This document shows, one piece after another, positions 1 to 64,000 of a stretch of 64,000 nucleotides of DNA; position 1 is the first letter of the stretch; the number at the start of each line of letters is the position of its first letter. Source of the stretch: Lepidodermella squamata (Eukaryota; Animalia; Gastrotricha). The stretch is from the NCBI GenBank assembly GCA_047495785.1, contig JBLDXI010000042.1, forward strand, positions 3,038,001 through 3,102,000, written 5' to 3'. The translations under genes were made by a program, and so were the position numbers. The notes beneath the pieces are model-generated. The model made no database searches. It was given only the letters and a program-made list of their open reading frames with translations, and was not told the origin of the DNA.

Positions 1-26
1 TATTCAACACATAAAATGATCTGGAT

Positions 27-437
27 TCATAATACCAACTGGCTAAAATCGTTTTTCTTAACCCGACATCCAGCTGTCAGGAAAGTTTTCCGAGTAGCCA
101 TATGAGGCGATAGCAGCGCTGCTGTTAGGCTGCACTTCTTATTCGGCGCCTTAATTTGACTCGGAATCGTTCTGTTCTTGCGAAACCTATCGAAAGAAAT
201 CAGTTATTTATTGGAAAAAATTACAAAATTTTTATTATACCGTCGCCTTCGGTCGTTAGCTGACGCTGGAGGTCCGTTGTCCATGGGCGTTACAATATTC
301 ACAATATGGCATGGCATAGATTGGCGTCTGGTGAACGAATTGCGGCCATCGATGCTGCTGGCAGAGCCCGATGAATGAAGCTTGGCGAAAACGACAGCGT
401 CAATCACCCATTCGACCATCCGATTAAATAGAGGCAT
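27..437 (-). CDS. Orphan small-protein family, long member L1 (~118 aa; exons 437-241, 186-27)
   Basis: MPLFNRMVEWVIDAVVFAK...RRQSMP...RRR|RFRKNRTIP...SQLVL*. The 54-nt GT-AG phase-2 intron sits in the codon before FRK, as in paralogs L2 and L3. Confidence 0.75.
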
Positions 438-2262
438 AATACTTTTTCAAAATGAAATAAAATCTAATGAATGGCTGAGAATTACGATGAGCGTGTATTC
501 ACGCGCAATCTCGGGATAAAGTTTGATGGTAATTGACAAAAACAGGGCGCTGAACAAAATAAACCAAACATGACATATACGAGGGTCCGCGATGCGAGGA
601 TAACGCCCTGATATTGCATTTAGCCATGTACACTTAATGATCCACTTAGATGCACGTGAATGCAGGTTGGCTTGATAGTGAATTATGCCAAAAAATTAAT
701 ATGTACGCTCGAAAAGATATGTGCCGCAAAACAGGAAATAATTAAAGCTTCTCCTGAGGAAATTCGATGCTTGAGACGTTAGACACCTGTCCATAAAAAA
801 TACTATTTAGGGTACGGGCTTAGCAATAAAGGTACATGCCACGACGATGAGCCATAGCCATGCGATACGCATGTTGTTTTCAATAAGTATAACCAAGGCG
901 AAAAAACGCACGTGATTCTGCGATGTTGTATAGTGCCTCGTTTTAGCGTAAAACCGCTAGAAAATACTATGCGCTAATTTCTTTTTGGGTGCTGTCAAAA
1001 ACCACGCGGGTTTTTTTATTATAGTGACCTATATAAAGTACGAGGAAAAAATTAACTTTAATTATAGCGTGAGAAAATTAGTTGCAAATTTGACCGTTAA
1101 CAAGTGAAAAGTGGGGCTTGGCGAAAGTTTTAACATCGTGAGATATTGATGCCGCTTTGAAGATCAAAGAACATATCAAAGAGAAGCTCATCAGAGTTTC
1201 AGAGAAAATGGGCTTAAAAGTTTGCTAATTTAAAAAAAAATTGCGCTTGAAAAATCAAGTTTGTTTATTGCATCAATTAATAATTCGTCGCGCAATTAAT
1301 TCGGATGTTTTTTTCTTAATGCGCAGTCGAGATTTGTTGGGGTAATCTGAGGTGAGGAATCTAGGTAGATATTCCACAATTTTGATGGAATCACGCTAAT
1401 GCTTCTGCGTCAACCTGAACCGATAAGCCTTTTAGGCGAAACTTTGGGGTCTTCCAACTTTTGAGGTGGATGGGAGCTTCCCAGAGGTCTGAATTTTCGA
1501 AAATTCAAATTTCTCAAGTAAAGCTGTTTAATAACATCTAGGATTCCAAGAATCGTCCCTTATTCAAGTCAGGATACGGCGACAAAACAGCTGTTTCTGC
1601 TGTTATGTCGCGTTTGCTGTTTTGGGCATTTGCTGTTATGACGGTCTGCCCAAGTCAGTACACCTTTTGCCATTTGCTGAAAAATACAGAAAATACTCCA
1701 AACCCAACTTTTCACTTGGTAACGGTCATTTCGATTTTCCTTAACTGACGCATTCTGTGAATTTCGAATCCAATTTGCCGTGTGATTTTCAATTTAATAT
1801 ATAAATAACCAAGCTCAATCGATAAGTATGTGCGCTGTTCGCGATATCGGCTGGCAATATTCGAAGCCTGAAGAACCGAGAGACAATATCGATTTCGATT
1901 ATCGATTATTAGTGATTTTTCCGATATCCACAGTCTCGAAGCAAGCTTTTTCTTCACCTCTGAGGGTACCAGATTGCTTAGTAAGAATGTCCACAGATGG
2001 CAGATTGATAATTGATTAAATTGAAAAATTCAGTATAGCAGAAATTTTGTTCTACGACAGCTACGACACAACATCTTGTGATTTATGTGTGCGACATTAA
2101 TAGAAAAATTGAATCTCGATAACTTGGATAACCATTTTTCAGCGAATATCATAGGCAGCAATTAGGCTAATTGAATTATTGTCATCGCATAAGAAAATAG
2201 ACCAGGCACGACCTATTTTTATTCGTCTTTGTCCTGATCTTACATAGGTACTTATATAATGA

Positions 2263-2677
2263 CTAAACACTGTGTTCATCTACTAAATCAATAGATTCGC
2301 TGAATATTTGACGCCTGTACGCTTTCATCATTTTCGGGCTGAGGCCAACCTGCTGCAAATTCGGAGTCGAGTGAATTTTTTTCCGAAACCTAATTCAAAT
2401 TTATAAAAATTTCAATCGCGAATATTCGGAAAACAACTCACTTAGGCTGTCGCGACGTAGTCGGTGTGTAAGTTTTGTTTGAACTGGCAGCTACTGAACC
2501 TTTTGGCTCGGATTTCCTAGGCAGGGGCTCGGTCTCGCTGGGCCTGCTGGCGTTGTTATCAGACGAATTAGAACCATTTTCCGGCTGTGATTTGTTGTAC
2601 TTGGGAGCTTTAGCTAGAACGACAAGGTCAATAACAAGTTCGACCATTTTGCTGAAAAGTGTCCTCTTCCTTGTCAT
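2263..2677 (-). CDS. Orphan small-protein family, long member L2 (~120 aa; exons 2677-2442, 2389-2263)
   Basis: MTRKRTLFSKMVELVIDLVVLAK...RQP|KFRKKIHSTPNL...DEHSV*. 52-nt phase-2 intron (gtgagt...ttag) at the same position as in L1 and L3. Confidence 0.75.
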
Positions 2678-3396
2678 GTCAAATTGAAATAAGTAAATGA
2701 AAGAATGAATAAATAAGCTACATTTGAAATGAACATCGGCTCGCTAGATTAAATTTATATCCTGCATGTTTTTTTGCTAAAATTCCGTTCTTTGGGAATT
2801 ATGGCTTGATTAATTCTCAGATATTATACAATCAAAGCATTGTAAATAATACTTAGGTATACGTCAGAAAAAATCGCAATTCGAATCCAGCCTGTTATTT
2901 ATGAGATGCGATGTGCCATTGTGTCAGAATTTGGGACATTTGATTCCGCTATGCAATTTTCCTGAAATTTATTATTACAACAATTCATTGATCCAGGATA
3001 GCTCAACGCTGCGGGAAAATGTTCATTGTCGTAATTAAATTAAATTATTTGCATTTTTAGCGGCTTCTAAGATATGACCGATTTTTTCGAGTATTCATTA
3101 GTAAAATACGGGATTAAATGACCTGGCCTCCCTTTCGCGATTTCGCGGTAATTGAAGCTTGCCAGAAAAATATTTAATCCGGATAATAAAGGTATTCGAA
3201 ATCCCACGGATTACTTATCACTAACCGGTGCATCCTTTTCTAGATTTACTCTGCAGTAAAAATTCACGATTATAGACAGCCACGCGCGACATTAAATCTT
3301 AATTAATGAATCTCATTCTGTTCGATTACCCGACAAGTGCAATCGAGTTTTTTCGTCGCTTTTCTATCCTGATCAAAGCTATCATATTGTATCATC

Positions 3397-3770
3397 ATGC
3401 CTAAGGCAATATTTACCCTGTTGAACCGGATGGTGATGTTGTTGAAAGTCGACTCGAAATCATCATCGAAGCGGCGCAAATCAATGGCGCATGAAATAAT
3501 CGACGCGGCAAAGGAAGCCGAGGCCAGGGACATTGAAGCTAATACGGTTTATCACGCCCAGAGGTTTGTCAATTCTGCCGAATTTGATTTTTTCACCTGA
3601 ATTTTTCTGATTTTGTTTTTAGGTTTCGAAAAAGGTCCAACAATCGGAACAAGAAACTGCTGGCTCGTCGAGGCCGCTGTCGATCAATGAGCCTGCCTAC
3701 AGTCTTTGAACACATGACGGAAATAGAGGACGATATAATTGAGGGAGAATTCCAGCGAAAGAGCTGTTAA
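3397..3770 (+). CDS. Orphan small-protein family, long member L3 (~104 aa; exons 3397-3563, 3623-3770)
   Basis: MPKAIFTLLNRMVMLLK...HAQ|RFRKRSNN...RSMSLPTVFEHMTEIEDD...RKSC*. 59-nt phase-2 intron before FRK. The N-terminal helix is more diverged. Confidence 0.7.
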
Positions 3771-4007
3771 CATTGAGAAAAAAATCATTATCAAATTTCC
3801 TCGGCAGAAATTTTTTATTTCGTAATTTTGTGGATAAACCTTTGAAAGGTGGTTAACATTTTAATAAAAATTTAGTACCTATTTACTTCGATAATTTTAA
3901 TTTGAAACTTTGTATGGTAACTTTGTACTATATTGGCTGAAAAGCCTCCTGGTCGCCGATTTCAAATCAAATAATTCTCGGGGAGGAATATTTCTTGACA
4001 TAGGAAT

Positions 4008-4187
4008 CTTTGAACCTTTGAACCTTTGAACCTTTGAACCTTTGAACCTTTGAACCTTTGAAACTTTGGATCCTATCGAACTTCCGGAACCTCTGGACCT
4101 TTGGAACCTTTTGAACCTTCGAAACTTTGGATCCTATCGAACTTCCGGAACCTCTGGACCTTCGGAACCTTTTGAACCTTCGAAACC
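4008..4187. repeat. Tandem repeat: (CTTTGAAC)x6 plus a degenerate unit, followed by two copies of a ~61-bp derivative
   Basis: Directly visible periodicity. Confidence 0.9.
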
Positions 4188-5208
4188 TTTGGATGTTGGG
4201 ACCTCTATTTCTCCTAATTCGAATTGCTCTATACTCCGCTAATCGGTTTCAGATCTCGTTATGTTACACGCAAACATCTCTGAATTCAGGGACCTCAGGT
4301 AAGTACTATTTTCTCCAGCAGTTTATCGATGGCAGTATGAACTCAGTTTGTTTCGGCCAAGTTCCACTTTTACCTCGCCATTCTTTCGCCAAAAAAGCGG
4401 GATTCCTCCTCATTTTCAAACGAATCATCACTGTCGTTCCAGATTCCTGTGATGAAAAAGTCGTGTTTGTTTCTGTTATTATAAGGAATAAGGAAGGATC
4501 GCAGTGCACACTTGTAGTTCTTCATCGCCTCACAGTTATCGCACTACAATTCACGCATGTGACGAAGGTCGCACGTCACGGTTGTTTGCGCAGATCCAAG
4601 GAACAGGATAGCCACGTGAGCTACAAAAGCAATGCCAAGATCTAAATGTTAATTAAACGCCATCTATTTTGCGATGCTCAGTCCGTGTTTTTAATTCTGC
4701 TAAAAGTAAGAAATAATTGCCAGAAGTCTTACCTTCGGAATTGTCTCATTTCACCAGTTATATGTCCTTAAAATGGCCGCGTAATGAGCTGATGCGCAAT
4801 GTAAAAGTATTAAAACCTCGTGGGAATGTCGGGAGATGATGTCGGTTGCCCAATTACTCCTGCGCTCTTAGTCCGGGTTAATTGTGATTTATCTAGAGTA
4901 AGGACGTCCCCTGGCATGGAAAAACCGCAGCATATATATTTTTTTTATGATTTTTATGCCCATTCCAGTCAATCAATCCGGATAATTGTGTTGAATTCAC
5001 ATGTAATCAGCACTCTTATTCTCGCTACAGTACGATGAACCTGAGGTATTGATAGAAAAGCCCCGGTTGGCATAATTTGCGACAGACAATTAATGATGTC
5101 TGAATGTACGCGTAATACTAGGTAAAACATAGGCAAGGGAAGATGATATTTAAATTGCTGTAATATCTGTAATTAACACGAATATTTTCGCCATTGAGTC
5201 CTTATAAT

Positions 5209-5352
5209 ATGCCAGCAGCTTCTATTTTCAATGTTCTGATCGACTTGGTTATCGAGATCATTGTCTACGCCAAGAACATGCCTTACTCGATAACGCTGAA
5301 TACGGGAATCTCGAAAAAGCCTTCACATTGCCCATTCAAACCTTCAACTTGA
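5209..5352 (+). CDS. Microprotein S1 (47 aa), orphan family
   Basis: MPAASIFNVLIDLVIEIIVYAKNMPYSITLNTGISKKPSHCPFKPST*. ATG and stop are aligned with S3-S5; AATAAA lies downstream. Confidence 0.7.
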   Translation: MPAASIFNVLIDLVIEIIVYAKNMPYSITLNTGISKKPSHCPFKPST

Positions 5353-6267
5353 AACGAAGCTGCGCTTTGATAGTTCTGCTGGTGTTCAGAATTATTGCTG
5401 CCATAACATATTCACGCCCGTAGTTTTTTGTGAATAAAAAACGATCATTTTATAGCGAATTGGGTGCTCTAAGTCCTGTTACGGAGTCAGTGCAGAGGTC
5501 GGGGGTTGAGCGGCAGGTAAATTGACCGGTTGCCGGTTGGGTATGGGTCCGCTAAATTCTGGCCGGTTGACTTGTAAACTGAAATTTTCGACGGAAATAG
5601 CAGAAATTGACACGCGGCAGTGGGACTCTCCTAAAAAAGGTTCTGCAACCCCGGAATTCGTCATTTTTATGATTCTGTTCTAGAGGCTGCTCACACCTTG
5701 TGCGGGTTTTACCTACCAACCGGAACCCGTCCTGCGTGATAAATTAAAAGTTATTCTTGAAGGAGATTTTCAGTCCAGATTCCAATAATATTGATTACAT
5801 TAATTTTTCGAAATTGTGTGAAAATTTCGCAAAATGAGAAAGAAATTCCCGCAAACTGTCGGAAACGAGTCGGGAAGATATTTCATATAGACATTTACTC
5901 GAGCTGATATAATTCAATTGAAAAGAACATATTATAAAAGCTGCTTTTACGATTTATATACAGCCTGTCATTGTCATCCATATAATTGTGTAGCCATGGA
6001 CCAAAATTAAATCAGCACCCGCCGTCCTTGATCATGAGGCGTAATATAGGACGCCGCGGCCTCGAAACACCCATTATACATTTCCTCGAAACAAATAATT
6101 AGCAAAAAGACAGCAATGCATCATCAAGTTTAACTTTGTACCTCAATAAAAAAATCACATTTCGTCTAATTTTCTGCGAAACGCTCTGCGTCCTATACTA
6201 AGTCTCATGTCCTTAGCCAAGCAGGCGCTTAATTCTAGGGTTGGAACTTCATTTTTAGTGGTGGAAA

Positions 6268-6380
6268 TATCTTTTGATCGGCTTGGTTTTCGAGATTATT
6301 GTCTACACCAAGAACATGCCTCACTCGAAAACGCTGGAGAGAATGTCGAAAAAGCCATCACATGGAAAACTTCAACTTAA
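6268..6380 (+). pseudogene. Decayed microprotein copy S2
   Basis: LLIGLVFEIIVYTKNMPHSKTLERMSKKPSH in the family frame. No in-frame family ATG, and the terminal KTST* is in another frame. Confidence 0.65.
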
Positions 6381-6856
6381 AACGAAACCGCGCTTTCTAT
6401 TTTCCTATTCTATCAATCCAGCTGTTCCGTTGTTATTTTTGTCGAAATCTTATACGTTTTTACGTCTTCGTGCCCATGCATCGGGGCGAACATAATATGC
6501 CATATATTCCAATTATGGCGTTCATTAAATTATATCGAAATGTCGGAAAATGAGAAAACGTCGCAAAAAGGTCGCTTTGCGAACACGTGTCCGGTTGTGT
6601 GAGGGAGGTACTATCTGTAGACCGTTTATACTCAAACGCTCTTAGTACAAGTTTCAAAAATAATTTTGGTTTGACAACCTGAAAATGTGCGTTTTAGAAT
6701 AGCCTGCAGCTGCTTTATCATCTGAACCGTCGAACAGAACATTTGCAAAAATAGATTGCCTTATGCTTATGCTAAGCTGTCATCCGGATAATTTAAGGGC
6801 GAATAATGAACCCAAATGAATAACCAACACCCGTTTATGACATGTAGGAGCTATAA

Positions 6857-6972
6857 CTGATAGAAATTCCATCGGTCGGCATCACCTTTGAAGGACAGCT
6901 AATGATTTGTGGCTGAATGTACGGGTTTACGGGTTGTACAACAAACAGGTCGGGGAAGACGATATATAAACT
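6857..6972 (+). promoter_or_regulatory. Conserved upstream block of the microprotein genes (TGATAGAAA..CCATCGGT motif and GGGAAGAC-ATATATAAA TATA-like box)
   Basis: Homologous blocks lie upstream of S1 (~5049-5155), S4 (~22135-22245, minus) and, in part, S5 (~25145-25165, minus). Confidence 0.5.
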
Positions 6973-7038
6973 GAAATAAATTTGCTATAATTAAGAATCA
7001 CATTATTTCTCTTAAATTGCGAGTCCTGAATCTTTAGG

Positions 7039-7191
7039 ATGCCAGCCTCTGCTTTCAACCGTTTCATCGACTTGGTTATCGATGTCATTGTCTACGCTAA
7101 GAACATGCCTTATTTGAAAGCATTGCGAAGATTGTCGAAAAAATCTGTCGATATTAGCTCAGATCGTCCTTGCAGGCGGGCTTCAACCTAA
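7039..7191 (+). CDS. Microprotein S3 (50 aa), orphan family
   Basis: MPASAFNRFIDLVIDVIVYAKNMPYLKALRRLSKKSVDISSDRPCRRAST*. Confidence 0.8.
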   Translation: MPASAFNRFIDLVIDVIVYAKNMPYLKALRRLSKKSVDISSDRPCRRAST

Positions 7192-7319
7192 CGACGTGAC
7201 GTTTCATCTTCATCTCAGCTTATCAATTAAATCCTGCTGGTGATCAGAATAATTGCAGCTATATGAGCTGCAGATAATTTCAACGTTACACTTATTGCAA
7301 ATAAAATGGTCATTTTATA

Positions 7320-7616
7320 GGGACTACTCCAAAACGGCCAAGACAAAACAAAAGACGCCAAAAAGAATGCACCAAAACACCCAAATTTCTAAAAACGTCA
7401 AAACAGGCAAAAAAATAAACAAATGATACCAGAACCGCCAAAGTTAAAATTAGCGTTTAACAATGGTTTTTTACTGTTTTTTACTGATATTTATCGAAAA
7501 AACCATGTGCGCGCGTCACATTGCCTTAATTATCAAGTTTTTGGCCTCATTTTTTATGGCGTCTTTTGTTTTGACGTACTTGGCTGTTTTGGTGTCATTT
7601 GTTTTGGAGTAGTCCC
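7320..7616. mobile_element. Mutator-like MITE with 9-bp TSD
   Basis: TIR GGGACTACTCCAAAAC / GTTTTGGAGTAGTCCC; TSD CATTTTATA at 7311-7319 and 7617-7625. The paralogous empty site (cattttatag) is seen downstream of S1 near 5446. Confidence 0.9.
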
Positions 7617-9372
7617 CATTTTATAGTAACCTGAGATTGTTTCGGGTGGGTACAATCAGAGTAACCGTAATCAAAGGGTAAAATAGGACTGCAGTAGTGC
7701 CAAGTTGCCATTTTAACCAAATAATGTTAAGCCTCGCGAGCTGATATATCGTATTTTTTTAGCATTTTACCAGTTATCGATTTCAAGCGATAAGTGATTG
7801 ATTTTGTAAATATCGATTGGATAATAAGGCTTTAACAAATTTTTTAAGTAAAAAATGAGGAAAGATACAATCAAGATGGGAAAAAGCAGTGTTATAGACT
7901 TCTTCCATTGCGCTGAAGTCGGTAAATTATCGAATAATCGAATGATCACCAAAATCGATAATTGATCGAATTCGAACATCGGCGCTAATTCGGCGAGGGC
8001 CGCACCCACTTGCCAAAAGTTCCCTAAAAGTTCCATATGATTGTCATTGCTGCAATCAAATATGGTAGAGACCGCACAACCATGCCATAAACCGAGTCGA
8101 TTTTTGACACAAATCTCTTGCGATTCTGTCAATTATCGAAAATATATGACACGAGCTATGGTGAGCACCATGAAGAATTAACCATCGCCTTACATGTCAA
8201 AGTACTCGCCGCAGCTTGCTAGAGCTTATTCTTAGATTAAAGACCTGTTTAAGATGTAAATTTGGATTAAAAAATGAAAATATCCCATTTTAACATGATT
8301 TTAACTGGTGTGCCAAACATTTTGCTCGGATACTGTACTTACTCGATTGGTTTTAATCTTTGATTAATTTCTTCTTTCGAAGCCATTACAGCCACCATGG
8401 CTTCCACGTGCAGCTTGCATGGGTAAGTTTTCTATTATTTTTGTGAATTTTTCGCATTACATTTTGGGTTAAAAGTTGGGTTGCTGATCATGTCATCAAT
8501 ATAAAGAAAAATTAATGGTATCCACGCAGTAATCAGCGCGTGGTCTCGCCGTTCTATTTCCTCTTACAATTCTTAGGTAATTTTAAGTACGTCTGCGGAA
8601 ATGGGGTTAGCGGCTGAAAGCAGGGCACGGCGTTTAATAATCACTATCAGGTGACAAATTCCAGGTTCAAAAATGTCACTATAGCTGTGAGTGGATTTAC
8701 GTCAATCATCGCCGCGGTGAACTGGATGGAATTCAGGTGGATATCAATGTGACATAGACGCATAAAAGTCCGATTGCAAAACTATTTAAAGTTTGGCGCA
8801 CGGTCCTTATCGTCGAAATCTTAAGTTGTTTTGATGATCGATTTTATGCTCCAATTTGAACGCAACCGGGCGTGAAAGACAAATTTCTGCAATAAATTTT
8901 CGATGACATTAAAGCAGAACTTGGGTTTACGAACGTCTGCTCTTCAATTCGACATGGTTTTATTTGCCTAATTTTATTAGAGAAGGTAATAAAGCATAAT
9001 CCATGGTGATATCATACAAGATTTGAGGGCAAAGATTGCAGACTTTCTGACCTATTAACTTGGTATAATGAGTCATCAAACAATGAAGCAAAATAATGAC
9101 AGGTGCGCGTCCGAAAATTGCTAGAGCGTGTAATAGGCTTAATTAACCTCGAAGATAGGCCCTCGGAACTGAGACATCTAACATTTTTTGATCACTTAAA
9201 TGAAGCTAAAGTATTCTTGCTAATGAACACATAGATCCAGAGCACGAACATAAATTCCAAGTACCAAATTTCGCATTAAAATTGCGTGAAAAAGTGAATC
9301 AATATCGAAGACAAGAAAATGCTGATATTTTCAGTTTTATTTCATTCAAATTATTATCACAATTTTTCAAAT

Positions 9373-11478
9373 TCAATCATCGTCTGAAGATCCCATCGGA
9401 AAAACCGCCGACGGTATTCGCCGAGCCCCGGCTTTGATCGGTGACCACAACAAAATCCCAATCAAAGCGTTCGAAATCACAAGAGAAACTCCGCTAACCG
9501 TTGCTATGAAATCGGCCTGATTTAAAGCTCGAAACGAACACGCCGCAAAACTGGCCCCGAATGAGTATAAAACAGTCGCGGCAAACGCAGCAGTTCGAAC
9601 AAGGTCAATGTCCTTAGTCGCAAAGTGGCCGATTCTCTTCGAAATAGTCTGCATTGTTACAACAGAACCGATAAGTAAAACTAGCCAGTGAATCGAGACT
9701 AGAACTGAAATAAAAATTTCTCCCGATGTCGACTCGCAGATTTTCTCGTAAATTTCCCGCTGGGTATCAAGAACTTTGTCGTAGAAAATTTCCGAAAATT
9801 TTTCCGATTTTACTGGCAAACTTAACGAAGAATACCAAGCGCCGAAAATAGCTCCATTCAGTACGGTGATTGAAGCCTGCCCGGCTATAGTCAGCTTTTC
9901 CTTACGTTCGTAAGAAATTTGAGCCAAAGTCCTAGCTAGTCGTGATGATCGGCGCCTGTGTCTACTTCTCCGCCGACCAGGGGGTGGATGCGGAGGTGGG
10001 TTGACAACCTTCCCATGGGCATCGAAGCTTTTCTCAACGATTTTAACCTCATGTTTGTACAGCGCCATTCTGAACAACAAGAAGCCGCCTAATAGGGACA
10101 TTCCGATCGCGATGAAAATCGGGTAAATTGGGCAGAAAATCAGGTCCAAATACCATTCGGCAGTTGGTGACCCGGCAAAACCCGATTGAAATAAAAAACT
10201 CGAAATCGCCGCTAAATCAAGAAAAATCGCGCCTAAAACGCTTAGCGACTTGCTGTACGGTAGTGAAACAGCTATTTTCGGGTTATTTCGGTCAGTGATC
10301 AGGTAGAAAATAATTCCGATTTTGAACAAGCATAACGAGCCGCTGATTATTAGGGCGGCCGTGAAGCTTTGCCGAGACATGTAAATGAAGCTGGAATCGA
10401 TGTTTAGCGGTTCCGATGGCGGTAAGGTCACGCAATAATTAATCGAGCAATTAACACGAGGTCGCGTTTGATTGAACGCCCTCAAATTCGGCAATGTGGT
10501 CACCCTGCGAAATTGCGCCTCTTGCCAGCCAATAATCAAATTTTCGTCCATATCATTCGAATGATTTTCTAGGCTTGACTTAACCAAAGTCGAATTGCCA
10601 GCGCTAGATTGAATGGCTAAGGATGTCCGATAAACTGCGGCTTGCAAATGTAGGTCACCGTAACGTTTTTCACCCGTGAAATTTGAGAATTTTGAAAATC
10701 GGTCAAAATTAAATCGCCCAATCCATAAAACAGATTTTAGTTGTTCGGCAAGCATTTTTCGGGAGCAATAACTCGGAATTTCCGGGTAGCTCGGGTCGAG
10801 CCCAGCTTCGGGTCGCGCGATAAATAAATACCGTGACCCGGTAATACCCGATCGGTAAGTCGCGCACAAAAACGTCGCAAATGCCGCTCGGCTTGAAATT
10901 TCAATTAAAATTATTCTAGCGTCAGATATTGCGAGAGATTTCACCAGATTTCTCTCCTCGTCCTCCGCAACTCCAAGCCAAGCTAGCGTGACATTCCCGG
11001 CAATTAACATAGCAGTCGCCAGTCGGGTATTACCATTTGAAAGGTCCGAAGTGGTTGTTAAAATTCCGATTTTTTCGAATTTCGCCATAAAAGCGATGAA
11101 GTAAGCTCTTTGGTTGATTGAACTGCGAGAATTCGATCTCATAACATTGTCCGACTCCACATTTACCGGGTCCATTCCTAATTGATTGAAGAAAATTTGA
11201 TCGATGTTTGATATTGTCGGGGAAACCGTAATAATTCCGCCATTGGAGCCGGTGATTTTTCTCGAAAATTCGACAATATTTTGCGGTGAGCAAATCGCCA
11301 TTGATTCGTCGCCGAAACCGTCGAATTGGCTCAGCTGGTGGTTGATTGTCGAGCATTTATCGGCGTCGACGTGGGGCAGTAAAAAAATTACGCTCAGTTC
11401 AGTGATCATCGCCTCGTTTTTGTCGGTTATGAATGAAATGACAGTAATCAAGCTGATAGCAAGCCATGACTTTAGCAT
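9373..11478 (-). CDS. Divergent GABA-B-like class C GPCR (signal peptide, shortened Venus-flytrap domain, 7TM), intronless
   Basis: SDARIILI and FLCATYRSGITGSRYLFI match GABA-B VFT motifs; IAVSLPYSKSLSVLGAIF resembles GABA-B ICL1/TM2; seven hydrophobic segments. First ATG at 11478. Confidence 0.8.
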   Translation of the reverse strand: MLKSWLAISLITVISFITDKNEAMITELSVIFLLPHVDADKCSTINHQLSQFDGFGDESMAICSPQNIVEFSRKITGSNGGIITVSPTISNIDQIFFNQLGMDPVNVESDNVMRSNSRSSINQRAYFIAFMAKFEKIGILTTTSDLSNGNTRLATAMLIAGNVTLAWLGVAEDEERNLVKSLAISDARIILIEISSRAAFATFLCATYRSGITGSRYLFIARPEAGLDPSYPEIPSYCSRKMLAEQLKSVLWIGRFNFDRFSKFSNFTGEKRYGDLHLQAAVYRTSLAIQSSAGNSTLVKSSLENHSNDMDENLIIGWQEAQFRRVTTLPNLRAFNQTRPRVNCSINYCVTLPPSEPLNIDSSFIYMSRQSFTAALIISGSLCLFKIGIIFYLITDRNNPKIAVSLPYSKSLSVLGAIFLDLAAISSFLFQSGFAGSPTAEWYLDLIFCPIYPIFIAIGMSLLGGFLLFRMALYKHEVKIVEKSFDAHGKVVNPPPHPPPGRRRSRHRRRSSRLARTLAQISYERKEKLTIAGQASITVLNGAIFGAWYSSLSLPVKSEKFSEIFYDKVLDTQREIYEKICESTSGEIFISVLVSIHWLVLLIGSVVTMQTISKRIGHFATKDIDLVRTAAFAATVLYSFGASFAACSFRALNQADFIATVSGVSLVISNALIGILLWSPIKAGARRIPSAVFPMGSSDDD

Positions 11479-13207
11479 GTTATTTAGCAATTGAAATGCG
11501 AAACTGTTGTTCTAGAGAGATTTACTTTGAATTGAATATTTAAGAAATGTGTACCTTATAACTTGCGTCTTTGGAGAAGATAATCATAAGAAAATGCCGG
11601 GGTGACAGGCGTAATCTTTACCTGCTTCGCACCACAAGATCGATTTTCAGACACTTTTTGCATCTTTGCCGCCAAGGTAATTGGCAAGTGCACTTTGCCA
11701 CGCTAGACGCCCCATAGGTAATTACAGGTAGGGTGTATCATTTTCCACCAATTATTATCACCAAATTTTGCGATAATTAAGCAAAATTTGATTAAGAATA
11801 GCTATACGGTTTTAAAATATCGCCAACAAACGGGGAGAGAAATGTTTAAAAATAGAACTATAGTGGGATTTCATATCAAAAATAGTTAAAATTCTCGCGC
11901 CATAGTTTGGCGTGAATTCAGACTGCTTATAAAAGGAACAATCCATAAAAATGTGTCATTTAATATTTTTCTAAAAACTTTCTAATTTCAAAATTTTCTA
12001 AAACTTTTTGTAAGCATATCTCTTATAGGTAGTGCACCACGTTTTTTTAACAAAATTGTTTTTCAAATAATTGTCATGTTCTTGTTCTCTAATTAGGTAT
12101 CTAATAATAATCATAGGTGGGCATTATTCGGAAAATCGCAGAAAAACTGCAGAATTGTATGAATTGTATGATAATTTGAAAAATGGGCCCAGCACTTAAT
12201 TTTTCAGATTCTTTACGATTTCGGCGTTTTCGTTTTTTGGTCGATACTGATGCCCTCCCTGAACCTAGAATTTTGTATTTCAGCTATATTTGGCGCTCTA
12301 AGCTACGTAGAAAAATTATCGATGTTGGGTTTCAAGACGGCTGATATCGGAAAAATCACCGATTTGTAAAAACGATACTTGGAATCGATATCGGCTCTGC
12401 AAGCTAAGTATTACTCGTAAACTGACCGCTTATAGCTTATAAACTACGCGTAATATGAAGATCTATCAGTTAGGCCTGATAACAAAATATTTAGATTCTA
12501 GTGAGGGCATAAAACTCGAAAAACAAAGTGGAAATATAGCGCTGGAATCTCAAAATTAATGCTGGAACCATAAATTTAGGGTGCGCACTTGCCAGATCCT
12601 TGAAAAATGCAAATTGGCAGATGAAATTTTCATCTTTTGGCTCAGCTTTCACTTTTGGTTTCAAATTTTGTTTCGCTAAAATTGTATATGTAATGTCCCA
12701 AATTAAAACGCGGCAAATTCCTGTAGTTAATTTTACACCTTCCGCCACCTCGAAAAGTTCTTCAAAGTCTACTCAGAGTAAACAAGCCCCATACCGCAGT
12801 TACGCCGACTATCGCGATATAGCATGCGTTATCAATTGCGATAATCACATGTCCCGACCGGATGCAGGCGCGGCGAGGATTAAAACCGACATCGGTAGCA
12901 AGAACGGCGGTTCCGGTAAAAATTACCACGCGCGCGCGCGGCGCCGCCTTAAAACTTCAAAGGCCGCACACATGTTACCGCGTTTATGGTACACGATAGC
13001 GATGTCCCGTTATCAGCTAAAAATAGCAGCCGGCACCTAAATTCCGCATCTTTGCTACCAGTCCTAGCTTTAAAGAATTGAAGTTATTAATGAATAGGCG
13101 ATTCATTTATTTCCTTACGACCTGGTTTTGGCGCGCGCAGGCATGTTTTTTTTCCTTTCGAATTTCTTCTCATCACTATTATCAGTCATAAAAAAAATTA
13201 CGTTATA

Positions 13208-15343
13208 CACTTTTCTATCGTGCACATTGGGCATTATTATATAGTGTGCACGACGGCCGTGCACGATGAAAATGTCAGTCTCACTTTTGTCAGGCTTTAA
13301 AAATCATTTCGGTCGATTTTAAAAATAACCGGGCAGAATAAAACGGTTAAATTTTATATCAGCATTATCGGGCTAAGGAGGTCTATGTAATGGATCAGAT
13401 CATTTATTTACAATTTGTCGCGTTTAAAATTTAGCTGTGCACGACGGATCTTGCACGACCTAGTAAGGACCAGTAATTAAATCGCCGATAATTACCGCGC
13501 CCGTACTCAAACATATATAATATAGGGAATAGTGCGCGCACCTTGATTGAGGTTATTAGCGCGCGCGGGACGCTGTACTCAAACATGAAACCGTATTTAT
13601 TACCTTATAAATCGGTAAAATCAGAAATAATATTTCTTGTTTTGAGATTTTAATTTTAATTTTTATTGGACGCGCCTCCTTCGTCGGCGCGAGCGCGCTA
13701 TTTTAATTTCTACCAACTGACCCATCCTTCTCATTTCTACATTTTTGATCTATAGCCATCAAGGCCGAGAAGCGTCCAATTGGGTCTGGTTTGTTGCTAC
13801 TAAAATCGGGAAAATCAGACAAAATATTATTACCTTATTTCTTGTAATTTTTGTTTAATTTTTTGTGGACGCGCCTCCTTCGTCGGCGCGAGTAATATTT
13901 TTAAATAATTATTGGGAGCGCTCAGCGCATTGTTCTTGCGTATTTGCGGTTTCATTTTAACTCTTTAATTCAATCTGGGACACGCTCCCTGCGGTCGCGT
14001 GTTCGTTTTAAATTGGGTCATTTATTTTCTCTCGTGGCTACCTCATTTTTTAATCTGGTTTATTTATTGTCTTCAGGGCCATTGCTTGATAATTATAATT
14101 GAGATAATAGGTAAAATCAGGAATAATTTTTTTTACTGGACGCGCCCCCCTGCGGTCGGCGCGCATCCCTGTTTTTTAGGGTCATTTATTGTCTCTTTGG
14201 CCGCAAAGAAGCGCGTGCGCAATAATAGTGACCTGGGTCATTTATAATTGTGTCAGGTCAATTATCGGAGCGCGCCTCCCTTCGGTCGGCGCGCACGTGC
14301 CATCTTCTGGGTTTCGGTTTTTTACCGGGTTAGGAATGTGACCCAGGTCATGAAATTATTACGGGAGCGCGCCTCCCTTTGGTCGGCGCGCATATGCCTT
14401 TATACAGGGCTTGAGATTTTATTACAGGTAATGGAATGTGACCTGGGTCACGTTTTTTGGCAGGGCCGGGCGGACGCGGCAGGGGTCTCATTAATTTTAC
14501 GCGGCAGCCCTATGGAATCCTAGTGGGCTGCCGCTGCGGCTGTCGTGATCAACAAAAAAGGGTGTTTTCCTCTATTTTCGGAAAAAGTTGAAATTTTCAA
14601 AAAATCGTAGAAAATCAACGGTTTATGACAGGGCAATTTGGAAATCAGATTCCAAGAGACAATTTGCGACTGAATATGGAAAAAATTAGCAAGACGTAAG
14701 CACACCTCCACAGCGAATAAGCGACAGGTCTATTGATGTCTTATCAAATGAAAAATGGGTGTTATTTTCAATAATTGTAATTTTCATATATATTTAAATA
14801 AATTTAACCAGAATCAAATGGACGCTTCTCGGCCTTGATGACTATAGATCAAAAGTGTAGAAAGAGAAGGATGGGTCAGAAAGGCATCCTAGTTATCTAT
14901 TTTTTTCGTAATTTGGAATTTGCATATTTTACGGCTATTTATAATGGCCTTGTTCCTTCGGTCAATCTCTACAAATTTGAAATGAAATGATGAAAAATAG
15001 GTGAACAAATTTCTCTGGCGCCTTGACCTATATTTCGGAATACGCGCGCACTCAGGTAATTAGCGTGGCCGACTATATTATTGCTGTTAATTATGGGCTG
15101 AATTTTATATAATTTTTATCTCGCTGATTTTTCACTCGATTTTCATCGGGTAAAATTTGTTAGTCTCCGCTTGGCGAATATTATGTGGCTGCAAATTTTC
15201 AATTTTTTTAAATTAAAATTGTGAGAATTATAGCGTTTTGAAATTTTAAAGTACTGGCATGTGTGAATGACCTAGTGCGTGTGCACGATGGCCTGGTAAC
15301 AGTCGTGCACACTAATATTAGGCACTGTGCACGAAAAAAAGTG
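13208..15343. mobile_element. Nested non-autonomous inverted-repeat elements with an internal GC-hairpin array
   Basis: Outer imperfect IR 13208-13260 / 15298-15343 (CGTGCAC motifs); inner ~75-bp IR 13717-13792 / 14805-14879; about six GCGCGCC..TTCG/TGCG..GGCGCG hairpins. Confidence 0.65.
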
Positions 15344-15511
15344 CGCTTGCATCATTGTGTACTAAACGCATAGATAAGTAAAAAATGATGACTAAACGCG
15401 CATCAGTTATTGGGTCTTCGTCGTTAAAAAAATCGCGCCGATTCTCTAAGGAAATTTATTACCAATAACTGGAATAATTATTGCTTTTTCATAGATTTTT
15501 AATAAATTACT

Positions 15512-16132
15512 ATGCATCGCCATTTTCCGACCGATAGCGCGTCAAACAAGCGATTCCGTTCGAATGAAAACATCGAGAATAACGCTGAAATTTCGGCGAT
15601 GAGTACTCCGTCGAAATTTATGACCCTTGCGCAACTCTACCTGCCAGTTAGCCGCATCGCAAGCCCTGATGACCCGGTTCAATTTGATTACTACGAAGAC
15701 GCGACTAATAATAGCAACGACCGAGACCAGTTCGAGCAGTGTCAAATCAGTTTTCCTGAGATAGAAAGCGAGGAGGATGAAGCTGAAGAAAAGCGCGCGA
15801 GTGTGATTTGCTGCCATTTCTGCTCGACTGGTTTCGCTACGCCTGAACAGCTTCACCGTCACGAAGTTGCCGAGCATTCAGCTACGAATTTCAGTTTTAC
15901 TTCAAGCGAGTCGGCGAATAATTCTTCGATAAATTCGACGATTAATTCGACGACGACGGCGGCGGGTAAATTCAACTGCCCGGCGTGTTGCGGCGATTTT
16001 AGCGCCACGTCAGAGTTTTTGCGGCACCTGGTTGTTGCGCACCCTGAGACGCGCCAGTTTCCGTGCCCGGTTTGCTGGCAGACCCAGTCGACGCTGTTCA
16101 ACATGTACTGCCACGCGTTGTTGCACTATTGA
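15512..16132 (+). CDS. C2H2 zinc-finger protein (3 fingers, 206 aa)
   Basis: CHFC..HEVAEH, CPAC..HLVVAH, CPVC..HALLH; GC-rich coding bias. Confidence 0.85.
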   Translation: MHRHFPTDSASNKRFRSNENIENNAEISAMSTPSKFMTLAQLYLPVSRIASPDDPVQFDYYEDATNNSNDRDQFEQCQISFPEIESEEDEAEEKRASVICCHFCSTGFATPEQLHRHEVAEHSATNFSFTSSESANNSSINSTINSTTTAAGKFNCPACCGDFSATSEFLRHLVVAHPETRQFPCPVCWQTQSTLFNMYCHALLHY

Positions 16133-16549
16133 CGCGGCCCGCGACCAAATCCTTGCTGGTGAATATGTGTGAATTTGTGAAAATTATTGCTCAATGATGA
16201 TTCGCTCCAACTTCCTTTCCTTCCCATTTTATGTACTTTACGTGCCGTGTAAATACGTAATAGATATACATCGCTCAACAATAAAGCTGACAGTTGATCA
16301 ATTATTCTGCATTTTTCTAGAATCTTTCCAACAAATTCACCATGAAAAGGGCATAGGAAAAGGTTACGCGTCCAAAAATGACCTAGAAAATGATAAAAAA
16401 AATCCTAAATTGAGAGGGCAATACAATCAGGGTTTCACCGCTACATTTTCACTGATTGTGGCTATTCGAATTTTAAATTTTCATGTTAGTCAATAGGTGT
16501 CAATATTATTCGTGTTTTACGCTGTCGGCCATCATTTTACGAGTTATAC

Positions 16550-16665
16550 AGAGCCTGCAGAGCCGATATCGATTCCAAGTATCGATTTTACAAATCTGTG
16601 ATTTTTCCGATATTGAAATTCCAATAAGCCAATATAGAAAGTGTTACTGCCAAGCTGATGGTACT
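16550..16665. repeat. Dispersed repeat family (GAGCCGATATCGATT...GTGATTTTTCCGATAT)
   Basis: Related copies near 1860-1930, 12340-12405 (reverse), 33483-33640 and 41945-42005 (reverse). Confidence 0.7.
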
Positions 16666-16763
16666 AGGTAGCTCTTATAAAAACCAGGATCTTGTGAGGC
16701 ATCAGTATGCGAAAATCGAGAAACAATCGGGAAAGGAAGCTATTTAGTGCCGAAGCCTCAATC

Positions 16764-17140
16764 GGGTCCCCCACAGAGCAGCAGGCTTTAAAGCAGGGAA
16801 AACGCACTAAACAGTCCTCTCAGCAGGCGCTCAGGCTTAGCCTCTGATTTTCAACCAATCGACTAACATGATGGTCAGCTATTCTAGCTTTTCACACTAA
16901 AAATTGAGGAACATAAGTCATCAAAACTCCGTAATGTGACTCAGACCTCACTTTGGTCGAAAAAGTCGTTTTTCGAAATTTTTTCAAAATTCATAAGCCG
17001 TACTACTAAAGTCATGATGAGTCCATATTCAGAAAACTACGCCGAATTTTATCGTAATTAATTCGATTTATTGTTGCGTGGCGTTTGCACCGCTTTTTGA
17101 GTTTATCCTGCTTTGAAGCCTGCTGCTCTGTAGGGGACCC
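16764..17140. mobile_element. MITE with ~40-bp TIRs and 8-bp TSD
   Basis: GGGTCCCCCACAGAGCAGCAGGCTT / AAGCCTGCTGCTCTGTAGGGGACCC; TSD CCTCAATC at 16756-16763 and 17141-17148. Confidence 0.9.
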
Positions 17141-18719
17141 CCTCAATCGTTTGCTCGTCTCAAATATCAAATCTCAAATCTCAGCGACGTGATCCTATTT
17201 TAAAATTCGGATAGAAAAATGAAACCATAATAAAATATTTCCAATAATTCCAATTAGGTTCAATTATGTATTTCAGTTTTCGAGTCAAATAATGTTCACT
17301 TTCTAGGCTTTCCCGATTTAACCATGAATTTTCAAATTACTTATGAAAAATATTACATCCTTATAATATCATGGCTTATTTATTTCAAAAACTTTCAAAC
17401 TCTGCACCATTTTATTATTTGCACGTTAGAATTATTTCAAATTGCAGGGTGTCAATCAGGTGACATTGTAGAGCAATATTTTGATGATTCAACATTAAGG
17501 CGGAATTGTCAGGCCGAAATTTTGCAGCACGCCAGGCTGATGCAATCCTGCGAATCAGTTGTCTGTATGGACGGATGTGACGCGTTGCAGCTGGTGTTGC
17601 AGTAGCTTAGTAGTGAGAAAGAGAGGTTCCGCTTGTTCGGCTGATTTTTTAAAAGTCTTTTCAATGCAGTGAGAAGAGCACGTGCTGCACCACTGGCCAC
17701 CACAAACAGCATATCGTTGTTTTTGCTGCTAGTTTCATTTACTCGATTATGTTTGAACATTCTCAGCAAAGATAAATATGATGTACGATGCACGAACAGC
17801 ATGACAATTTCTTGAAAATCTCCCTTCCTTTGAGAATTCACGTCATTTTAACCTAACTAGAGGTTTCTTTCACTATCAATTATCAATTGTAAGGTTAAGA
17901 AAAGTCAATAATATACTGTCCTTATAGTTCTTCCTTAATTTTTATTGAAAATCTCTTGAGGTTTCCTAGCAAGGCTTCGCGCAAGGCGTCCGGTTAATTC
18001 AATCAGAATGAGGTTTCCTATAGCTGATAGGTAAGGAACCAGGAACCCGAATAAGATTTGCAAATCTTGAATCAACTTCATCTATTCGGAATTTCAGGTA
18101 GGCTTGAGATAGTTATAACTTGGGGTAGTTTAAAAGGCTTTTGAAAACTTGACCTGATTTCGCGGACACTAATATGTACCCTTGTAATTCTGCTGCAATA
18201 TTAGAATTATAATCCACCCGAAAATTGTCTAACGTATTTACCCTATAATAATAGTAGCATGAAGTGGATCTTTTTCAAAGGGTTCAACAATTTATTTCTA
18301 ATGAAATTAGTTGCTGAAAATAAAGATAATCTTGCAGAATCCTAATTTTCTGTCATGCATGCCATGTCCTTAAAATTGCCCCTTTAAATTTTTTTTGGTA
18401 GGAAAGGATAGGTCAAGGCTAGCCATTGGTCGATAATATGTCAATAATTTGGAAAAAATGACTTTAAATTGAGAAATATGCTATGCCTATTTGGCCTGAT
18501 TTTTCGCTTCTTTTTAATACATTCAATAGATATTTTTTGTCGGATTTCAACAAAAAATAATGTTATTGTTAGATCAGTGTCAAGCGGGGTTGAAGTACGT
18601 AATATAAATAGCTCTCGCTTAGTCACCCTTTCTTATACACAGATAAAAATGACGAATTATTAAAGCCAGTGCAAAACCGACTAACTATTCCGCCTATTTT
18701 TAGGCTAGTTTTTTGCAAA

Positions 18720-21700
18720 ATGGATCTTCGTTTAAGAAAGACTGACAACAACGATTCCGAGGCTGGTAGCGTCAAGAGCCAGCCGATTTTCAGCACGCCG
18801 AAGCCGATGGATTACGACATTCCTTCAACCTATACAGCCCCAGCTTCGCCAGCTACAACCGATTCGACCTACATCGACATTCTAGGAACGCCAACGCAAC
18901 CGATTCGCATGCATAGCAACAACAGCGAGGAAGCCGAAATAATCGACGAAGCCAACGAAAGCAGCGCCGAATCTCACAATTCTACGTCGAATTTTGTGAA
19001 AGAATCATCGAAATCTCCGAAAATTGCCGGGGCCTACAGAGTGGTGAATGGGCGTTATGTCTGCCAATTTTGTGATAATACCTACGGCGCCAGGCGGTCT
19101 CTTCGCGACCATGAGCGTAAAATGCACCCCGAGCAGCTGGTCAACGCGCCTTTCTCGTGCAGCCGCTGTTCGTTGTCGTTTTTCAGCAAGGTGTCCCTGG
19201 CGGCGCACGTGCGGTGGTCGTCGCTGTGCCGCAAGTCGCAGCGTGGCGGCGGTAAGGCGACGAGTGGCGGCACGCCTAGCAAGCGCCGGTCAACCGATGA
19301 GAATATTATCGCGCAACTCGATGCCATGTCGCCTGTTTCAACTACCAGATACGTTAGTCATTTAAAATTATTGGCTGCAGCCTTTCATACTTCATATTTA
19401 TTTTTCATTCAATTCGAGCTGGAAACGTAATGCGGACACTTGTTTTCGGTTTTAAAAACAAAAAACTGGGTTCCGAAAACGTAGCCAATTTTTTCCGCTT
19501 GAAAAATAGTGCAGAATCTTTATAATAACGAATTCGTATGATGCCAGCAAAAAACGTTCTCTATAAAATAATAGTTCACTACAAACGAGAGTTTGCTTGA
19601 TTTAGCTTTATTGGGATTTTCTCGATTTTCGGCACTGATCCGATTCGGCTGAAGATTCACGATAGGAGTCATCGCATGGAGAATTATATTCTTCAAGAAT
19701 TTCTAATTTGGCTTCTTAGCCTTCATTTCATTGCAGTTAATCGACCTTAACCAAGCCCTAACCCTAAACCTAACCCTAACCCTAACCCTGACTTCTAACC
19801 CTAAACCCAACTCTTTTTTTAAATTAAACCTGCCGAGAGATATCGCGATTTAACCGAAGAAATTAAACATTTACAGGAGAAAACCCCGATGGTAACTGGT
19901 TCGGCAATTTTCGGTATTTTGCCCGCTTGGACCAAATTACTGAGGAATTTTTTACCCCATCCACAAGTGATATGATTGATTACTATTCCAGTGATTTATT
20001 TGAAATTTTTCAACATTTTTCTGGCCATGAGATGTGACTTTCATTTTAGAGTTTCGGAACCATTTTTTGCTAACGTTACTTACGTATGGGACACGCAGTT
20101 TGTATGAAATTCTAACAATTTCATTCATAATTATGTATGAAGAAAGTATATTATATTGAGTTCAAGAGCCAGTGAAGATGATGGGTATCAGTGGTGATGA
20201 AAGATCGCGATAAAAATGTGAGATTTTATCAGGAAATTAATCAATTTGTTTCTAAAATTCCCCGATTCCACCGAAAGCAAGTTTGCCTGGAAAATTCTGT
20301 TTCGGTAATTTTAGAAATTTCACCCGCTAAGAGGTTTCTCCGCATTATTTTATTTCGATCGACAAATGTCGTGCTTAGTTATCCGTCTCACGACATTTGG
20401 AAGTTGGAGGCATTTTATTCCTTATGTCTTTATTTGTCTTTCATGCCCGGCTGCGTTCTCACCGGAGCAATCGATCACGAAAACAACTTGTTAAGCCAAG
20501 ATTTCGACGATAAGTAGCGTGCGCCATTATTGCATTATCATCTGCGATCTGGCTCATCTGCAGTTTAATAGCTCTAATATGTCATGAAGATGTCCACCTG
20601 AATTTTAGTTCACGGCGATAATAACAGAATTATTTCCGCTTTCATAGTGACATTTTTTTGAGCCTGAAATTTCTAAGCCGTCTGATGCTAATGGTTATTG
20701 AACGCTGCGCCCTGGTTTCGGCCTGCAACCTTATTTCCACAGACTTAAATACCTACCGGCCGGAAATTTCATATAATTTATCCAATTGGCTTCGACTTGG
20801 ACCTTTGGCTTCTGATGATAATGAAGAAACTGATCCGGAAAAATGAAAACCAAAAGAGTTTTTAGCGGAAACAACTACGACTGTAGTGGTAGCAAAACTG
20901 GGCCCTGAAATAAACTATTTTGCGGCTATAATTGCGGCAAAGCTCCAAATCCACTGAAATTGAAACGAACAAGTGCGCGGGTAAAAATTAATGTCGATTT
21001 TAACAAGCACTTAGCGCCGCCAACTTTTTTGAAGCCGGAAAAATCAGCAGCTGAATTATCTCCCTAGGGGTAAATACCGAAATATTCCCAGAAAATGACA
21101 TTGCTGGCATCTGATCAATGCAAAACAGGGCTCAAGTTATTAGGATATTATATTTATAGTCCTGCCCTTTATTTCGAATCTGCCAATATTCTTTGCACTT
21201 GGCCGAAATATTCGGTTGCTACAGTTCGGTTGTAGTTCGAAATTGTGCGATTTTCTTGGCATCGGTAAACAACTGACATACTATGCGAGAACCCTATATT
21301 TATTATTCTAAATTTTATTTTTGGCTCGTTATTCTGAGTTCATATGAGGTGATACGAGTTGCGAATACTTTGAACTTGGAATCTTGATATCATTAGCCTG
21401 GTCCAAAGGTTCAGCAAGTGCATTTCTCCAAAAGATTCAGCGTAGCTATTTTGATGCTTCTTCTGTTGTTGTTACTGCCTCTTTTATGAAAGCACGAATT
21501 TACGAACCATCCCTATGGGTATTGCTAAATATTCCCAGGGTTTTATCGTCTTTAATACCGATATTAATACCGATCGGCGGAACCTGAATAGATAGCAGGT
21601 GCTGCAGGAAATTCGAACAAATAGAACAGATGGCTTAGTAATTCGGTATTTGCGGTGATATTTAAAAAAATCCTAGTTAAAATGTACATATAAATTAATA

Positions 21701-23825
21701 ATATTATTAATAATATCGACATTGCGCTGAAAATTTGAAAAAATCGAAGCTCACAAAGTTGGGAAAACACACCATATGAGCCGCAAAATATTACAGGTTC
21801 TTGTAAAAATGCAATTTTATTTACGAACCAATTTATGAACATTTTTATGGAATTGAAACTTATGGTTGCAATTATTCAAACCACCAGCAGGATTTTTATA
21901 ATCGATAAGTCGATAAGCGCGTTGTTACGTTGAAGTTCTGCAAGAGCGATCGGAACTATCCACAGACTTTTTCGACCATCTTCGCATCGTTTTTGAATAA
22001 GGCATGTTCTTGGTGAAGACAATAACATCGATAACCAAGTCGATGAAACGGTTGAAAATAGATGCTGACATTTTGAGGATTCAGAAATGATAATTTTCAA
22101 GATTGAAGATTATTTAATATAGCCCTTACAGCAATTGATATATTGTCTTCCCGGACCTATTTAGTATCACCCGTAATACCTTCAGCTGTCAATAACTAGT
22201 TATCCGTCACAAATTTTGCCCTACCGATGGATTTTCTATCAGTAGCTTTTACCGCACTATAATAGCAACCAGGGGTTTTAATTGCATTAGGGTCATTAAA
22301 TAATAAAATTCAAAATGACAACCATCGACATAAAAATCATCATAGTTTGTGGAAATATTTTGTGGGGGAGGAATTGGATCATGAAGCTGCTGGCTATACT
22401 CAAGCCACAATTTGATAACCACGTATCATGACAGCGCTTGAGTAATTGGTCAAACGGTAGCATTGTGACATAATTAATGTATTGGATATGGATGTATCCT
22501 CAATTTTTTGTCGTTTCGTTATATTAAAGAACAACATGATGGAAATAGGCATATCTCGCCTACTTTTGGGCCAATTAAATCTACTACAAAAATAGCAATT
22601 TGTATCGCACTACGTAGGACGGGTTCCGGTCGGCAGGGGAAAGCCGCACAAGGTGTGAACTGACCGAAACTAGTTTCAATGATTAAATCGAGGGAAAGTA
22701 AGCATTAAGAGAGCGCTAGGATGTCCAGGGGTGCTGCTAGATTATTTTCAAAATTTGGCACTCAGCACTAGGAAGTACCGCCAACTGGAATGACTCAGTG
22801 TGGTCATAGCGTGTCCCAAAAGTTGCGCAACTATTTTTTAATTTGGCAACTTTTTGCAGGAAATTCAACTAATTTGTTCAAATTTAACCTAACGAGAGAA
22901 AATTTCTACTTTTATCCGCAATTTAACCGAAGAAATGAAAAATTTACCGGGTAAAATCGGGAAAACCCCGATGGTAACTAGTTCGGTATTTTTCGGTATT
23001 TAACCAAATTTCTCCGGACTTTTTAAATCCCATTAAAAAGTGGCACACTTGATTACTGTTCTCGGGTTTTTTTTAATTAAAAAAAAATTTCTGGCCATGA
23101 GAAACTTCGTCTCTGATATTGGAGTTTCTGAACCCGTTTCCGTGTATTTCCTTTACTTCCTTTACTTATGGGACATCGTGTATGAATGGACTACCGTTGA
23201 ATAGCCCAGGGAAAGGCCAACCTGGACGTGAAAAACACAACCTTTTTAATACAACCTATTTAGGGATAGCAGGTAAATTTTTGAGGAAATTTCGATAAAT
23301 GTATATTTTTATTAAAACTTCGATGAATGCCCAACCGAAGCCGTCTAATCGAACTTCGAATCATAAGCCATTTTCAGATTGCCCTTCCTCCAGGCTATCC
23401 AACGGTACCCCACTCATAGTGTCTCAACGTTAGCATCTTTTCGTTTTTTGAACATTGAACATCGAACATTGCCATAGTCACAATAATTCTGGCAAATAAA
23501 TTTCTACCGATCAACTTGCCAGCCATGATTTCATCGCCAATAAATTATTTCTTATTTAATTTAGTTGCGTAGCAAGTCATATAAACCACAATCAAGTAAG
23601 CCGGATCAGCAGTGGCAGCTACAGCGAGTTGATAGCCGGCGGTTCATGTGTAACTTCTGCGCCAACACGTTTTACGCCTCACTCGACGAACTGCTGATGC
23701 ATTTCAAAATCATCCACTCGAGAAATTTCAACGAAGAACAACTTGCCAACTTCAAGCTCCTCTTTAAAATCGCTGATCGTAGTGACAAGTTAAATCATCT
23801 TGGTATCGAAGAATTCGGACTTTAA
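18720..23825 (+). CDS. C2H2 zinc-finger protein; exon 1 18720-19352, probable last exon 23565-23825
   Basis: Exon 1 has CQFC..HERKMH and CSRC..H..C fingers and ends TAC|gttagt (phase 0). Position 23565 follows a ttaatttag acceptor in phase 0 and encodes CNFC..HFKIIH. The joining of the two exons is inferred. Confidence 0.65.
19757..19810. repeat. Short degenerate (CCCTAA)n telomere-like tract
   Basis: ccctaaccctaaacctaaccctaaccctaaccctgacttctaaccctaaaccc. Confidence 0.8.
19820..20100. mobile_element. Partial copy of the ~370-bp CAGCGTGTCCCA-TIR MITE family
   Basis: Shares CCCCGATGGTAACTGGTTCGG...CTGGCCATGAGA...TATGGGACACGC with 22807-23180, 34699-35010 and 38870-39135. Confidence 0.75.
21925..22071 (-). 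CDS. Microprotein S4 (48 aa), orphan family
   Basis: MSASIFNRFIDLVIDVIVFTKNMPYSKTMRRWSKKSVDSSDRSCRTST*. Confidence 0.8.
   Translation of the reverse strand: MSASIFNRFIDLVIDVIVFTKNMPYSKTMRRWSKKSVDSSDRSCRTST
22807..23180. mobile_element. Full-length Tc1/mariner-like MITE (CAGCGTGTCCCA TIR family)
   Basis: Ends tagcgtgtcccaaaagt and acttatgggacatcgtg|ta; four copies in the window. Confidence 0.75.
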
Positions 23826-24314
23826 AATAATAATGCCAACTTGTTACAATTATTGCGAGAAATTTGATTGGTATAATAAAAATTAAAAGCTTTGTGATTT
23901 ATTTTGCTATTTATGGGCTTCAGATAATAATACAATTATAGATTATAGGAAGATCATTTTGGCTGGAATTTTGCCCAGCTTTAAAAGTCCTGCCTTGAAT
24001 TCCGGTCCTGCCCTTTGAAAAAGTGGAAGCACAAGTCGGAAAAGCGCACTCGATAATTTTCAAGTTGAAGAAATATGACCGTTTTATTTAAAAAAGTATA
24101 ATTGAAACTTTCGGACTTAAGTATAAACGATAAGCAGAATATATTTTACCGGAACCAAATTTACGGCGAGCGGAACCAAATATGCTGCAGCCGAACCAAG
24201 CTCAAAATAACCAACGAGTCACTTTTTGAATAATTTTAGGAATTATTTGAGGCAAATCATGCTTTCAGAATTGAAAAACCACGTCTTACGCAGAATTTTA
24301 CGCTGAATTAAATA

Positions 24315-24726
24315 CCGTAAATTGGGGTGACTTTGCACAGTGGGGTGACATTGGCATATCAAAAATCGAAGGTGGATAGGTAAAGACCCCACGACACACG
24401 AGTGGGGTACCGTTGGATAGGCCAAGAAAAGGCCTGTCTAGATATGTACATTGCAACCTATTTCGGGACAAGAAATTAAAGGTAAGATTTGGGCAAAATT
24501 GTCGAATTTTTATATTTTCGGTAGAACATCCGTCGGTGCTCAACCGAATCCGCCTCATATAAATTAAAATCATATGCCATTTTCGGAGAACCCATCTTTC
24601 AGGCTATCCAACGGTACCCCACTCATGGGGTCTTTACCTATCTTCCTTCGATTTCCGATATGCTAAAGTCACCCCATTTTGGTATGCTAATGTCCCCCCA
24701 CTGTGCAAAGTCACCCCAATTTACGC
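24315..24726. mobile_element. TA-flanked Tc1/pogo-like MITE with long TIRs
   Basis: ta|CCGTAAATTGGGGTGACTTTGCACAGTGGGG ... CCCCACTGTGCAAAGTCACCCCAATTTACGC|ta; related fragment at ~23195-23425. Confidence 0.85.
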
Positions 24727-24839
24727 TAACTACTAATGATTTGGAATTAAATTGGTCAGTCATGGAACCCTTAAAATTTCCGAACAGTGGTTGTAGGCCC
24801 AATAAAAATTTCCATCGATAAGTACCAAGCGCGATGTCG

Positions 24840-24986
24840 TCAAGTTGCAGTCCTGCATAAACGATCGGAACTATCGGCAGAATTATTCGACCATCTTCGC
24901 AGCGTTTTTAAATAAGGCAAGTTCTTGGCGTAGACAATGATATCGATCACCAAGTTGATGAAACGATTGAAAACAGAAGCCGGCAT
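24840..24986 (-). CDS. Microprotein S5 (48 aa), orphan family
   Basis: MPASVFNRFINLVIDIIVYAKNLPYLKTLRRWSNNSADSSDRLCRTAT*. Confidence 0.8.
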   Translation of the reverse strand: MPASVFNRFINLVIDIIVYAKNLPYLKTLRRWSNNSADSSDRLCRTAT

Positions 24987-25773
24987 CGTTCACCACTGAA
25001 CAGGTTTAAGATAGAGGGCCTTTTAGCCTTTACGACAATAAATATATGTATAGGTATACACCGTTTTTCCGGACCCGTTTATCGCATTATACCCCGTACA
25101 TACAGCCATCACTAACTATAGCTGCCCTTCAAAAATTATGACGACCGATGAAATTTCTATCAGTAGCTCCTACGCATCGTTCTAGCCAGAAAAGCTGCTG
25201 ATTACATTTGGGTTCAGAGCTCCATCGAAATTGACAGACGGACACAGACATGAATAGCAAAAAAACGTGTCGCATTGTTTTCGTGTCGGAACTATTGGAT
25301 CATGAAGCTCCAAGTATTACTCGAAATACACCTTTCGAGGTCTATGAAACCATAATTTTATGAACACGCACGAATATAGTTTGAGTACAATTTGTCACTC
25401 GGCGATGGCAACTCTTCGACATGTTCAGGAATGCGACATTTTTGCATCTATGCCTCCTCATTTTGCGACACTTTGCGACGTATCGTTATATTAAGGAAAA
25501 ATACAATTAAAAAGGGAATTTTCTCCCCTGCGCTCGGACACATCACGGACCCAGGAGAATAACAATGTTATCTTATCATTGGAAGGACGAGTTTCAGATG
25601 GCAGGTGAAACCCGCTAATTTGTTTTACAGATAAATACAAATGAGGGATAGGAAACATTCAGGGTGCGTTAGGATGCTAGGGTGCTGTTAGGATGCGTTA
25701 GGATGAGCTGAGTGAACAACTTCAGACACTATTAGGTACTGTGCGAAAATGCGCGCAAATATTCTGAAATTTT

Positions 25774-25823
25774 AGGAATTAGCCTGATGATGGGTACGTG
25801 GTACCCGAAACGTCGCTGAGCCT
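25774..25823 (+). ncRNA. Minimal type I hammerhead ribozyme (Penelope-LTR/retrozyme type)
   Basis: CTGATGA (25784-90) plus an extra T; stem II GGGTAC/GTACCC; GAAA (25807-10); C-GTC. Stem I TTAGC/GCTGA is extended by AGG/CCT. AATAAA at 25836. Confidence 0.8.
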
Positions 25824-26763
25824 CCACATTTTCTGAATAAAATGACTGTATGTCGCAGAATTGGTTTCTTTCATCTGAATATTTCATCTGAGTCAACATG
25901 AAAAGCCGCTACTACAACCTTAGCGGTTTCATTGACCAATAGGAGTGTTTGAAAATATTAGGGGAAAGCAAACTCTGGACTTCAATATTTAATAAGTTTG
26001 TGTTCGGTATCTCTTCATTGTGAAAGTGTTAAAAAATGTTCGTATAATTTGACACTATTTGTTAAAAATCGAAATTGAAGCGTATTTATAATGGGGGGAT
26101 CAGCTCAACATTTCGATGCTTGGAGCGAGCTTGAACGATTTTTTCCTGATTTTCTATGATTTTATTAATTATTTCGCTTTGTTTTTTTATATTACAAAAA
26201 TCTACGTCACCTGGATTCAATCCGGGATCTTTATTGACAGCACGTGAGCCACGTGCTTGTGGTGTGGCTGGATTGTGTCCGGAGCGGGATCAGAAGTCGT
26301 CCAAGCTCGCATGTTTTATTAATTGATCAATTTCATTTTTTTTGCGATTTTCCCCATTTCAAAAATCATCAAAATTTCGAAAACATAATCCACGTGTTCA
26401 TCGTTTCAAGAGCTATCTTGAACGGCTGGAAATTATAATTTGTGATTACCTAATCGTTCAAGAATAATGAGCGATCGAAAACTACCTGATTTGTTTTCAA
26501 CCAAGCGACGCTGATTCCTCACGACATCTGGCGCCCATGGCGTTTACAGGCTTAGTCTGGAGTAGGACCCTATCTTAAAACTAGCTCTATGATAAAATCC
26601 AAAATTTCCAATCATGTTTTTAGTATTTCGACAGATTAATTCAACTGTTTACTAACATCGGCAAAACTGTTGAGAGTGTTTGAGAGCTGAACTGTAAAAG
26701 ACATGGTGAAAAGGTTTCAGATTACCACATAACTGCATGATAGCGACACTGGCGCCGTTATTC

Positions 26764-29046
26764 TCACAATTGTTTCGGATACATCAAAATTAATGAAGCT
26801 GTAGTGGAGTACAAGATGAAACAAAGAGCCAGTGCAATTACTTTGGTACAGTATACCTTGCTCGCTAATATGATAAGCATTATGAAAATTATTCCCAAAA
26901 ATGTACCAGCCGCGTTGATCAAAGCTATCTTTACGATAGTAAATTCCACATTGGTCCCGCGTAACTGCTTCCGGAACGCGCGGCCAAGTGCTGAAGCCAA
27001 CCAAAGGATTTGCAGGATAAGCAAAAAACCAACCCAATATGCCCAATTTTCATAGGCGCAGACCGACTGCCAAAATTCGATATAGCTGTCTCTGTACTCG
27101 TCAAACTGTGGGTCAGAAATCGAACTGAAAACTCTCGGCTGGTTAGCCGATAGCCAGCCAGTTAGCACCGCAATGTTCGCGAGTAGGAAAAAGGTTAAAG
27201 GAGCAATATTACGTTTCCTTTCAACTTTTTCGAATGTTCGAAATTTCTTCTCTGCGCCTTCTTCCTGAACATTCAGCACCTCATCCGGAAATATTCTGGT
27301 CGTGTTTTTGCTTTTCGAGCTAGTACCCAACCTATTCCTGCGCAATTTGAGCTGCGGAAAGCAGCCCAGCAGCAGCGATAAAAAAGCGTGAAAAATTGTC
27401 ATTGAAATAGCGCAAACAGCCGGAGCGAGGGAGCACATTATTTGAATGAAATAATCGGTCCCAGCGACAAGAATCGAAGCTTCAAAGTTGAACAAAAGGA
27501 ATAATCCAAGAAGAAAGGCTCTTCGCGCTGGAGTCAAAACAACTGCATTTTTCTGTTTCTTGCAGGCAGTGACCGTCAGAATTATTTGAGCAATAGAAAG
27601 AGCGGCTGCGGACACTAAAATTCCGAAAGAGTTTCCCTCAAGACATTTGAGCTCAACATGCTCAACGCCTGACAAGTCTTTGGGAGCAAGCCCAGACTTG
27701 GTAGCCCATGTAACCCGCTGAGTGATGTTTATCCTGAAGCTCTCCAACCGATAACGCGACGATACGTTAACATTCAAAATTGGCGTTAACGAGCCAAAAA
27801 CTTCCCAATCACCTCTGCTGTTCATTTGAGAGAGATAAAAGTCTTCCGCGAAGTTTCCAGACGAGTCGTAAGTGATACGGCCAGTGCGTATACCTGCGAT
27901 GTCAGTACGCATTGCCATGCTACTGACGATATTCCCTATCAATTCAGGCTCATTTTCGAAGTCGAGCGAAGACTTGTTGTAGTTACTCCGCAATATTCTC
28001 TCTGCGTTTTCCAGAGTTGAAACCGCTGCGACTGCAGCATCGTGGCACAATTGCCTTAAGGCATAAGCAGGTGTCGTGTCGTTGACTACCATTGCAATGC
28101 TGTTGTCAAAGTCAGAAGTGGTGTAACCATATTGCCCACGAAATGAAGTAGCTGCAGTGGTTCCTATTGTGACAGAATAACTTGTCTTCAGTTGTTCTAA
28201 TATCATGCTGCCATTGCAACCAGCCGGTAACGGCAGAAGAGATTCAATAACAAGGAAACACATGGGAATGTTAATGAAGACGTAGTACGGAGCCCTCATG
28301 CCGGCCATATGGGAGAAGCAAAAGAACTTTGCGCAAAATGGGGTTGACGATATAGCAAGAGCAATAATTCTGGCGTTGCTTGACTTTATGTCCAACACTG
28401 ACTGCATGGTTATATCATATTCGTTAGCATAATGAATTACATTGACCCCAGATGACGTTGCCACCGAAAACAGTCGTTGACCTATGAGATATTCGTTAGG
28501 ATTATTGGCATTGGTTAAGATTCCGATTTCTTTCCAATTCCCAATCAATTTTACGAAAGCAAGACCTGCCATAGCTGTAAATTCTGAAGGCATTTGAACG
28601 GAGAACAAGCTTGAGTACAGGTTTCTTCGGGCAAGAATGTAAGGCCCACTGCATAACGGGGAAAACTCAGTCAAGCCGAGTTTTCGTGCTGTCAAAGCTT
28701 GTGTGTGACAAGCAATTGTCGGTCCGAAAACAACTGGCGATTTTGGATAGCCGTTGCGCATAAATTTCATTAGACCCACGTTAGCTGCAGTAGCTCCAGG
28801 ACCTTCGTCTTCTATCTGCAAGTTTAATGTATAGCCAGGGAGAACGTCGCTCCGGGAATTCACGTGGTTTATAACGAAGCGAACCGCAGCCTCGCATGCA
28901 GGGGAGGTTGTACGACCATTGATTCTAAATGGTATGAAAGCGAGAAAGCTCAACGTTGAAGGTTTCGTATTGTTATACTTCAACGGATCAGTAGCTTCTA
29001 TTGTCCAAACTGAAGCAATCAACAAAACCCAATGTACAAAATTCAT
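26764..29046 (-). CDS. GABA-B-like class C GPCR (760 aa, VFT plus 7TM), intronless
   Basis: Signal peptide; VNSRSDVLPGYTLNLQIEDE, KSSNARIIAL, FCFSHMAGMRAPYYVFI, HDAAVAA; 7TM ending YPK. Confidence 0.88.
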   Translation of the reverse strand: MNFVHWVLLIASVWTIEATDPLKYNNTKPSTLSFLAFIPFRINGRTTSPACEAAVRFVINHVNSRSDVLPGYTLNLQIEDEGPGATAANVGLMKFMRNGYPKSPVVFGPTIACHTQALTARKLGLTEFSPLCSGPYILARRNLYSSLFSVQMPSEFTAMAGLAFVKLIGNWKEIGILTNANNPNEYLIGQRLFSVATSSGVNVIHYANEYDITMQSVLDIKSSNARIIALAISSTPFCAKFFCFSHMAGMRAPYYVFINIPMCFLVIESLLPLPAGCNGSMILEQLKTSYSVTIGTTAATSFRGQYGYTTSDFDNSIAMVVNDTTPAYALRQLCHDAAVAAVSTLENAERILRSNYNKSSLDFENEPELIGNIVSSMAMRTDIAGIRTGRITYDSSGNFAEDFYLSQMNSRGDWEVFGSLTPILNVNVSSRYRLESFRINITQRVTWATKSGLAPKDLSGVEHVELKCLEGNSFGILVSAAALSIAQIILTVTACKKQKNAVVLTPARRAFLLGLFLLFNFEASILVAGTDYFIQIMCSLAPAVCAISMTIFHAFLSLLLGCFPQLKLRRNRLGTSSKSKNTTRIFPDEVLNVQEEGAEKKFRTFEKVERKRNIAPLTFFLLANIAVLTGWLSANQPRVFSSISDPQFDEYRDSYIEFWQSVCAYENWAYWVGFLLILQILWLASALGRAFRKQLRGTNVEFTIVKIALINAAGTFLGIIFIMLIILASKVYCTKVIALALCFILYSTTASLILMYPKQL

Positions 29047-29548
29047 CGCGAAATTATTGCTGATAAGTAAGCAGAAGAATCAGTCGATTTATCATGACAT
29101 TCGTGAGATCTTTCTGGAGGCGGGTTAACAAGAAATGTTTCGAAAAGATCCGGAAAGGTGACAGTTTTCGTTCGCGGTATGTGTGCAGCTAAGTGCTTTT
29201 TTGGCATTTCCTCAAACCACGCGACCCCATGTCAGTCTACACTGATACTATATGGTAAACTGTATAATGCCTAAAACGTTCATTTCATTCGTTCCGCGTG
29301 GTGATCACCACGTGAAGATCGATATATGTATTTCCGGGTTCATAGGCGCCATACGTCTACAGTAAATTAGGTTGGAGAGCTTATGTTACCCTGTTTGGAA
29401 TGTTACCGTTAAAAAGTAATGTTGGCATTCAACTTTATTTCAATTAAGAGTTTTTAAACATATTTCAGAATTAAAATTTACTTCAATGTTTTAATTGAAG
29501 AAGCCGGTATGTCATGCGCCTAAATTTTGAAGCTGAAGCTCATTGTCA

Positions 29549-30623
29549 CTACTTTTGAACGCAGAACGGATGGTTCCCTGATGTTTTGGCATAGAAGCTT
29601 CCGCGGTTCGCATTTAAGATGGACCAGTGCCCGACTTGTTGGGTAACCGCCGCGTCGCAAGGATTGCATTTGCCCTTTGAAAACAGCTGTTTAGACTCAC
29701 ACGGGCAGTAGCTCAACGAACAGGAATCTGATGCGCCCTCAAAAGAAGCTGCATAGACATATAGAGCTCGGAAGTGAGAGCATCCAAAGAAGTCTTTCGT
29801 TGGATCAACTAAAAAGTAGAAAGTTAGATGTGATTAATCGGCTTATGCTAGAAATGATTGAAAGCTTACTGTATGACTGTCGGCGTCTGCGTGTTACGCA
29901 TCCTGGCTGAATGTTCGCGTCGTTTACCCAGAAGTCAACGTGGCCAACAGCTATTTGAAGACCACACCAAGAGGTGTGGATAACATCGACGAAATCAGCA
30001 TCACCTGAGTCAACTCGGGCGGTGGCATTCTTCTTATCGAAGTTGGGATTAGCTGGGTCCAGAGCTGTGATGCGACCTAATTTCCCCTTGGTAATCGATT
30101 TGCCGAAGAAGCCGCAAACATGTGACCCAAGGGAGAAACCGATACACTGCGTGTTTTTCGGCTGGAATTTCGGATTCGCCTCCAAAAACTGCCGGATCAT
30201 CGGGCCAATAACTCGAGTGTTGCTGGCTGGCTGGGTGTACAGGTTGAGCCCGAAGCCATTCTCAGCACCTTTCTTCCAGTCGACAAACAAGAGGTCAGCA
30301 TTTGGGTGAACCTTTTCTAGTTTGCCGAAAATAGCCCGATAAGCATTGTCATCATCCGACCAATATTCATTCCAGCCGTGGGCAATAACGACAATTTGGT
30401 TCATATCGAGGTTCAAACTGCTGTTGATCAGTTGGTATTTGTTATTGCGAAACATGTAAAATTTCGGAGCGATTTTTTCCGGAGCCATCGGAAGCGGCAG
30501 GTCGTTGAAAGGGTTTTCATTCGAGAAGCAGCCGAGGTCGCCGTAGCATTGGGTCTTTGCTGCCTGAGAATAGCCAACGGCCAGTGTTGTAAGAACAACG
30601 AGGTTGAAGATATTGCAATACAT
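29549..30623 (-). CDS. Secreted pancreatic-lipase-family lipase/phospholipase A1 (exons 30623-29870, 29808-29549), no PLAT domain
   Basis: CYGDLGCFS, HGW, GFSLG (Ser), ALDPA (Asp), DADFVDVIHT, GHVDF, QPGC; exon 2 gives CSH (His) and ends FYAKTSGNHPFCVQK*. Confidence 0.92.
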
Positions 30624-31149
30624 TTTTCAATACAATAGGAAGTTCGAAATATTCTTTAGCGATGTTGTACAGTGACCGTAAGAGTGCGACTTATATAGAC
30701 AGTGTTGTCTTGGAATCAGTAGCAAACGCCGCTGAGTGCAGGCGTGAGAAAGAGGGTGCGGTAAGATTTCGACCCAATTCTCCGGGTTTTTAGACTATGA
30801 AGCGTAGCGAAAATTCTTATCGCCGTGTCTAATCGTCTTCAGTTTTCAGTTTAAGAGATAAAACATACTTCCGAGTAAGTTTGACTCCATCAGCAGACAG
30901 CATATACTCTATTCCGGAACCTTCATTTGCCAGAAATATGAGTTATGGTCCATGAGTCATGGCATTATGATCGTCCGGTAAATTTTAACCTCTATCCATG
31001 TCGACGAGTTTCTCAAGAATATTGGTTAAGTTTCTTGCACTCATTGTTCACACGAGAAATGAATCATGGGATGTGACATAGTCTCTGGCCTGCGGTAATC
31101 AATCTTTTAGCTGCTTTGAAAAACTATTCGCCATAACAGTGCCAGCGGC

Positions 31150-31900
31150 TTTACGAAGGTGACAGCTTCTCGAAAACCAGAAGATTCCCGGAAGCCAAGC
31201 CTTAGCCAAGATTTGACGTTGGTCCTTGACCTCCAGAGCTCCGTGAAGCCACAACTCGTGGTGTCCCTCCAAGCGAACGCTAGATTGAGCTTCCTTGGCT
31301 ATTGCTTCGAAGTCAAATTGACCAGTTTTAGATTCAGCAGCTTTTTCATCTCCTCGAAGTTCTTCAAAGCATTAGAATTCTGCCGTAAGAAATCAATGCA
31401 GTGATCATAACGTGCTATACGAAATAGCGAGATGGCAAATCGCTGGATTAGCTGCAGTCCAACTGCAGCCCTTTTTCGGCCTCATACAACGCAAGATCTG
31501 GTTTGCTCGAACAAGATTTGTGTGTTGTTTCGCCTTCGCCTCGTGATTCTCTTCACTCATCAATGCCAAGTTGAAGCAGAAGAAAGCCATTGCTTGATTG
31601 CCGGACTCGAAATACTTCAAACTTCCATCAATTGGGTAGTGGGGCTCGAAATTTCAATTTTTCGTCTTTAAGCAACGGATGTCGCGTATCGAGGATGATG
31701 AGATAAGCAGCAGGGTTCATGCTAACCGGATTCATCAGTTGAGTTCATCGTGAACAGCGGATGCATTAGGGCTATGGTTGTTCTCGGCAGGATTTGGGCC
31801 AGTTCTTCCGTTTTCATAGCTCCGGTTGAGTTGCGGAATGAAATTTCTTCGGCATCATAATGCCCAAAGCATTCTCGCCATCCGGATCGTCAACAAGAAC
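31150..31900 (-). pseudogene. Decayed TPR/SET-domain-type gene
   Basis: Frameshifted fragments VLVDDPDGEN, ELAQILPRTTIALMHPLF, YFESGNQAMAFFCFNLAL (TPR-like), SKTGQFDFEAIAKEA..HGALEVK and GNLLVFEK resemble TPR-to-SET linker proteins; multiple stops. Confidence 0.5.
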
Positions 31901-32141
31901 CTGAATATATCAGATTTACTAGCATTTCGAACCCTTTCGGGTTTAGGTGAAATCGCCCGGCAGAGGAGGAACTTTCCGACCTGTAAGTGGCCCATTTTTA
32001 CCAGCAGCTCATTCAAAGTTTTCGGTCAAGTTTTGCTATTTTATTGGCTTCAGGTATATAATAATACAATTTTAGGAAGATCATTTTTGGCTGAAATATT
32101 GCTGTCTTTTTGCATAAAGTTTGAGATCATTTTCCCGAATA

Positions 32142-35100
32142 TTAAACGAGAGAAATCGCGCCACTAGATCGGGCTGTCGCGGCACTTGAACGCTTCATGT
32201 CGCGATCCGATGCGAAAGCAGCCGGAGTTGGGTCTATCTCTTCCGGCTTTTCGGGCGAGTCGATTTTCACGGTGTTCGAGCCGCGGTATCGAACATTGCT
32301 GTTCGAGCTCGCACTCGCCGGCTCGGAAGCGCCATTCTGCGCCAACATCATGGCCCCGAAGCCATTGTTACCCTGCGTTGCACCTACATGATCGACAAAC
32401 TGATTCGCACGTTGCCGAACTAGGTCAGTGAGAGGCAACTGAAAATAGGGCAGATTTAATAAAAACATAAAAACATCAATAAAAAATAAAAAATTACAAT
32501 TAAAAAAAATTAAAAAAAAACAGGTGATATATATTTTTTCTAGCTACTGTAAGAACTAAAAGCTAAATCGCTAACTCATACATGTATCAAATAAAGTAGG
32601 CTTTAATTCGACTGAAAAGTCGGGCTGGAGTCTTGCTCGACTCATCTTCCTCAACTTCTGTATTTGACCTTTAAAAAATGCCTGAAAATCCGAAAGATTC
32701 ATGAAAAAAATTCTGCTATAGGAAAAATTTAAGAATAAATTAATTACATTTTGCTTCTTCGCGTCCAGCTTAGCTTTGTATAGAAATTCGCAAAGAGACG
32801 CGACCATAGCTAAGGCAAGGCCGCCGATTAGGATGTAGAAAACACCGGCAACTTTGGGCAGAGTCAGGGCGTTAGTTGCGTCTTTTCGTTGTATATCCGT
32901 GTTGTCACACTCGCCCATTTCGACCCACCAACGTTTCTCCAAGCTTTGCAGAATGCCCTTCTCGCGAAGCTCCAACACAGCCAAGTTCAAAGCGTCCCTA
33001 TAAAAATCATGAAATAATAAGAAAATTGCACAATAAATCCCAAGTAAAACAAGAAAAAACAAGAAACTCTGAAAATCAGTAGAAAATTAAAGGGGTCATG
33101 ACAAGTGCCCACCGCCCGCCCCAAATATAGGGTTCCAGACCAAATTTGAGGCTCTAGCACTGGACTTCCCCAAAATCGGGGTTTTCCGACCTTTCTAAAT
33201 TCTCGGTTTTCATTATCATGCCTCGCCGGTTCTTCTCACAAATTCGCGTATTTTGCGCTACGAGCGGTCAGTTTACTAATTACTGGGTGGCCAAAAAGAG
33301 CCGCAGGGGGCGAAGTTCATTGATTGGATTGCGCATCAATTTGATGAGTAAGAAATGGAAGAATTTCAAGCATTCTTTTGCCAATGCAACTCTTCAATTT
33401 CTTAAAACTACTCATTAAATTGATGCACAATCCAATCAATGAACTTCGCCCCCTGCGGCTCTTTTTGGCCACCCTGTATACTTCAGCCTGGAGAGCCGAT
33501 ATCGATTCTATGTATCGATTTTACAAATCAGTGATTTTTCCGATATTTGAAGTTCCGAAGTCCAGGAAGCCAACATAGAAGATTTCTGTGCCGAGCCAGA
33601 TAGCTAAAACAAAAAATTCCAGGGTCTAGAGGGCTAGTATCGATCGAGGGAAGAATAGGCCGAAATTGCGAAAAAATGGGCCAATTTTAATACAGAAACT
33701 TGAATTTAGGTTTGAAACTTCAATTTTTCTGGTGAAAATAATTAGAACCTATAAAATTCACCCCATATATTAGATCTATGGCGAAATCTTACTTCAGGTC
33801 TGATCCTTTCGGAGTGGCTATGCCGTAGCCCTTCGAGTCGAGATTGATGCCGACCTTCATCGTCTCGCATGGCTTCCTCGAATTGATGTAATCATTCATA
33901 GTCGACTCGAGAAGGAACGCGTACTTGCCATTCGATTTCCGAACCCGTTTGATGCCCTCATCAATCGACTCGGCAAACACGCTCGGCTCAGCCGAGACCA
34001 TGAAGGCCCACATTCGTTGATAGACGGAATATTTCGAGGTCTGAAAAAACTGAGCAGTCGAACCCCTGCGCAGGGTGCCGTATTTGATATCGGTTTGTTT
34101 CGCCAAATCTTCGGCTGATTCAATCGGGGTCGACATACGTTCGACAGTCAAAAAGGCGGCGAGATTGGCGGTGTAAGATGAAATGATGATCAGGGTGAAG
34201 AACCACCACACCGAGCCGACGATTCGGCCGGAGACTGACCGCGGCGATATGTCGACGTCTTGCCGCATGAATGCGCCCAGGGAGAACCATAGAGAGTTTG
34301 AAAATGTGAAATCGTTGACGAAAACTTTGCGGCGCAGAGTTTCGAGCTGTTTTACGCTTGATATCGGTCCGCAAGTGTCTACTTCGGTTATCGGGCTGTT
34401 GTGGCCGGTGGTCGCGGTTGGTGCTCCGCTTTCGTTGCATGTTATTTCGCCGGTGTCTTCACTTTGAGGAAGTGGGGCAGGCGGCGGTTGATTCTCGTCA
34501 GCTTAGAAATAAATTAGGAATAATAATTTAAGAAGTCTTGAAAAAAGAGAGGCCATAAAATCAGGAAAAAATAGGCCAGGCAGCTTAATTACCGGAATCG
34601 GGTTTTTTCGGTAAATTTCGGTTAATTCCAGTAAATTTGAAATTTTTTAGTTTAAAATGGCGGATATTGATTGGAGATTCTCCCGGTAGTTGTAATTACA
34701 GCGTGTCCCACAAGTAACGCAAGGAAATTAAATGCACGGCAAAAGGTTCAGAAATTCTAAATTGAGAGACGAAGTTACATCTCATAGTAAGAAAATGTTT
34801 GGGAAAATTCAAAAAATCACGAGAAAAGTAATCAAACATGTCACTTGTTAATGGGTTTAAAAACGTCTGGAGACATTTGGTCCAACCAGGTAGAATACCG
34901 AAAATTACCGAACCAGTTACCATCGGGGCTTTTCGGGGTTTCTTTCGGGTAATTATTTTTCTTCGGTTGAATCGCGGATAAAATATGGAATATTCTCTCG
35001 GTAGGTTTAGTGGGTGAAATGTCAACTCGTCCGCGACAAGTCATCCGGTGACAACTCATCCGCGACAACTCGTCCAGCGACAACTCATCCGAAATTAAAT

Positions 35101-38100
35101 AAATATTTAAATAATTATTTTTAGTGACAACTCATCCGGTGACAACTGGTCCGGCCCGGCCGAGTTGTCGCGGATGAGTTGACACTAAAATTAAATAATT
35201 AATTATTTTTTAATCATTTCAATTTTCGGACAACTCGTCCACGGTCAACTCGTCCGAAATTCAAAATATAACATGAGTTAGTAAATTCAGGATGAGTTGT
35301 CGCGGATGACTTGTCCGTGGACGAGTTGTCCGAAAATTGAAATAATTAAAAAATAATTAATTATTTAATTTTAGTGTTTAATTTGATTCATAGTAAATTC
35401 GTAACCGCAAATTCGTACAGTGGTTGATTCATAACGTGATATTATCGTACAGAGTAAGTTCGTATCAATACATTTTCATATTAAAAGTGGTGACTTTTTC
35501 GTAGCAAAATAAATTATCATAATTTCAATTCGAAAGTGGTGATCTTTTCGTAACCGGACCTAAATGAAAACACAAAATAGTGATCGTTTCGAAGCAAACG
35601 CGCGATATGATGTAATATTCTCGCCCTTAAAACCGTGGTTTCGCTGATTCGGCACCCATTCATCGTGATTTTGCGTAAGATGCGTTGTACAATTTGCAAT
35701 CAAGTTTATAAAAATGAGCGCGGCCTTAAGATACATGTTGGGCGTGTGCACTCGGATAAGGCTAGGGTAGATGTAGCTGAAAATCATGCTGATAACACAG
35801 CTTCATCCTCTGCGGCGAGCCTAACTCTAAATAATACAACTATCTCTGGCCTGCTCCCGAGAGAAGCATCAACTCCGAGACTTACCGACTTGGCTCTTCC
35901 TCAGCCGCCGTTGTCGACCAGCGTAGTAGTACCCACGCAGCTCCCTGTTTTACCGACTGCTCCTCCGCTACCGGCCGGGCATGAGGCTCCGTTTTACTAT
36001 TGGCAGCAGCAGCAACAGCAACAGTGGCAACAGTTTCAGCAATGGCAACAACAGTTTTACCAAAATATTCAACAGCAACCATTTCCGTTGGCTCAGCCAC
36101 CTCCGTTTATTGGTCCAATTCCTCAAGTTCAAGTACAGTCCACTCATGTGCCCGGAGCTCAACAACCTGGCTCAGAAGTCTCAACCCAACCTGCCTTGGT
36201 TCAAATTCCAAGACTCAAACAGCCAAATCCCCTGCTGATTCCTGATCGTTTCTACACCACTACCAGGAACAACAAGGCTCTTGGTTCTAAAGGTAAGATT
36301 GCGAATTTCGTTTAAAATTCCGAGATACAGTATTCCACCTTAAAGGTTTTGCCTACTACTGGATTGAATCTCGCGGAAACTTTCGGTGCAAAGACTGTTT
36401 CATCAGCCCGATTCTGAACGCTAACGGAACTGAGGTAGTTGGGCTGGTTGGTAACCATGACCATGCTCCTGATTTCTTCGAAATCGAGTCCGACATCGCT
36501 GCTGCTAGGATGAGAGCACGAGTAAGGTCGGAGAACTGGTTGGGAATTCCCGAAATCTATCGATCCGAGCTGAAAACCGCGCTTGATTTCGGCGAAAAAG
36601 TCGGCTTAGACCGCGAGGCATTGGCTGCAAAGATCCCCAACTTCGAGGACATGAAACGGTCACTGTATCGGATCCGTGGCAAACAGGAGCCTCGGCGACC
36701 TCGTCCCTACAAGGTTACAGCGTGGTTCTCAATGCTGGAAAGCCCCGATGAGAAGATGATGAAATACATGCGAAATCAGCGGGGCGATTTGGTCTTACGA
36801 CATCATGAGATCGTGCTCAACATTCGGAAACCTGGTGCTTTCGTGGTTTTCGCGACCGACGCCGACCTGATTCGGCTGGCAAGCAGCGAGCGTTGGTTTG
36901 TTGATGGCACCTTCAAGTGCGTTCCTGCCATCTTTTATCAGCTCGTGACCTTCTTATCGTTGGTTGACAATAATAAGTTTGGTATCCATGGTGGTTTCGT
37001 GCTGATGACTAACAAGACCGAAGAGCTGTACGAGAAGGTTTTCAAGTACCTTAACAACGTCCGAACAGCATTCTTTATCGTCCGTGAAGAAGCTCCTCAG
37101 CACGTCGAACTCAACTTGTTCTTCGAGTACTTCGAGAATTTTTGGTTTCGGATCGGCATGGACTGCTGGAACGTCCACGGCCTCAATAAAAGGACTAACA
37201 ACTTTGCCGAGGGTGGCAACAGCAAGATTAACAAAAAGGTTAAGGTGCCTCATCCACATGTGTGGCGCTTTTGCAACGTCATGTTGGAGTTGGAAGCCGA
37301 AAATCGTGCTGCCCTCGACCAGATTCGAGTAAAAAATTACAAAGTGCCGACGAAGCGAGTCTATAAGCGCTTGAATGATCGATTTACTGAGTTTTGGAAA
37401 GACCTCGCTGCTGGTAGGATGGGTTTCATGCAGTTTCTCGATGCTGCGGCTAATCAGCTTTCTCAGTTGAAGGAGAAGAAGCCGGCAGTTGATCGCTTGG
37501 GGCTTGATGATGAGGAAGGTGTTGCGCTGGACGTTGTTATTGAAGATGGCGAGGAAGAGTCGAGTGATGAAGAAACTGCTGATGAATAACTGCTAACACT
37601 CTGCCTTAATGTCTATCATCTGTTTAACTGTGTTTGAAGGGAGCAATGTTATAAGCGTTACGAATAGATCACGACTTCGTCTTAACTTGTTATGAAAGGA
37701 CCGCTAAATTAAAGTGTTACGAAATGATCACCACTTCGTCTTAATTTGTTATGAAAAGATCACAAAATTAATTTTCGAAAATTAATTTTGCTATGAAAAT
37801 CCGTTACGAAAAGATCACCGAAAGTGATATGAAAAGATACCTCGTTTGTACGAAAATATCACGTTACGAATTTGCGGGTACCAACTTACTATTCACCTTT
37901 AATTTTATTGTTTAATTTAAAAAAAATAATGAATTTCCTACAAAAAAATGGCCAGATTAAGAAATAATTCGCAAATTCTGGGGCACGCCGTAGAAAAATA
38001 CCAGCAAAAATATGCAAAATCATAAATGGGTAAAAATTGCCCCATTTCATTAAAAGAAATGAAATTTGACAATTCATGGAATTTCAAAATCGAAGTTTGA

Positions 38101-41032
38101 TTTAAAAATTTTAATTTCAACTTTTTGAAATTGTAAAATTGTGAACTTAATTCTTTTGAAATAAAAATATTGCTTGCTAGAATAAAAAATAATGATTGCT
38201 GTGATTTAGATTAGTATCTTACCCTCTTCGTGCCATTCGTAAGGACTGAATCTCGAAACCAGAAATAGGACAACCGAAACGCCAATATAAGCAAAGGCGA
38301 TGCACATCCAAATTTCATAAGACAAAGGATCGAGGAAGGAAAACACGCTCGGCTTGGTTTTCTGCGGCTTTTTTATCATAATCGAAATGCCGAGGGTTGT
38401 GAACGGCTTCGTGAAATCGACCACCTTCTCACGTTGGGCTGTAATTGTCAGCGGGGCGATGGCCATATCGGCGATTCCGTCAATCACCTCGCCAACCATG
38501 CCGTTCCAGTGGCCGGTTGCGTTCGGCGTGCCGTAGGCGTTGTCGGCAACCATGCGAAATTCGTACTTGAATTTAGCGACTTCGGCTACAGCAGCCGTCA
38601 AATCGGCAACGTAGCCCTCGTAGCGGTCGTTGCCTGTGTACTTGTGGGCGTCATCTTTCAGCTTTAAAAACGGCAATACCTAAAAGTTGACATGAAAATT
38701 AGAATCATCAGACTAGCGATTGCCAGAGGTGAAGGTAAAAAAATATTTTTTCCCTCATTCGGAATTAGGAAAATATATGGCTATTATCAAAATTCGATTT
38801 GACCGAAAATTAAAAAAAAATGAAACAGAATTTAAGAAAAAACGTTCGAAACGATTGAAAAGTGTTTTTTCAAAAATTGAATCTACCGAAGAAAAATTCA
38901 AATTTATACCGAAAAAAACCCGATTGTAACTGGTTCGGTAATTATCGGTATTTCCCCTGGTTAGACCTGATTAGAATTTCACTGGGTTTCTTCATTCGTG
39001 TCGTGAATTTTCATAGACAAATACCACCTTTGTGGCTTTAGGAATTTTTCCGGCCATGAGATAGAAAATCGCCCATAATTTGGGAGTTTCTTATCTTCTT
39101 TCCGTGTATTTCTATTTTATTTTTGATTATGATAGACCCATTAGACTAAATTCAAAAATTGACGTAAAATTACCGGTATAGTCGTAACGATGCGAGTTCG
39201 ATTAGATTCGGCCTTAGAAGCGTTATGAATCCTCCGTTCTTGACCAGGCGGAATGTACTCGAAGCCATAAGTCGGCGTCCAATGTCCCAACTAAAAAATT
39301 AATTATTCCCATTAAAAGTGTCTTTAATGAATGAGCGTCTTGAAAAATTACCTTTCGATATCCAACTCTAACATTTTCCTGACCGTAATAGATGATCATG
39401 TAATCAGCTCGTTCGCCGTTCATATTGAACCGAATTTTGCCGGTTAACTCTGATATGTAAGTTTTCTAAGGAAAAACATCATTTTCAGAGCTATTCAAAT
39501 AATTTCGAAAACTTTACCAATTTAAGGCGGCGAATAACTTCGGCACCAGCTTCCATGATTGGAACAGGGCGGCCGAGGCACATTTTAGTCTCCGCCTTTG
39601 AAGACGACATTCGGACCTGAGAACGCTTATTCATGTTAGGAAAAGTTGTCCCCCCAGTTTTGACCCACTGCTCCAGCATTGAGTAGAAAATTTCCGTGAA
39701 TTCAGTCGCCATTATTTGATTGGCCTATTAATAAAAAAAATTAAAAAAGAAATTGGAATGGAGAAATTTTGTTACCGAAAATCTCCCGGTACCAGCGCCA
39801 GGAAACTGGGTCATATTGAGATTTTTCCAATCTCTTATCAACTTTTGGATATGAGGAGTTTGCGATCGAGGCGGGAGAAGCTGGAATCCGCTGATCCGAA
39901 AATTTTTTGCCCGCAGATTCATTGGAAGAAAAATTTCTTCGAGGTCAGAGTCAAAACTCTAAAAAATCAAATAAACCTGGGTAAAATTTGATTAAATTAC
40001 GGCTTACCAAGCCAATGATTAGGTATTCACTCGTATCGCCAACCATGTCGACATCTTTCAGCTGAAATTTTTTCCAAAAATTCCGGATTTTTTTTTACAC
40101 CAGATCGAACTTACGCATCGCAAGAATGTTGTTAGAATTTTTTCATTTCGAATATCGATGACAATATTGCCAACATCACGGTGGAAATGCTTCATCCTAT
40201 CAGCAATTTCCCGCTCATCGCCGCCTTTCACCAACTCCAGCTTCGATTCGATGATTTTGCCATCTCGCGAAAATCGCTTGTACAAATCATTCAAGCGCAG
40301 CAGACCGTCATCCGTGTCGTAGAACGCGAAGAACGACTCCCAATTTTTGTGCTTCATCGCCGCGTAAACAGCATCGCCGTAACTTGGGCCGAACTGCAAC
40401 TCGTAGGGTGACACCTGGTCGAAATTATTCGGATCCGGGTCCATTCCGGTATCGAAAAGCATGAGGGGAATTTGAAAGAGGGTTGAGTAGGATCGCAATA
40501 AGGGCAAATGCTCGAATCGATAGCCAAATATTATCGGCAATTTTCCAGCTTCCAACAGCCGACAGACTAAACAATTTTAAAATTAAAATTGAAATTTTAA
40601 TTTTTTTTAATAAATTCATACCTTGCTGGCCAAATGCGAAAATATCGTTGAAATTGGTTGGAGCATCCTCGAAAATTAGTTTGACCTGGCGCGCCGAGTT
40701 GGCGGGAGACGCTTGAGTCGGAACCGCAAGTCGATTCGTTGCCATCCCCGCAAATCCGCCATATCGCTTCGTTTTCGCAGTGATCGGCGCAGAATTGATT
40801 GATGATGAAGAACTAGCACCTATTGTTACATTCGCGGCTAATCGGCTTGAAATTGTGTATCGAACAGCAGACACGAGGTGAGCATCTTGGTGATGATAAA
40901 CCAGAGCTGTAAGAAAAAAATTCGCAAAATTCGCAAAAAATATTGGTTATTCAAATTACTAAATTGAGCTTCGACCGATTGAGATTGAGCTCGAGATGAA
41001 GCTATTGCGGTGAGAATTATTAATAGCAACAT
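32142..41032 (-). CDS. AMPA-type ionotropic glutamate receptor subunit. Exons 41032-40960, 40906-40622, 40566-40115, 40061-40008, 39958-39776, 39724-39518, 39465-39352, 39290-39174, 38679-38223, 34501-33793, 32997-32748, 32438-32142 (alternative last exon 32681-32571)
   Basis: All junctions are GT-AG and phase-compatible. Motifs: [102 protein letters not shown]. Confidence 0.95.
33283..33476. mobile_element. TA-flanked palindromic MITE in an iGluR intron
   Basis: ~68-bp near-perfect TIRs C(A/T)GGGTGGCCAAAAAGAGCCGCAGGGGGCGAAG; relative at 50321-50487. Confidence 0.9.
35013..35376. mobile_element. Foldback-like element made of GACAACTC(A/G)TCC units in direct and inverted arrays
   Basis: More than ten unit copies; IR pairs 35020-35042/35162-35184 and 35182-35255/35302-35377. 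Confidence 0.8.
35385..37897 (+). mobile_element. Mutator-like (MULE) DNA transposon, internally deleted
   Basis: Imperfect TIRs GATTCATAGTAAATTCGTAACCGCAAATTCGTA / TACGAATTTGCGGGTACCAACTTACTATTCACC with subterminal repeats; TSD TTTAATTT at 35377-35384 and 37898-37905. Confidence 0.9.
35680..37589 (+). CDS. C2H2 - Q/P-rich - FLYWCH-like - MULE transposase derivative (exons 35680-36292, 36346-37589)
   Basis: CTIC..HVGRVH; 53-nt phase-1 intron; KGFAYYW..CKDC..HDH; [12 protein letters not shown]; [10 protein letters not shown]; YFENFW; [12 protein letters not shown]. Confidence 0.88.
38870..39135. mobile_element. Degenerate copy of the CAGCGTGTCCCA MITE family in an iGluR intron
   Basis: CCCGATTGTAACTGGTTCGGTAATTATCGGTATT...CCGGCCATGAGA. 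Confidence 0.65.
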
Positions 41033-42395
41033 TTTTCGAGATTTTGAAAAATGTCCCGAAAATGTAGATGGGCGTCACACGAAATTATTCATGCGAATAA
41101 AGTGATGCCACTATAGATAGTGTCCCTAACAAAACCAGTAAAATATGCGTGAAAAATGTTGTTGCTACGAGTTAGAAACTATCGAATTTCATCGCGGCAA
41201 CAATGTCGGCGAAATATATGTATGCGCGTGAATAATATGTCTCGAGGGGTGGCGCATCTTATACATCTGCGCATCAACAGCATTTAGTCCAGTTACAACA
41301 TATACTCTTATTAATATTAGCAAGTATTTGAGCGCGTCGAGTTCCATAATGAAGTCACGCCTGGGTGGTGTGTTGTGTTATCATTTTGATATTAGCAGGC
41401 CGCAACAGAGCGAAATGCGCGGCGCAAATGCAATTTAAGCGACATGTGCGCGCGCGTCTTCTAGTTTTGTGGGCGAGTCAGTATACCATTTATAACACTT
41501 GTTATGAAAGGCGAATGTGTCAAATTTTTGTCTGCTGGTCCCACTAGCCGAGAGATCCGGCGTCATTTATGTGTTTATTTGAAATGATAATAATAAAAAT
41601 AATAATCGATTTCGCTTTGTTGGGACTATCGCTTGATGAGAGATAAGTATACCAAAAAAGTCGAAGAAAGGTCTGCTGTTCCGGTCTTGTAATTATTACC
41701 AATGTAAAAAATAGAAATTCCTCACAGTGTGGAACTCTAATTATAGATATAATCGAGTATATTACTTGACGTTAAGCAGGACTGAATTTTTTGATTCCTC
41801 GTGTTTCAGACTTCATAATGTATAATCGATCAATACTGATGGCCTCAGTGACCCTGGTTTTTTTTTAATTTTATTTCATTTTACTCTAGCTAAATTTACC
41901 TTCTTGCTTAGCAAAATACGTTTTCAATGTTTGCTACACTTCTGAAATCGGAAAAAATCACTGATCCGTAAAATCGATAATTGGAATCGACATCGTTTCC
42001 TAGGCTGAAGTTCGGTTTGACTGTTCAGGCTGAAGTACATCGTACCACTCGTAAGCTGACCGGCATGAAAATGAAATAGTAGGGGATGCGGGAAAATAGG
42101 AAAGCTCGTAGAACCCGTATTTCAGGAAAATCTATTGCTGGAGCTTCCAATTTACGTTTTTCACCAGTCATTTAATTCGAATGACACGAAAAATTAATTT
42201 TGAATAATTTTATTTTGTTTCGAAGGCTAAATTCAGCGGCTAAATTCATGCAAATATCGTATCGATCATAGCCATCAAGGCTCTATAAGAAAATAAGACT
42301 AATATAGTGATCATAAGAATACATTAGGATCGATCTTCTGGAAGCTCAGAGTGCGAATTGCAACTTTGAGGCCCACTAGCGCATTTGAACAAGAC

Positions 42396-42860
42396 TCAGT
42401 TTGAGGCAATATCACCATCGTATTTCCCGCCCAGAATGTCCTTGGCGATGCTTTTAGCCCACAAATAGGACGAGCCGTTGTTTTCGCAGACTTGCCGCGA
42501 CCCGAGAAGAGCTAGGCAGTGTTGCATTCGAACGTCGTAGAGCGCCCGATCTTTGACTTGCATCGGCAGATTTTCCCATACTGACGGCGCTTTTTCTCTC
42601 AGCCGAAGTATACGTTTAGCCAAAACAACTGATGAAAAACAATGATTGTAATTCGAATCAGAATTAAGATAAAGTGTAATGCCTTACTTCGAATAAGAGC
42701 AGCCTTGCGAGTCGAGATGCCAGACAAAGCCGGGGCGAAATTTGTTGGAGAAATCGCTTGGTGATCCATCTGCAAAACGGGGGAGGGAAGTTCAATAAAC
42801 CAAGCTGAAAGCCAAGCCGGTGGTAATTACGAAAAACGTGAAGAAGATCGCGAGTGGCAT
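42396..42860 (-). pseudogene. Orphan secreted protein, copy 1, with a +1 frameshift just after the signal peptide (pseudogene or assembly indel)
   Basis: MPLAIFFTFFVITTGLAFSLV then a stop. Removing one base at 42797-42799 restores colinearity with the copy at 50835-51310; same phase-1 intron. Confidence 0.7.
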
Positions 42861-43383
42861 GGTCAAGTTTTGAAAGTAATTTTTGAGGTAAATTTTGAAA
42901 TGAAAGTGACAGGGCAAATTTTTGAAGATTTATAGCGGTGACGATCACTTTCGCCCATTAAATGTAGATTTAATGTTGACATTTGCTAATTGCCTAGGGT
43001 CGAATACCTGTGCAGTTTGCAATGAATAAACTATTGTATATACAGCTTTATTGTCAACTTGCCCTACAGTAATAATCATTTAAATGCAATATTGATGAGT
43101 CACTTCTCGCCCTTATTTTAATTAAGGTTTTAGCGAAAGAATTCCTCGTTCCATACGTCTGGATGTTGGAAATATTGGGCAGGGATTATTTGATTGATTG
43201 ATAGTGATGACGAAGCTGGGCTGGTAGGTTTCAGACCAACTTGTGACTTGCAGCATCATACTATGAAAAGTAAGTCGCTATTTTAATCCAATTTCCGTTG
43301 AACAATACAATACAATCCAATTTCCATTGTCGGATTTGCAGAAATTCGCTCACATTTGAGCAGCCTCCAATTTGCAGAAATTC

Positions 43384-43990
43384 GCCGTATACTCATATAT
43401 GAGTACATAGAAGTGTTGCTTTTTTGCGATTTTTTTATGCGAGACCTGTGCATCTGAAAATACCCATGATGCACCCTAAGACACAAGTCACACCCGTAGA
43501 TGTCAAATCTGAAGTCAAAATCACCCTATACTCATTCCTTGAATAAGAAATCACTGATTATCGATTATCGATTATCGATTATAGATAGATTATCGAATTC
43601 CAGAATTAGCTAATTTTTTCATTTCACCTACATGAGATGCGCCATGTTTCAAAGTATTTTTCGTGTAAAACAGCTTATTTTTAGAAGGCACGCTATCCAA
43701 GAAAAAATTCCAAAAAATCGCTGGTAGTGTCTTTTCAACAACCAAACCTTAAAACCACATGATTGCTGCATAATTTGGTCTTGCAATGTTTCCAAGCTAG
43801 CGCTAAATACTCATAGGTGAGTATAGCAATTTTGAGCTTTAAGGCCGTATACTCATATGAGAGTAAACCTGAGTAAGACCTGATGCCGTATACTCACAGG
43901 TGAGTAAATGAGATTTGCTGGAAAACGCCGTATACTCATAGGTGAGCAAGCAGTTTGCGCGATGGCGCCGTATACTCAAATATGAGTAAG
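43384..43990. repeat. Six copies of the palindromic motif (GCCGTA)TACTCA-n4-TGAGTA
   Basis: One copy at ~43384 and five at ~40-bp spacing between 43806 and 43990. Confidence 0.8.
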
Positions 43991-44113
43991 TGTTTTTTTG
44001 TTATTAGGTAATAAGGATGAGCCGGAAAAATCCGGGACATCGACCAATGATCTTAGAATTCCGTGACCTTCAAAAAAATATAATAATCTGGGGATCGAAT
44101 TTTTTGGTAGGTA

Positions 44114-44229
44114 CAGGGCGTTCGCGTAATAATACTCTGCTCGAGCTAAAAATAGCTTCAAAAAAGCTCAAATGAATGCAAAAAGTAGCAAAGCTATTTT
44201 TAGAAGAGTATTATTACGCGAACACCCTG
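44114..44229. mobile_element. Small TA-flanked MITE
   Basis: ta|CAGGGCGTTCGCGTAATAATACTCT ... AGAGTATTATTACGCGAACACCCTG|ta. Confidence 0.9.
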
Positions 44230-44254
44230 TACATCGAAAAAACGTCGATGCTAA

Positions 44255-45308
44255 ATGATGCCTAAAACGTCGTTGTTTCGATTTGATTTCATGAATCAGA
44301 AGAGAGGAATAATTCCTCCGCAATTGAAATGGTTCTGTTTCGGATTTCTCTTATCTTGGATCATCATCGAAACCGCCCCAAGGATCCACTTCAAGAAATG
44401 CACTAACTGCCTTAACGAATCAACATCAACCGCCGTTGTAGAAAATGCTATAGCATCCATGCGGGTCGATTCTTCCAATTTAGACGAGCTCCTAGCTAGG
44501 CGCATCCGAGTGCTTTGTCTCATCGTCACTTCTGGACGGTATCACCGGTCCCGAGCATCCGCGGTCCGTTCTACCTGGGCAAAACGATGTAGCAAATATG
44601 TTTTCGTCACCGACATCGAAGATCCGGCACTGCCGAGCGGTGTGGTTGTCGCGAACAAAACAACTCATGCCGACCTTTGGGCGAAAACAAGAGCCGGCTT
44701 CCTGTGGGCGTACGACAACTATCGTAATGAATTTGACTGGTTCGTGAAAGCCGACGATGATACGTTTATGATTATGGAAAATTTGAGAGCTTTCCTCGCC
44801 GACTACAGAGCGGACGATGCTATTTACTTGGGCCGGGAATTGAGGCCTCCGAAGTGGTCTAATACCCTGCCTTATAACTCCGGTGGGTCTGGCTATGTCC
44901 TCAGCCGAGGAGCTTTATTCACTCTGGTCGAAAAAGCGTTTCAAAACAGCTCGATCTGTAACGATTCCAGCATACAGGGGGCAGAAGGTAAACTGCATAT
45001 TTTCAAAAAATTATGTATTAATTGAAGTTATAGATAAATTTATCGGGCAATGTTTCGGCCATGTTGGTGTTTCTACTGTTGACACGAAGGATCATGTCAA
45101 TAGGCACCGGTTCATCCCCGTCACTTTAGGTGGCATACTCAGTAAAGGAACTTTCACACCGTCAGATTGGTTGAGGGCATCGTTGAGAGGCTTCACCGAT
45201 GGTGAAGAGTGCTGCTCCAGTCTGGCCATTAGCTTTCACTACGTAAGTCCTTCGGATATGGTTTTGTATGATTACCATCATTTACCGGCTTCATTTGGTT
45301 GGCCATAA
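44255..45308 (+). CDS. C1GALT1: Core-1 beta-1,3-galactosyltransferase-like (GT31), copy A; intron 44988-45033; +1 frameshift near 45276
   Basis: RVLCLIVT, TWAKRC, LWAKT, DWFVKADDDTF, YNSGGSGYVLSR, ED, CCSSLAISFHYV. The homologous tail IIYRLHLVGHN is in a shifted frame. Confidence 0.88.
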
Positions 45309-45896
45309 CATCATGAGATCCTACAACCATTTGAAACTTGCAACTGCTTATGATTAAGTTGCCAATCGGATGGAAAGAAATGGATATTGAACTTCGTTTA
45401 GCCGCAAAATCTTTACCTAACGTGTGCCTTTCATATGTATGCCGTAATTTCTGTTGAAAATTTATGAGTATATGATGAATAATGATGAAAATTAATTTTC
45501 AAAGTAAAACTGTTGGGAATACTCTTCATTTTTTGCACATATTTCAAATCTTTAATCCGGATAGTTGTGTCATCGCAAAGCCTTTTCTGACCGAAAAAGT
45601 TAAATATTAATAACCTTGAAGAAAGCTAAAGGAGAGGCAAATTGCACTCGGTTTCTGTCTTTTACTCATCCGTGATCCTAATGCCGGAAAAAGCGTTACA
45701 TTATATAAAAGTGTTTGAAGTTCGCGCATGTATCTCCGTTGTTGAAGACATTTTTTTAGTGTAATACTTATTACATGCACACATGAACGGCACGAGGCGT
45801 CAGTCGCCCTGTTATAATGCTTACTAACATGAGCATGCCATAGTTCTTACCATCCTTTCTGAATATTTATGAAGTTGTTCAAGTGATTGGAGGGGG

Positions 45897-47216
45897 ATGA
45901 AACTCACGGTTGGAGGCTCAATTGAAATCAGCAATCATCCTTCAGAGAACCATGGGCTACTACGCATAGTGGCGAATAGCAACAGACTCCCAGCGAGATA
46001 CAGCCGTAGTCGGAGAAAGGTCAAAACTTCAGCTAGATTCTGTTTGAGAGCAACGCAGAAAATTTGTGAAGGCATCACCGGAATCGGCCGTTCTGGAGGA
46101 GTATCTGGAGGAGCGATTTGCTGGTTTTTAGTCGGAGTCTTCATTACAAACGTGGTACAGCGACCAACAGAATTATCCATGGAAAAGCCAACACGAAACG
46201 GCAATATCTCCACAACAGGTTTTATCGAAACTACGTTCCAGTCGCTTAACAATAAATCAAAAGACGTTGCCGACATATTGGCGGATAGGATACGAGTGTT
46301 ATGCATAGTCATCACAACAGAGAGACACCACAAAAGTAAGGCTGCGACTGTTAGCCAGACTTGGGGGAAGCGCTGCACAAAGCTTGTATTCGCAACAGAT
46401 GCTGAGGATAAGGATCTGCCGAATACGGTCGTTGCATTTAACAAAACTACCCATAGACAACTTTGGTCAAAGACTTACTCAGGATTTGCATGGGCCTATG
46501 ATGAGCACCTCAATGATTTCGACTGGTTCCTTAAGGCAGATGACGACACTTACATTTTCATGGAGAATCTTAGGGCTATGTTGATCGATTACAACCCGAA
46601 TGATGGAGTCTTCCTTGGCAGGGAGTACCGTCCTTTCAACTGGAGTGATGCAGATTCTTATCACTCAGGAGGCCCCGGCTATGTTCTGAGCCGAGGGGCC
46701 TTGATCAAACTAGTCGAACAAGCCTTTAGGAACTTAACGCAATTTTGTTTTGACTATGATGCGAAGTGGCCTGAAGGTAACAATAATCATTCGTCTTCGA
46801 ACTGTCTCTGTTTTACTATTATTATTTTCACGCTAATAGATGTGCTTATAGCTAAATGTTTAGCCGCAGTAGGCGTCCCAACGAAAGACACACCAGATCA
46901 CATGAACAGGGCTCGGTTTTTCCCTACTGCAATCGCCGATAATTTGATACGAGGCAAATTGCGGAGTACAAGCTGGCTTTGGGAATACATGGAGGATTTC
47001 GCAGACGGTGAGGAATGCTGCTCGAGTTTAGCAATCGGCTTTCACTATGTATACCCAGAGAATATGGTACTTTACGAGTACATTGTGTATAGATTTCATT
47101 TGTTTGGCAGGAATGTTTTCGAAAATAATTTCTTGCTTGCGAAGTTGACGCGAGAAACTGTTGTAGAGACTTTGAACAGGAAAGGATACGCGGAAATAAA
47201 GACACATCCAGTATGA
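45897..47216 (+). CDS. C1GALT1: C1GALT1-like glycosyltransferase, copy B1; intron 46777-46839 (63 nt, in frame)
   Basis: Type II TM; DWFLKADDDTY, GGPGYVLSR, PE|DV after splicing, CCSSLAIGFHY. Confidence 0.92.
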   Translation: MKLTVGGSIEISNHPSENHGLLRIVANSNRLPARYSRSRRKVKTSARFCLRATQKICEGITGIGRSGGVSGGAICWFLVGVFITNVVQRPTELSMEKPTRNGNISTTGFIETTFQSLNNKSKDVADILADRIRVLCIVITTERHHKSKAATVSQTWGKRCTKLVFATDAEDKDLPNTVVAFNKTTHRQLWSKTYSGFAWAYDEHLNDFDWFLKADDDTYIFMENLRAMLIDYNPNDGVFLGREYRPFNWSDADSYHSGGPGYVLSRGALIKLVEQAFRNLTQFCFDYDAKWPEGNNNHSSSNCLCFTIIIFTLIDVLIAKCLAAVGVPTKDTPDHMNRARFFPTAIADNLIRGKLRSTSWLWEYMEDFADGEECCSSLAIGFHYVYPENMVLYEYIVYRFHLFGRNVFENNFLLAKLTRETVVETLNRKGYAEIKTHPV

Positions 47217-47531
47217 AGTATGAGAACTCATAAACCCGTATGTACAATTTATACTGTATATACGTAGCATAATATACGATCCTTTAGGCGGCATATTGCA
47301 GTTGGCGGCGGTCGGGGTGGTTACAAAATGATTAGCGACACGTGACCCTACGCAGTTGAGCAAATATGAAAGTAGTTTGTAGTTATCATGAAGTAGCTAG
47401 ATTGGCAATGTTTGGAGTACTTGCCATGGCGCTATTTCTTCGCCATCGGCTGTTACGAATCAAAATCAAAGAAGCTGTTGCTTTTAAAGCATTGCGGAAA
47501 AACCACCTTTCATATTCAAAGGAGATCAATT

Positions 47532-48214
47532 ATTTTTATTTATTTATTTATTTATTCGTTATCGCAAGTGCACTTGTCATGCGTACGCAATTAGCCAGCC
47601 AGGCGCCTCACTGAGGATAAAAGATATTTCTCTAGGTTACAGTCAACATTAAGATATTGTTTAAAAACATTTAAAGAGGCAGAAACGACGTCAGCAGGTA
47701 GTTTGTTCCAATAATTAATTGTTCTTCTGTTAAAAAAATATTTTTTGCAATCGCGTTTACACTTAGAAGGTCTTAGCCGGTGTTTGCTAGCGTAATTTGA
47801 TTTAGAAAATTCATAGAAGTCGTCAAAAGTGACATCATAGAAGTGGTGATATAGCTTATAAGTTAATTTCAAATCATTTTTAAAGCGACGCTTTTCCAAG
47901 GAGTCCATTCCACTACGTTTCAATAAACAGTCATACGTAATATGGGAGTAGCGAGGTATATTAAAGGCTCTTTTGAGAAAATTAAATTGTAATTTTTCTA
48001 GTGATTCTATGACAGTTAGCAAGTATGGCGAATATACGGATGAACAGTAATCGATTATAGGAAGGACATACACACGGTAGGCTTCAAGTCTGAAGGAAGT
48101 ATTAGTAAAGGCTCTACAAATCAATCCACATAGTCTAAGACATTTTGTTTTAAGGTTATCGCAGTGAATTCTGAAGTCGAATTTTTTGTCCACAATTATA
48201 CCTAAATCACGAGG
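47532..48214 (-). mobile_element. 5'-truncated CR1/L2-type LINE 3' end with (AATA)n tail
   Basis: YRVYVLPIIDYCSSVYSP..LEKLQ..SLEKRR..FFNRRTINYWNKLP is the typical CR1-clade ORF2 C-terminus. Absent from the paralogous site near 62670. Confidence 0.92.
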
Positions 48215-48814
48215 TTAAAGAATCAAGTCTAAGCCGCTTATTTCCAAAACTCTTGAAACTAATGGATATCCTTTTCTGTGAATTCCATATCGCAACTTCA
48301 TATGCCAAGTTCTGAGCATTATTGTCTGTTGTGCTCTCCCAGGAAGCAAAATGGCGCAATGTGAAATCAGAGAAGAATAAGAAAAGTAGGCGGAGGGGAT
48401 ATTGCGCAATATAAATGCGAATAATGACGCTCAAGAATCGACAGTGTTCATTTTGTGAGGCAACAAGGGACTCAAACAAGGGAGATGATCTTGATGTCTT
48501 TGACAGCCCTGTAAAGCTGGATAGGATTAAAGCAAGTGACGGCCGACATCAAAATGACCTCAATCATGAATCCAATCGAAAAACCATACACCACCAAACT
48601 GCTGAACATGCTACCCACCTGGCTTGCTTCAAGTGTTAAAACGGTTGAATTGCTCACTCTTATCGTAAATTCCAGGCGGGATATCTTGCCCAACTACCGA
48701 CTGGATGTTCAAATTGAGGATGACGATGTTGGCCGGCTGTCATCCCAAGGGGTGATTTCATTTGGCCGTCAATTTGATGGAATGACCGATCGATCAATCG
48801 TTCAATCGCCCATA

Positions 48815-49097
48815 CATTATGTGACCACTTTTTAGGCGGGAAACTACGCCGTCTCTTATTGGTTCATTCAAAATACTACGCGGGCGATTCAAACAGTTGT
48901 TTTTTGCGGAAAATGATCGTTTTTACAACGATTGGCACGCGTTTTCGGTTTTCGATAATATAGCGCCATATAGCGCTAAAACGTTGCAAAAACTATTGTT
49001 TTTAATGTAAAAATGATCATTTGAATCGCCCGCGTAGTATTTTGAATGAACCAATAGGAGACGGCGTTGTTTCCCGCCTAAAAAGTGGTCACATAAT
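48815..49097. mobile_element. MITE with ~77-bp TIRs and TA duplication
   Basis: ATTATGTGACCACTTTTTAGGCGGGAAAC... inverted at both ends; empty site CCAATAGTTGTT at ~63243. Confidence 0.93.
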
Positions 49098-49477
49098 TAG
49101 TTGTTGGACCATTTTATTCAACTGGGTGTAGGCAAATCGGAAAATTCATGCATTACATCAATCAAGTCGACATAGCTACTAGCTGTACATCCCCAGTTCT
49201 CAACGATCGTCAGCTGTACCGCAATCTCTACTTGACCCAAACAACTGACAAGTACACCGCTCAGCCAATACTCAACTTCATAAGAGAGGTTGGTAAATGG
49301 AATAAAATAGCGATAATCTCCCGCACATCATGGTCTGTAAACGACTACTCAAATGCAATATTAATCTACCAGAAAGCTGTGGAGGCTAATTTCACAGTGA
49401 AATGGTTTGACTTGGTTTACGGGGCAATTATGACTGACGAAGTGATAATATCCCTGAAAGAATCGGATGCACGCATA

Positions 49478-49672
49478 GTTAGTTAGTTAGTTAGTTAGTT
49501 TTATTTTTGCTCCCAACATGTTACAATTTATTAGGTATCTATCATATAGATACTAAGTAGTTATATATATCACATATATATTGATAAATCTGGAGCCAGG
49601 GACACTTATGCGCCCTGTCCATCAGTATCACAGCATTGAGATAGAATTTTTAACATTATTTTAATAATTTAA
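49478..49672 (-). mobile_element. ~195-bp insertion with (TAAC)n tail, probable LINE/SINE 3' end
   Basis: (GTTA)x5 at the left end; absent from the paralog at ~63622. Confidence 0.65.
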
Positions 49673-49727
49673 TAATAATTGCTTACATGTCAGACCTAAA
49701 TATGCTATATTCTTTTATATGCATTTT

Positions 49728-50172
49728 ACATTTTAGTCTCGGCCTTGGAAGACGACATTCGGATCTTAGAACGCTTATTCATGTTAGGAAAAGTTGTCGC
49801 GCCAGTTTTAACCCATTGTTCCAGCATTGAATAGAAAATTTCCGTGAATTCAGTCGTCATTATTTGATTTGCCTAAATCAACAAAAATTCAAAAAATTAT
49901 GAGTGACGAAATTTTGTTACCGAAAATCTTCCGGTACCAGCGCCAGGAAACTGGGTCATATTTAGATTTTTCCAATCACTTATCAACTTTTGGACGTGAG
50001 GAGTTTGCGATCGAGGCGGGAGAAGCTGGAATCCGCTGATTCGAAAATTCTTAGCTCGCAGATTCATTGGAAGAAAAATTTCTTCAAGGTCAGAATCGAA
50101 ACTCTAAAAGTTTTTATTCAAATTTGAAAAAAGGTAAATTAAAAATTACTGCTTACCAAGCCAATGATTAGG
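49728..50172 (-). pseudogene. Fragment of a duplicated iGluR (end of exon 4, exon 5, most of exon 6)
   Basis: Colinear with 39580-40022; splice sites kept, introns more diverged than exons. Confidence 0.9.
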
Positions 50173-50320
50173 GTAATAATGACCGTCAATTAGGGTGGGT
50201 TTTTTTCTGTTGAGGCTTAATTAAATTCCGTGAACCGACCGCTCATAGCGCAAAATACGCTTAATTAATCGGTTATTAATTAGGACCAGACATATATGTA
50301 TAATACAAATTCAGGTTTTA

Positions 50321-50487
50321 CAGGGTGACCAAAAAATTCTGCAGAAGGCGAATTTAATGAGGAGTTGTAAGAAGTTGAAAAAAATTTCAAGCATTATTTT
50401 GCCAATGGAACTCCTCAATCTCTTGAAACTCCTCATTAAAATTATGCGCATCGAATTCGCCTTCTGCAGAATTTTTTGGCCACACTG
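50321..50487. mobile_element. MITE related to 33283-33476
   Basis: CAGGGTGACCAAAAAATTCTGCAGAAGGCGAAT IR; shared core TTTCAAGCATT.TTTTGCCAATG. Confidence 0.8.
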
Positions 50488-50834
50488 AAGGAAGACTTGA
50501 AACTCTGAATTATGAATTAAGAATTATGAAAATTATAATTTGGTAAAATAAGTCCCGCTGCCTTTTAGTGAACCCTGAGTTCAATTTTCAACATGGCACA
50601 TGCATTCAACCGTGACCATGAACTGTGACTGCATCCGAAACGCTACTTTTGAATATTACCTATTTTATTCCGTTTTGAAGGCTAAATTCATGAAAACAAG
50701 GTCCGCAGCCATCAAGGCTCTAATATGTATGAGAAAAAGCTAATACTGATCAAACGAATACATTAGGATCGATCTTCTGGAAGCTCAGAGTGCGAATTGC
50801 AACTTTGAGGCCCACTAGCGCATTTGAATAAGAC

Positions 50835-51310
50835 TCAGTTTGAGATAATATCACCATCGTATTTCCCGCCCAGAATGTCCTTGGCGATGTTCTTGGCCCA
50901 CAGATAGAAGGAACCGTTGTTTTCGCAGACTTGCCGCGACCCGAGAAGAGCTAGGCAGTGTTGCATTCGAACATCGTACAGCGCCCGGTCTTTGACTTGC
51001 AACGGCAGATTTTCCCACACTGTCGGAGCGTTTTCTCGCAGCCGAAGAATCCTTTTAGCCAAAATGACTGATGGAAATACAAAAATTGTGATTAAAAGAT
51101 CGGAGTTCCTAAAGCCTATAATGTCTTACTTCGAATAACAGCAGCCTTGCGATTCGAGATGCCAGACAAGGCCGGGGTCAAAATCTTCGGAGAAATGTTG
51201 ATTTGTTGATCAGCCATCGGCAAAACAGAGGAAGCAGGCACTGGAATTACCAAGCTATAAGCCATGCCGGTGGCAATTACGGAAAACGTGAAAAAGATCG
51301 CGACTAGCAT
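50835..51310 (-). CDS. Orphan secreted protein / prohormone-like, copy 2 (~137 aa; exons 51310-51130, 51067-50835)
   Basis: Signal peptide MLVAIFFTFSVIATGMAYS; RK and KR pairs; conserved exon 2 with CLALLGSRQVC. Confidence 0.8.
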
Positions 51311-52613
51311 GATCGAAATTTTCGCAGGTAATATAGTTAAAGTATCGGTTGAGATGACTTTAATAGGAATGCAAGTGACAATGCGAGTATTCGAATTTAT
51401 ATAGTGGCAACCCTCAGTTCCGCCCATTTGTTGATGTTTCAATTTTGACATTTTGTAATAATTGTCAGGGTCGAATTTATGTACAGTTTGGGATGAATAG
51501 GCAATTTAATAAAGCCTTATTGTCGACTTGACCTGTGGTAATAATACGTATTTTTACGTGCAATAATTTGTCACTTCTCGCCCTCATTTCACCTCAGGTT
51601 TTCTGCGTCGAATGTCAGATTTTGGAATTCCAGGATAAAAATTGGGCAAGGGAAACTCAATTGACTAATATCATGACGCGGTATTGAGCTGGGTAGGGCC
51701 ATCTCAGGCCACCTTGCGACTATGTGACTTGCGACAAATGATAAATCATCGCTGTTTTAAAAAGTAAAAGTCGCTTTTTTAATTCAATTTCTATTGCTCA
51801 ATATGCTGTCATTAACTTTGATTGATAAAGATTTGATTGATTGCGCAGTTATATTACGCGGCCCTGGTTAGATGATGGCTAATCAGACATGGGTAACTCA
51901 TATTACAGGTAGGCGGAGACAACACACAAATACAGTAATTTCGCATTTTCTCAGGGGAAATACAGGACTTTTTGAATCACTCTTGCTTTTATCTCTGTTC
52001 ATCCGATTCCGAATGAAAGAATTGGCGGTAAATCTAAACCCGTACAAGGCATGCAAAGGTTTACCATAGGCCCAATGAATTCTGACTGGGGAATGCAACG
52101 AAGCTACAACCCGCTACAATTGACAAAATAGCCAAAAACTATCAGTCATGGATCGTAAAATTTTGGAATTTTGCCGATGAATGATTGTTCCAATTATGGC
52201 CTCAAGTTTTCCAAGTAAAGCCTGAGTTTTGAAACATGAGCCATCTGAATTGTCCTAGATCCTAAAAGATACGCCTTTCTTTCAAAATCGAGCTTTGCAT
52301 TCAACTGAAGCGCGCTGCTGTGCTGAATTCATGAACATTTCCCTTCACTTGAAAACATTTTTTGTACCGAATTCAACGCCGAACCAGCCAGCCCATTGGT
52401 CGCGTATGCTCTGTAATTCAAAATTAACTGGAAAATTCCCAGAAAACGGATAATTATAATGCAGAAACCATTCCCCTTTATTGGATATGGATAGAAACCT
52501 GATACAGGAATCGCTTCTTGGATTGCATTTCTCCCTATGCATCATATCAAGGCTTGTTTAATGTTTTCAGTGCTGTGACTTGATTCCGGAAGATGAAGTC
52601 CTCAAGCTCCTGA

Positions 52614-52962
52614 CTATACTCGAGCGTAATAACGCATATTTGCAGCTGGCGCGGTGGTCGATTTAGCAATAACCGCGTAAAGTTGGCAAAAGTAGGCTTG
52701 CGAATCCCAGCCAATGCCCTTGCACATAGCCGTGTACTGGGATGATAAGCACAAAGTCGCACAAGCTTCAGCGCTGGTAACACCGAATTTGACATAGAGC
52801 AACTGGTTTCCCAAAGTAACAGTTGACGCCTTGAATTTGTCCAGAGCTGAAATGACAGGAAGAGTGCGCAAAAAAGTTGGCAATATATCGTAGTTATTTC
52901 TTACATGCTGCCATGGAAAGGCCGATGAACAAGCCGGCGATAAGAGCTAGTTTGCAGAACAT
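52614..52962 (-). CDS. Small secreted single PAN/apple-domain protein (~96 aa; exons 52962-52905, 52846-52614)
   Basis: MFCKLALIAGLFIGLSMAA signal; SAEACATLC..CKGIGWD....CQLY PAN pattern. Confidence 0.82.
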
Positions 52963-53289
52963 TGTTGAGGAGGTGACTGTTAAAAGTTATCTGATTTGCG
53001 ATTTTCTCGCCGTATTTAAAGCCAGGAACTTGAACTCAGCGGAGTGTTTTTCACTCGTTTATTTGATCATCTGTTCGAACCAGTATGTACATTTCGCTAC
53101 GTTTCACGACTAAAATCACTGTTTGTTCATCTGTTGTTTTCAACGAAGAATCAGGCGTGGCTGGCAAGCTCCCTGGGACGAAGCTCCCTGTTTGACTAGT
53201 GCCAACAACCGACAACTTCCGTCAATTTTGAAAAATTCTTGGCGCACTCATTTCGTAGATTTTCGCCAATTCAGACGGGCAAAATTCAT

Positions 53290-53440
53290 CGTGCATTCAA
53301 TAGGCACCATTCATTATAGCATTCTCAAAAAAGGAAATTTCACACCTTCGAAATTACGAAGTTGGTCGGATAGAAACTTCCTTTAGCCACAACATCTTCA
53401 ACAAACGTTTGGCTTGGATCAAGTGTGCCGTAATTTGTGT
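53290..53440 (+). pseudogene. Remnant of the 3' end of C1GALT copy A in the duplicated block
   Basis: aataggcacc..aaaggaaatttcacacc..aacttcctttagcc..tgccgtaattt matches 45100-45450 with deletions. Confidence 0.55.
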
Positions 53441-53833
53441 AAATCAAGGTTACTTTTCCAGAGTAAAGCTGAGCAGAATATTCCCCAGTGCCTAAAATGG
53501 ATTGCGAATCCTCATCCGCGAGAAATTTTCTGAACAGAGACGTCTAAAACTATGAATTTGTAGAAAGCTAACTGCTAGACAAAAAATTGCGCTCGGTTTC
53601 TGCCTTGATAGGCTGCCTCAGTTATGCTAATGCCGGAATATGTGCTAAATTATATGAAAAAGTGGCATGACTTGCTGGCGAAACTTTTAGTGTAATACTC
53701 ATTACACAACATGCACACACGAACAGCACGAGGCGTCACTCGCCCAGTTATAATACTTATAGTAGCCTTAACATGCCATAGTTCTTACCATCCTTTCTGC
53801 TTCATATTGAAGTTGTTTAAGTGATTGGAGAGG

Positions 53834-55149
53834 ATGAAACTCACAGCTGGTGGCTTAATCGGAATCAGCAATCATCCTTCAGATGCAGAAAACCACCAGC
53901 CTCAAAACATTGCAGCGGATAGCAGGAGATTCCCGGCGAAATATAGTCGCAGTCGGAGGCAGTTCAAACCTTCAGGTAGACTCTGCCTAAGAGCAACGCG
54001 GAAAATTTGTGAAGGGATCACAGGATTCGGACGTTCTGGTGGTGTATTACCAGCGATTTGCTGGTTTTTCGTCGGAGTATTCATTACAAACATTTTACAA
54101 CGGCCAACACAACTATCTATGGACAAGCCAACACGATATGACAGCTTCTCGACAACCGGTTTCATTGAAACTTTGTTTCAATCGCTTAACAATAAATCAA
54201 AAGACGTTGCCGACATATTGGCGGATAGGATACGAGTATTGTGCATTGTTATTACGACAAGAAACAATCATGAAAGCAAGGCCAGGACCGTTAGCCAGAC
54301 GTGGGGAAAGCGATGTACACAGCTTGTATTCGCGACGGATGCTGAGGACGAGGAGCTGCCAAATACGGTCGTTGCACACAACAAAACTACCCATGAGCAA
54401 CTGTGGTCCAAAACTTACACAGGTTTCGAATGGGCCTATGATAAGCACATCAATGATTTCGACTGGTTCCTGAAGGCAGATGACGACACTTATATATTCA
54501 TGGAGAATCTCAGGGCTATGTTAATCGATTACAACCCGAATGATGGAGTTTTTCTGGGCAGGGAGTATCGTCCTTACAACTGGAGTTATCCAGAGTCTTA
54601 TCACGGCGGAGGGCCTGGCTATGTCCTGAGCCGAGGGGCCTTGATCAAACTAGTCGAACAAGGCTTCCGGAACGAGTCAACATTTTGTTTTAACTACGAT
54701 TCAATGTGGCCTGAGGGTGAGAGTAAAAACATTCGGCTTCCCCTTTATTTAATTTGACTGTTTCATGCCTAGATGTAGCTATGGCGCAATGTTTGGCCGA
54801 CGTCGGCATTCCGACAAAAGACACACCTGATCATGTTAACAGGGCTCGTTTTATACCTACTGCAATCGTCGATAATTTGATTCCAGGCAAATTGAGATAT
54901 ACTAGCTGGCTTTGGGAATACATGGAGGATTTTGCAGACGCTGAAGAATGCTGCTCGAGTATTGCAATCGGCTTTCATTACGTGTACCCATATGATATGG
55001 TCTTTTACGAGTACATTGTGTATAGATTTCATTTATTTGGTAGGAATGTTTATGAAACCAATTACGCAATCGCGAAGTTGACTCGTGAAACTGTTGTAGA
55101 GACTTTGAACATGAAAGGATACGCGGAAGTAAAGGCACGTCCTGCATGA
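53834..55149 (+). CDS. C1GALT1: C1GALT1-like glycosyltransferase, copy B2; intron 54717-54772
   Basis: Same motifs as B1; first ATG at 53834. Confidence 0.92.
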
Positions 55150-55187
55150 GGCTTTCAATTTTTTAAACCCTAATTAATTATTGGATA

Positions 55188-56064
55188 CACCTTTTCCCGG
55201 AGCAATTTGCCACGGCACCATTGGAGTTTGCCGATCTATTTTTAGCATGAACTTGTTGACATGAATGATCATCATTATTTTTTGCGTCTTCTTCGTCGTC
55301 GTATTCCACTTCTTTGGTAATGATAGTAATGAATGGATTTTATTGCTTTTTGCGCTAATCAGTAACAAAAAATACGGCACGCGCGAACTTTTTATTACGC
55401 TGATATTGTTTGGGTCAATTTTTTGTTTGTACTATTAGCAGGCGTTAACAACCTATTTTCAAAGAAAATAATAGGTACTAAGAAAAACTCCATTCTTAGT
55501 CTTTTTCTTCCTTGAAGTCCCACTTCTGAATAAGAAAACGTAAATAACGTCAGATTTTTCCAATGGTTTGAAATTGCAGTATGTCTAGGCTGAGCTTCGA
55601 AACTTTAAAATTTAAGTATTTTGGCAACTTTAAAACTGTTATAAATCGCCAATAAACAGCGTTTCAAGACTTGAACTATTTAACAAAAAATTCGAGCTAA
55701 CGCGTTTTCGCGGCGGTTGTGAAAATTTGCGGTGATCAAATAGAGCAAACGTTATTATCATCATCTCTGAGCGCTTCAAAAAATTTGCCTTCGAAGTCTT
55801 TTATCCGAAAATCGAAATAATTTAGTACAAAGCCACATTTAGCGACATCGGCGCTAGATTTGGCACAAAGATTGCCGTATTTTTTGTTACTGATTAGCGC
55901 AAAAAGCAATAAAATCCATTCATTACTATCATTACCAAAGAAGTGGAATACGACGACGAAGAAGACGCAAAAAATAATGATCATCATTCATGTCAACAAG
56001 TTCATGCTAAAAATAGATCGGCAAACTCCAATGGTGCCGTGGCAAATTGCTCCGGGAAAAGGTG
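55188..56064. mobile_element. Young TA-flanked non-autonomous element with 192-bp near-identical TIRs
   Basis: 55188-55379 versus 55873-56064; one mismatch noticed. ta|CACCTTTTCCCGG...CCGGGAAAAGGTG|ta. Confidence 0.93.
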
Positions 56065-56907
56065 TAATATAATATTTAGAAAAGTCTAATACGAGAAATG
56101 GGGTTTTGAATGTAATGACGAGCAGGAGATTGTCAGCTGAAACATCAACGCGCCTTGTTCTTTGCTGGTGTTAGGCCTTTTGGACATAGATCAACGGACA
56201 TTTTTGCAAGAGAAGCCTGCTGTTTGTTTTTCAATTTTCATGACAAAAAGCGTGACTTGAATCGAGCGAAACCTTAGTGCATTTACCTTTTGGTAGCCAG
56301 CATGGCTGCAAATGTAATGCGCCGTGGCCACATTCACACTGCACCGAATCACCGATTTTCAAAATGTATTTGAATTCATCTATGCATAAAATCACCCTAA
56401 TTCATTTACCACAAGCATGAAATCAGTTTTGGTATCTGAGTTTATGCTTTCGGTTAATGAAGTGCGGTGATTTTTACTGATTTAAGGATGAGCACTCTCG
56501 CAGAATTTTATGCCGAAGACCTAAGCTCCAAAAAGGTGACCCAGGGTCCAGATTATTTGACCTTAAGTAACCAAACTGTCTGAATTTCGCGATCTTTAGA
56601 CTCAAGGTTTCTGAGATTACTTTTCATTTTTGCAACGCTTTCCGAGACTCAAGCCAACATGTTGTACAATTTGAGGCGACCAATTGACTCGACCAATCGT
56701 CATCTGATGACCCGTGACGAATGACGAGATCCATTACTTGCTCCCAGTAACACTCATGCAGGCGCCACGAGAGGACGCCGATGCAGTTGGGTAAAAACAA
56801 TATGAGTGAACAATTGGATGAAGATCCTTTTACTCAACTCGTTAGCTTACAGTTGCCACGGGGTTTTAGTTGAAATCTTAAGCTGATTAATAATTTACTT
56901 GTCTCTT

Positions 56908-56965
56908 GTTGTAGAGACGTTGAACATGAAAGGATACGCGGAAATAAAGACACCTCCTGTATGAG
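56908..56965 (+). pseudogene. 3' remnant of a deleted C1GALT copy (B3)
   Basis: VVETLNMKGYAEIKTPPV*, followed by downstream DNA homologous to that after B1 and B5. Confidence 0.8.
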
Positions 56966-58652
56966 GCTTTTAAATGACGTTAATTTTTATCACGTTATTC
57001 AATCTCGGCTATAATTCAATATAGTTCACACGACAGAGATGAATGAGCAAGAGACGTTTGGCTGAAACATCAGCGACTCGTTTTTTGCTGCTTCCACGGC
57101 CCATTCGATTTTTCGGTAATAGGTCATCACCGGATGCTACATGAAACGCTAATATGAGAATTGTTAATTCCGTAATTCCCCATACATTGAGTCTATTTAG
57201 ATGTCTATTACAGATGGCCGCGATCTGGGGTGGTTGCAAAACGTGATTCGCAACATGCGACTTTTTGCAGCTGAGAAAATATGAAAAAATATGATAATAG
57301 TTTTTCATATGAAGGAGTTGGATCGGCCAAGTTTAGTACTAGAAATGGTTCTTCTTCGCCATCGGCTTTTACGAAACTAAGTCAGAGGATCCGTTGCTAT
57401 ACGAGTAAAGGAGTGTACTACAAGAAACGCGCATGCTTTGTTTTTTTTTAATTTTCAGTTGTGAGACTCGAATCGAGCGAAACATATCAACTCTAGACCA
57501 GTAGGTTGTTCAGCGGGAGTAAGATACTGTCGTCAGTTCCAACTACTTACAATATTTATACCGACTACTATGCAGTGCATTTATTTGTTCGTAGCCAGCA
57601 GGGCTGCAAAAAGTGACCTATCAAGCCCAGTATCCTTCGTCCCAGTCGGTCGTCTTTTGTCGAACGGATCGGAGTCCGGAAAAAATTAACCAACGTTTCT
57701 GAACCTGAACTCCAATTAGGCATTTGACAAATTTTAGGTCTATACGAATTTATCCTAAAGAGGATTGAGTAGCATCGCGAAGTAGGCATGTTGCTTTTGA
57801 TTATTTGATTTTATATACCTACCTAGTGAAACCTGTATTTCAAGTATCCATGTGTTACCCTCGTTTTTTTCACTTTTGACCACGTTATTCAACTCCTCTA
57901 AGCCCGAAATCGTCGAAATTTTAGCAATTTTACGGCGATTATACCGCTCACAACCGCAAGTCAATCGACCAACAACCAACAACATGAAAAACGTTCATGA
58001 ACAACTTTGTTATGGCTTGAACCCCACTCGCCTGTTGAACGAGCCGGGGCAATAGCAACTATTCCATGTTGCTATAATATTTAATTATTACAGCGGAAAA
58101 TTCATTCAATGGAAAATTTGCCTGTTAGCGGAATCACATTTCGGAATTTTCCATAAGCCCAAAGCCACTTTTCAAAACTTTCAAGGATGTCATGATCGGC
58201 ATAATTTGAAACAAATCATCTTTATATTCAGCGATGAATTCTTTATAGGATGAGAACTTCACTGTAGAATTGATACATTGCCTCGATTTCAAAGTAATAT
58301 TCAAAAAAACGGCTCATCTAAAATTAGGTTCCACAATATGCGCATTTGCTAAAATATATTCTGTTCAACAACAGGCATAATTTTAGGAAATATTGGCTGT
58401 GTTCTAATCGGGACCTGGTTGCGTCTAAAACTTCATTCCGTTTTTTAGCTCGACCAAATAGCCCTAAAAAATATGTCACGCTCGAGCATGCTACTTTGCC
58501 TATAACAGATCTTTTAATGGTCATAGTAGTTGGTAGATGCACGCATGAACAGCACGAGGCATCGCCCTGCTTATTCATGCTTATTAGATAAGCCATAGTT
58601 CTTACCATCCTTTCTGCTTCATATATTGCAATTGTTCAAGTGATTGAAGGCG

Positions 58653-59963
58653 ATGGAACTCTCCATTGATGGCCCAATCAAAATCGACATGGATATTATT
58701 CCAGAGAGCCATCAGATCTTTCGAGTTGCAGCAGATGTCAAGAGAGCCTCAATAAAATCTAGCCGTAGTCGAAAGCGATTCAAACCTTTATCTAGGTTCT
58801 GCTTAAGAGCGATGCGAAAAATTTATGAGAGCATCACCGGATTTGGGCGATCTGGAGGGATATTGGCAGCGATTTGCTGGTTTTTAGTTGGAGTATTTGT
58901 TACAAGCGTGTTACAGCGGTCGATAGCGGTATTTACGGGCATACCAGTCCGAAATAGCAGCCTCACTGCATCAGGTTTCGTCGAAACTGTGGTTCGATCG
59001 CTAACCACTGAATCAAAAAGCGTTGCTGACTTATTGGCGGATAGGATACGAGTGTTGTGCATTGTTATTACGACAAGAAACAATCACGAAAGCAAGGCCA
59101 GGACCGTTAGCCAGACGTGGGGAAAGCGATGTACACAGCTCGTATTCGCGACGGATGCTGAGGATGTAGAGCTCCCTAGGACGATCGTTGCAATCAACAA
59201 AACTACCCATGACCAACTTTGGTCCAAAACCTACGCAGGTTTCGAATGGGCCTATGATGAGCACCTCAATGATTTCGACTGGTTTCTCAAGGCTGATGAC
59301 GATACTTACATTTTCATGGAGAATCTTAGAGCTTTGTTAATTGATTACAACCCGAACGATGGAGTTTTTCTCGGCAGGGAATATCGACCCTCTAACTGGA
59401 GCTATCCAGAATCCTATTACTCTGGAGGCCCCGGCTATGTCCTGAGCCGAGGGGCCTTGATTCCACTAGTAGAACAAGGCTTTCGGAACCAATCAACACT
59501 ATGTTTTGACTATGACGCAATGTGGCCTGAGGGTGAGTAAAAAAACTTCGGCTTCCCACTCTCTAATTCGACTCTTTCATGCCTAGATGTAGCTATGGCG
59601 CAATGTTTGGCCGACGTCGGCATTCCGACAAAAGACACACCTGATCATGTTAATAGGGCTCGTTTTATACCTACAAGAATCGTAGATAATTTGATCCCTG
59701 GCGAATTGCGGAACACCAGCTGGCTGTGGGATCACATGAAAAATTTCACAGATGGTGAAGAATGCTGCTCGAGTATTGCAATCGGCTTTCATTACGTGTA
59801 CCCATTTGATATGGTCTTTTACGAGTACATTGTCTATAGGTTTCATTTATTTGGTAGGAATGTTTTTGAAAATAATTACGCACTCGCGAAGTTGACTCGA
59901 GAAACTGTTGTAGAGACTTTGAACATGAAAGGATACGCGGAAGTAAAGGCACGTCCTGCATGA
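58653..59963 (+). CDS. C1GALT1: C1GALT1-like glycosyltransferase, copy B4; intron 59533-59586
   Basis: Same motifs; first ATG at 58653. Confidence 0.92.
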
Positions 59964-61108
59964 GGCTTTTTATTGTTATCTTATACCATGCCATTGTAAA
60001 ACGAACTATGGTGGTATTAACCGACGCCACTATAGCCAACACTCTACTCATGTACCAACACCCAATGCGCAGTAAAACGGTAGTGCAATGCTTCTAGCGA
60101 GATTGATATTCCGCTACACTCGAGACGCTGTTTTCTTATCTCATGTTCGTCAAGTCGCATCTCTTGTCGCATCGAACATTGATAATTTGGTGGTGTGATT
60201 CATGACAGGCAGTTTTCAGCTGCGTTCACCTCGTCCTTGTTTCAAGTTTTGATGCGGCCTGACGTTCCTTGTCACGTGGCTGGTCACGTCTTCAATTACA
60301 ATACGGAAGGCGTCTCTCATATCGAATTTTCTGGGAATTTAGCCTGTGCGGTGCATCGAGGCCTTCAAGTGTTTCGGACGGCATTTGAAATTTGCGCGGT
60401 CTTTGTTCACTGATGGGTGTGCTTATTTCTTTTGTCATGTTTCTTTCTCGATGATGATGCCAAACGGCTGAGGAGACCGTTTAGCCTCCTCCTCCTTTTT
60501 ACTGAAGTTAAAGCTAAGGCTAAAGCTAAGTTTCATCCAACGGTTGCAGAATTTCTTTCTTTTGGTCTTCATGTGCTTCTGCTGGTGAGCCGGGTACAGG
60601 CTTTTCGGTCATTGATGCCTCCCTATGATCAAGGCTCGGCAGGGTGTTGCGGGCAGTAGTGCCACGAAACACGATCTCGGCGAGGAGCGTTCGAATGAAG
60701 TGATTCAAGAAAAATTATGTTCTACGGACCACAGAGACGACAGATTTAGAGTTCTCATTCGGCTAGTTGGCATAGTTTCGCAACAAGCCGAGATTCTGAC
60801 CAGACACTTTGAAAAATATGAACTTGGAGAAAGCTAACGGCTAGACAAAAAAATGTGCTCGTTTTTGCCTTTAACAACCGTGATGCTAAGGCCGGAATAG
60901 GCGTTACATTATATAAAATAGAAGCATGTCTTGCTGGCAAAAGCATCTTCGTGATATTGTGTGTGTAATACTTATTAGATGCACACATGAATGGCACGAG
61001 GCGTCACTCGGCCAGTTATGATTCTTCTACAAACTAGCATAAGCATGACTTAGTTCTTATTATCAATTCTGCTTCTACTATTGACGTTTGTTAAAGTGAT
61101 TGGAGGGG

Positions 61109-62422
61109 ATGAAGGTCACGGTTGGCGGCTCAACTGTTGTCAGCAATCATCCTTCAGAAAACCACAAGCTTCTAAACGTTGTAGCAGTGAGCCCGAGGGC
61201 CTCAACGAAATCCAGCTTTAGTCGACGACAGTTCAAACCTTCAGGTAGACTCTGCCTAAGAGCAACGCGGAAAATTTGTGAAGGGATCACAGGATTCGGA
61301 CGTTCTGGTGGTGTATTGCCAGCGATTTGCTGGGTTTTAGTCGGAGTCTTCATTACGAACGTGTTACAGCGACCAACACAATTATGTATGAGCAAGCGTA
61401 ATGGCAGCATCTCGACAACAGGTTTCGTCGAAACTATCTTCCAATCATTGAACAATGAATCAAAAAGCGTTGCCGACATATTGGCGGACAGGATACGAGT
61501 TCTATGCATAGTAGTCACAACTAAAAACAATCACGATAGTAGGGCTGCGACTGTTAGCCGAACATGGGGAAAGCGATGTACACAGCTCGTATTCGCGACG
61601 GATGCGGAGGATGTAGAGCTCCCTAGGACGATCGTTGCAATCAACAAAACTACCCATGACCAACTTTGGTCCAAAACCTACGCAGGTTTCGAATGGGCCT
61701 ATGATGAGCACCTCAATGATTTCGACTGGTTTCTCAAGGCTGATGACGATACTTACATTTTCATGGAGAATCTTAGAGCTTTGTTAATTGATTACAACCC
61801 GAACGATGGAGTCTTCCTTGGCAGGGAGTATCGTCCGTTCAACTGGAGTGATCCAGAATCGTATCACTCTGGAGGCCCCGGCTATGTTCTGAGCCGAGGG
61901 GCCTTGGTCAAACTAGTCGAACAAGCCTTTAGGAACGTGACGCAATTCTGCTTTGACTATGATACTGAGTGGCCTGAAGGTATGTGTAAGCATTTGGCTT
62001 CGGACTCTTCAATTCTATGTATTGTTATAATTTTCATGCTAATAGATGTGGCTATGGCTGAATGTTTAGCCGAAGTCGGCGTTCCAACGATAGACACGCC
62101 AGATCACGTAAATAGGGCTCGGTTCATCCCTACTGCAGTCATCGATAGTTTGACCCCAGGCGAATTGCGGAAGACCGGATGGCTTTGGGATTACATGAAC
62201 AATTTCACAGATGGTGAAGAATGTTGTTCAAGTATAGCAATCGGCTTTCATTACGTATACCCTGAAGACATGGTACTTTACGAGTACATTGTGTATAGAT
62301 TGCATTTATTTGGTAGGAATGTTTATGAAAACAATTACGCGCTCGCGAAGTTGACGCGAGAAACTGTTGTAGAGACTTTGAACATGAAAGGATACGCGGA
62401 AATAAAGACACCTCCTGCATGA
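61109..62422 (+). CDS. C1GALT1: C1GALT1-like glycosyltransferase, copy B5; intron 61980-62045 (66 nt, in frame)
   Basis: Same motifs; first ATG at 61109. Confidence 0.92.
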   Translation: MKVTVGGSTVVSNHPSENHKLLNVVAVSPRASTKSSFSRRQFKPSGRLCLRATRKICEGITGFGRSGGVLPAICWVLVGVFITNVLQRPTQLCMSKRNGSISTTGFVETIFQSLNNESKSVADILADRIRVLCIVVTTKNNHDSRAATVSRTWGKRCTQLVFATDAEDVELPRTIVAINKTTHDQLWSKTYAGFEWAYDEHLNDFDWFLKADDDTYIFMENLRALLIDYNPNDGVFLGREYRPFNWSDPESYHSGGPGYVLSRGALVKLVEQAFRNVTQFCFDYDTEWPEGMCKHLASDSSILCIVIIFMLIDVAMAECLAEVGVPTIDTPDHVNRARFIPTAVIDSLTPGELRKTGWLWDYMNNFTDGEECCSSIAIGFHYVYPEDMVLYEYIVYRLHLFGRNVYENNYALAKLTRETVVETLNMKGYAEIKTPPA

Positions 62423-62855
62423 CGCTTCTTGATGATGTTTATTCATTGAGCCTTTACAGTCTATGTTGCAGATAGCGGCAGTCTGGGGTAGTAGCTACAC
62501 GAAATGCGACTTATTTCAGCTGCGCAAATATGAAAGTAGTGTTCATGCGAATAGAGAGTTGTGTCGGCCGTGCTTGGCGTACTGGTCCCGGTGCTTCGCT
62601 TTCGACTTCTACGACACAAAATCAGGGGGCTTGTTTTGAGTAAAGCACCTTTAGGTTCAACGGAGATCAATTAGAGAATCAATTTTGAATTAATTTCCAA
62701 CATGCTTGAAACTAACGGATATCCTTTGCGGTGAAGTTCTCATCTTAATTTTCTACGCCAAGCGTGTCTGCTGTTCTCTCCCAGGAAGTGAAATGGCGCG
62801 ATGTGAAAACGGAGAAGAATAAGAGGAAAGTGGGCGGAGGGATTGCGCAATATAA

Positions 62856-64000
62856 ATGCGAATAATGAAGCTCAAAGATCGACATTGTTCATATTGCGAG
62901 GCAAATAGGGTCTTCGAAATGATCTTGATGCCTTTGACCGCCCTGTTAAGCTGGATAGGGCAGAAGCCAGTAACGGCCGAGATCAACATGACTTCAATCA
63001 TGAGTCCTATCGAAAAGCCTTACACCATCAAACTGCTGAACATGCTACCCACTTGGCTTACTTCGAGCGTCAAAACGGTTGAATTGCTCACTCTTATCGT
63101 AAATTCCAGGCGAGATGTCTTGCCAAACTATCGACTGGAGGTTCAAATCGAGGATGACGATGTTGGCAGGCTGTCATCCCAGCGGGTGATTTCATTCGCC
63201 CGTCAATTTAATGGCATGACGAATCGATCAATCGTTCAATCGCCAATAGTTGTTGGACCCTTTTATTCAACTGGGTGTAAGCAAATCGGGAAATTCATGC
63301 ATTACATCAATCAAGTCGACATAGCCACCAGCTGTACATCCCCAGTTCTCAACGATCGTCAGCTGTACCGCAATCTATACCTGACCCAAACAACTGACAA
63401 GTACACAGCTCAGCCAATACTCAACTTCATCAGAGAGATTGGTAAATGGAATAAAATCGCGATAATCTCTCACACAGGGTCTGCAAACGACTACTCAAAT
63501 GCTATATTCATCCACCAGAAAGCTGTGGAGGCTAATTTCACAGTAAAATGGTTTGACCTGGTTGACGGGGCTGTTATGACTGACGAGGCGATAATATCCC
63601 TGAAAGAATCGGATGCTCGCATAATAATTGCTTACATGTCAGACCTGAATATGCTCTATTCTTTCATATGCAAGACTCTGCAGTTTGGTTTAACCGGCCC
63701 GAAGTACGTCTTTATTCTGAACCTTGAATCTTACATAGATGATTATAGCGGAAGGCCGACATTTTGCTCGGATGAAGATTTTGAGAAACAAATGCCGAGT
63801 AGCTACTGGTTCGGACTTTCAATCTCATCGGCTGACAATAAACTCAAAACCCAGCTGGGCTATAGTTCTTTCGAGTTTGATGAGGCCATCTCGAAGTTAA
63901 CAAATGGATCTGTTAGGGAGGCCCATCCTGCAACACACGACAGCTTGCTGCTGGCAGTCATGGCTTTGGACAACACCGAGAAAGAGTTAGCGAAGCTTAA
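62856..64000 (+). CDS. GABA-B-like class C GPCR, N-terminal VFT portion (open to the window end)
   Basis: Uninterrupted frame with VNSRRDVLPNYRLEVQIEDD, VVGPFYSTGC, SPVLNDRQLY, LKESDARIII, FICKTLQFGLTGPKYVFI, THDSLLLAVMALD. Missed by the ORF track because there is no stop. Confidence 0.88.
   Translation, partial: MRIMKLKDRHCSYCEANRVFEMILMPLTALLSWIGQKPVTAEINMTSIMSPIEKPYTIKLLNMLPTWLTSSVKTVELLTLIVNSRRDVLPNYRLEVQIEDDDVGRLSSQRVISFARQFNGMTNRSIVQSPIVVGPFYSTGCKQIGKFMHYINQVDIATSCTSPVLNDRQLYRNLYLTQTTDKYTAQPILNFIREIGKWNKIAIISHTGSANDYSNAIFIHQKAVEANFTVKWFDLVDGAVMTDEAIISLKESDARIIIAYMSDLNMLYSFICKTLQFGLTGPKYVFILNLESYIDDYSGRPTFCSDEDFEKQMPSSYWFGLSISSADNKLKTQLGYSSFEFDEAISKLTNGSVREAHPATHDSLLLAVMALDNTEKELAKL

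Follow-up and report, generated by a model that had tools for sequence, protein, structure and literature searches.

The question raised by this locus is whether ORFs of only 47–50 codons, lying in a 64-kb stretch of Lepidodermella squamata DNA (hereafter the window), are genes in their own right, and what may be the role of the N-terminal helix that they appear to share with three longer genes. All eight loci were confirmed at the positions given in an earlier note made from the sequence. The four intact short ORFs, each of a single exon, are S1 (5209–5352, plus strand; 47 aa), S3 (7039–7191, plus strand; 50 aa, with RRLS and RRAST), S4 (21925–22071, minus strand; 48 aa, with RRWS), and S5 (24840–24986, minus strand; 48 aa, with RRWS), and are accompanied by a decayed copy, S2 (about 6250–6380, plus strand). 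Their paralogy was borne out by alignment and by tblastn within the window, with E values of 1e-19 to 1e-22 among S3, S4, and S5, and of 1e-8 to 1e-9 between these three and S1 and S2. S4 and S5 are located 15 kb away, inverted and in different flanking sequence, one in each of two ~3 kb tandem units (19844–22917 and 22917 to about 25990) that are delineated by the direct-repeat families D2 and D6–D10 with spacings of 2915–3082 nt. The helix matches from the short (S) to the longer (L) genes are weaker, but still significant at the scale of the window for L1 and L2 (S5–L2, 7.8e-5; S3–L2, 8.6e-5; S3–L1, 0.004; L1–L2, 7e-5), as the earlier note had supposed. The helix of L3 is not significant by sequence alone (E = 0.36); this gene is counted in the family because of its identical NRMV, MP start, RRxSM motif, adjacency, and same phase-2 intron. 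No further member was found by tblastn in the window. The S and L genes are thus one paralogous family with its gene structure worked out, in which the S genes arose by tandem and segmental duplication.

The longer members had been taken for ORFs of 67–79 aa read to the stop codon, which proved wrong because such an ORF runs into an intron. Sequence reading and spliced translation gave two-exon genes encoding 118 aa for L1 (27–437, minus strand; exons 437–241 and 186–27; intron 240–187, 54 nt, GT..AG, phase 2), 120 aa for L2 (2263–2677, minus strand; exons 2677–2442 and 2389–2263; intron 2441–2390, 52 nt), and 104 aa for L3 (3397–3770, plus strand; exons 3397–3563 and 3623–3770; intron 3564–3622, 59 nt, phase 2), the latter two being also covered by cDNA contigs. 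In all three L genes, the phase-2 intron directly precedes an FRK motif, which opens exon 2 in L1, and the combination of the intron with the AG/GTTTCGnAA (FRK) pattern occurs in the window only at these genes. Following the helix (residues 3–22), L1 carries RRQSMP at residues 37–42; L3 has a shortened helix, RRKSM at residues 26–30, and RSMSLP within exon 2. The cDNA run X1 was read over a stretch that takes in L2, L3, S1, and S3. Its contigs cover L2 at 2227–2388, 2444–2539, and 2562–2704, with the 5′ end marked by the template-switch oligo at a loose end at 2704. One of the contigs, with a shorter side of 29 nt, jumps 52 nt with CT..AC ends, equivalent to GT..AG on the minus strand. At L3, the X1 contigs lie on 3444–3500 and 3621/3631–3763, with no contig cleanly spanning the junction. 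Hence, L2 is transcribed and spliced, and L3 is transcribed; L1–L3 are, with high confidence, real coding genes. As a separate observation, a possible truncating allele of L2, intermediate between the L and S forms, was noted.

Judging from the sequence around them, the S genes are apparently genes of their own, each with a single exon and lacking the FRK exon. The paralogues are 82–84% identical over the ORF, versus 47–64% in the flanks, where many gaps are also found and the only resemblance is at a shared motif upstream, at a TATA-like box, and over a few bases just past the stop codon. The shared upstream motif is located at 6857–6876 for S3, 22223–22242 for S4, and 25144–25163 for S5 (three occurrences against 0.07 expected), and the TATA or TATA-like box at 5137–5157 for S1, 6953–6973 for S3, and 22132–22152 for S4 (three against 0.01 expected). 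In the three genes with the box, the first ATG after it is the start codon; no ATG is present within 120 nt upstream of S3 and S4, or after the TATA-like box of S1, and a purine occupies position −3 in all S genes. An AATAAA follows the stop codon by 81, 104, and 109 nt in S1, S4, and S3, respectively (three of the four intact genes), and a scan of S5 gave no clear TATA box or AATAAA. S2, closest to S1 (81% identical over the ORF columns), has lost its ATG, carries 10 inserted nt close to the start, and shows a frameshift at each end, one of them lying before the ancestral stop.

The S copies carry several signs of coding. In an alignment of the DNA alone, all indels measure 3 or 6 nt. The annotated frame is the sole frame open in all four intact copies in spite of a divergence of 16–29%, and variable sites are distributed over the three codon positions as 11:7:17. 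When random substitutions were simulated at the observed divergence, a copy stayed intact in just 5–16% of the trials. Pairwise dN/dS values among S3, S4, and S5, estimated between paralogues within one locus, were 0.20–0.38 (Fisher p, 0.0005, 0.002, and 0.016). The helix of S1 gave 0.29–0.38, its diverged tail, devoid of RRxS, gave 0.5–2.8, and whole-gene comparisons with S1 showed no departure from neutrality. Purifying selection, proposed earlier for the whole family, therefore acts on S3, S4, and S5 and on the helix, whereas the S1 tail evolves neutrally. In a second haplotype of S3 (DNA run X2), the ORF differs only by a synonymous change at 7122 and an in-frame codon loss at 7152. Taken together, the S ORFs are probably real coding genes, a judgment held less firmly than that for L1–L3. 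Annotation routinely discards ORFs of fewer than 50 codons, and comparison of paralogues alone can recover them, the signals here being a similarity that keeps to the ORF and the promoter boxes, indels that preserve the frame, and a dN/dS below 1.

Several of these data also bear on the alternative that the S copies are unexpressed relics, left when the 5′ end of an L-like gene was duplicated, and that they owe their similarity to the recency of the duplication or to gene conversion rather than to selection on a protein. The dS values (0.3–0.5) are below the level predicted from the divergence of the flanks, so that the ORF might look more conserved than it is owing to gene conversion or to constraint on the DNA itself. 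The decayed S2, the neutral S1 tail, and what may be a copy-number variant (787 bp) of the S2/S3 unit would also suit relics. In the transcript check called for by the earlier note, L2 and L3 were seen in X1, but the run gave no coverage over S1 and S3, although these are neighbors of the detected L genes; the claim of an expanding family is accordingly upheld as to the paralogous copies, and weakened by the dead S2, the neutral S1 tail, and the transcript result. Conversion, however, would not restrict similarity so sharply to the ATG-to-stop region and promoter boxes, yield a significant synonymous excess, hold all indels in frame, or leave one sole open frame in four copies differing by 16–29%; in addition, S4 and S5 are distant, inverted, and otherwise flanked. 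We consider the relic reading unlikely.

Far less probable still is a non-coding origin of the conserved block, which would then belong to a transposon or MITE or be a conserved RNA or DNA element. Small multi-copy repeats lie close by (5496–5740 and 5864–6231), and the summed depth of the DNA run over S3 is ~2 times that of neighboring bins. The earlier note had named a match to a transposon consensus as a refuting outcome, but neither terminal inverted or direct repeats bounding the S units nor a transposon protein domain (transposase or reverse transcriptase) was found, and the S copies in the window number five; the S block has no match in Rfam, the fold of its consensus RNA is weak (−10.3 kcal/mol, with a covariation term of −1.2), and the coding signatures described above speak against a non-coding block.

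The hallmark of the family, as predicted by modeling, is a strongly hydrophobic amphipathic α-helix of ~20 residues directly at the N-terminus. AlphaFold2 placed this helix at residues 3–22 (pLDDT, 77–88 in S3 and 81–85 in L1), followed in S3 by a second helix at residues 24–40 of low confidence (pLDDT, 52–61) and a disordered end, and in L1 by disorder throughout (pLDDT, 51–55). The consensus of the helix is x-F-N-R-φ-φ-[D/E]-φ-V-I-[D/E]-φ-φ-V-φ-A-K (φ, hydrophobic), with a hydrophobic moment of 0.37–0.52, and the tail that follows is disordered, basic, rich in Ser/Thr, and mostly equipped with an RRxS site. It is conceivable that the helix is a membrane anchor (a signal-anchor, or a short or re-entrant transmembrane segment) that leaves the basic tail in the cytosol: 12–13 mostly aliphatic residues are located at the N-terminus, with Arg/Lys before and an invariant Lys after them, and the 19-residue Kyte–Doolittle maximum reaches 2.0 in S1 and 1.57 in S4. 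A single-pass span of about 19 or more residues with a value above 1.6 is, however, not seen. The hydrophobic stretch falls short of the length that normally crosses a bilayer, and the helix of L3 is shorter still; the Kyte–Doolittle mean stays under the usual cut-off of 1.6 in six of the seven members (0.88–1.57); and two acidic residues (Asp/Glu at helix positions 7 and 11) are kept inside the helix in almost all members. Membrane anchoring is thus a rather doubtful explanation.

We prefer the view that the family consists of real coding genes in which the helix acts as an interaction module, which we hold to be somewhat better than an even chance, leaving aside the competitor mechanism considered below. 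More tentatively, this module may serve for docking or self-association in a soluble or peripherally membrane-bound protein, with the tail as a phospho-regulated linker.

A specific form of docking had been proposed earlier, in which an AKAP-type helix binds the dimerisation/docking domain of the PKA regulatory subunit, and the RRxS motifs are PKA phosphosites, making these proteins very small kinase-anchoring or phospho-switched regulators. The likeness to AKAP helices consists in a short amphipathic helix with paired hydrophobic residues every 3–4 positions, an acidic residue before a small/aliphatic core pair, and basophilic kinase sites nearby. The V-I-D-A-V-V of L1, moreover, resembles the core of the Ht31 peptide, which we take to be I-V-D-A-V-I. 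AKAP helices have 14–18 residues with hydrophobic ones at positions 2, 5, 6, 9, 10, 13, 14, and 17 (PMC12083921), and with Phe set as position 2, seven of these eight positions are so filled in S1, S3–S5, L1, and L2. The eighth position (17) is the invariant Lys, and any very hydrophobic helix would satisfy the periodicity. At positions 8, 12, and 15, where AKAPs have polar residues, the family conserves Leu/Trp, Val/Ala/Leu/Ile, and Tyr/Phe/Leu, respectively, so that the hydrophobic face is far wider; instead of a polar, poorly conserved opposite face, the only polar residues are Asn, Arg, the two Asp/Glu, and Lys. The S/L helix also differs from AKAP helices in being much more hydrophobic, in its bulky "polar" face, and in its invariable location at the extreme N-terminus, and no match to an anchoring helix by sequence or profile was obtained in Pfam or the PDB.

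As for the putative PKA sites, the RRx[ST] motif to which the earlier note had drawn attention recurs in five of the seven intact members (twice in S3, and in S4, S5, L1, and L3), and is absent after the helix in S1 and L2. The motif lies 8–9 residues past the helix-ending Lys in S3–S5 and L3 and 18 in L1, and the hydrophobic residue that completes the PKA consensus (R-R-x-S/T-hydrophobic) follows it only in L1 (RRQSM) and L3 (RRKSM). Shuffling gave probabilities of 0.002–0.18 per protein for a motif picked out after the fact, in basic and Ser-rich tails. Altogether, PKA anchoring with phospho-switching appears improbable, and it is hardly to be expected that the helix would truly dock the dimerisation domain of the PKA regulatory subunit or another four-helix-bundle docking domain, with S proteins competing with L proteins for the kinase. 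If true, the S proteins would be the smallest known self-contained units of anchor and substrate, encoded by stand-alone genes of 48 codons.

No known family had been recognized in the earlier note, and none emerged here: protein, Pfam, PDB, Rfam, and metagenome searches gave no homologue, Pfam up to E = 10 yielded only two unrelated chance matches (E, about 0.06–0.1), and no match was found among PDB chains, anchoring peptides included. The family is so far known from one genome only, as an orphan with no assigned function. Nor was there any sequence match to the micropeptides regulating SERCA (phospholamban, sarcolipin, and sarcolamban). In overall design these resemble the S proteins, being about 30–52 aa long with a hydrophobic helix and a short basic segment, and the RRAST of S3 is presumably also the PKA site of phospholamban. 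The helices of these micropeptides, however, are true transmembrane segments, at least 20 residues long and free of acidic side chains, located C-terminally to the phosphosite; in the S and L proteins the helix comes first, and it has too few residues and too much acidity to span a membrane.

For the preferred reading of the helix as an interaction module, a parallel may be seen in microProteins (miPs), which are small paralogues with a single domain that act by titrating their larger relatives (PMC4807768, PMC9638782). In a similar manner, the S paralogues keep only the presumed interaction module of the adjoining L genes, and are separate genes derived by duplication and truncation. Described miPs, on the other hand, derive from known domains and complexes, mostly of transcription factors, whereas the module is here a presumed one. 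Because the helix is kept and the FRK exon is absent, the S proteins could, by the same "microProtein" logic, use the helix alone to compete for, or to modulate, the binding partners of the L proteins. The locus would bear on a long-standing question only if experiments bore out either kinase anchoring or competition. As a natural series leading from two-exon genes of ~110 aa to single-exon, "helix-only" genes of ~48 aa, it could be used to test the origins of miP-type regulators; in size and domain content, the S proteins (47–50 aa) share just the helix with the L proteins (104–120 aa).

Four intact single-exon ORFs, S1 (5209–5352, forward strand, 47 aa), S3 (7039–7191, forward, 50 aa), S4 (21925–22071, reverse, 48 aa), and S5 (24840–24986, reverse, 48 aa), together with one decayed copy, S2 (about 6250–6380, forward), were confirmed by the ORF listing, direct reading, and tblastn, as the earlier note had described. 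S2 has lost its ATG and contains a 10-nt insertion and a frameshift ahead of the ancestral stop. In tblastn searches confined to the window, S3, S4, and S5 matched one another with E values of 1e-19 to 1e-22, and S1 and S2 with 1e-8 to 1e-9; no further copy was found in the remaining 38 kb. The N-terminal helix of the S ORFs also matched those of two longer neighbors, L1 (starting at 437, reverse) and L2 (2677, reverse), with E values of 8e-5 to 7e-3, and L1 matched L2 at 7e-5 (tblastn, window). The third longer gene, L3 (3397, forward), was not significant by sequence (E, 0.36), and is placed in the family because it has the intron common to the L genes, lies adjacent to them, starts with MP, and contains an identical NRMV as well as an RRKSM site that resembles RRQSM of L1. 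The related helix proposed for all three longer genes is thus retained for L1 and L2 by sequence, and for L3 by other features. The S and L genes together constitute a duplicated family.

The longer genes had been read as ORFs running to a stop, but this reading enters an intron in L1, L2, and L3 alike and has been replaced by two-exon models. The introns (54, 52, and 59 nt in L1, L2, and L3, respectively) are all GT..AG and in phase 2, and in each of the three genes the following exon opens with G followed by TTTCGnAA, encoding FRK; the 13-nt intron/FRK pattern occurs at three places in the window, all of them in L genes. The spliced products are 118, 120, and 104 aa long, respectively. Sequencing reads were aligned over 5,501 nt including L2, L3, S1, and S3, with S4, S5, and L1 lying outside. 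In one run (X1), a template-switch oligo sequence, as used in SMART-type library preparation, extends as a loose end from position 2704, which lies 27 nt before the L2 ATG; coverage is limited to the predicted exons of L2 and L3, except for a multi-copy repeat (5864–6231) just upstream of S2; and one contig omits the 52-nt L2 intron exactly at GT..AG, with a shorter side of 29 nt, just below the 31-nt guideline. Based on these three features, X1 was regarded as cDNA, and therefore transcripts of L2 (spliced) and L3 have been detected, while those of S1 and S3 have not, both showing no coverage in X1, the only RNA-like data set.

The coding nature of the S ORFs was assessed from their pattern of change. 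When the five S loci are aligned over 650 nt, similarity is 82–84% across the ORF, as compared with 47–64% and many gaps in the flanks, and all gaps in a DNA-only alignment of the S copies are of 3 or 6 nt. The annotated frame is the sole frame open in all four intact copies, and random substitution at the observed divergence left a copy intact in 5–16% of trials. Among S3, S4, and S5, dN/dS is 0.20, 0.25, and 0.38 (Nei–Gojobori; Fisher p, 0.0005, 0.002, and 0.016, respectively), and the helix half gives 0.14–0.38 across all pairs, S1 included. The purifying selection suggested previously is therefore supported for S3/S4/S5 and for the helix, but does not extend to the S1 tail (dN/dS, 0.5 to above 1) or to S1 as a whole gene, whose comparisons are not significantly below neutral. 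A second S3 haplotype, seen in a DNA run (X2), shows only a synonymous GCA to GCG change and the loss of one whole codon (Ile39) within the ORF, the codon-less state being shared by S4 and S5, and several substitutions and out-of-frame indels in its flanks. We also considered the S block as a structured RNA, and rejected it on the weak consensus fold, the almost complete lack of covariation, and the absence of a matching Rfam family. Altogether, the S ORFs are likely to be real coding genes and, if so, would be expressed at a low level or in restricted stages.

The conserved parts of the S flanks are promoter-like in character. A 20-nt motif, CTGATAGAAAnTnCATCGGT, precedes the ATG by 171–182 nt in S3 (6857–6876), S4 (22223–22242), and S5 (25144–25163), with three matches against 0.07 expected, and is absent from the L gene promoters; it includes TGATAG, a GATA-type core that may point to a common tissue-specific regulator. 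A TATA-type box is located 60–75 nt upstream in S1, S3, and S4 (three matches versus 0.01 expected), and AATAAA is found 81–109 nt past the stop in the same three genes; neither a clear TATA box nor AATAAA was found for S5 in the motif scan, which counts, like the S1 tail and the lack of X1 coverage over S1 and S3, against the S ORFs being genes. All four intact genes have a purine at –3, and no upstream ATG is present within 120 nt before the S3 and S4 starts, or between the TATA-like box and the start of S1.

Two further X2 contigs depart from the assembly. One joins 6216 to 7004, leaving out 787 nt that correspond to a single tandem unit of S2/S3, in which the repeats are spaced 789 apart. 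It represents either a copy-number polymorphism in which the S3 ORF is fused to the region upstream of S2, or a paralogous locus at another site in the genome. The other lacks one base at 2544, in a GGGCC (G/C) run of L2 exon 1. Being present in a single contig, this deletion may be an assembly error; if real, L2 would end at 61 aa as an S-like helix with a short tail, possibly a natural intermediate between the L and S forms.

In AlphaFold2 models built from small family alignments, the helix (residues 3–22) has pLDDT values of 77–88 in S3 and 81–85 in L1. Beyond it, L1 is disordered (51–55), and S3 has a low-confidence second helix (residues 24–40; 52–61) followed by a disordered end. The consensus of the N-terminal helix reads x-F-N-R-phi-phi-[D/E]-phi-V-I-[D/E]-phi-phi-V-phi-A-K, with V13, V18, and K21 (S3 numbering) invariant in all seven aligned sequences; its hydrophobic moment is 0.37–0.52, with a wide apolar face and a narrow polar stripe composed of N, R, two acids, and K. 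Six of the seven members have a 19-residue Kyte–Doolittle maximum below 1.6, and these low values, together with two conserved acids within the 12–13-residue apolar run, argue against a membrane span or signal peptide. The tails have a basic, Ser/Thr-rich composition, and the PKA-type RRxS sites noted earlier are indeed present as RRx[ST] in S3 (twice), S4, S5, L1, and L3, at modest enrichment over shuffles. RRQSMP of L1 and RSMSLP of L3 also match the mode-1 14-3-3 pattern. The helix or tail was further considered as a WH2/thymosin-like or BH3-like element, a nuclear export signal, or a signal peptide; these readings were dropped because the motif is missing in several members or is satisfied by any hydrophobic helix.

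Across the family, a conserved N-terminal helix under selection is joined to a fast-evolving disordered tail. The family and the selection on it are supported; its functional interpretation is speculative. The helix could mediate docking or self-association, with the tail acting as a regulatory linker, probably phosphorylated. AKAP helices, to which the earlier note likened the S/L helix, span 14–18 residues, are hydrophobic at positions 2, 5, 6, 9, 10, 13, 14, and 17, and have a polar face that is less conserved (PMC12083921). With the conserved Phe set as position 2, seven of these eight positions agree, but position 17 is the invariant Lys, three of the polar-face positions are conserved bulky hydrophobics, and neither Pfam nor PDB returned a supporting match. 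Because of the Lys and the bulky polar-face residues, the fit is no better than that of any greasy helix, and PKA docking of this type seems very improbable. The S proteins retain the helix without the FRK exon, and the simplest mechanism would be competition with, or modulation of, the L proteins at a shared partner, a tentative proposal that we consider less likely than not. As predicted helix-only paralogs of longer proteins, they resemble microProteins, which compete with or modulate larger proteins at a common partner (PMC4807768, PMC9638782).

That the family matches nothing known agrees with every search made. No match was obtained in a word-indexed search with S3, in a HMMER search of 1.84 billion representatives with a profile built from seven members, in exact-sequence look-ups of S1, S3, S4, S5, and a neighboring zinc-finger ORF, in Pfam (E up to 10), or among PDB sequences; two back-translated scans of metagenome contigs, with S and L alignments, gave 214 and 109 pattern matches, none confirmed; the top ESM Atlas score, 0.87, is under the meaningful level; and the literature on small ORFs and orphan genes in rotifers yielded nothing specific. 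These blanks are weak evidence, since tiny ORFs are rarely called, a 17-residue helix falls below significance in databases of this sort, and the proteins of this genome are evidently absent from the collections. By sequence, the family is undescribed; in kind, it belongs with the small-protein families that are taxon-restricted and tandemly duplicated.

This animal genome has introns of ~50–60 nt and dense genes, many in tandem duplicates; the G+C content of the window is ~40%. The genes adjoining the family are orphans themselves or very divergent, and therefore give no sister-species locus via synteny. A 705-aa uninterrupted ORF (9373–11490, reverse), with several hydrophobic stretches and RRRSRHRRRS by eye, has no Pfam domain and no homolog at E ≤ 1e-5 among 8,000 compared candidates. 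An ANF-receptor protein of 760 aa (26764–29046, reverse) has a single relative, 32% identical, and the 3.9-kb metagenome contig on which this lies carries no S-like or L-like ORF. Farther along are a lipase (29805–30623, reverse), a MULE-transposase-like ORF (36510–37589, forward), and at least four or five Fringe/galactosyltransferase-like genes arrayed in tandem (44255–62422), of which the copy tested matched Pfam Fringe with an E value of 3e-18. Two inverted-repeat pairs, 12344–12442/16515–16613 (99 nt, 86%, bracketing 4.1 kb) and 13734–13791/14806–14863 (58 nt, 91%, bracketing 1.0 kb), may be nested cut-and-paste elements; a 206-aa C2H2 zinc-finger ORF (15512–16132) lies within the outer pair, and 41-nt GC-rich repeats occupy 14131–14398. 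A tandem array with an 8–9-nt period (TTTGAACCT-like) is found at 4041–4205 within a 172-aa ORF. Short multi-copy repeats at 5496–5740 and 5864–6231 have a summed X2 DNA depth 3–7 times that of neighboring bins, and 47 nt of the former occur again, inverted, near S4 (22612–22658).

Follow-up and report, generated by a model that had tools for sequence, protein, structure and literature searches.

The first 25 kb of the window (the whole stretch of DNA analysed, 64,000 nucleotides from the gastrotrich Lepidodermella squamata) carry a family of eight loci, namely three small two-exon genes (L1, L2 and L3), four single-exon genes (M1–M4) and one degenerate copy. As read from the sequence, all three introns in L1–L3 have GT..AG borders and lie in phase 2. 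L1 is encoded on the reverse strand. Its first exon (241..437; 65 codons and 2 bases) contains the N-terminal helix (coded at about 372..431) and the motif RRQSMP (312..329), and is separated by a 54 nt intron (187..240) from a second exon (27..186) that supplies the final base of an Arg codon, FRK, 52 residues and the stop. In L2, also on the reverse strand, exon 1 (2442..2677; 78 codons and 2 bases) encodes the helix as residues 7–23 (about 2609..2659), the intron (2390..2441) is 52 nt long with GTGAGT..AG borders, and exon 2 (2263..2389) provides FRK and 38 residues, with SESIDLVDEHSV at the end, before the stop. L3 is read from the forward strand and encodes a protein of 104 aa. Exon 1 (3397..3563; 55 codons and 2 bases) includes a diverged N-terminal helix and RRKS, the intron (3564..3622) measures 59 nt, and exon 2 (3623..3770) contains FRK, basic patches, RSMSLP (3681..3698), LPTVFE (3693..3710; residues 24–29 of the exon 2 peptide) and an acidic tail before the stop.

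Gene structure and family members

The three introns split a codon after its second base, CG|G (Arg) in L1, AA|G (Lys) in L2 and AG|G (Arg) in L3, and TTT CGN AAR (Phe-Arg-Lys) directly follows the split codon in each. The Arg and Lys codons differ in their third bases from gene to gene, so that conservation lies in the peptide and not in the DNA. A scan of the entire window for AG|G-Phe-Arg-Lys sites returned L1–L3 and two matches within a minisatellite. The gene models thus bear out the original prediction of introns of 52–59 nt that split an Arg or Lys codon ahead of FRK, and every motif named there is found in the sequence (RSMSLP and LPTVFE with its acidic tail in L3, RRQSMP in L1, HSTPNL in L2). 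Its description of the proteins as otherwise unalignable was overstated. L1 and L2 have LFxxMVExVIDxVVxAK in common at the N-terminus, with a weaker match in L3, and one gap-free C-terminal block of 11 residues is common to all three, although its score was reached in 17 of 300 shuffles and is not significant alone. The block, located in the second exon, follows the loose consensus S-x-S/T-h-x-x-h-x-E/P-H; SESIDLVDEH in L2 and SLTAALLSPH in L1 align with the motif region of L3. Collectively, these data support L1–L3 as real, paralogous genes with a shared intron position.

The single-exon members are M4 (5209..5352, forward strand; 47 aa), M1 (7039..7191, forward; 50 aa), M2 (21925..22071, reverse; 48 aa) and M3 (24840..24986, reverse; 48 aa). 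M1 combines the helix with RRLS and a C-terminal RRAST, and M4 keeps an intact ORF with the helix, but without RRxS. The degenerate copy (6271..6357, forward; E = 4.5e-5) has no in-frame ATG ahead of its helix remnant and is probably a pseudogene. The microproteins had been proposed to derive from exon 1 of a larger gene. Their homology to exon 1 of the L genes stands; they may have arisen from exon 1, or exon 2 may have been a later gain. A sequence search downstream of the microprotein genes found no donor or FRK remnant of a second exon. Sequence comparison found no promoter words common to L and M genes; upstream blocks are common to M1, M2 and M3 among themselves.

Searches for relatives, like the folds and the complex model described below, were run on single-exon peptides rather than on spliced full-length L proteins. 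None of the six exon peptides exceeded a Pfam-A gathering score; the best match, HEAT_ATR, reached 13.6 bits where the cut-off is 27. L2 exon 1 and a six-member alignment, used as queries in a word-index protein search, found no relatives, and a profile HMM of 52 positions, and hence of limited reach, gave no match at E ≤ 0.001 among 1.84 billion representative proteins. The 214 pattern matches of a four-member alignment in metagenome contigs included no relative, exact-protein look-up found neither M1 nor M3 on record, and an ESM Atlas feature search with M1 gave no lead (best score 0.87, with recognition under the useful level). No orthologues were thus found in the Pfam, word, profile and metagenome contig searches, and the loci constitute a new, lineage-restricted orphan family.

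Expression-like coverage, polymorphism and selection

One sequencing run was taken as RNA by guess and is called here the probable RNA run. It has depth in bins 1–520, 2211–2730 and 3381–3770 and zero depth in unique intergenic bins, and its contigs are restricted to predicted exons and end at exon borders. In L1, contigs cover 241–312 and 283–463 (exon 1), and a piece lies at 68–132 (exon 2). In L2, contigs are found at 2444–2539 and 2562–2704 (exon 1) and at 2227–2388 (exon 2, with zero mismatches); among the contigs listed none falls in the L2 intron, the flanking pieces ending at 2388 and starting at 2444. In L3, depth occurs in bins 3381–3640 and a contig in exon 2 covers 3631–3763. RNA support for the predicted junctions 241/186, 2442/2389 and 3563/3623 is therefore partial: coverage is confined to exons and pieces end at 241, 2388 and 2444, matching predicted borders, but none of the pieces displayed spans a junction. 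As a separate observation, one contig of this run links 241–312 to an inverted 68–132, for which no splice model accounts; a search for an inverted repeat as its cause found none.

The three exonic SNPs of L1, including the one at 345, are all synonymous. In the second haplotype, five SNPs and a 1 nt deletion fall in the L1 intron, as compared with two SNPs, both synonymous, in the adjoining parts of the exons. In exon 1 of L2, the second haplotype has a net in-frame deletion of 3 nt at 2544–2547. Among M1–M3, the ORFs are 83–84% identical, compared with 46–69% for the flanks, with dN/dS of 0.20–0.38 and a synonymous excess at p = 0.001–0.03. Nonsynonymous divergence (pN) is lower in the helix (0.07–0.12) than in the remainder of the protein (0.14–0.18), but the tails, where pN is well under pS, are under purifying selection too. 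The family genes are real and are kept by selection.

Helix, short motifs and the L3 tail

The most widely shared feature of the family, absent from the original prediction, is an N-terminal helix, present at all eight loci and in most intact members followed by an RRxS site. Its core of about 18–20 residues reads F-N/S-R/K-h-h-D/E-h-V-I-D-h-h-V-h-A-K; it is amphipathic (hydrophobic moment 0.31–0.52), contains two acidic residues and is not a transmembrane segment. In AF2 models, the helix has pLDDT values of 84–95 in L2, the remainder staying <60, and of 81–89 at residues 3–22 of M1. The idea of disordered proteins thus needs a qualification, as the N-terminal helix is confidently modelled while the regions outside it have low confidence, consistent with disorder. 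Three assignments for the helix were considered and set aside. An AKAP-type helix binding RII follows the published pattern [AVLISE]xx[AVLIF][AVLI]xx[AVLI][AVLIF]xx[AVLISE]. Read by eye, the family helix agrees with it in the 3–4 spacing but not at the two ends (Phe, Lys), and its face is bulkier than in AKAPs. The SUMO-interaction motif (VIDxVV) offered nothing beyond a pattern match, and a nuclear export signal fits any hydrophobic helix.

Downstream of the helix, five of the seven intact members carry RRxS at a distance of 8–16 residues (RRQS, RRKS, RRLS and, twice, RRWS). The motif stands at a similar position in L1, in L3 and in M1–M3 despite deep divergence, is lacking there in L2 and M4, and arises in 3–11% of shuffles per sequence. 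L3 moreover contains RCRSMS, which matches RxRxxS. The signalling motifs are not conserved among paralogs as they had been written. The strict 14-3-3 pattern RSxSxP occurs in L3 only (RSMSLP; 0.2% of shuffles), RRQSMP of L1 fits the loose R-x-x-S-x-P (8% of shuffles, within a range of 0.02–0.08 for loose matches), and HSTPNL of L2 fits neither. An intact 14-3-3 gene without introns is present in the genome. Binding of family members to 14-3-3 is unlikely, and the proposed mutually exclusive binding of 14-3-3 and B56 to L3 is a hypothesis that would require a phosphorylated serine.

A PP2A-B56 docking motif was examined with the ELM pattern DOC_PP2A_B56_1 (L..[IVLWC].E or [LMFYWIC]..I.E). Among L1–L3 and M1–M4 it matches exon 2 of L3 only (LPTVFE), and sequences of that composition yield a match in ∼10% of shuffles. 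The complex model of the L3 exon 2 peptide with the animal's own B56 (residues 85–410 of one open frame) scored 0.85 in all three runs, and the best of three controls scored 0.00. Of 78 solved complexes 51 attain this mark, as do two of 108 mismatched pairs, but the test is uncalibrated for peptides or disordered chains. Contact agreement between runs was at least 42%, with partner pLDDT of 44–49. As solved B56–LxxIxE complexes exist, the high score may stem from the model having learned this class of motif, and so may say nothing about the L3 copy. Modelled contacts involve peptide residues 23–31 and 33, and the confident ones join S23–M31 to T233, H236, Y239, R246, E275, I276, S279, I280, G283 and A285 of B56. 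These match T184, H187, Y190, R197, E226, I227, S230, I231, G234 and A236 of human B56-gamma, which hold the LxxIxE peptide of BubR1 in a crystal (PMC4930772). In KIF4A, NHS (RCR), AIM1 and RepoMan, binding is strengthened by a basic patch that lies no more than about 15 residues ahead of LxxIxE (PMC7108865). L3 likewise has RRGRCR within 15 residues before LPTVFE and acidic residues after it, and in an alignment the positions matching E335 and D338 of the B56-alpha acidic patch are both Glu in the animal's B56. At the fourth position of LxxIxE, Val is weaker than Ile. The predicted docking is thus backed by the model for L3, where LPTVFE is placed in the canonical LxxIxE pocket; L1 and L2 lack the pattern. 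On the strength of the model, L3 is a plausible, though unproven, phosphatase-docking member of the family, and binding of its tail to B56 is possible at a little under even odds.

Interpretation and known counterparts

The reading that we prefer, with a probability of about 0.55, is that of a lineage-restricted tandem family of mini-proteins with a helix and RRxS core, in which the L3 tail docks B56. Very small proteins would have spread by tandem duplication within the lineage, giving eight loci in 25 kb. Their common core is the N-terminal amphipathic helix, followed in most members by a basophilic kinase-type RRxS site, with the remainder predicted to be disordered. The second exon of the L genes, attached via the homologous phase-2 intron, contributes a basic FRK cluster and the loose C-terminal block; in L3 this block is a canonical LxxIxE (LPTVFE), preceded by a basic patch and followed by acids, and would dock the PP2A B56 regulatory subunit. 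The helix would bring the protein to a membrane, to a lipid surface or to another protein, and phosphorylation of the adjoining serines would tune binding.

It is tempting to propose a fuller scheme, in which the helix targets the protein, an LxxIxE-type block in exon 2 recruits PP2A-B56 in a manner switchable by phosphorylation and 14-3-3 capture, and M1–M4 compete with the long forms at the helix target. The proteins would then be a young family of micro-adaptors, the second exon having been gained by the long forms or lost by the short ones. As a whole this scheme is improbable; if it holds, the lineage would have evolved a means of its own to target a phosphatase, complete with antagonists.

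A rival account, which we consider rather unlikely, takes the helix as the sole functional module, which would bind membrane, lipid or another protein, and the kinase, 14-3-3 and B56 motifs as products of chance in basic, Ser-rich tails. The helix is indeed the single feature found at all eight loci and the part of M1–M3 with the lower pN; the motif patterns occur in single members at frequencies that shuffling does not make rare (0.10 for B56, and the loose 14-3-3 range given above), the C-terminal block is not significant, and the M4 ORF remains intact without RRxS. Against chance stand the complex model, in which the residues that fill the canonical pocket are precisely LPTVFE and the controls score 0.00, the presence of both known enhancers (upstream basic patch and downstream acidic run) around the L3 motif, the recurrence of RRxS at a comparable place in five diverged members, and the purifying selection that also acts on the M1–M3 tails. 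Alternatively, a basophilic AGC kinase such as PKA could have the members as its substrates, or as regulators that resemble substrates, with the L3 B56 motif secondary. They would be built like the heat-stable inhibitor PKI, in which a short helix precedes RRx(S/A) and shuttling signals come last. RRxS after the helix in five of the seven intact members, RxRxxS in L3, a helix that by eye fits the loose export spacing h-xxx-h-xx-h-x-h and FRK clusters resembling nuclear import signals would agree with such a build. The likeness to PKI, however, is one of architecture alone, no family showing sequence similarity in the Pfam and profile searches; RRxS recurs in shuffles and is missing from that position in L2 and M4, and the helix misfits the AKAP pattern. 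This account is distinctly improbable.

That the loci are non-coding, being chance ORFs, pseudogenes or non-coding transcripts, is more improbable still. The ORFs are very short, lack homologues in the Pfam, protein and metagenome searches and include one visibly degenerate locus, but the exonic SNPs are synonymous only, one indel is in frame and another falls in an intron, dN/dS is low, the intron phase and flanking peptide are kept across very diverged copies, and probable RNA coverage is confined to exons.

If the L3 tail binds B56, the family offers a natural series, in a barely studied animal group, from helix only through helix with a degenerate block to helix with a canonical motif. Without such binding, these loci would still add to the well-supported orphan microprotein families. 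Disordered sequence is probably a ready source of linear docking motifs like LxxIxE. An LxxIxE motif in a lineage-specific orphan with motif-less paralogues would be useful for understanding how new phosphatase clients or regulators arise.

Several known systems provide comparisons. In microProteins of the Id and LITTLE ZIPPER types, a small relative that keeps a single module competes with the larger members of its family. M1–M4 similarly keep only the helix and RRxS part of larger L proteins of the same cluster, but here an interaction through the helix would be hypothetical, and either the short or the long form may be the older. Mode 1 ligands of 14-3-3 (RSxpSxP) are approached by L3, with its exact RSMSLP, and by L1, with RRQSMP, both in a basic context that would suit basophilic kinases; these two motifs, however, lie in non-homologous exons, and L2 has no match. 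With the LxxIxE interactors, the sequence relationship is the motif alone, and L3, modelled as a B56 ligand, differs from them as a 104-aa orphan with an N-terminal helix and Val at the fourth position, whose paralogues L1 and L2 fall outside the class by pattern. What L3 has in common with BubR1, KIF4A, NHS, AIM1 and RepoMan is an L-x-x-V-x-E motif in a predicted disordered stretch, with a basic patch upstream, acids downstream and adjoining serines, and, in the model, its peptide contacts those residues of the B56 pocket that also hold the BubR1 peptide (PMC4930772).

Architecture and extent of the gene family

The window opens with three small two-exon genes within 3.8 kb: L1 (minus strand; exon 1 437..241, intron 240..187, exon 2 186..27), L2 (minus strand; exon 1 2677..2442, intron 2441..2390, exon 2 2389..2263) and L3 (plus strand; exon 1 3397..3563, intron 3564..3622, exon 2 3623..3770). 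Their introns, of 54, 52 and 59 nt, respectively, are bounded by GT and AG, lie in phase 2 and split an Arg or Lys codon (CG/G in L1, AA/G in L2 and AG/G in L3), after which TTT CGN AAR encodes Phe-Arg-Lys in each gene. The third positions of the Arg and Lys codons vary among the three genes; therefore, selection acts on the peptide. Re-reading of the sequence bears out the coordinates and motifs of the original prediction. In the whole window, the pattern ‘AG/G plus Phe-Arg-Lys’ occurs at the three acceptors and in two minisatellite matches, and nowhere else. Both spurious minus-strand matches stem from a minisatellite at 4010-4200, just past L3, made of CCTTTGAA units and then of two ∼61-nt units (GGATCCTATCGAACTTCCGGAACCTCTGGACC...).

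Searched with a profile of the exon-1 peptides, the 121-Mb assembly yields eight loci, all within window positions 27-24986. Besides L1–L3, these are four single-exon microprotein genes with ORFs of 47-50 codons, M4 (5209..5352, plus), M1 (7039..7191, plus), M2 (21925..22071, minus) and M3 (24840..24986, minus), and a degenerate copy without a start codon (∼6271..6357). Exon 2 exists in three copies only, in L1–L3, and neither a splice donor nor an FRK remnant was found downstream of the M genes. The microproteins may descend from exon 1 of a long form, or the long forms may have acquired their second exon. All members have in common the N-terminal segment F-N/S-R/K-h-h-D/E-h-V-I-D-h-h-V-h-A-K, weaker in L3, so that the description of the proteins as otherwise unalignable was too strong. 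Upstream of M1–M3 (6839-7038, 22072-22271 and 24987-25186), a shared block CTGATAGAAA..CATCGGT at about −165 includes a GATA-type core and is accompanied by GTACGGG, a AGGTCCGGGAAGAC-like block and a TATA box ∼75 nt before the ATG; these blocks are not common to L1–L3.

Single-exon peptides were the units for all searches, folds and the complex model. No match was found in Pfam, no relative in a metagenome scan or in a word-index protein search with L2 exon 1 and the family alignment as queries, no match at E ≤ 0.001 when the family profile was run against 1.84 billion representative proteins, and no lead in exact-protein look-ups or the ESM Atlas. Close orthologues are absent from the searched collections, while distant relatives could escape detection by so short a family profile. 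The eight-locus orphan family itself is new. Elsewhere in the window, four tandem ORFs of one long exon each (45897-47216, 53825-54757, 58644-59540 and 61100-62422) carry a Fringe-like glycosyltransferase domain (E ∼1e-17 to 1e-18), a 359-aa ORF (36510-37589) resembles a MULE transposase only weakly (24 bits versus a cut-off of 27.6), and the minus strand bears an open frame of 705 aa (9373-11490) for which Pfam yields nothing at E ≤ 0.001.

Coverage, haplotypes and selection

Two public runs contain this stretch. Depth in X1 (2015), labelled RNA by guess only, is present in bins 1-520, 2211-2730 and 3381-3770, and is zero in the bins of unique intergenic sequence (521-1040, 1821-2210, 2731-3380 and 3771-3900). 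Its pieces (241-312, 283-463, 2227-2388, 2444-2539, 2562-2704 and 3631-3763) lie over predicted exons, a pattern as expected from a transcriptome. For the predicted splice junctions, piece edges at 241, 2388 and 2444 coincide with exon borders, whereas a junction-spanning piece is not among the joints listed. In one X1 contig, the final part of L1 exon 1 (241-312, its edge falling precisely at 241) is fused to L1 exon 2 sequence in inverted orientation (68-132), six other letters standing between them; an inverted repeat in the DNA that would account for it was not found, and the contig may be an assembly chimera. X1 also covers a high-copy repeat between L1 and L2 (1041-1820), where the summed contig depth of the DNA run rises from ∼115 to 1,000-20,000 with many rearranged joints; it likely consists of small mobile elements of one family.

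The second run, X2, is DNA, probably the source of the assembly, and reveals a second haplotype. There, none of the L1 exon variants (165, 186 and 345) alters an amino acid, five SNPs and a 1-nt deletion fall within the 54-nt L1 intron, and a net loss of 3 nt from L2 exon 1 keeps the frame. Among M1–M3, dN/dS is 0.20-0.38 with a synonymous excess (binomial p = 0.001-0.03), and identity reaches 83-84% in the ORFs versus 46-69% in the 200-nt flanks. Taking coverage, haplotype variants, dN/dS and ORF versus flank identity together, we take the family genes to be coding and subject to purifying selection.

A conserved helix and scattered linear motifs

With small family alignments, AlphaFold2 folds residues 3-22 of M1 (pLDDT 81-89) and 7-23 of L2 exon 1 (pLDDT 84-95) into a helix; past it, pLDDT is <70 in every ten-residue block of both, mostly <60. 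Only a narrow polar stripe interrupts the hydrophobic surface of the helix (mean hydrophobicity 0.15-0.53, helical moment 0.31-0.52, Eisenberg scale). Its two acidic residues, spaced by one turn, rule out a transmembrane segment; the modelled helix could rest at the surface of a membrane or lipid, contact a partner or self-associate. Of the proposed disordered, phospho-regulated adaptors, the small proteins are real and have low-confidence regions past a conserved helix, but no common motif set is kept among the paralogues.

The second most widespread family feature is RRxS past the helix, by its sequence a putative basophilic-kinase site (RRQS in L1, RRKS in L3, and RRLS, RRWS and RRWS in M1–M3), absent at this position from L2 and M4. 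All the signalling motifs initially reported are present, but the strict 14-3-3 and B56 patterns occur in L3 alone. The strict R[SFYW]xSxP (RSMSLP) appears in 0.2% of shuffles of that exon, and the ELM B56 pattern (LPTVFE) in 10%; the loose R..S.P is matched by L1 as well (8% of shuffles of the L1 peptide), and HSTPNL of L2 matches neither 14-3-3 form. With ten peptides set against motif classes numbering in the hundreds, single matches are unremarkable. The two patterns overlap in L3, and on this ground alone 14-3-3 and B56 binding there would be mutually exclusive. A gap-free exon-2 block (SLTAALLSPHM, SESIDLVDEHS, SMSLPTVFEHM) is the best three-way 11-mer, its score being reached in 17 of 300 shuffles, and a common block in L1–L3 is suggestive only. 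At their C-termini (7174-7188, 21928-21942 and 24843-24857), M1, M2 and M3 end in C-R-R-A-S-T, C-R-T-S-T and C-R-T-A-T, i.e. R-x(1-2)-S/T, which we take to resemble the C-terminal (mode 3) 14-3-3 pattern; M4 ends in K-P-S-T.

The L3 tail and PP2A-B56

The first 410 codons of the genome's B56 gene form one open frame (E = 7e-175 against human B56-alpha). A model of B56 residues 85-410 with the 48-residue L3 exon-2 peptide scores 0.85 in three of three runs, which share at least 42% of contacts with a partner pLDDT of at least 44; the best of three controls scores 0.00. Of solved complexes, 51 of 78 attain the same mark, and of mismatched pairs 2 of 108, in a test uncalibrated for peptides or disordered chains. 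Since solved complexes of the class exist, the pass indicates class likeness and is not proof of L3 binding. Confident peptide contacts involve exon-2 residues 23-31 and 33 (S-LPTVFE-HM). Those of B56 are K232, T233, H236, Y239, G240, L243, G244, R246, E275, I276, G278, S279, I280, N282, G283, F284 and A285. From the conserved LHRIYGKFLGLR stretch, numbering equals human B56-gamma plus 49, giving the equivalents T184, H187, Y190, R197, E226, I227, S230, I231, G234 and A236. In B56-gamma, the BubR1 LxxIxE peptide is received by these residues, which supply its Leu and Ile pockets and its main-chain contacts; replacing H187 or R197 with Ala abolishes binding (PMC4930772).

The docking claim is model-supported for L3 (0.85 versus 0.00), but the motif is not conserved in the paralogues. 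L3 would carry a credible PP2A-B56 docking site flanked by the two known enhancers, an upstream basic patch and a downstream acidic run; actual binding by its tail is possible, at somewhat under even odds. The earlier observation is confirmed and its interpretation partly supported. If functional, the L3 motif is a new representative of a well-known class. In KIF4A, RepoMan, AIM1 and NHS, binding is strengthened by a basic patch that precedes LxxIxE by no more than ∼15 residues, through contact with an acidic patch of B56 (PMC7108865); both counterpart positions of that acidic patch are Glu in this animal's B56. L3 likewise has a basic patch, RRGRCR, directly ahead of its motif, where NHS has RCR (PMC7108865), and the L3 tail is modelled on the B56 residues equivalent to those that hold the BubR1 peptide.

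Follow-up and report, generated by a model that had tools for sequence, protein, structure and literature searches.

No single-residue switch in synaptic physiology is better known than the Q/R site of AMPA-type glutamate receptors. An Arg in the pore, whether edited or genomic, gives a linear current–voltage relation and Ca2+ insensitivity (PMC13520880), and current work is still addressing how many Arg residues can be tolerated and what role the remaining filter plays (PMC12377769, PMC13520880). The window analyzed here is a stretch of 64,000 nucleotides from the gastrotrich Lepidodermella squamata (contig JBLDXI010000042.1, positions 3,038,001 to 3,102,000). It contains a receptor gene in which the DNA itself encodes the Arg, and an Asp replaces the Gly two residues further on. 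Two questions arise: whether this filter is real and maintained, and what an Asp might do beside an Arg. A natural Arg combined with an acidic residue at a near-invariant, disease-linked Gly is a ready-made test of charge balance within the filter, and it comes from a phylum whose molecular neurobiology has hardly been studied.

A single reading frame of the minus strand encoded the M2 pore loop, according to the reverse-complement translation (Table 1). The Q/R-site codon was CGG and was followed by CAA, GAC, GTC, and GAC. The aligned motif of vertebrate GluA1–4 was FMQQGCDISPRS in the search of PDB chains, and three of the five filter positions differed from it (Q to R at 0, G to D at +2, and C to V at +3), with the +1 Gln and the +4 Asp unchanged. 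The gene had R-Q-D-V-D in place of the canonical Q/R-Q-G-C-D, a filter that does not usually define membership of the AMPA clade. The CGG codon and the Gly-to-Asp change were as an earlier note on this DNA had described them; its account of the pore was incomplete, however, because the Cys at +3 had also become Val.

One contig of X1 (a DNA run, depth 72) spanned 33781–34322 and one of X2 (an independent run from 2015) spanned 34252–34322, both with 0 differences to the window. No variant was listed in the run data at 34251–34265, and neither CAG nor GGC, the read alternatives that the earlier note had envisaged, was found in these contigs. Three more genes, from a related organism, encoded the same motif with other codons, which excluded chance or sequencing error.

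The exon carrying M2 matched GluA1–4 at 2.8e-85 in a search of all PDB chains, and the region from M2 through S2 was 73–79% identical to vertebrate GluA1–4. The equivalents of all eight glutamate-contact residues (Y450, P478, T480, R485, S654, T655, E705, and Y732) aligned with the GluA1 and GluA4 chains, so that the ligand-binding residues were indeed intact. S1 retained RYEGY and APLTIT..RE, S2 retained GST, LLEST, and KGYG, and M3 retained SYTANLAAF. The domain content, the PDB matches, and the position in the tree indicated that the gene encodes an AMPA-type ionotropic glutamate receptor subunit (AKDF class, AMPA clade), as had been proposed.

With relatives as guides, the gene was traced on the minus strand from ~41.0 to 32.1 kb. 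The tblastn matches with relatives followed the order amino-terminal domain, S1, M1, M2, M3, S2, M4, and C-terminal tail, and the Pfam domains ANF_receptor, Lig_chan-Glu_bd, and Lig_chan were present on the relatives' ORFs. The four exons from S1 to the stop codon joined in frame at canonical AG/GT sites. A signal-peptide start is possible at 41032. The -ISLV end resembles a class I PDZ ligand and was kept in the relative L003. These in-frame exons, canonical splice sites, and conserved glutamate-binding residues indicated an intact gene.

Table 1. Positions of the parts of the receptor gene in the window, in the order of transcription.
Feature	Positions	Strand	Basis or remark
Amino-terminal domain exons, approximate borders	39168..40946	-	tblastn with the L003 protein, and reading frames
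Amino-terminal domain pieces	40907-40581, 40567-40106, 39973-39515 (short intron inside), 39459-39349, 39290-39168	-	
Exon with S1 (glutamate-binding residues) and M1	38223..38679	-	Donor G/GTAAG, phase 1; 216 bits to GluA1/2; 95% identical to L003
M1-M2 intron, 3.7 kb, with repeats and a MULE-like transposase ORF	34502..38222	-	
MULE-like transposase ORF	36510-37589	+	Pfam MULE, below cut-off
Exon with M1-M2 loop, M2, M3 (SYTANLAAF), and most of S2	33793..34501	-	Acceptor ctaAG, donor AA/GTAAG; 288 bits to GluA1-4; Pfam Lig_chan
M2 pore-loop motif	34245..34300	-	Window sequence, X1 and X2 contigs, codon comparison with L001, L003, and L005
Q/R-site Arg, CGG	34265-34263	-	
+2 Asp, GAC, normally Gly	34259-34257	-	
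+3 Val, GTC, normally Cys	34256-34254	-	
+4 Asp, GAC, conserved	34253-34251	-	
Exon with end of S2 and M4	32748..32997	-	Alignment of relatives, in-frame join
C-terminal tail, last coding exon	32142..32438	-	Ends -ISLV, then stop; splice joint predicted

A second, mutually exclusive M2 exon of the Gln type was not found in the window by tblastn with three relatives, and there was a single M2 exon. This exon aligned to the uninterrupted ORF of L003 from residue 240 onward. The window gene contained the introns 34502–38222 (3.7 kb) and 32998–33792 (0.8 kb), and the corresponding region L003:1949–3727 was one uninterrupted ORF. Since this orthologue is 91% identical and has no introns there, introns have evidently been gained or lost between related species, and have grown by transposons; parts of the 3.7-kb intron had a very high repeat depth.

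In the X2 run the exon bins were covered but the unique intron sequence was not, and 37% of its aligned records continued into unlike sequence, versus 4% in X1. This fits spliced RNA, although the RNA label itself is a tool's guess and the X2 contigs (71–155 letters) are shorter than needed to span splice joints. The best DNA run dates from 2024, and the locus was absent from another organism of its study. The gene is apparently expressed, as far as these short contigs of putative RNA indicate. At 34461–34556, around the acceptor and the first part of the M2 exon, X1 showed ~12 single-base differences and small indels at about half depth (41.5 of 96.3), a pattern that resembles two haplotypes. 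The variable, loop-coding part of the exon contains two of these differences (34461 and 34485).

An exhaustive phmmer search through 1.84 billion cluster representatives yielded 524 matches below 1e-30, and among the best 150 of these the RQDVD motif was found only in P0001 (82% identity). A word-based search starting from P0001 added P0166 and P0167, both with RQDVD. Among exon-sized relatives, the word-based protein search returned nothing closer than 75–79% identity and no further RQD. P0001, P0166, and P0167 are ORFs on gene-dense, short-intron contigs of 38–40% GC from common ENA metagenome assemblies. They most likely belong to one organism with a compact genome and three paralogues. The GC content of the window was 41%, and 43% is reported for L. 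squamata in its 2024 genome paper, in which the species was sequenced alongside C. elegans and an older public transcriptome was used (PMC11660948). P0166 was the orthologue of the window gene (90–91% amino-acid and 75% nucleotide identity) and lacked the introns found on either side of the window's M2 exon. The motif that the earlier note had ascribed to one gene was real, but it belonged to a small conserved family; the paralogue survey of M2 found it to be a clade feature common to P0166, P0167, and P0001.

The Arg codons of the four genes were CGG, CGT, AGG, and AGG, and the Asp codons were GAC or GAT. In none of the four did the Arg arise by ADAR editing of a CAG codon, and the earlier claim of a genomic, editing-free Arg held for all four genes. 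The paralogues were 71–91% identical overall, and their pore regions were 88–99% identical. In the M2–M3 block, dN was 0.03–0.10, with dS saturated or at least 1.4. With dN far below dS and with differing codons, selection has evidently kept the motif. These comparisons indicated that RQDVD has survived two or more duplications and a deep speciation, and that it is under strong purifying selection in at least four genes of at least two distantly related species.

The cytoplasmic loop between M1 and M2 (34340–34501 on the minus strand) was also unusual. It comprised 65 residues in the window gene and 65–125 across this gene, P0166, P0167, and P0001, in contrast to ~25 in GluA2, and it evolved fast. 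Between the window gene and P0166 only its last part was conserved, ending in (V/I)NDF. The long loop is a second trait specific to this clade, beside the pore loop.

The tree comprised 100 rows, most of them cluster representatives, with kainate-type sequences included, and was built with an IQ-TREE quick search. The four RQDVD genes formed one clade with a support of 100 and a long stem. This clade was nested in an AMPA clade of 62 rows (support 100) that also held vertebrate GluA1–4 and the AMPA receptors of Lingula, a crinoid, arthropods, and molluscs, together with nematode GLR-1-like sequences. Its surroundings were spiralian. Mollusc, nemertean, annelid, priapulid, and Macrostomum receptors adjoined it, and the rotifer sequences (Seison with GQGVE, and Rotaria) were not close. 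This indicated that the subfamily arose once within the protostome AMPA receptors, on a strongly supported branch separate from vertebrate GluA2, in line with the independent origin that had been suggested.

Along this tree, Arg at the Q/R site required ~8 changes of state, and Asp at +2 a single one. A constrained tree joining the Macrostomum RQGVD sequence to the RQDVD clade was not rejected, and its score exceeded that of the free quick tree by 36 log-likelihood units. Because of this better score, the order of change may be that Arg and Val came first and Gly changed to Asp later, which we hold loosely as both branches are long. A link to Macrostomum, if there is one, would agree with the relationship of gastrotrichs and flatworms.

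The hard-wired Arg was not special in itself. It recurred in other protostome AMPA-type genes and has been published for fishes and, one residue further on, for acoels (PMC13520880). Genomic RQGCD was found in the Schistocerca (locust) 'glutamate receptor 1-like' XP_049813861.1, genomic RRGC[D/E] in Helobdella HELRODRAFT_76743 and in loci from gutless-oligochaete metagenomes, and genomic RQGVD in Macrostomum lignano A0A1I8H4U7. Like the window gene, these genes have Arg at the Q/R site; unlike it, they retain the +2 Gly, and they lie on other branches, with Macrostomum possibly excepted. The Macrostomum gene also shares the +3 Val.

Several of these filters were unusual in their own right. The annelid sequences L064 and L067 (JGI gutless-oligochaete metagenomes), P0287 (Helobdella), and P0279 read FMRRGC[D/E]VCPRS, with two consecutive Arg residues that occupy the classical Q/R site and the 'Q2' site of acoels; no description of this double-Arg filter was found in the limited literature consulted. 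The Macrostomum lignano sequences P0002 and P0131 (A0A1I8GU24 and A0A1I8H4U7) had the filters N-Q-S-V-D and R-Q-G-V-D, both with the +3 Val of the window gene. The former combines an NMDA-like Asn at the Q/R/N site with Ser at +2. P0135, which sits on a Logan contig, was the sister of P0131 and had QQGVD; it was set aside.

AMPA receptor genes duplicate recurrently (Wang et al., J Gen Physiol 2026, PMC13520880), and the known systems can be set beside the gastrotrich gene. Vertebrate GluA2(R) shares with it the Arg, the M2 helix, the +4 Asp, SYTANLAAF, and the glutamate-binding residues. However, the GluA2 Arg is made by A-to-I editing of CAG, whereas that of the window gene is a genomic CGG; at +2 and +3, GluA2 has Gly and Cys, and the window gene Asp and Val. 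Hagfish and some teleost GluA2 genes are cited as having a genomic Arg at this site (Kung et al., 2001, cited in PMC13520880), and RQGCD was present in Eptatretus and several fish entries. These are GluA2 orthologues with the canonical G-C-D, whereas the gastrotrich gene is of protostome lineage and has D-V-D. The acoel gene Hof-98014323, which followed a lineage-specific duplication, encodes a genomic Arg at the second Gln (Q1R2) and yields a linear current–voltage relation and Ca2+ insensitivity (PMC13520880). It is likewise an invertebrate paralogue with a chromosomally encoded pore Arg, but its Arg lies one position further on, its Gly is kept, and its function has been measured; the window gene has its Arg at the classical site, has lost the Gly, and is known from sequence. 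In that study, a genomic Arg at the first position was cited for fishes and hagfish only, and the dataset was without gastrotrichs and rotifers (PMC13520880). The RQDVD genes would be the fifth or sixth independent case in the proposed recurrent evolution of voltage-independent AMPA receptors.

The Asp was another matter. Gly occupied +2 in 264 of the 275 pore loops collected, and Asp was found there only in the RQDVD genes and in one short Logan fragment, P0376. This fragment (QQDDLNPK) was rejected as a second case, as two residues that normally follow QQ appear to be missing. The back-translated AFMRQDVD was absent from 241 million JGI metagenome records, and none of the 80 ionotropic glutamate receptor loci kept from them had RQD. 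A limited keyword search of the literature found no description of Asp at +2 or of an RQD filter. Among the sequences examined, the +2 Asp had a single origin and was seen in no other AMPA-type receptor. A hard-wired Arg is thus a recurrent and published theme, and the R-Q-D-V-D filter is a new conserved variant. In man, one charged substitution of the same Gly is harmful: GRIA2 p.G609R arises de novo in a neurodevelopmental disorder, almost eliminates the current, and is dominant-negative (PMC6626132). Both replace the filter Gly with a charged residue, but G609R is a disease-causing Arg, whereas the Asp is natural, fixed, and conserved alongside the Q/R-site Arg.

Structural work places the inner mouth of the filter at G588, C589, and D590 (PMC7923540), and the carbonyls of Q586 and G588 form the filter constrictions and the spermidine (polyamine) site (PMC10584687). 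In molecular dynamics and patch-clamp experiments, two Arg residues abolished Ca2+ flux, and four left a femtosiemens K+ conductance only (PMC12377769). Against this background, we think it rather probable that the gene, which is intact and apparently expressed and belongs to a small, old, lineage-specific RQDVD subfamily, encodes a hard-wired counterpart of GluA2(R), with the Asp partly offsetting the Arg. With the Arg fixed, receptors containing such a subunit would act like receptors containing GluA2(R). By analogy with the biophysics of the family, they would be expected to pass little Ca2+, to show neither polyamine block nor inward rectification, and to have a low unitary conductance. 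The Asp would place a new fixed negative charge two residues deeper in the filter, close to the lower constriction, and it may offset the Arg either by electrostatics or by forming a salt bridge behind the filter. With such an offset, the filter would remain conductive and selective for cations even in receptors with Arg in several or all four subunits. Gating by glutamate is expected to be ordinary, since neither the binding pocket nor the SYTANLAAF gate departs from the canonical form.

One could suspect an assembly artefact or a pseudogene in decay, as the genome may derive from amplified DNA of single animals (PMC11660948) and a 3.7-kb transposon-bearing intron adjoins the M2 exon. The contigs of X1 and X2 are nevertheless identical to the window at the motif, the reading frame runs through every exon and the splice sites are canonical, dN falls well short of dS in comparisons with three relatives, and the motif is common to four genes. 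We regard this explanation as effectively refuted. The subunit might instead be an ordinary GluA2(R)-like partner that works only in heteromers with Q-type subunits, its Asp being a tolerated, near-neutral replacement; the +2 Gly would then need only an unusual backbone conformation, which Asp adopts more readily than most residues. Most bilaterians have 2–6 lineage-specific AMPA receptor genes and prefer heteromers (PMC13520880), which suits this explanation. The Asp is also unnecessary in an Arg-bearing subunit, because Arg occurs without it in other lineages (RQGCD, RRGCD, and RQGVD in the viable locust, annelid, and flatworm genes). Moreover, it is the backbone carbonyl of residue 588 that lines the pore (PMC10584687), and the Asp side chain is probably off-axis, so that any effect of it may be indirect or structural. 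On the other hand, the Asp is invariant across paralogues that are 71–91% identical with saturated synonymous sites, and the Gly that it replaces is otherwise nearly invariant and dominant-negative when mutated to Arg (PMC6626132). No Q-type AMPA ORF from the ENA assemblies of the paralogues was among the matches listed, and all three paralogues were RQDVD. P0310 (QQGTD, ENA) was rejected as a Gln-type partner because it came from a different sample. A partner role with a near-neutral Asp is a possibility to be taken seriously, although we lean against it.

It is unlikely that the selectivity has changed, for example toward anion permeability or divalent block at the new acidic site, or that the protein is a low-conducting regulatory or scaffolding subunit. 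Chloride was reportedly found by Burnashev in 1996 to permeate R-form AMPA and kainate channels, and the gastrotrich filter differs at three of its five positions. All-Arg GluA2 pores, too, pass cations at the femtosiemens level only (PMC12377769). However, the added charge is negative and favors cations, and the +4 Asp, the M3 gate, the binding pocket, and the PDZ-type tail are under strong constraint, as in a working synaptic cation channel. A further proposal goes beyond the GluA2(R)-like reading that we prefer: every AMPA-type subunit of this lineage might be R-Q-D-V-D, giving receptors with four Arg and four extra Asp, in which the Asp lets an all-Arg pore assemble and conduct. The three RQDVD paralogues and the lack of a Gln-type ORF among the matches listed weakly suggest that all-Arg receptors are conceivable, and we consider the full proposal doubtful. 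If true, it would be a natural route, free of editing and of partners, to Ca2+-impermeable, non-rectifying fast glutamate receptors, and G588D would be predicted to rescue mammalian GluA2(R) homomers. The RQDVD genes also offer a test of whether all-Arg AMPA receptors can work.

Several features were noted around the receptor gene. A partial second copy of an amino-terminal-domain exon lay at 49768–50103 (-), with a peptide nearly the same as that of 39973–39515, and an ORF of 75 residues was repeated at 42396–42623 (-) and 50835–51062 (-). Together, these copies suggest a segmental duplication located ~10 kb upstream of the receptor gene. Beside the duplicated fragment, an ORF at 49148–49486 (+) matched ANF_receptor (Venus-flytrap) and possibly belongs to another receptor gene as an exon. 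An ORF of a pancreatic-type lipase was located immediately downstream of the AMPA-type gene, at 29805–30623 (-; Pfam Lipase, 8e-43). On the plus strand, 44255–62422 was occupied by five or more Fringe/C1GalT1-like glycosyltransferase genes in tandem, with ORFs at 44255, 45897, 53825, 58644, and 61100, some of which were split by short introns.
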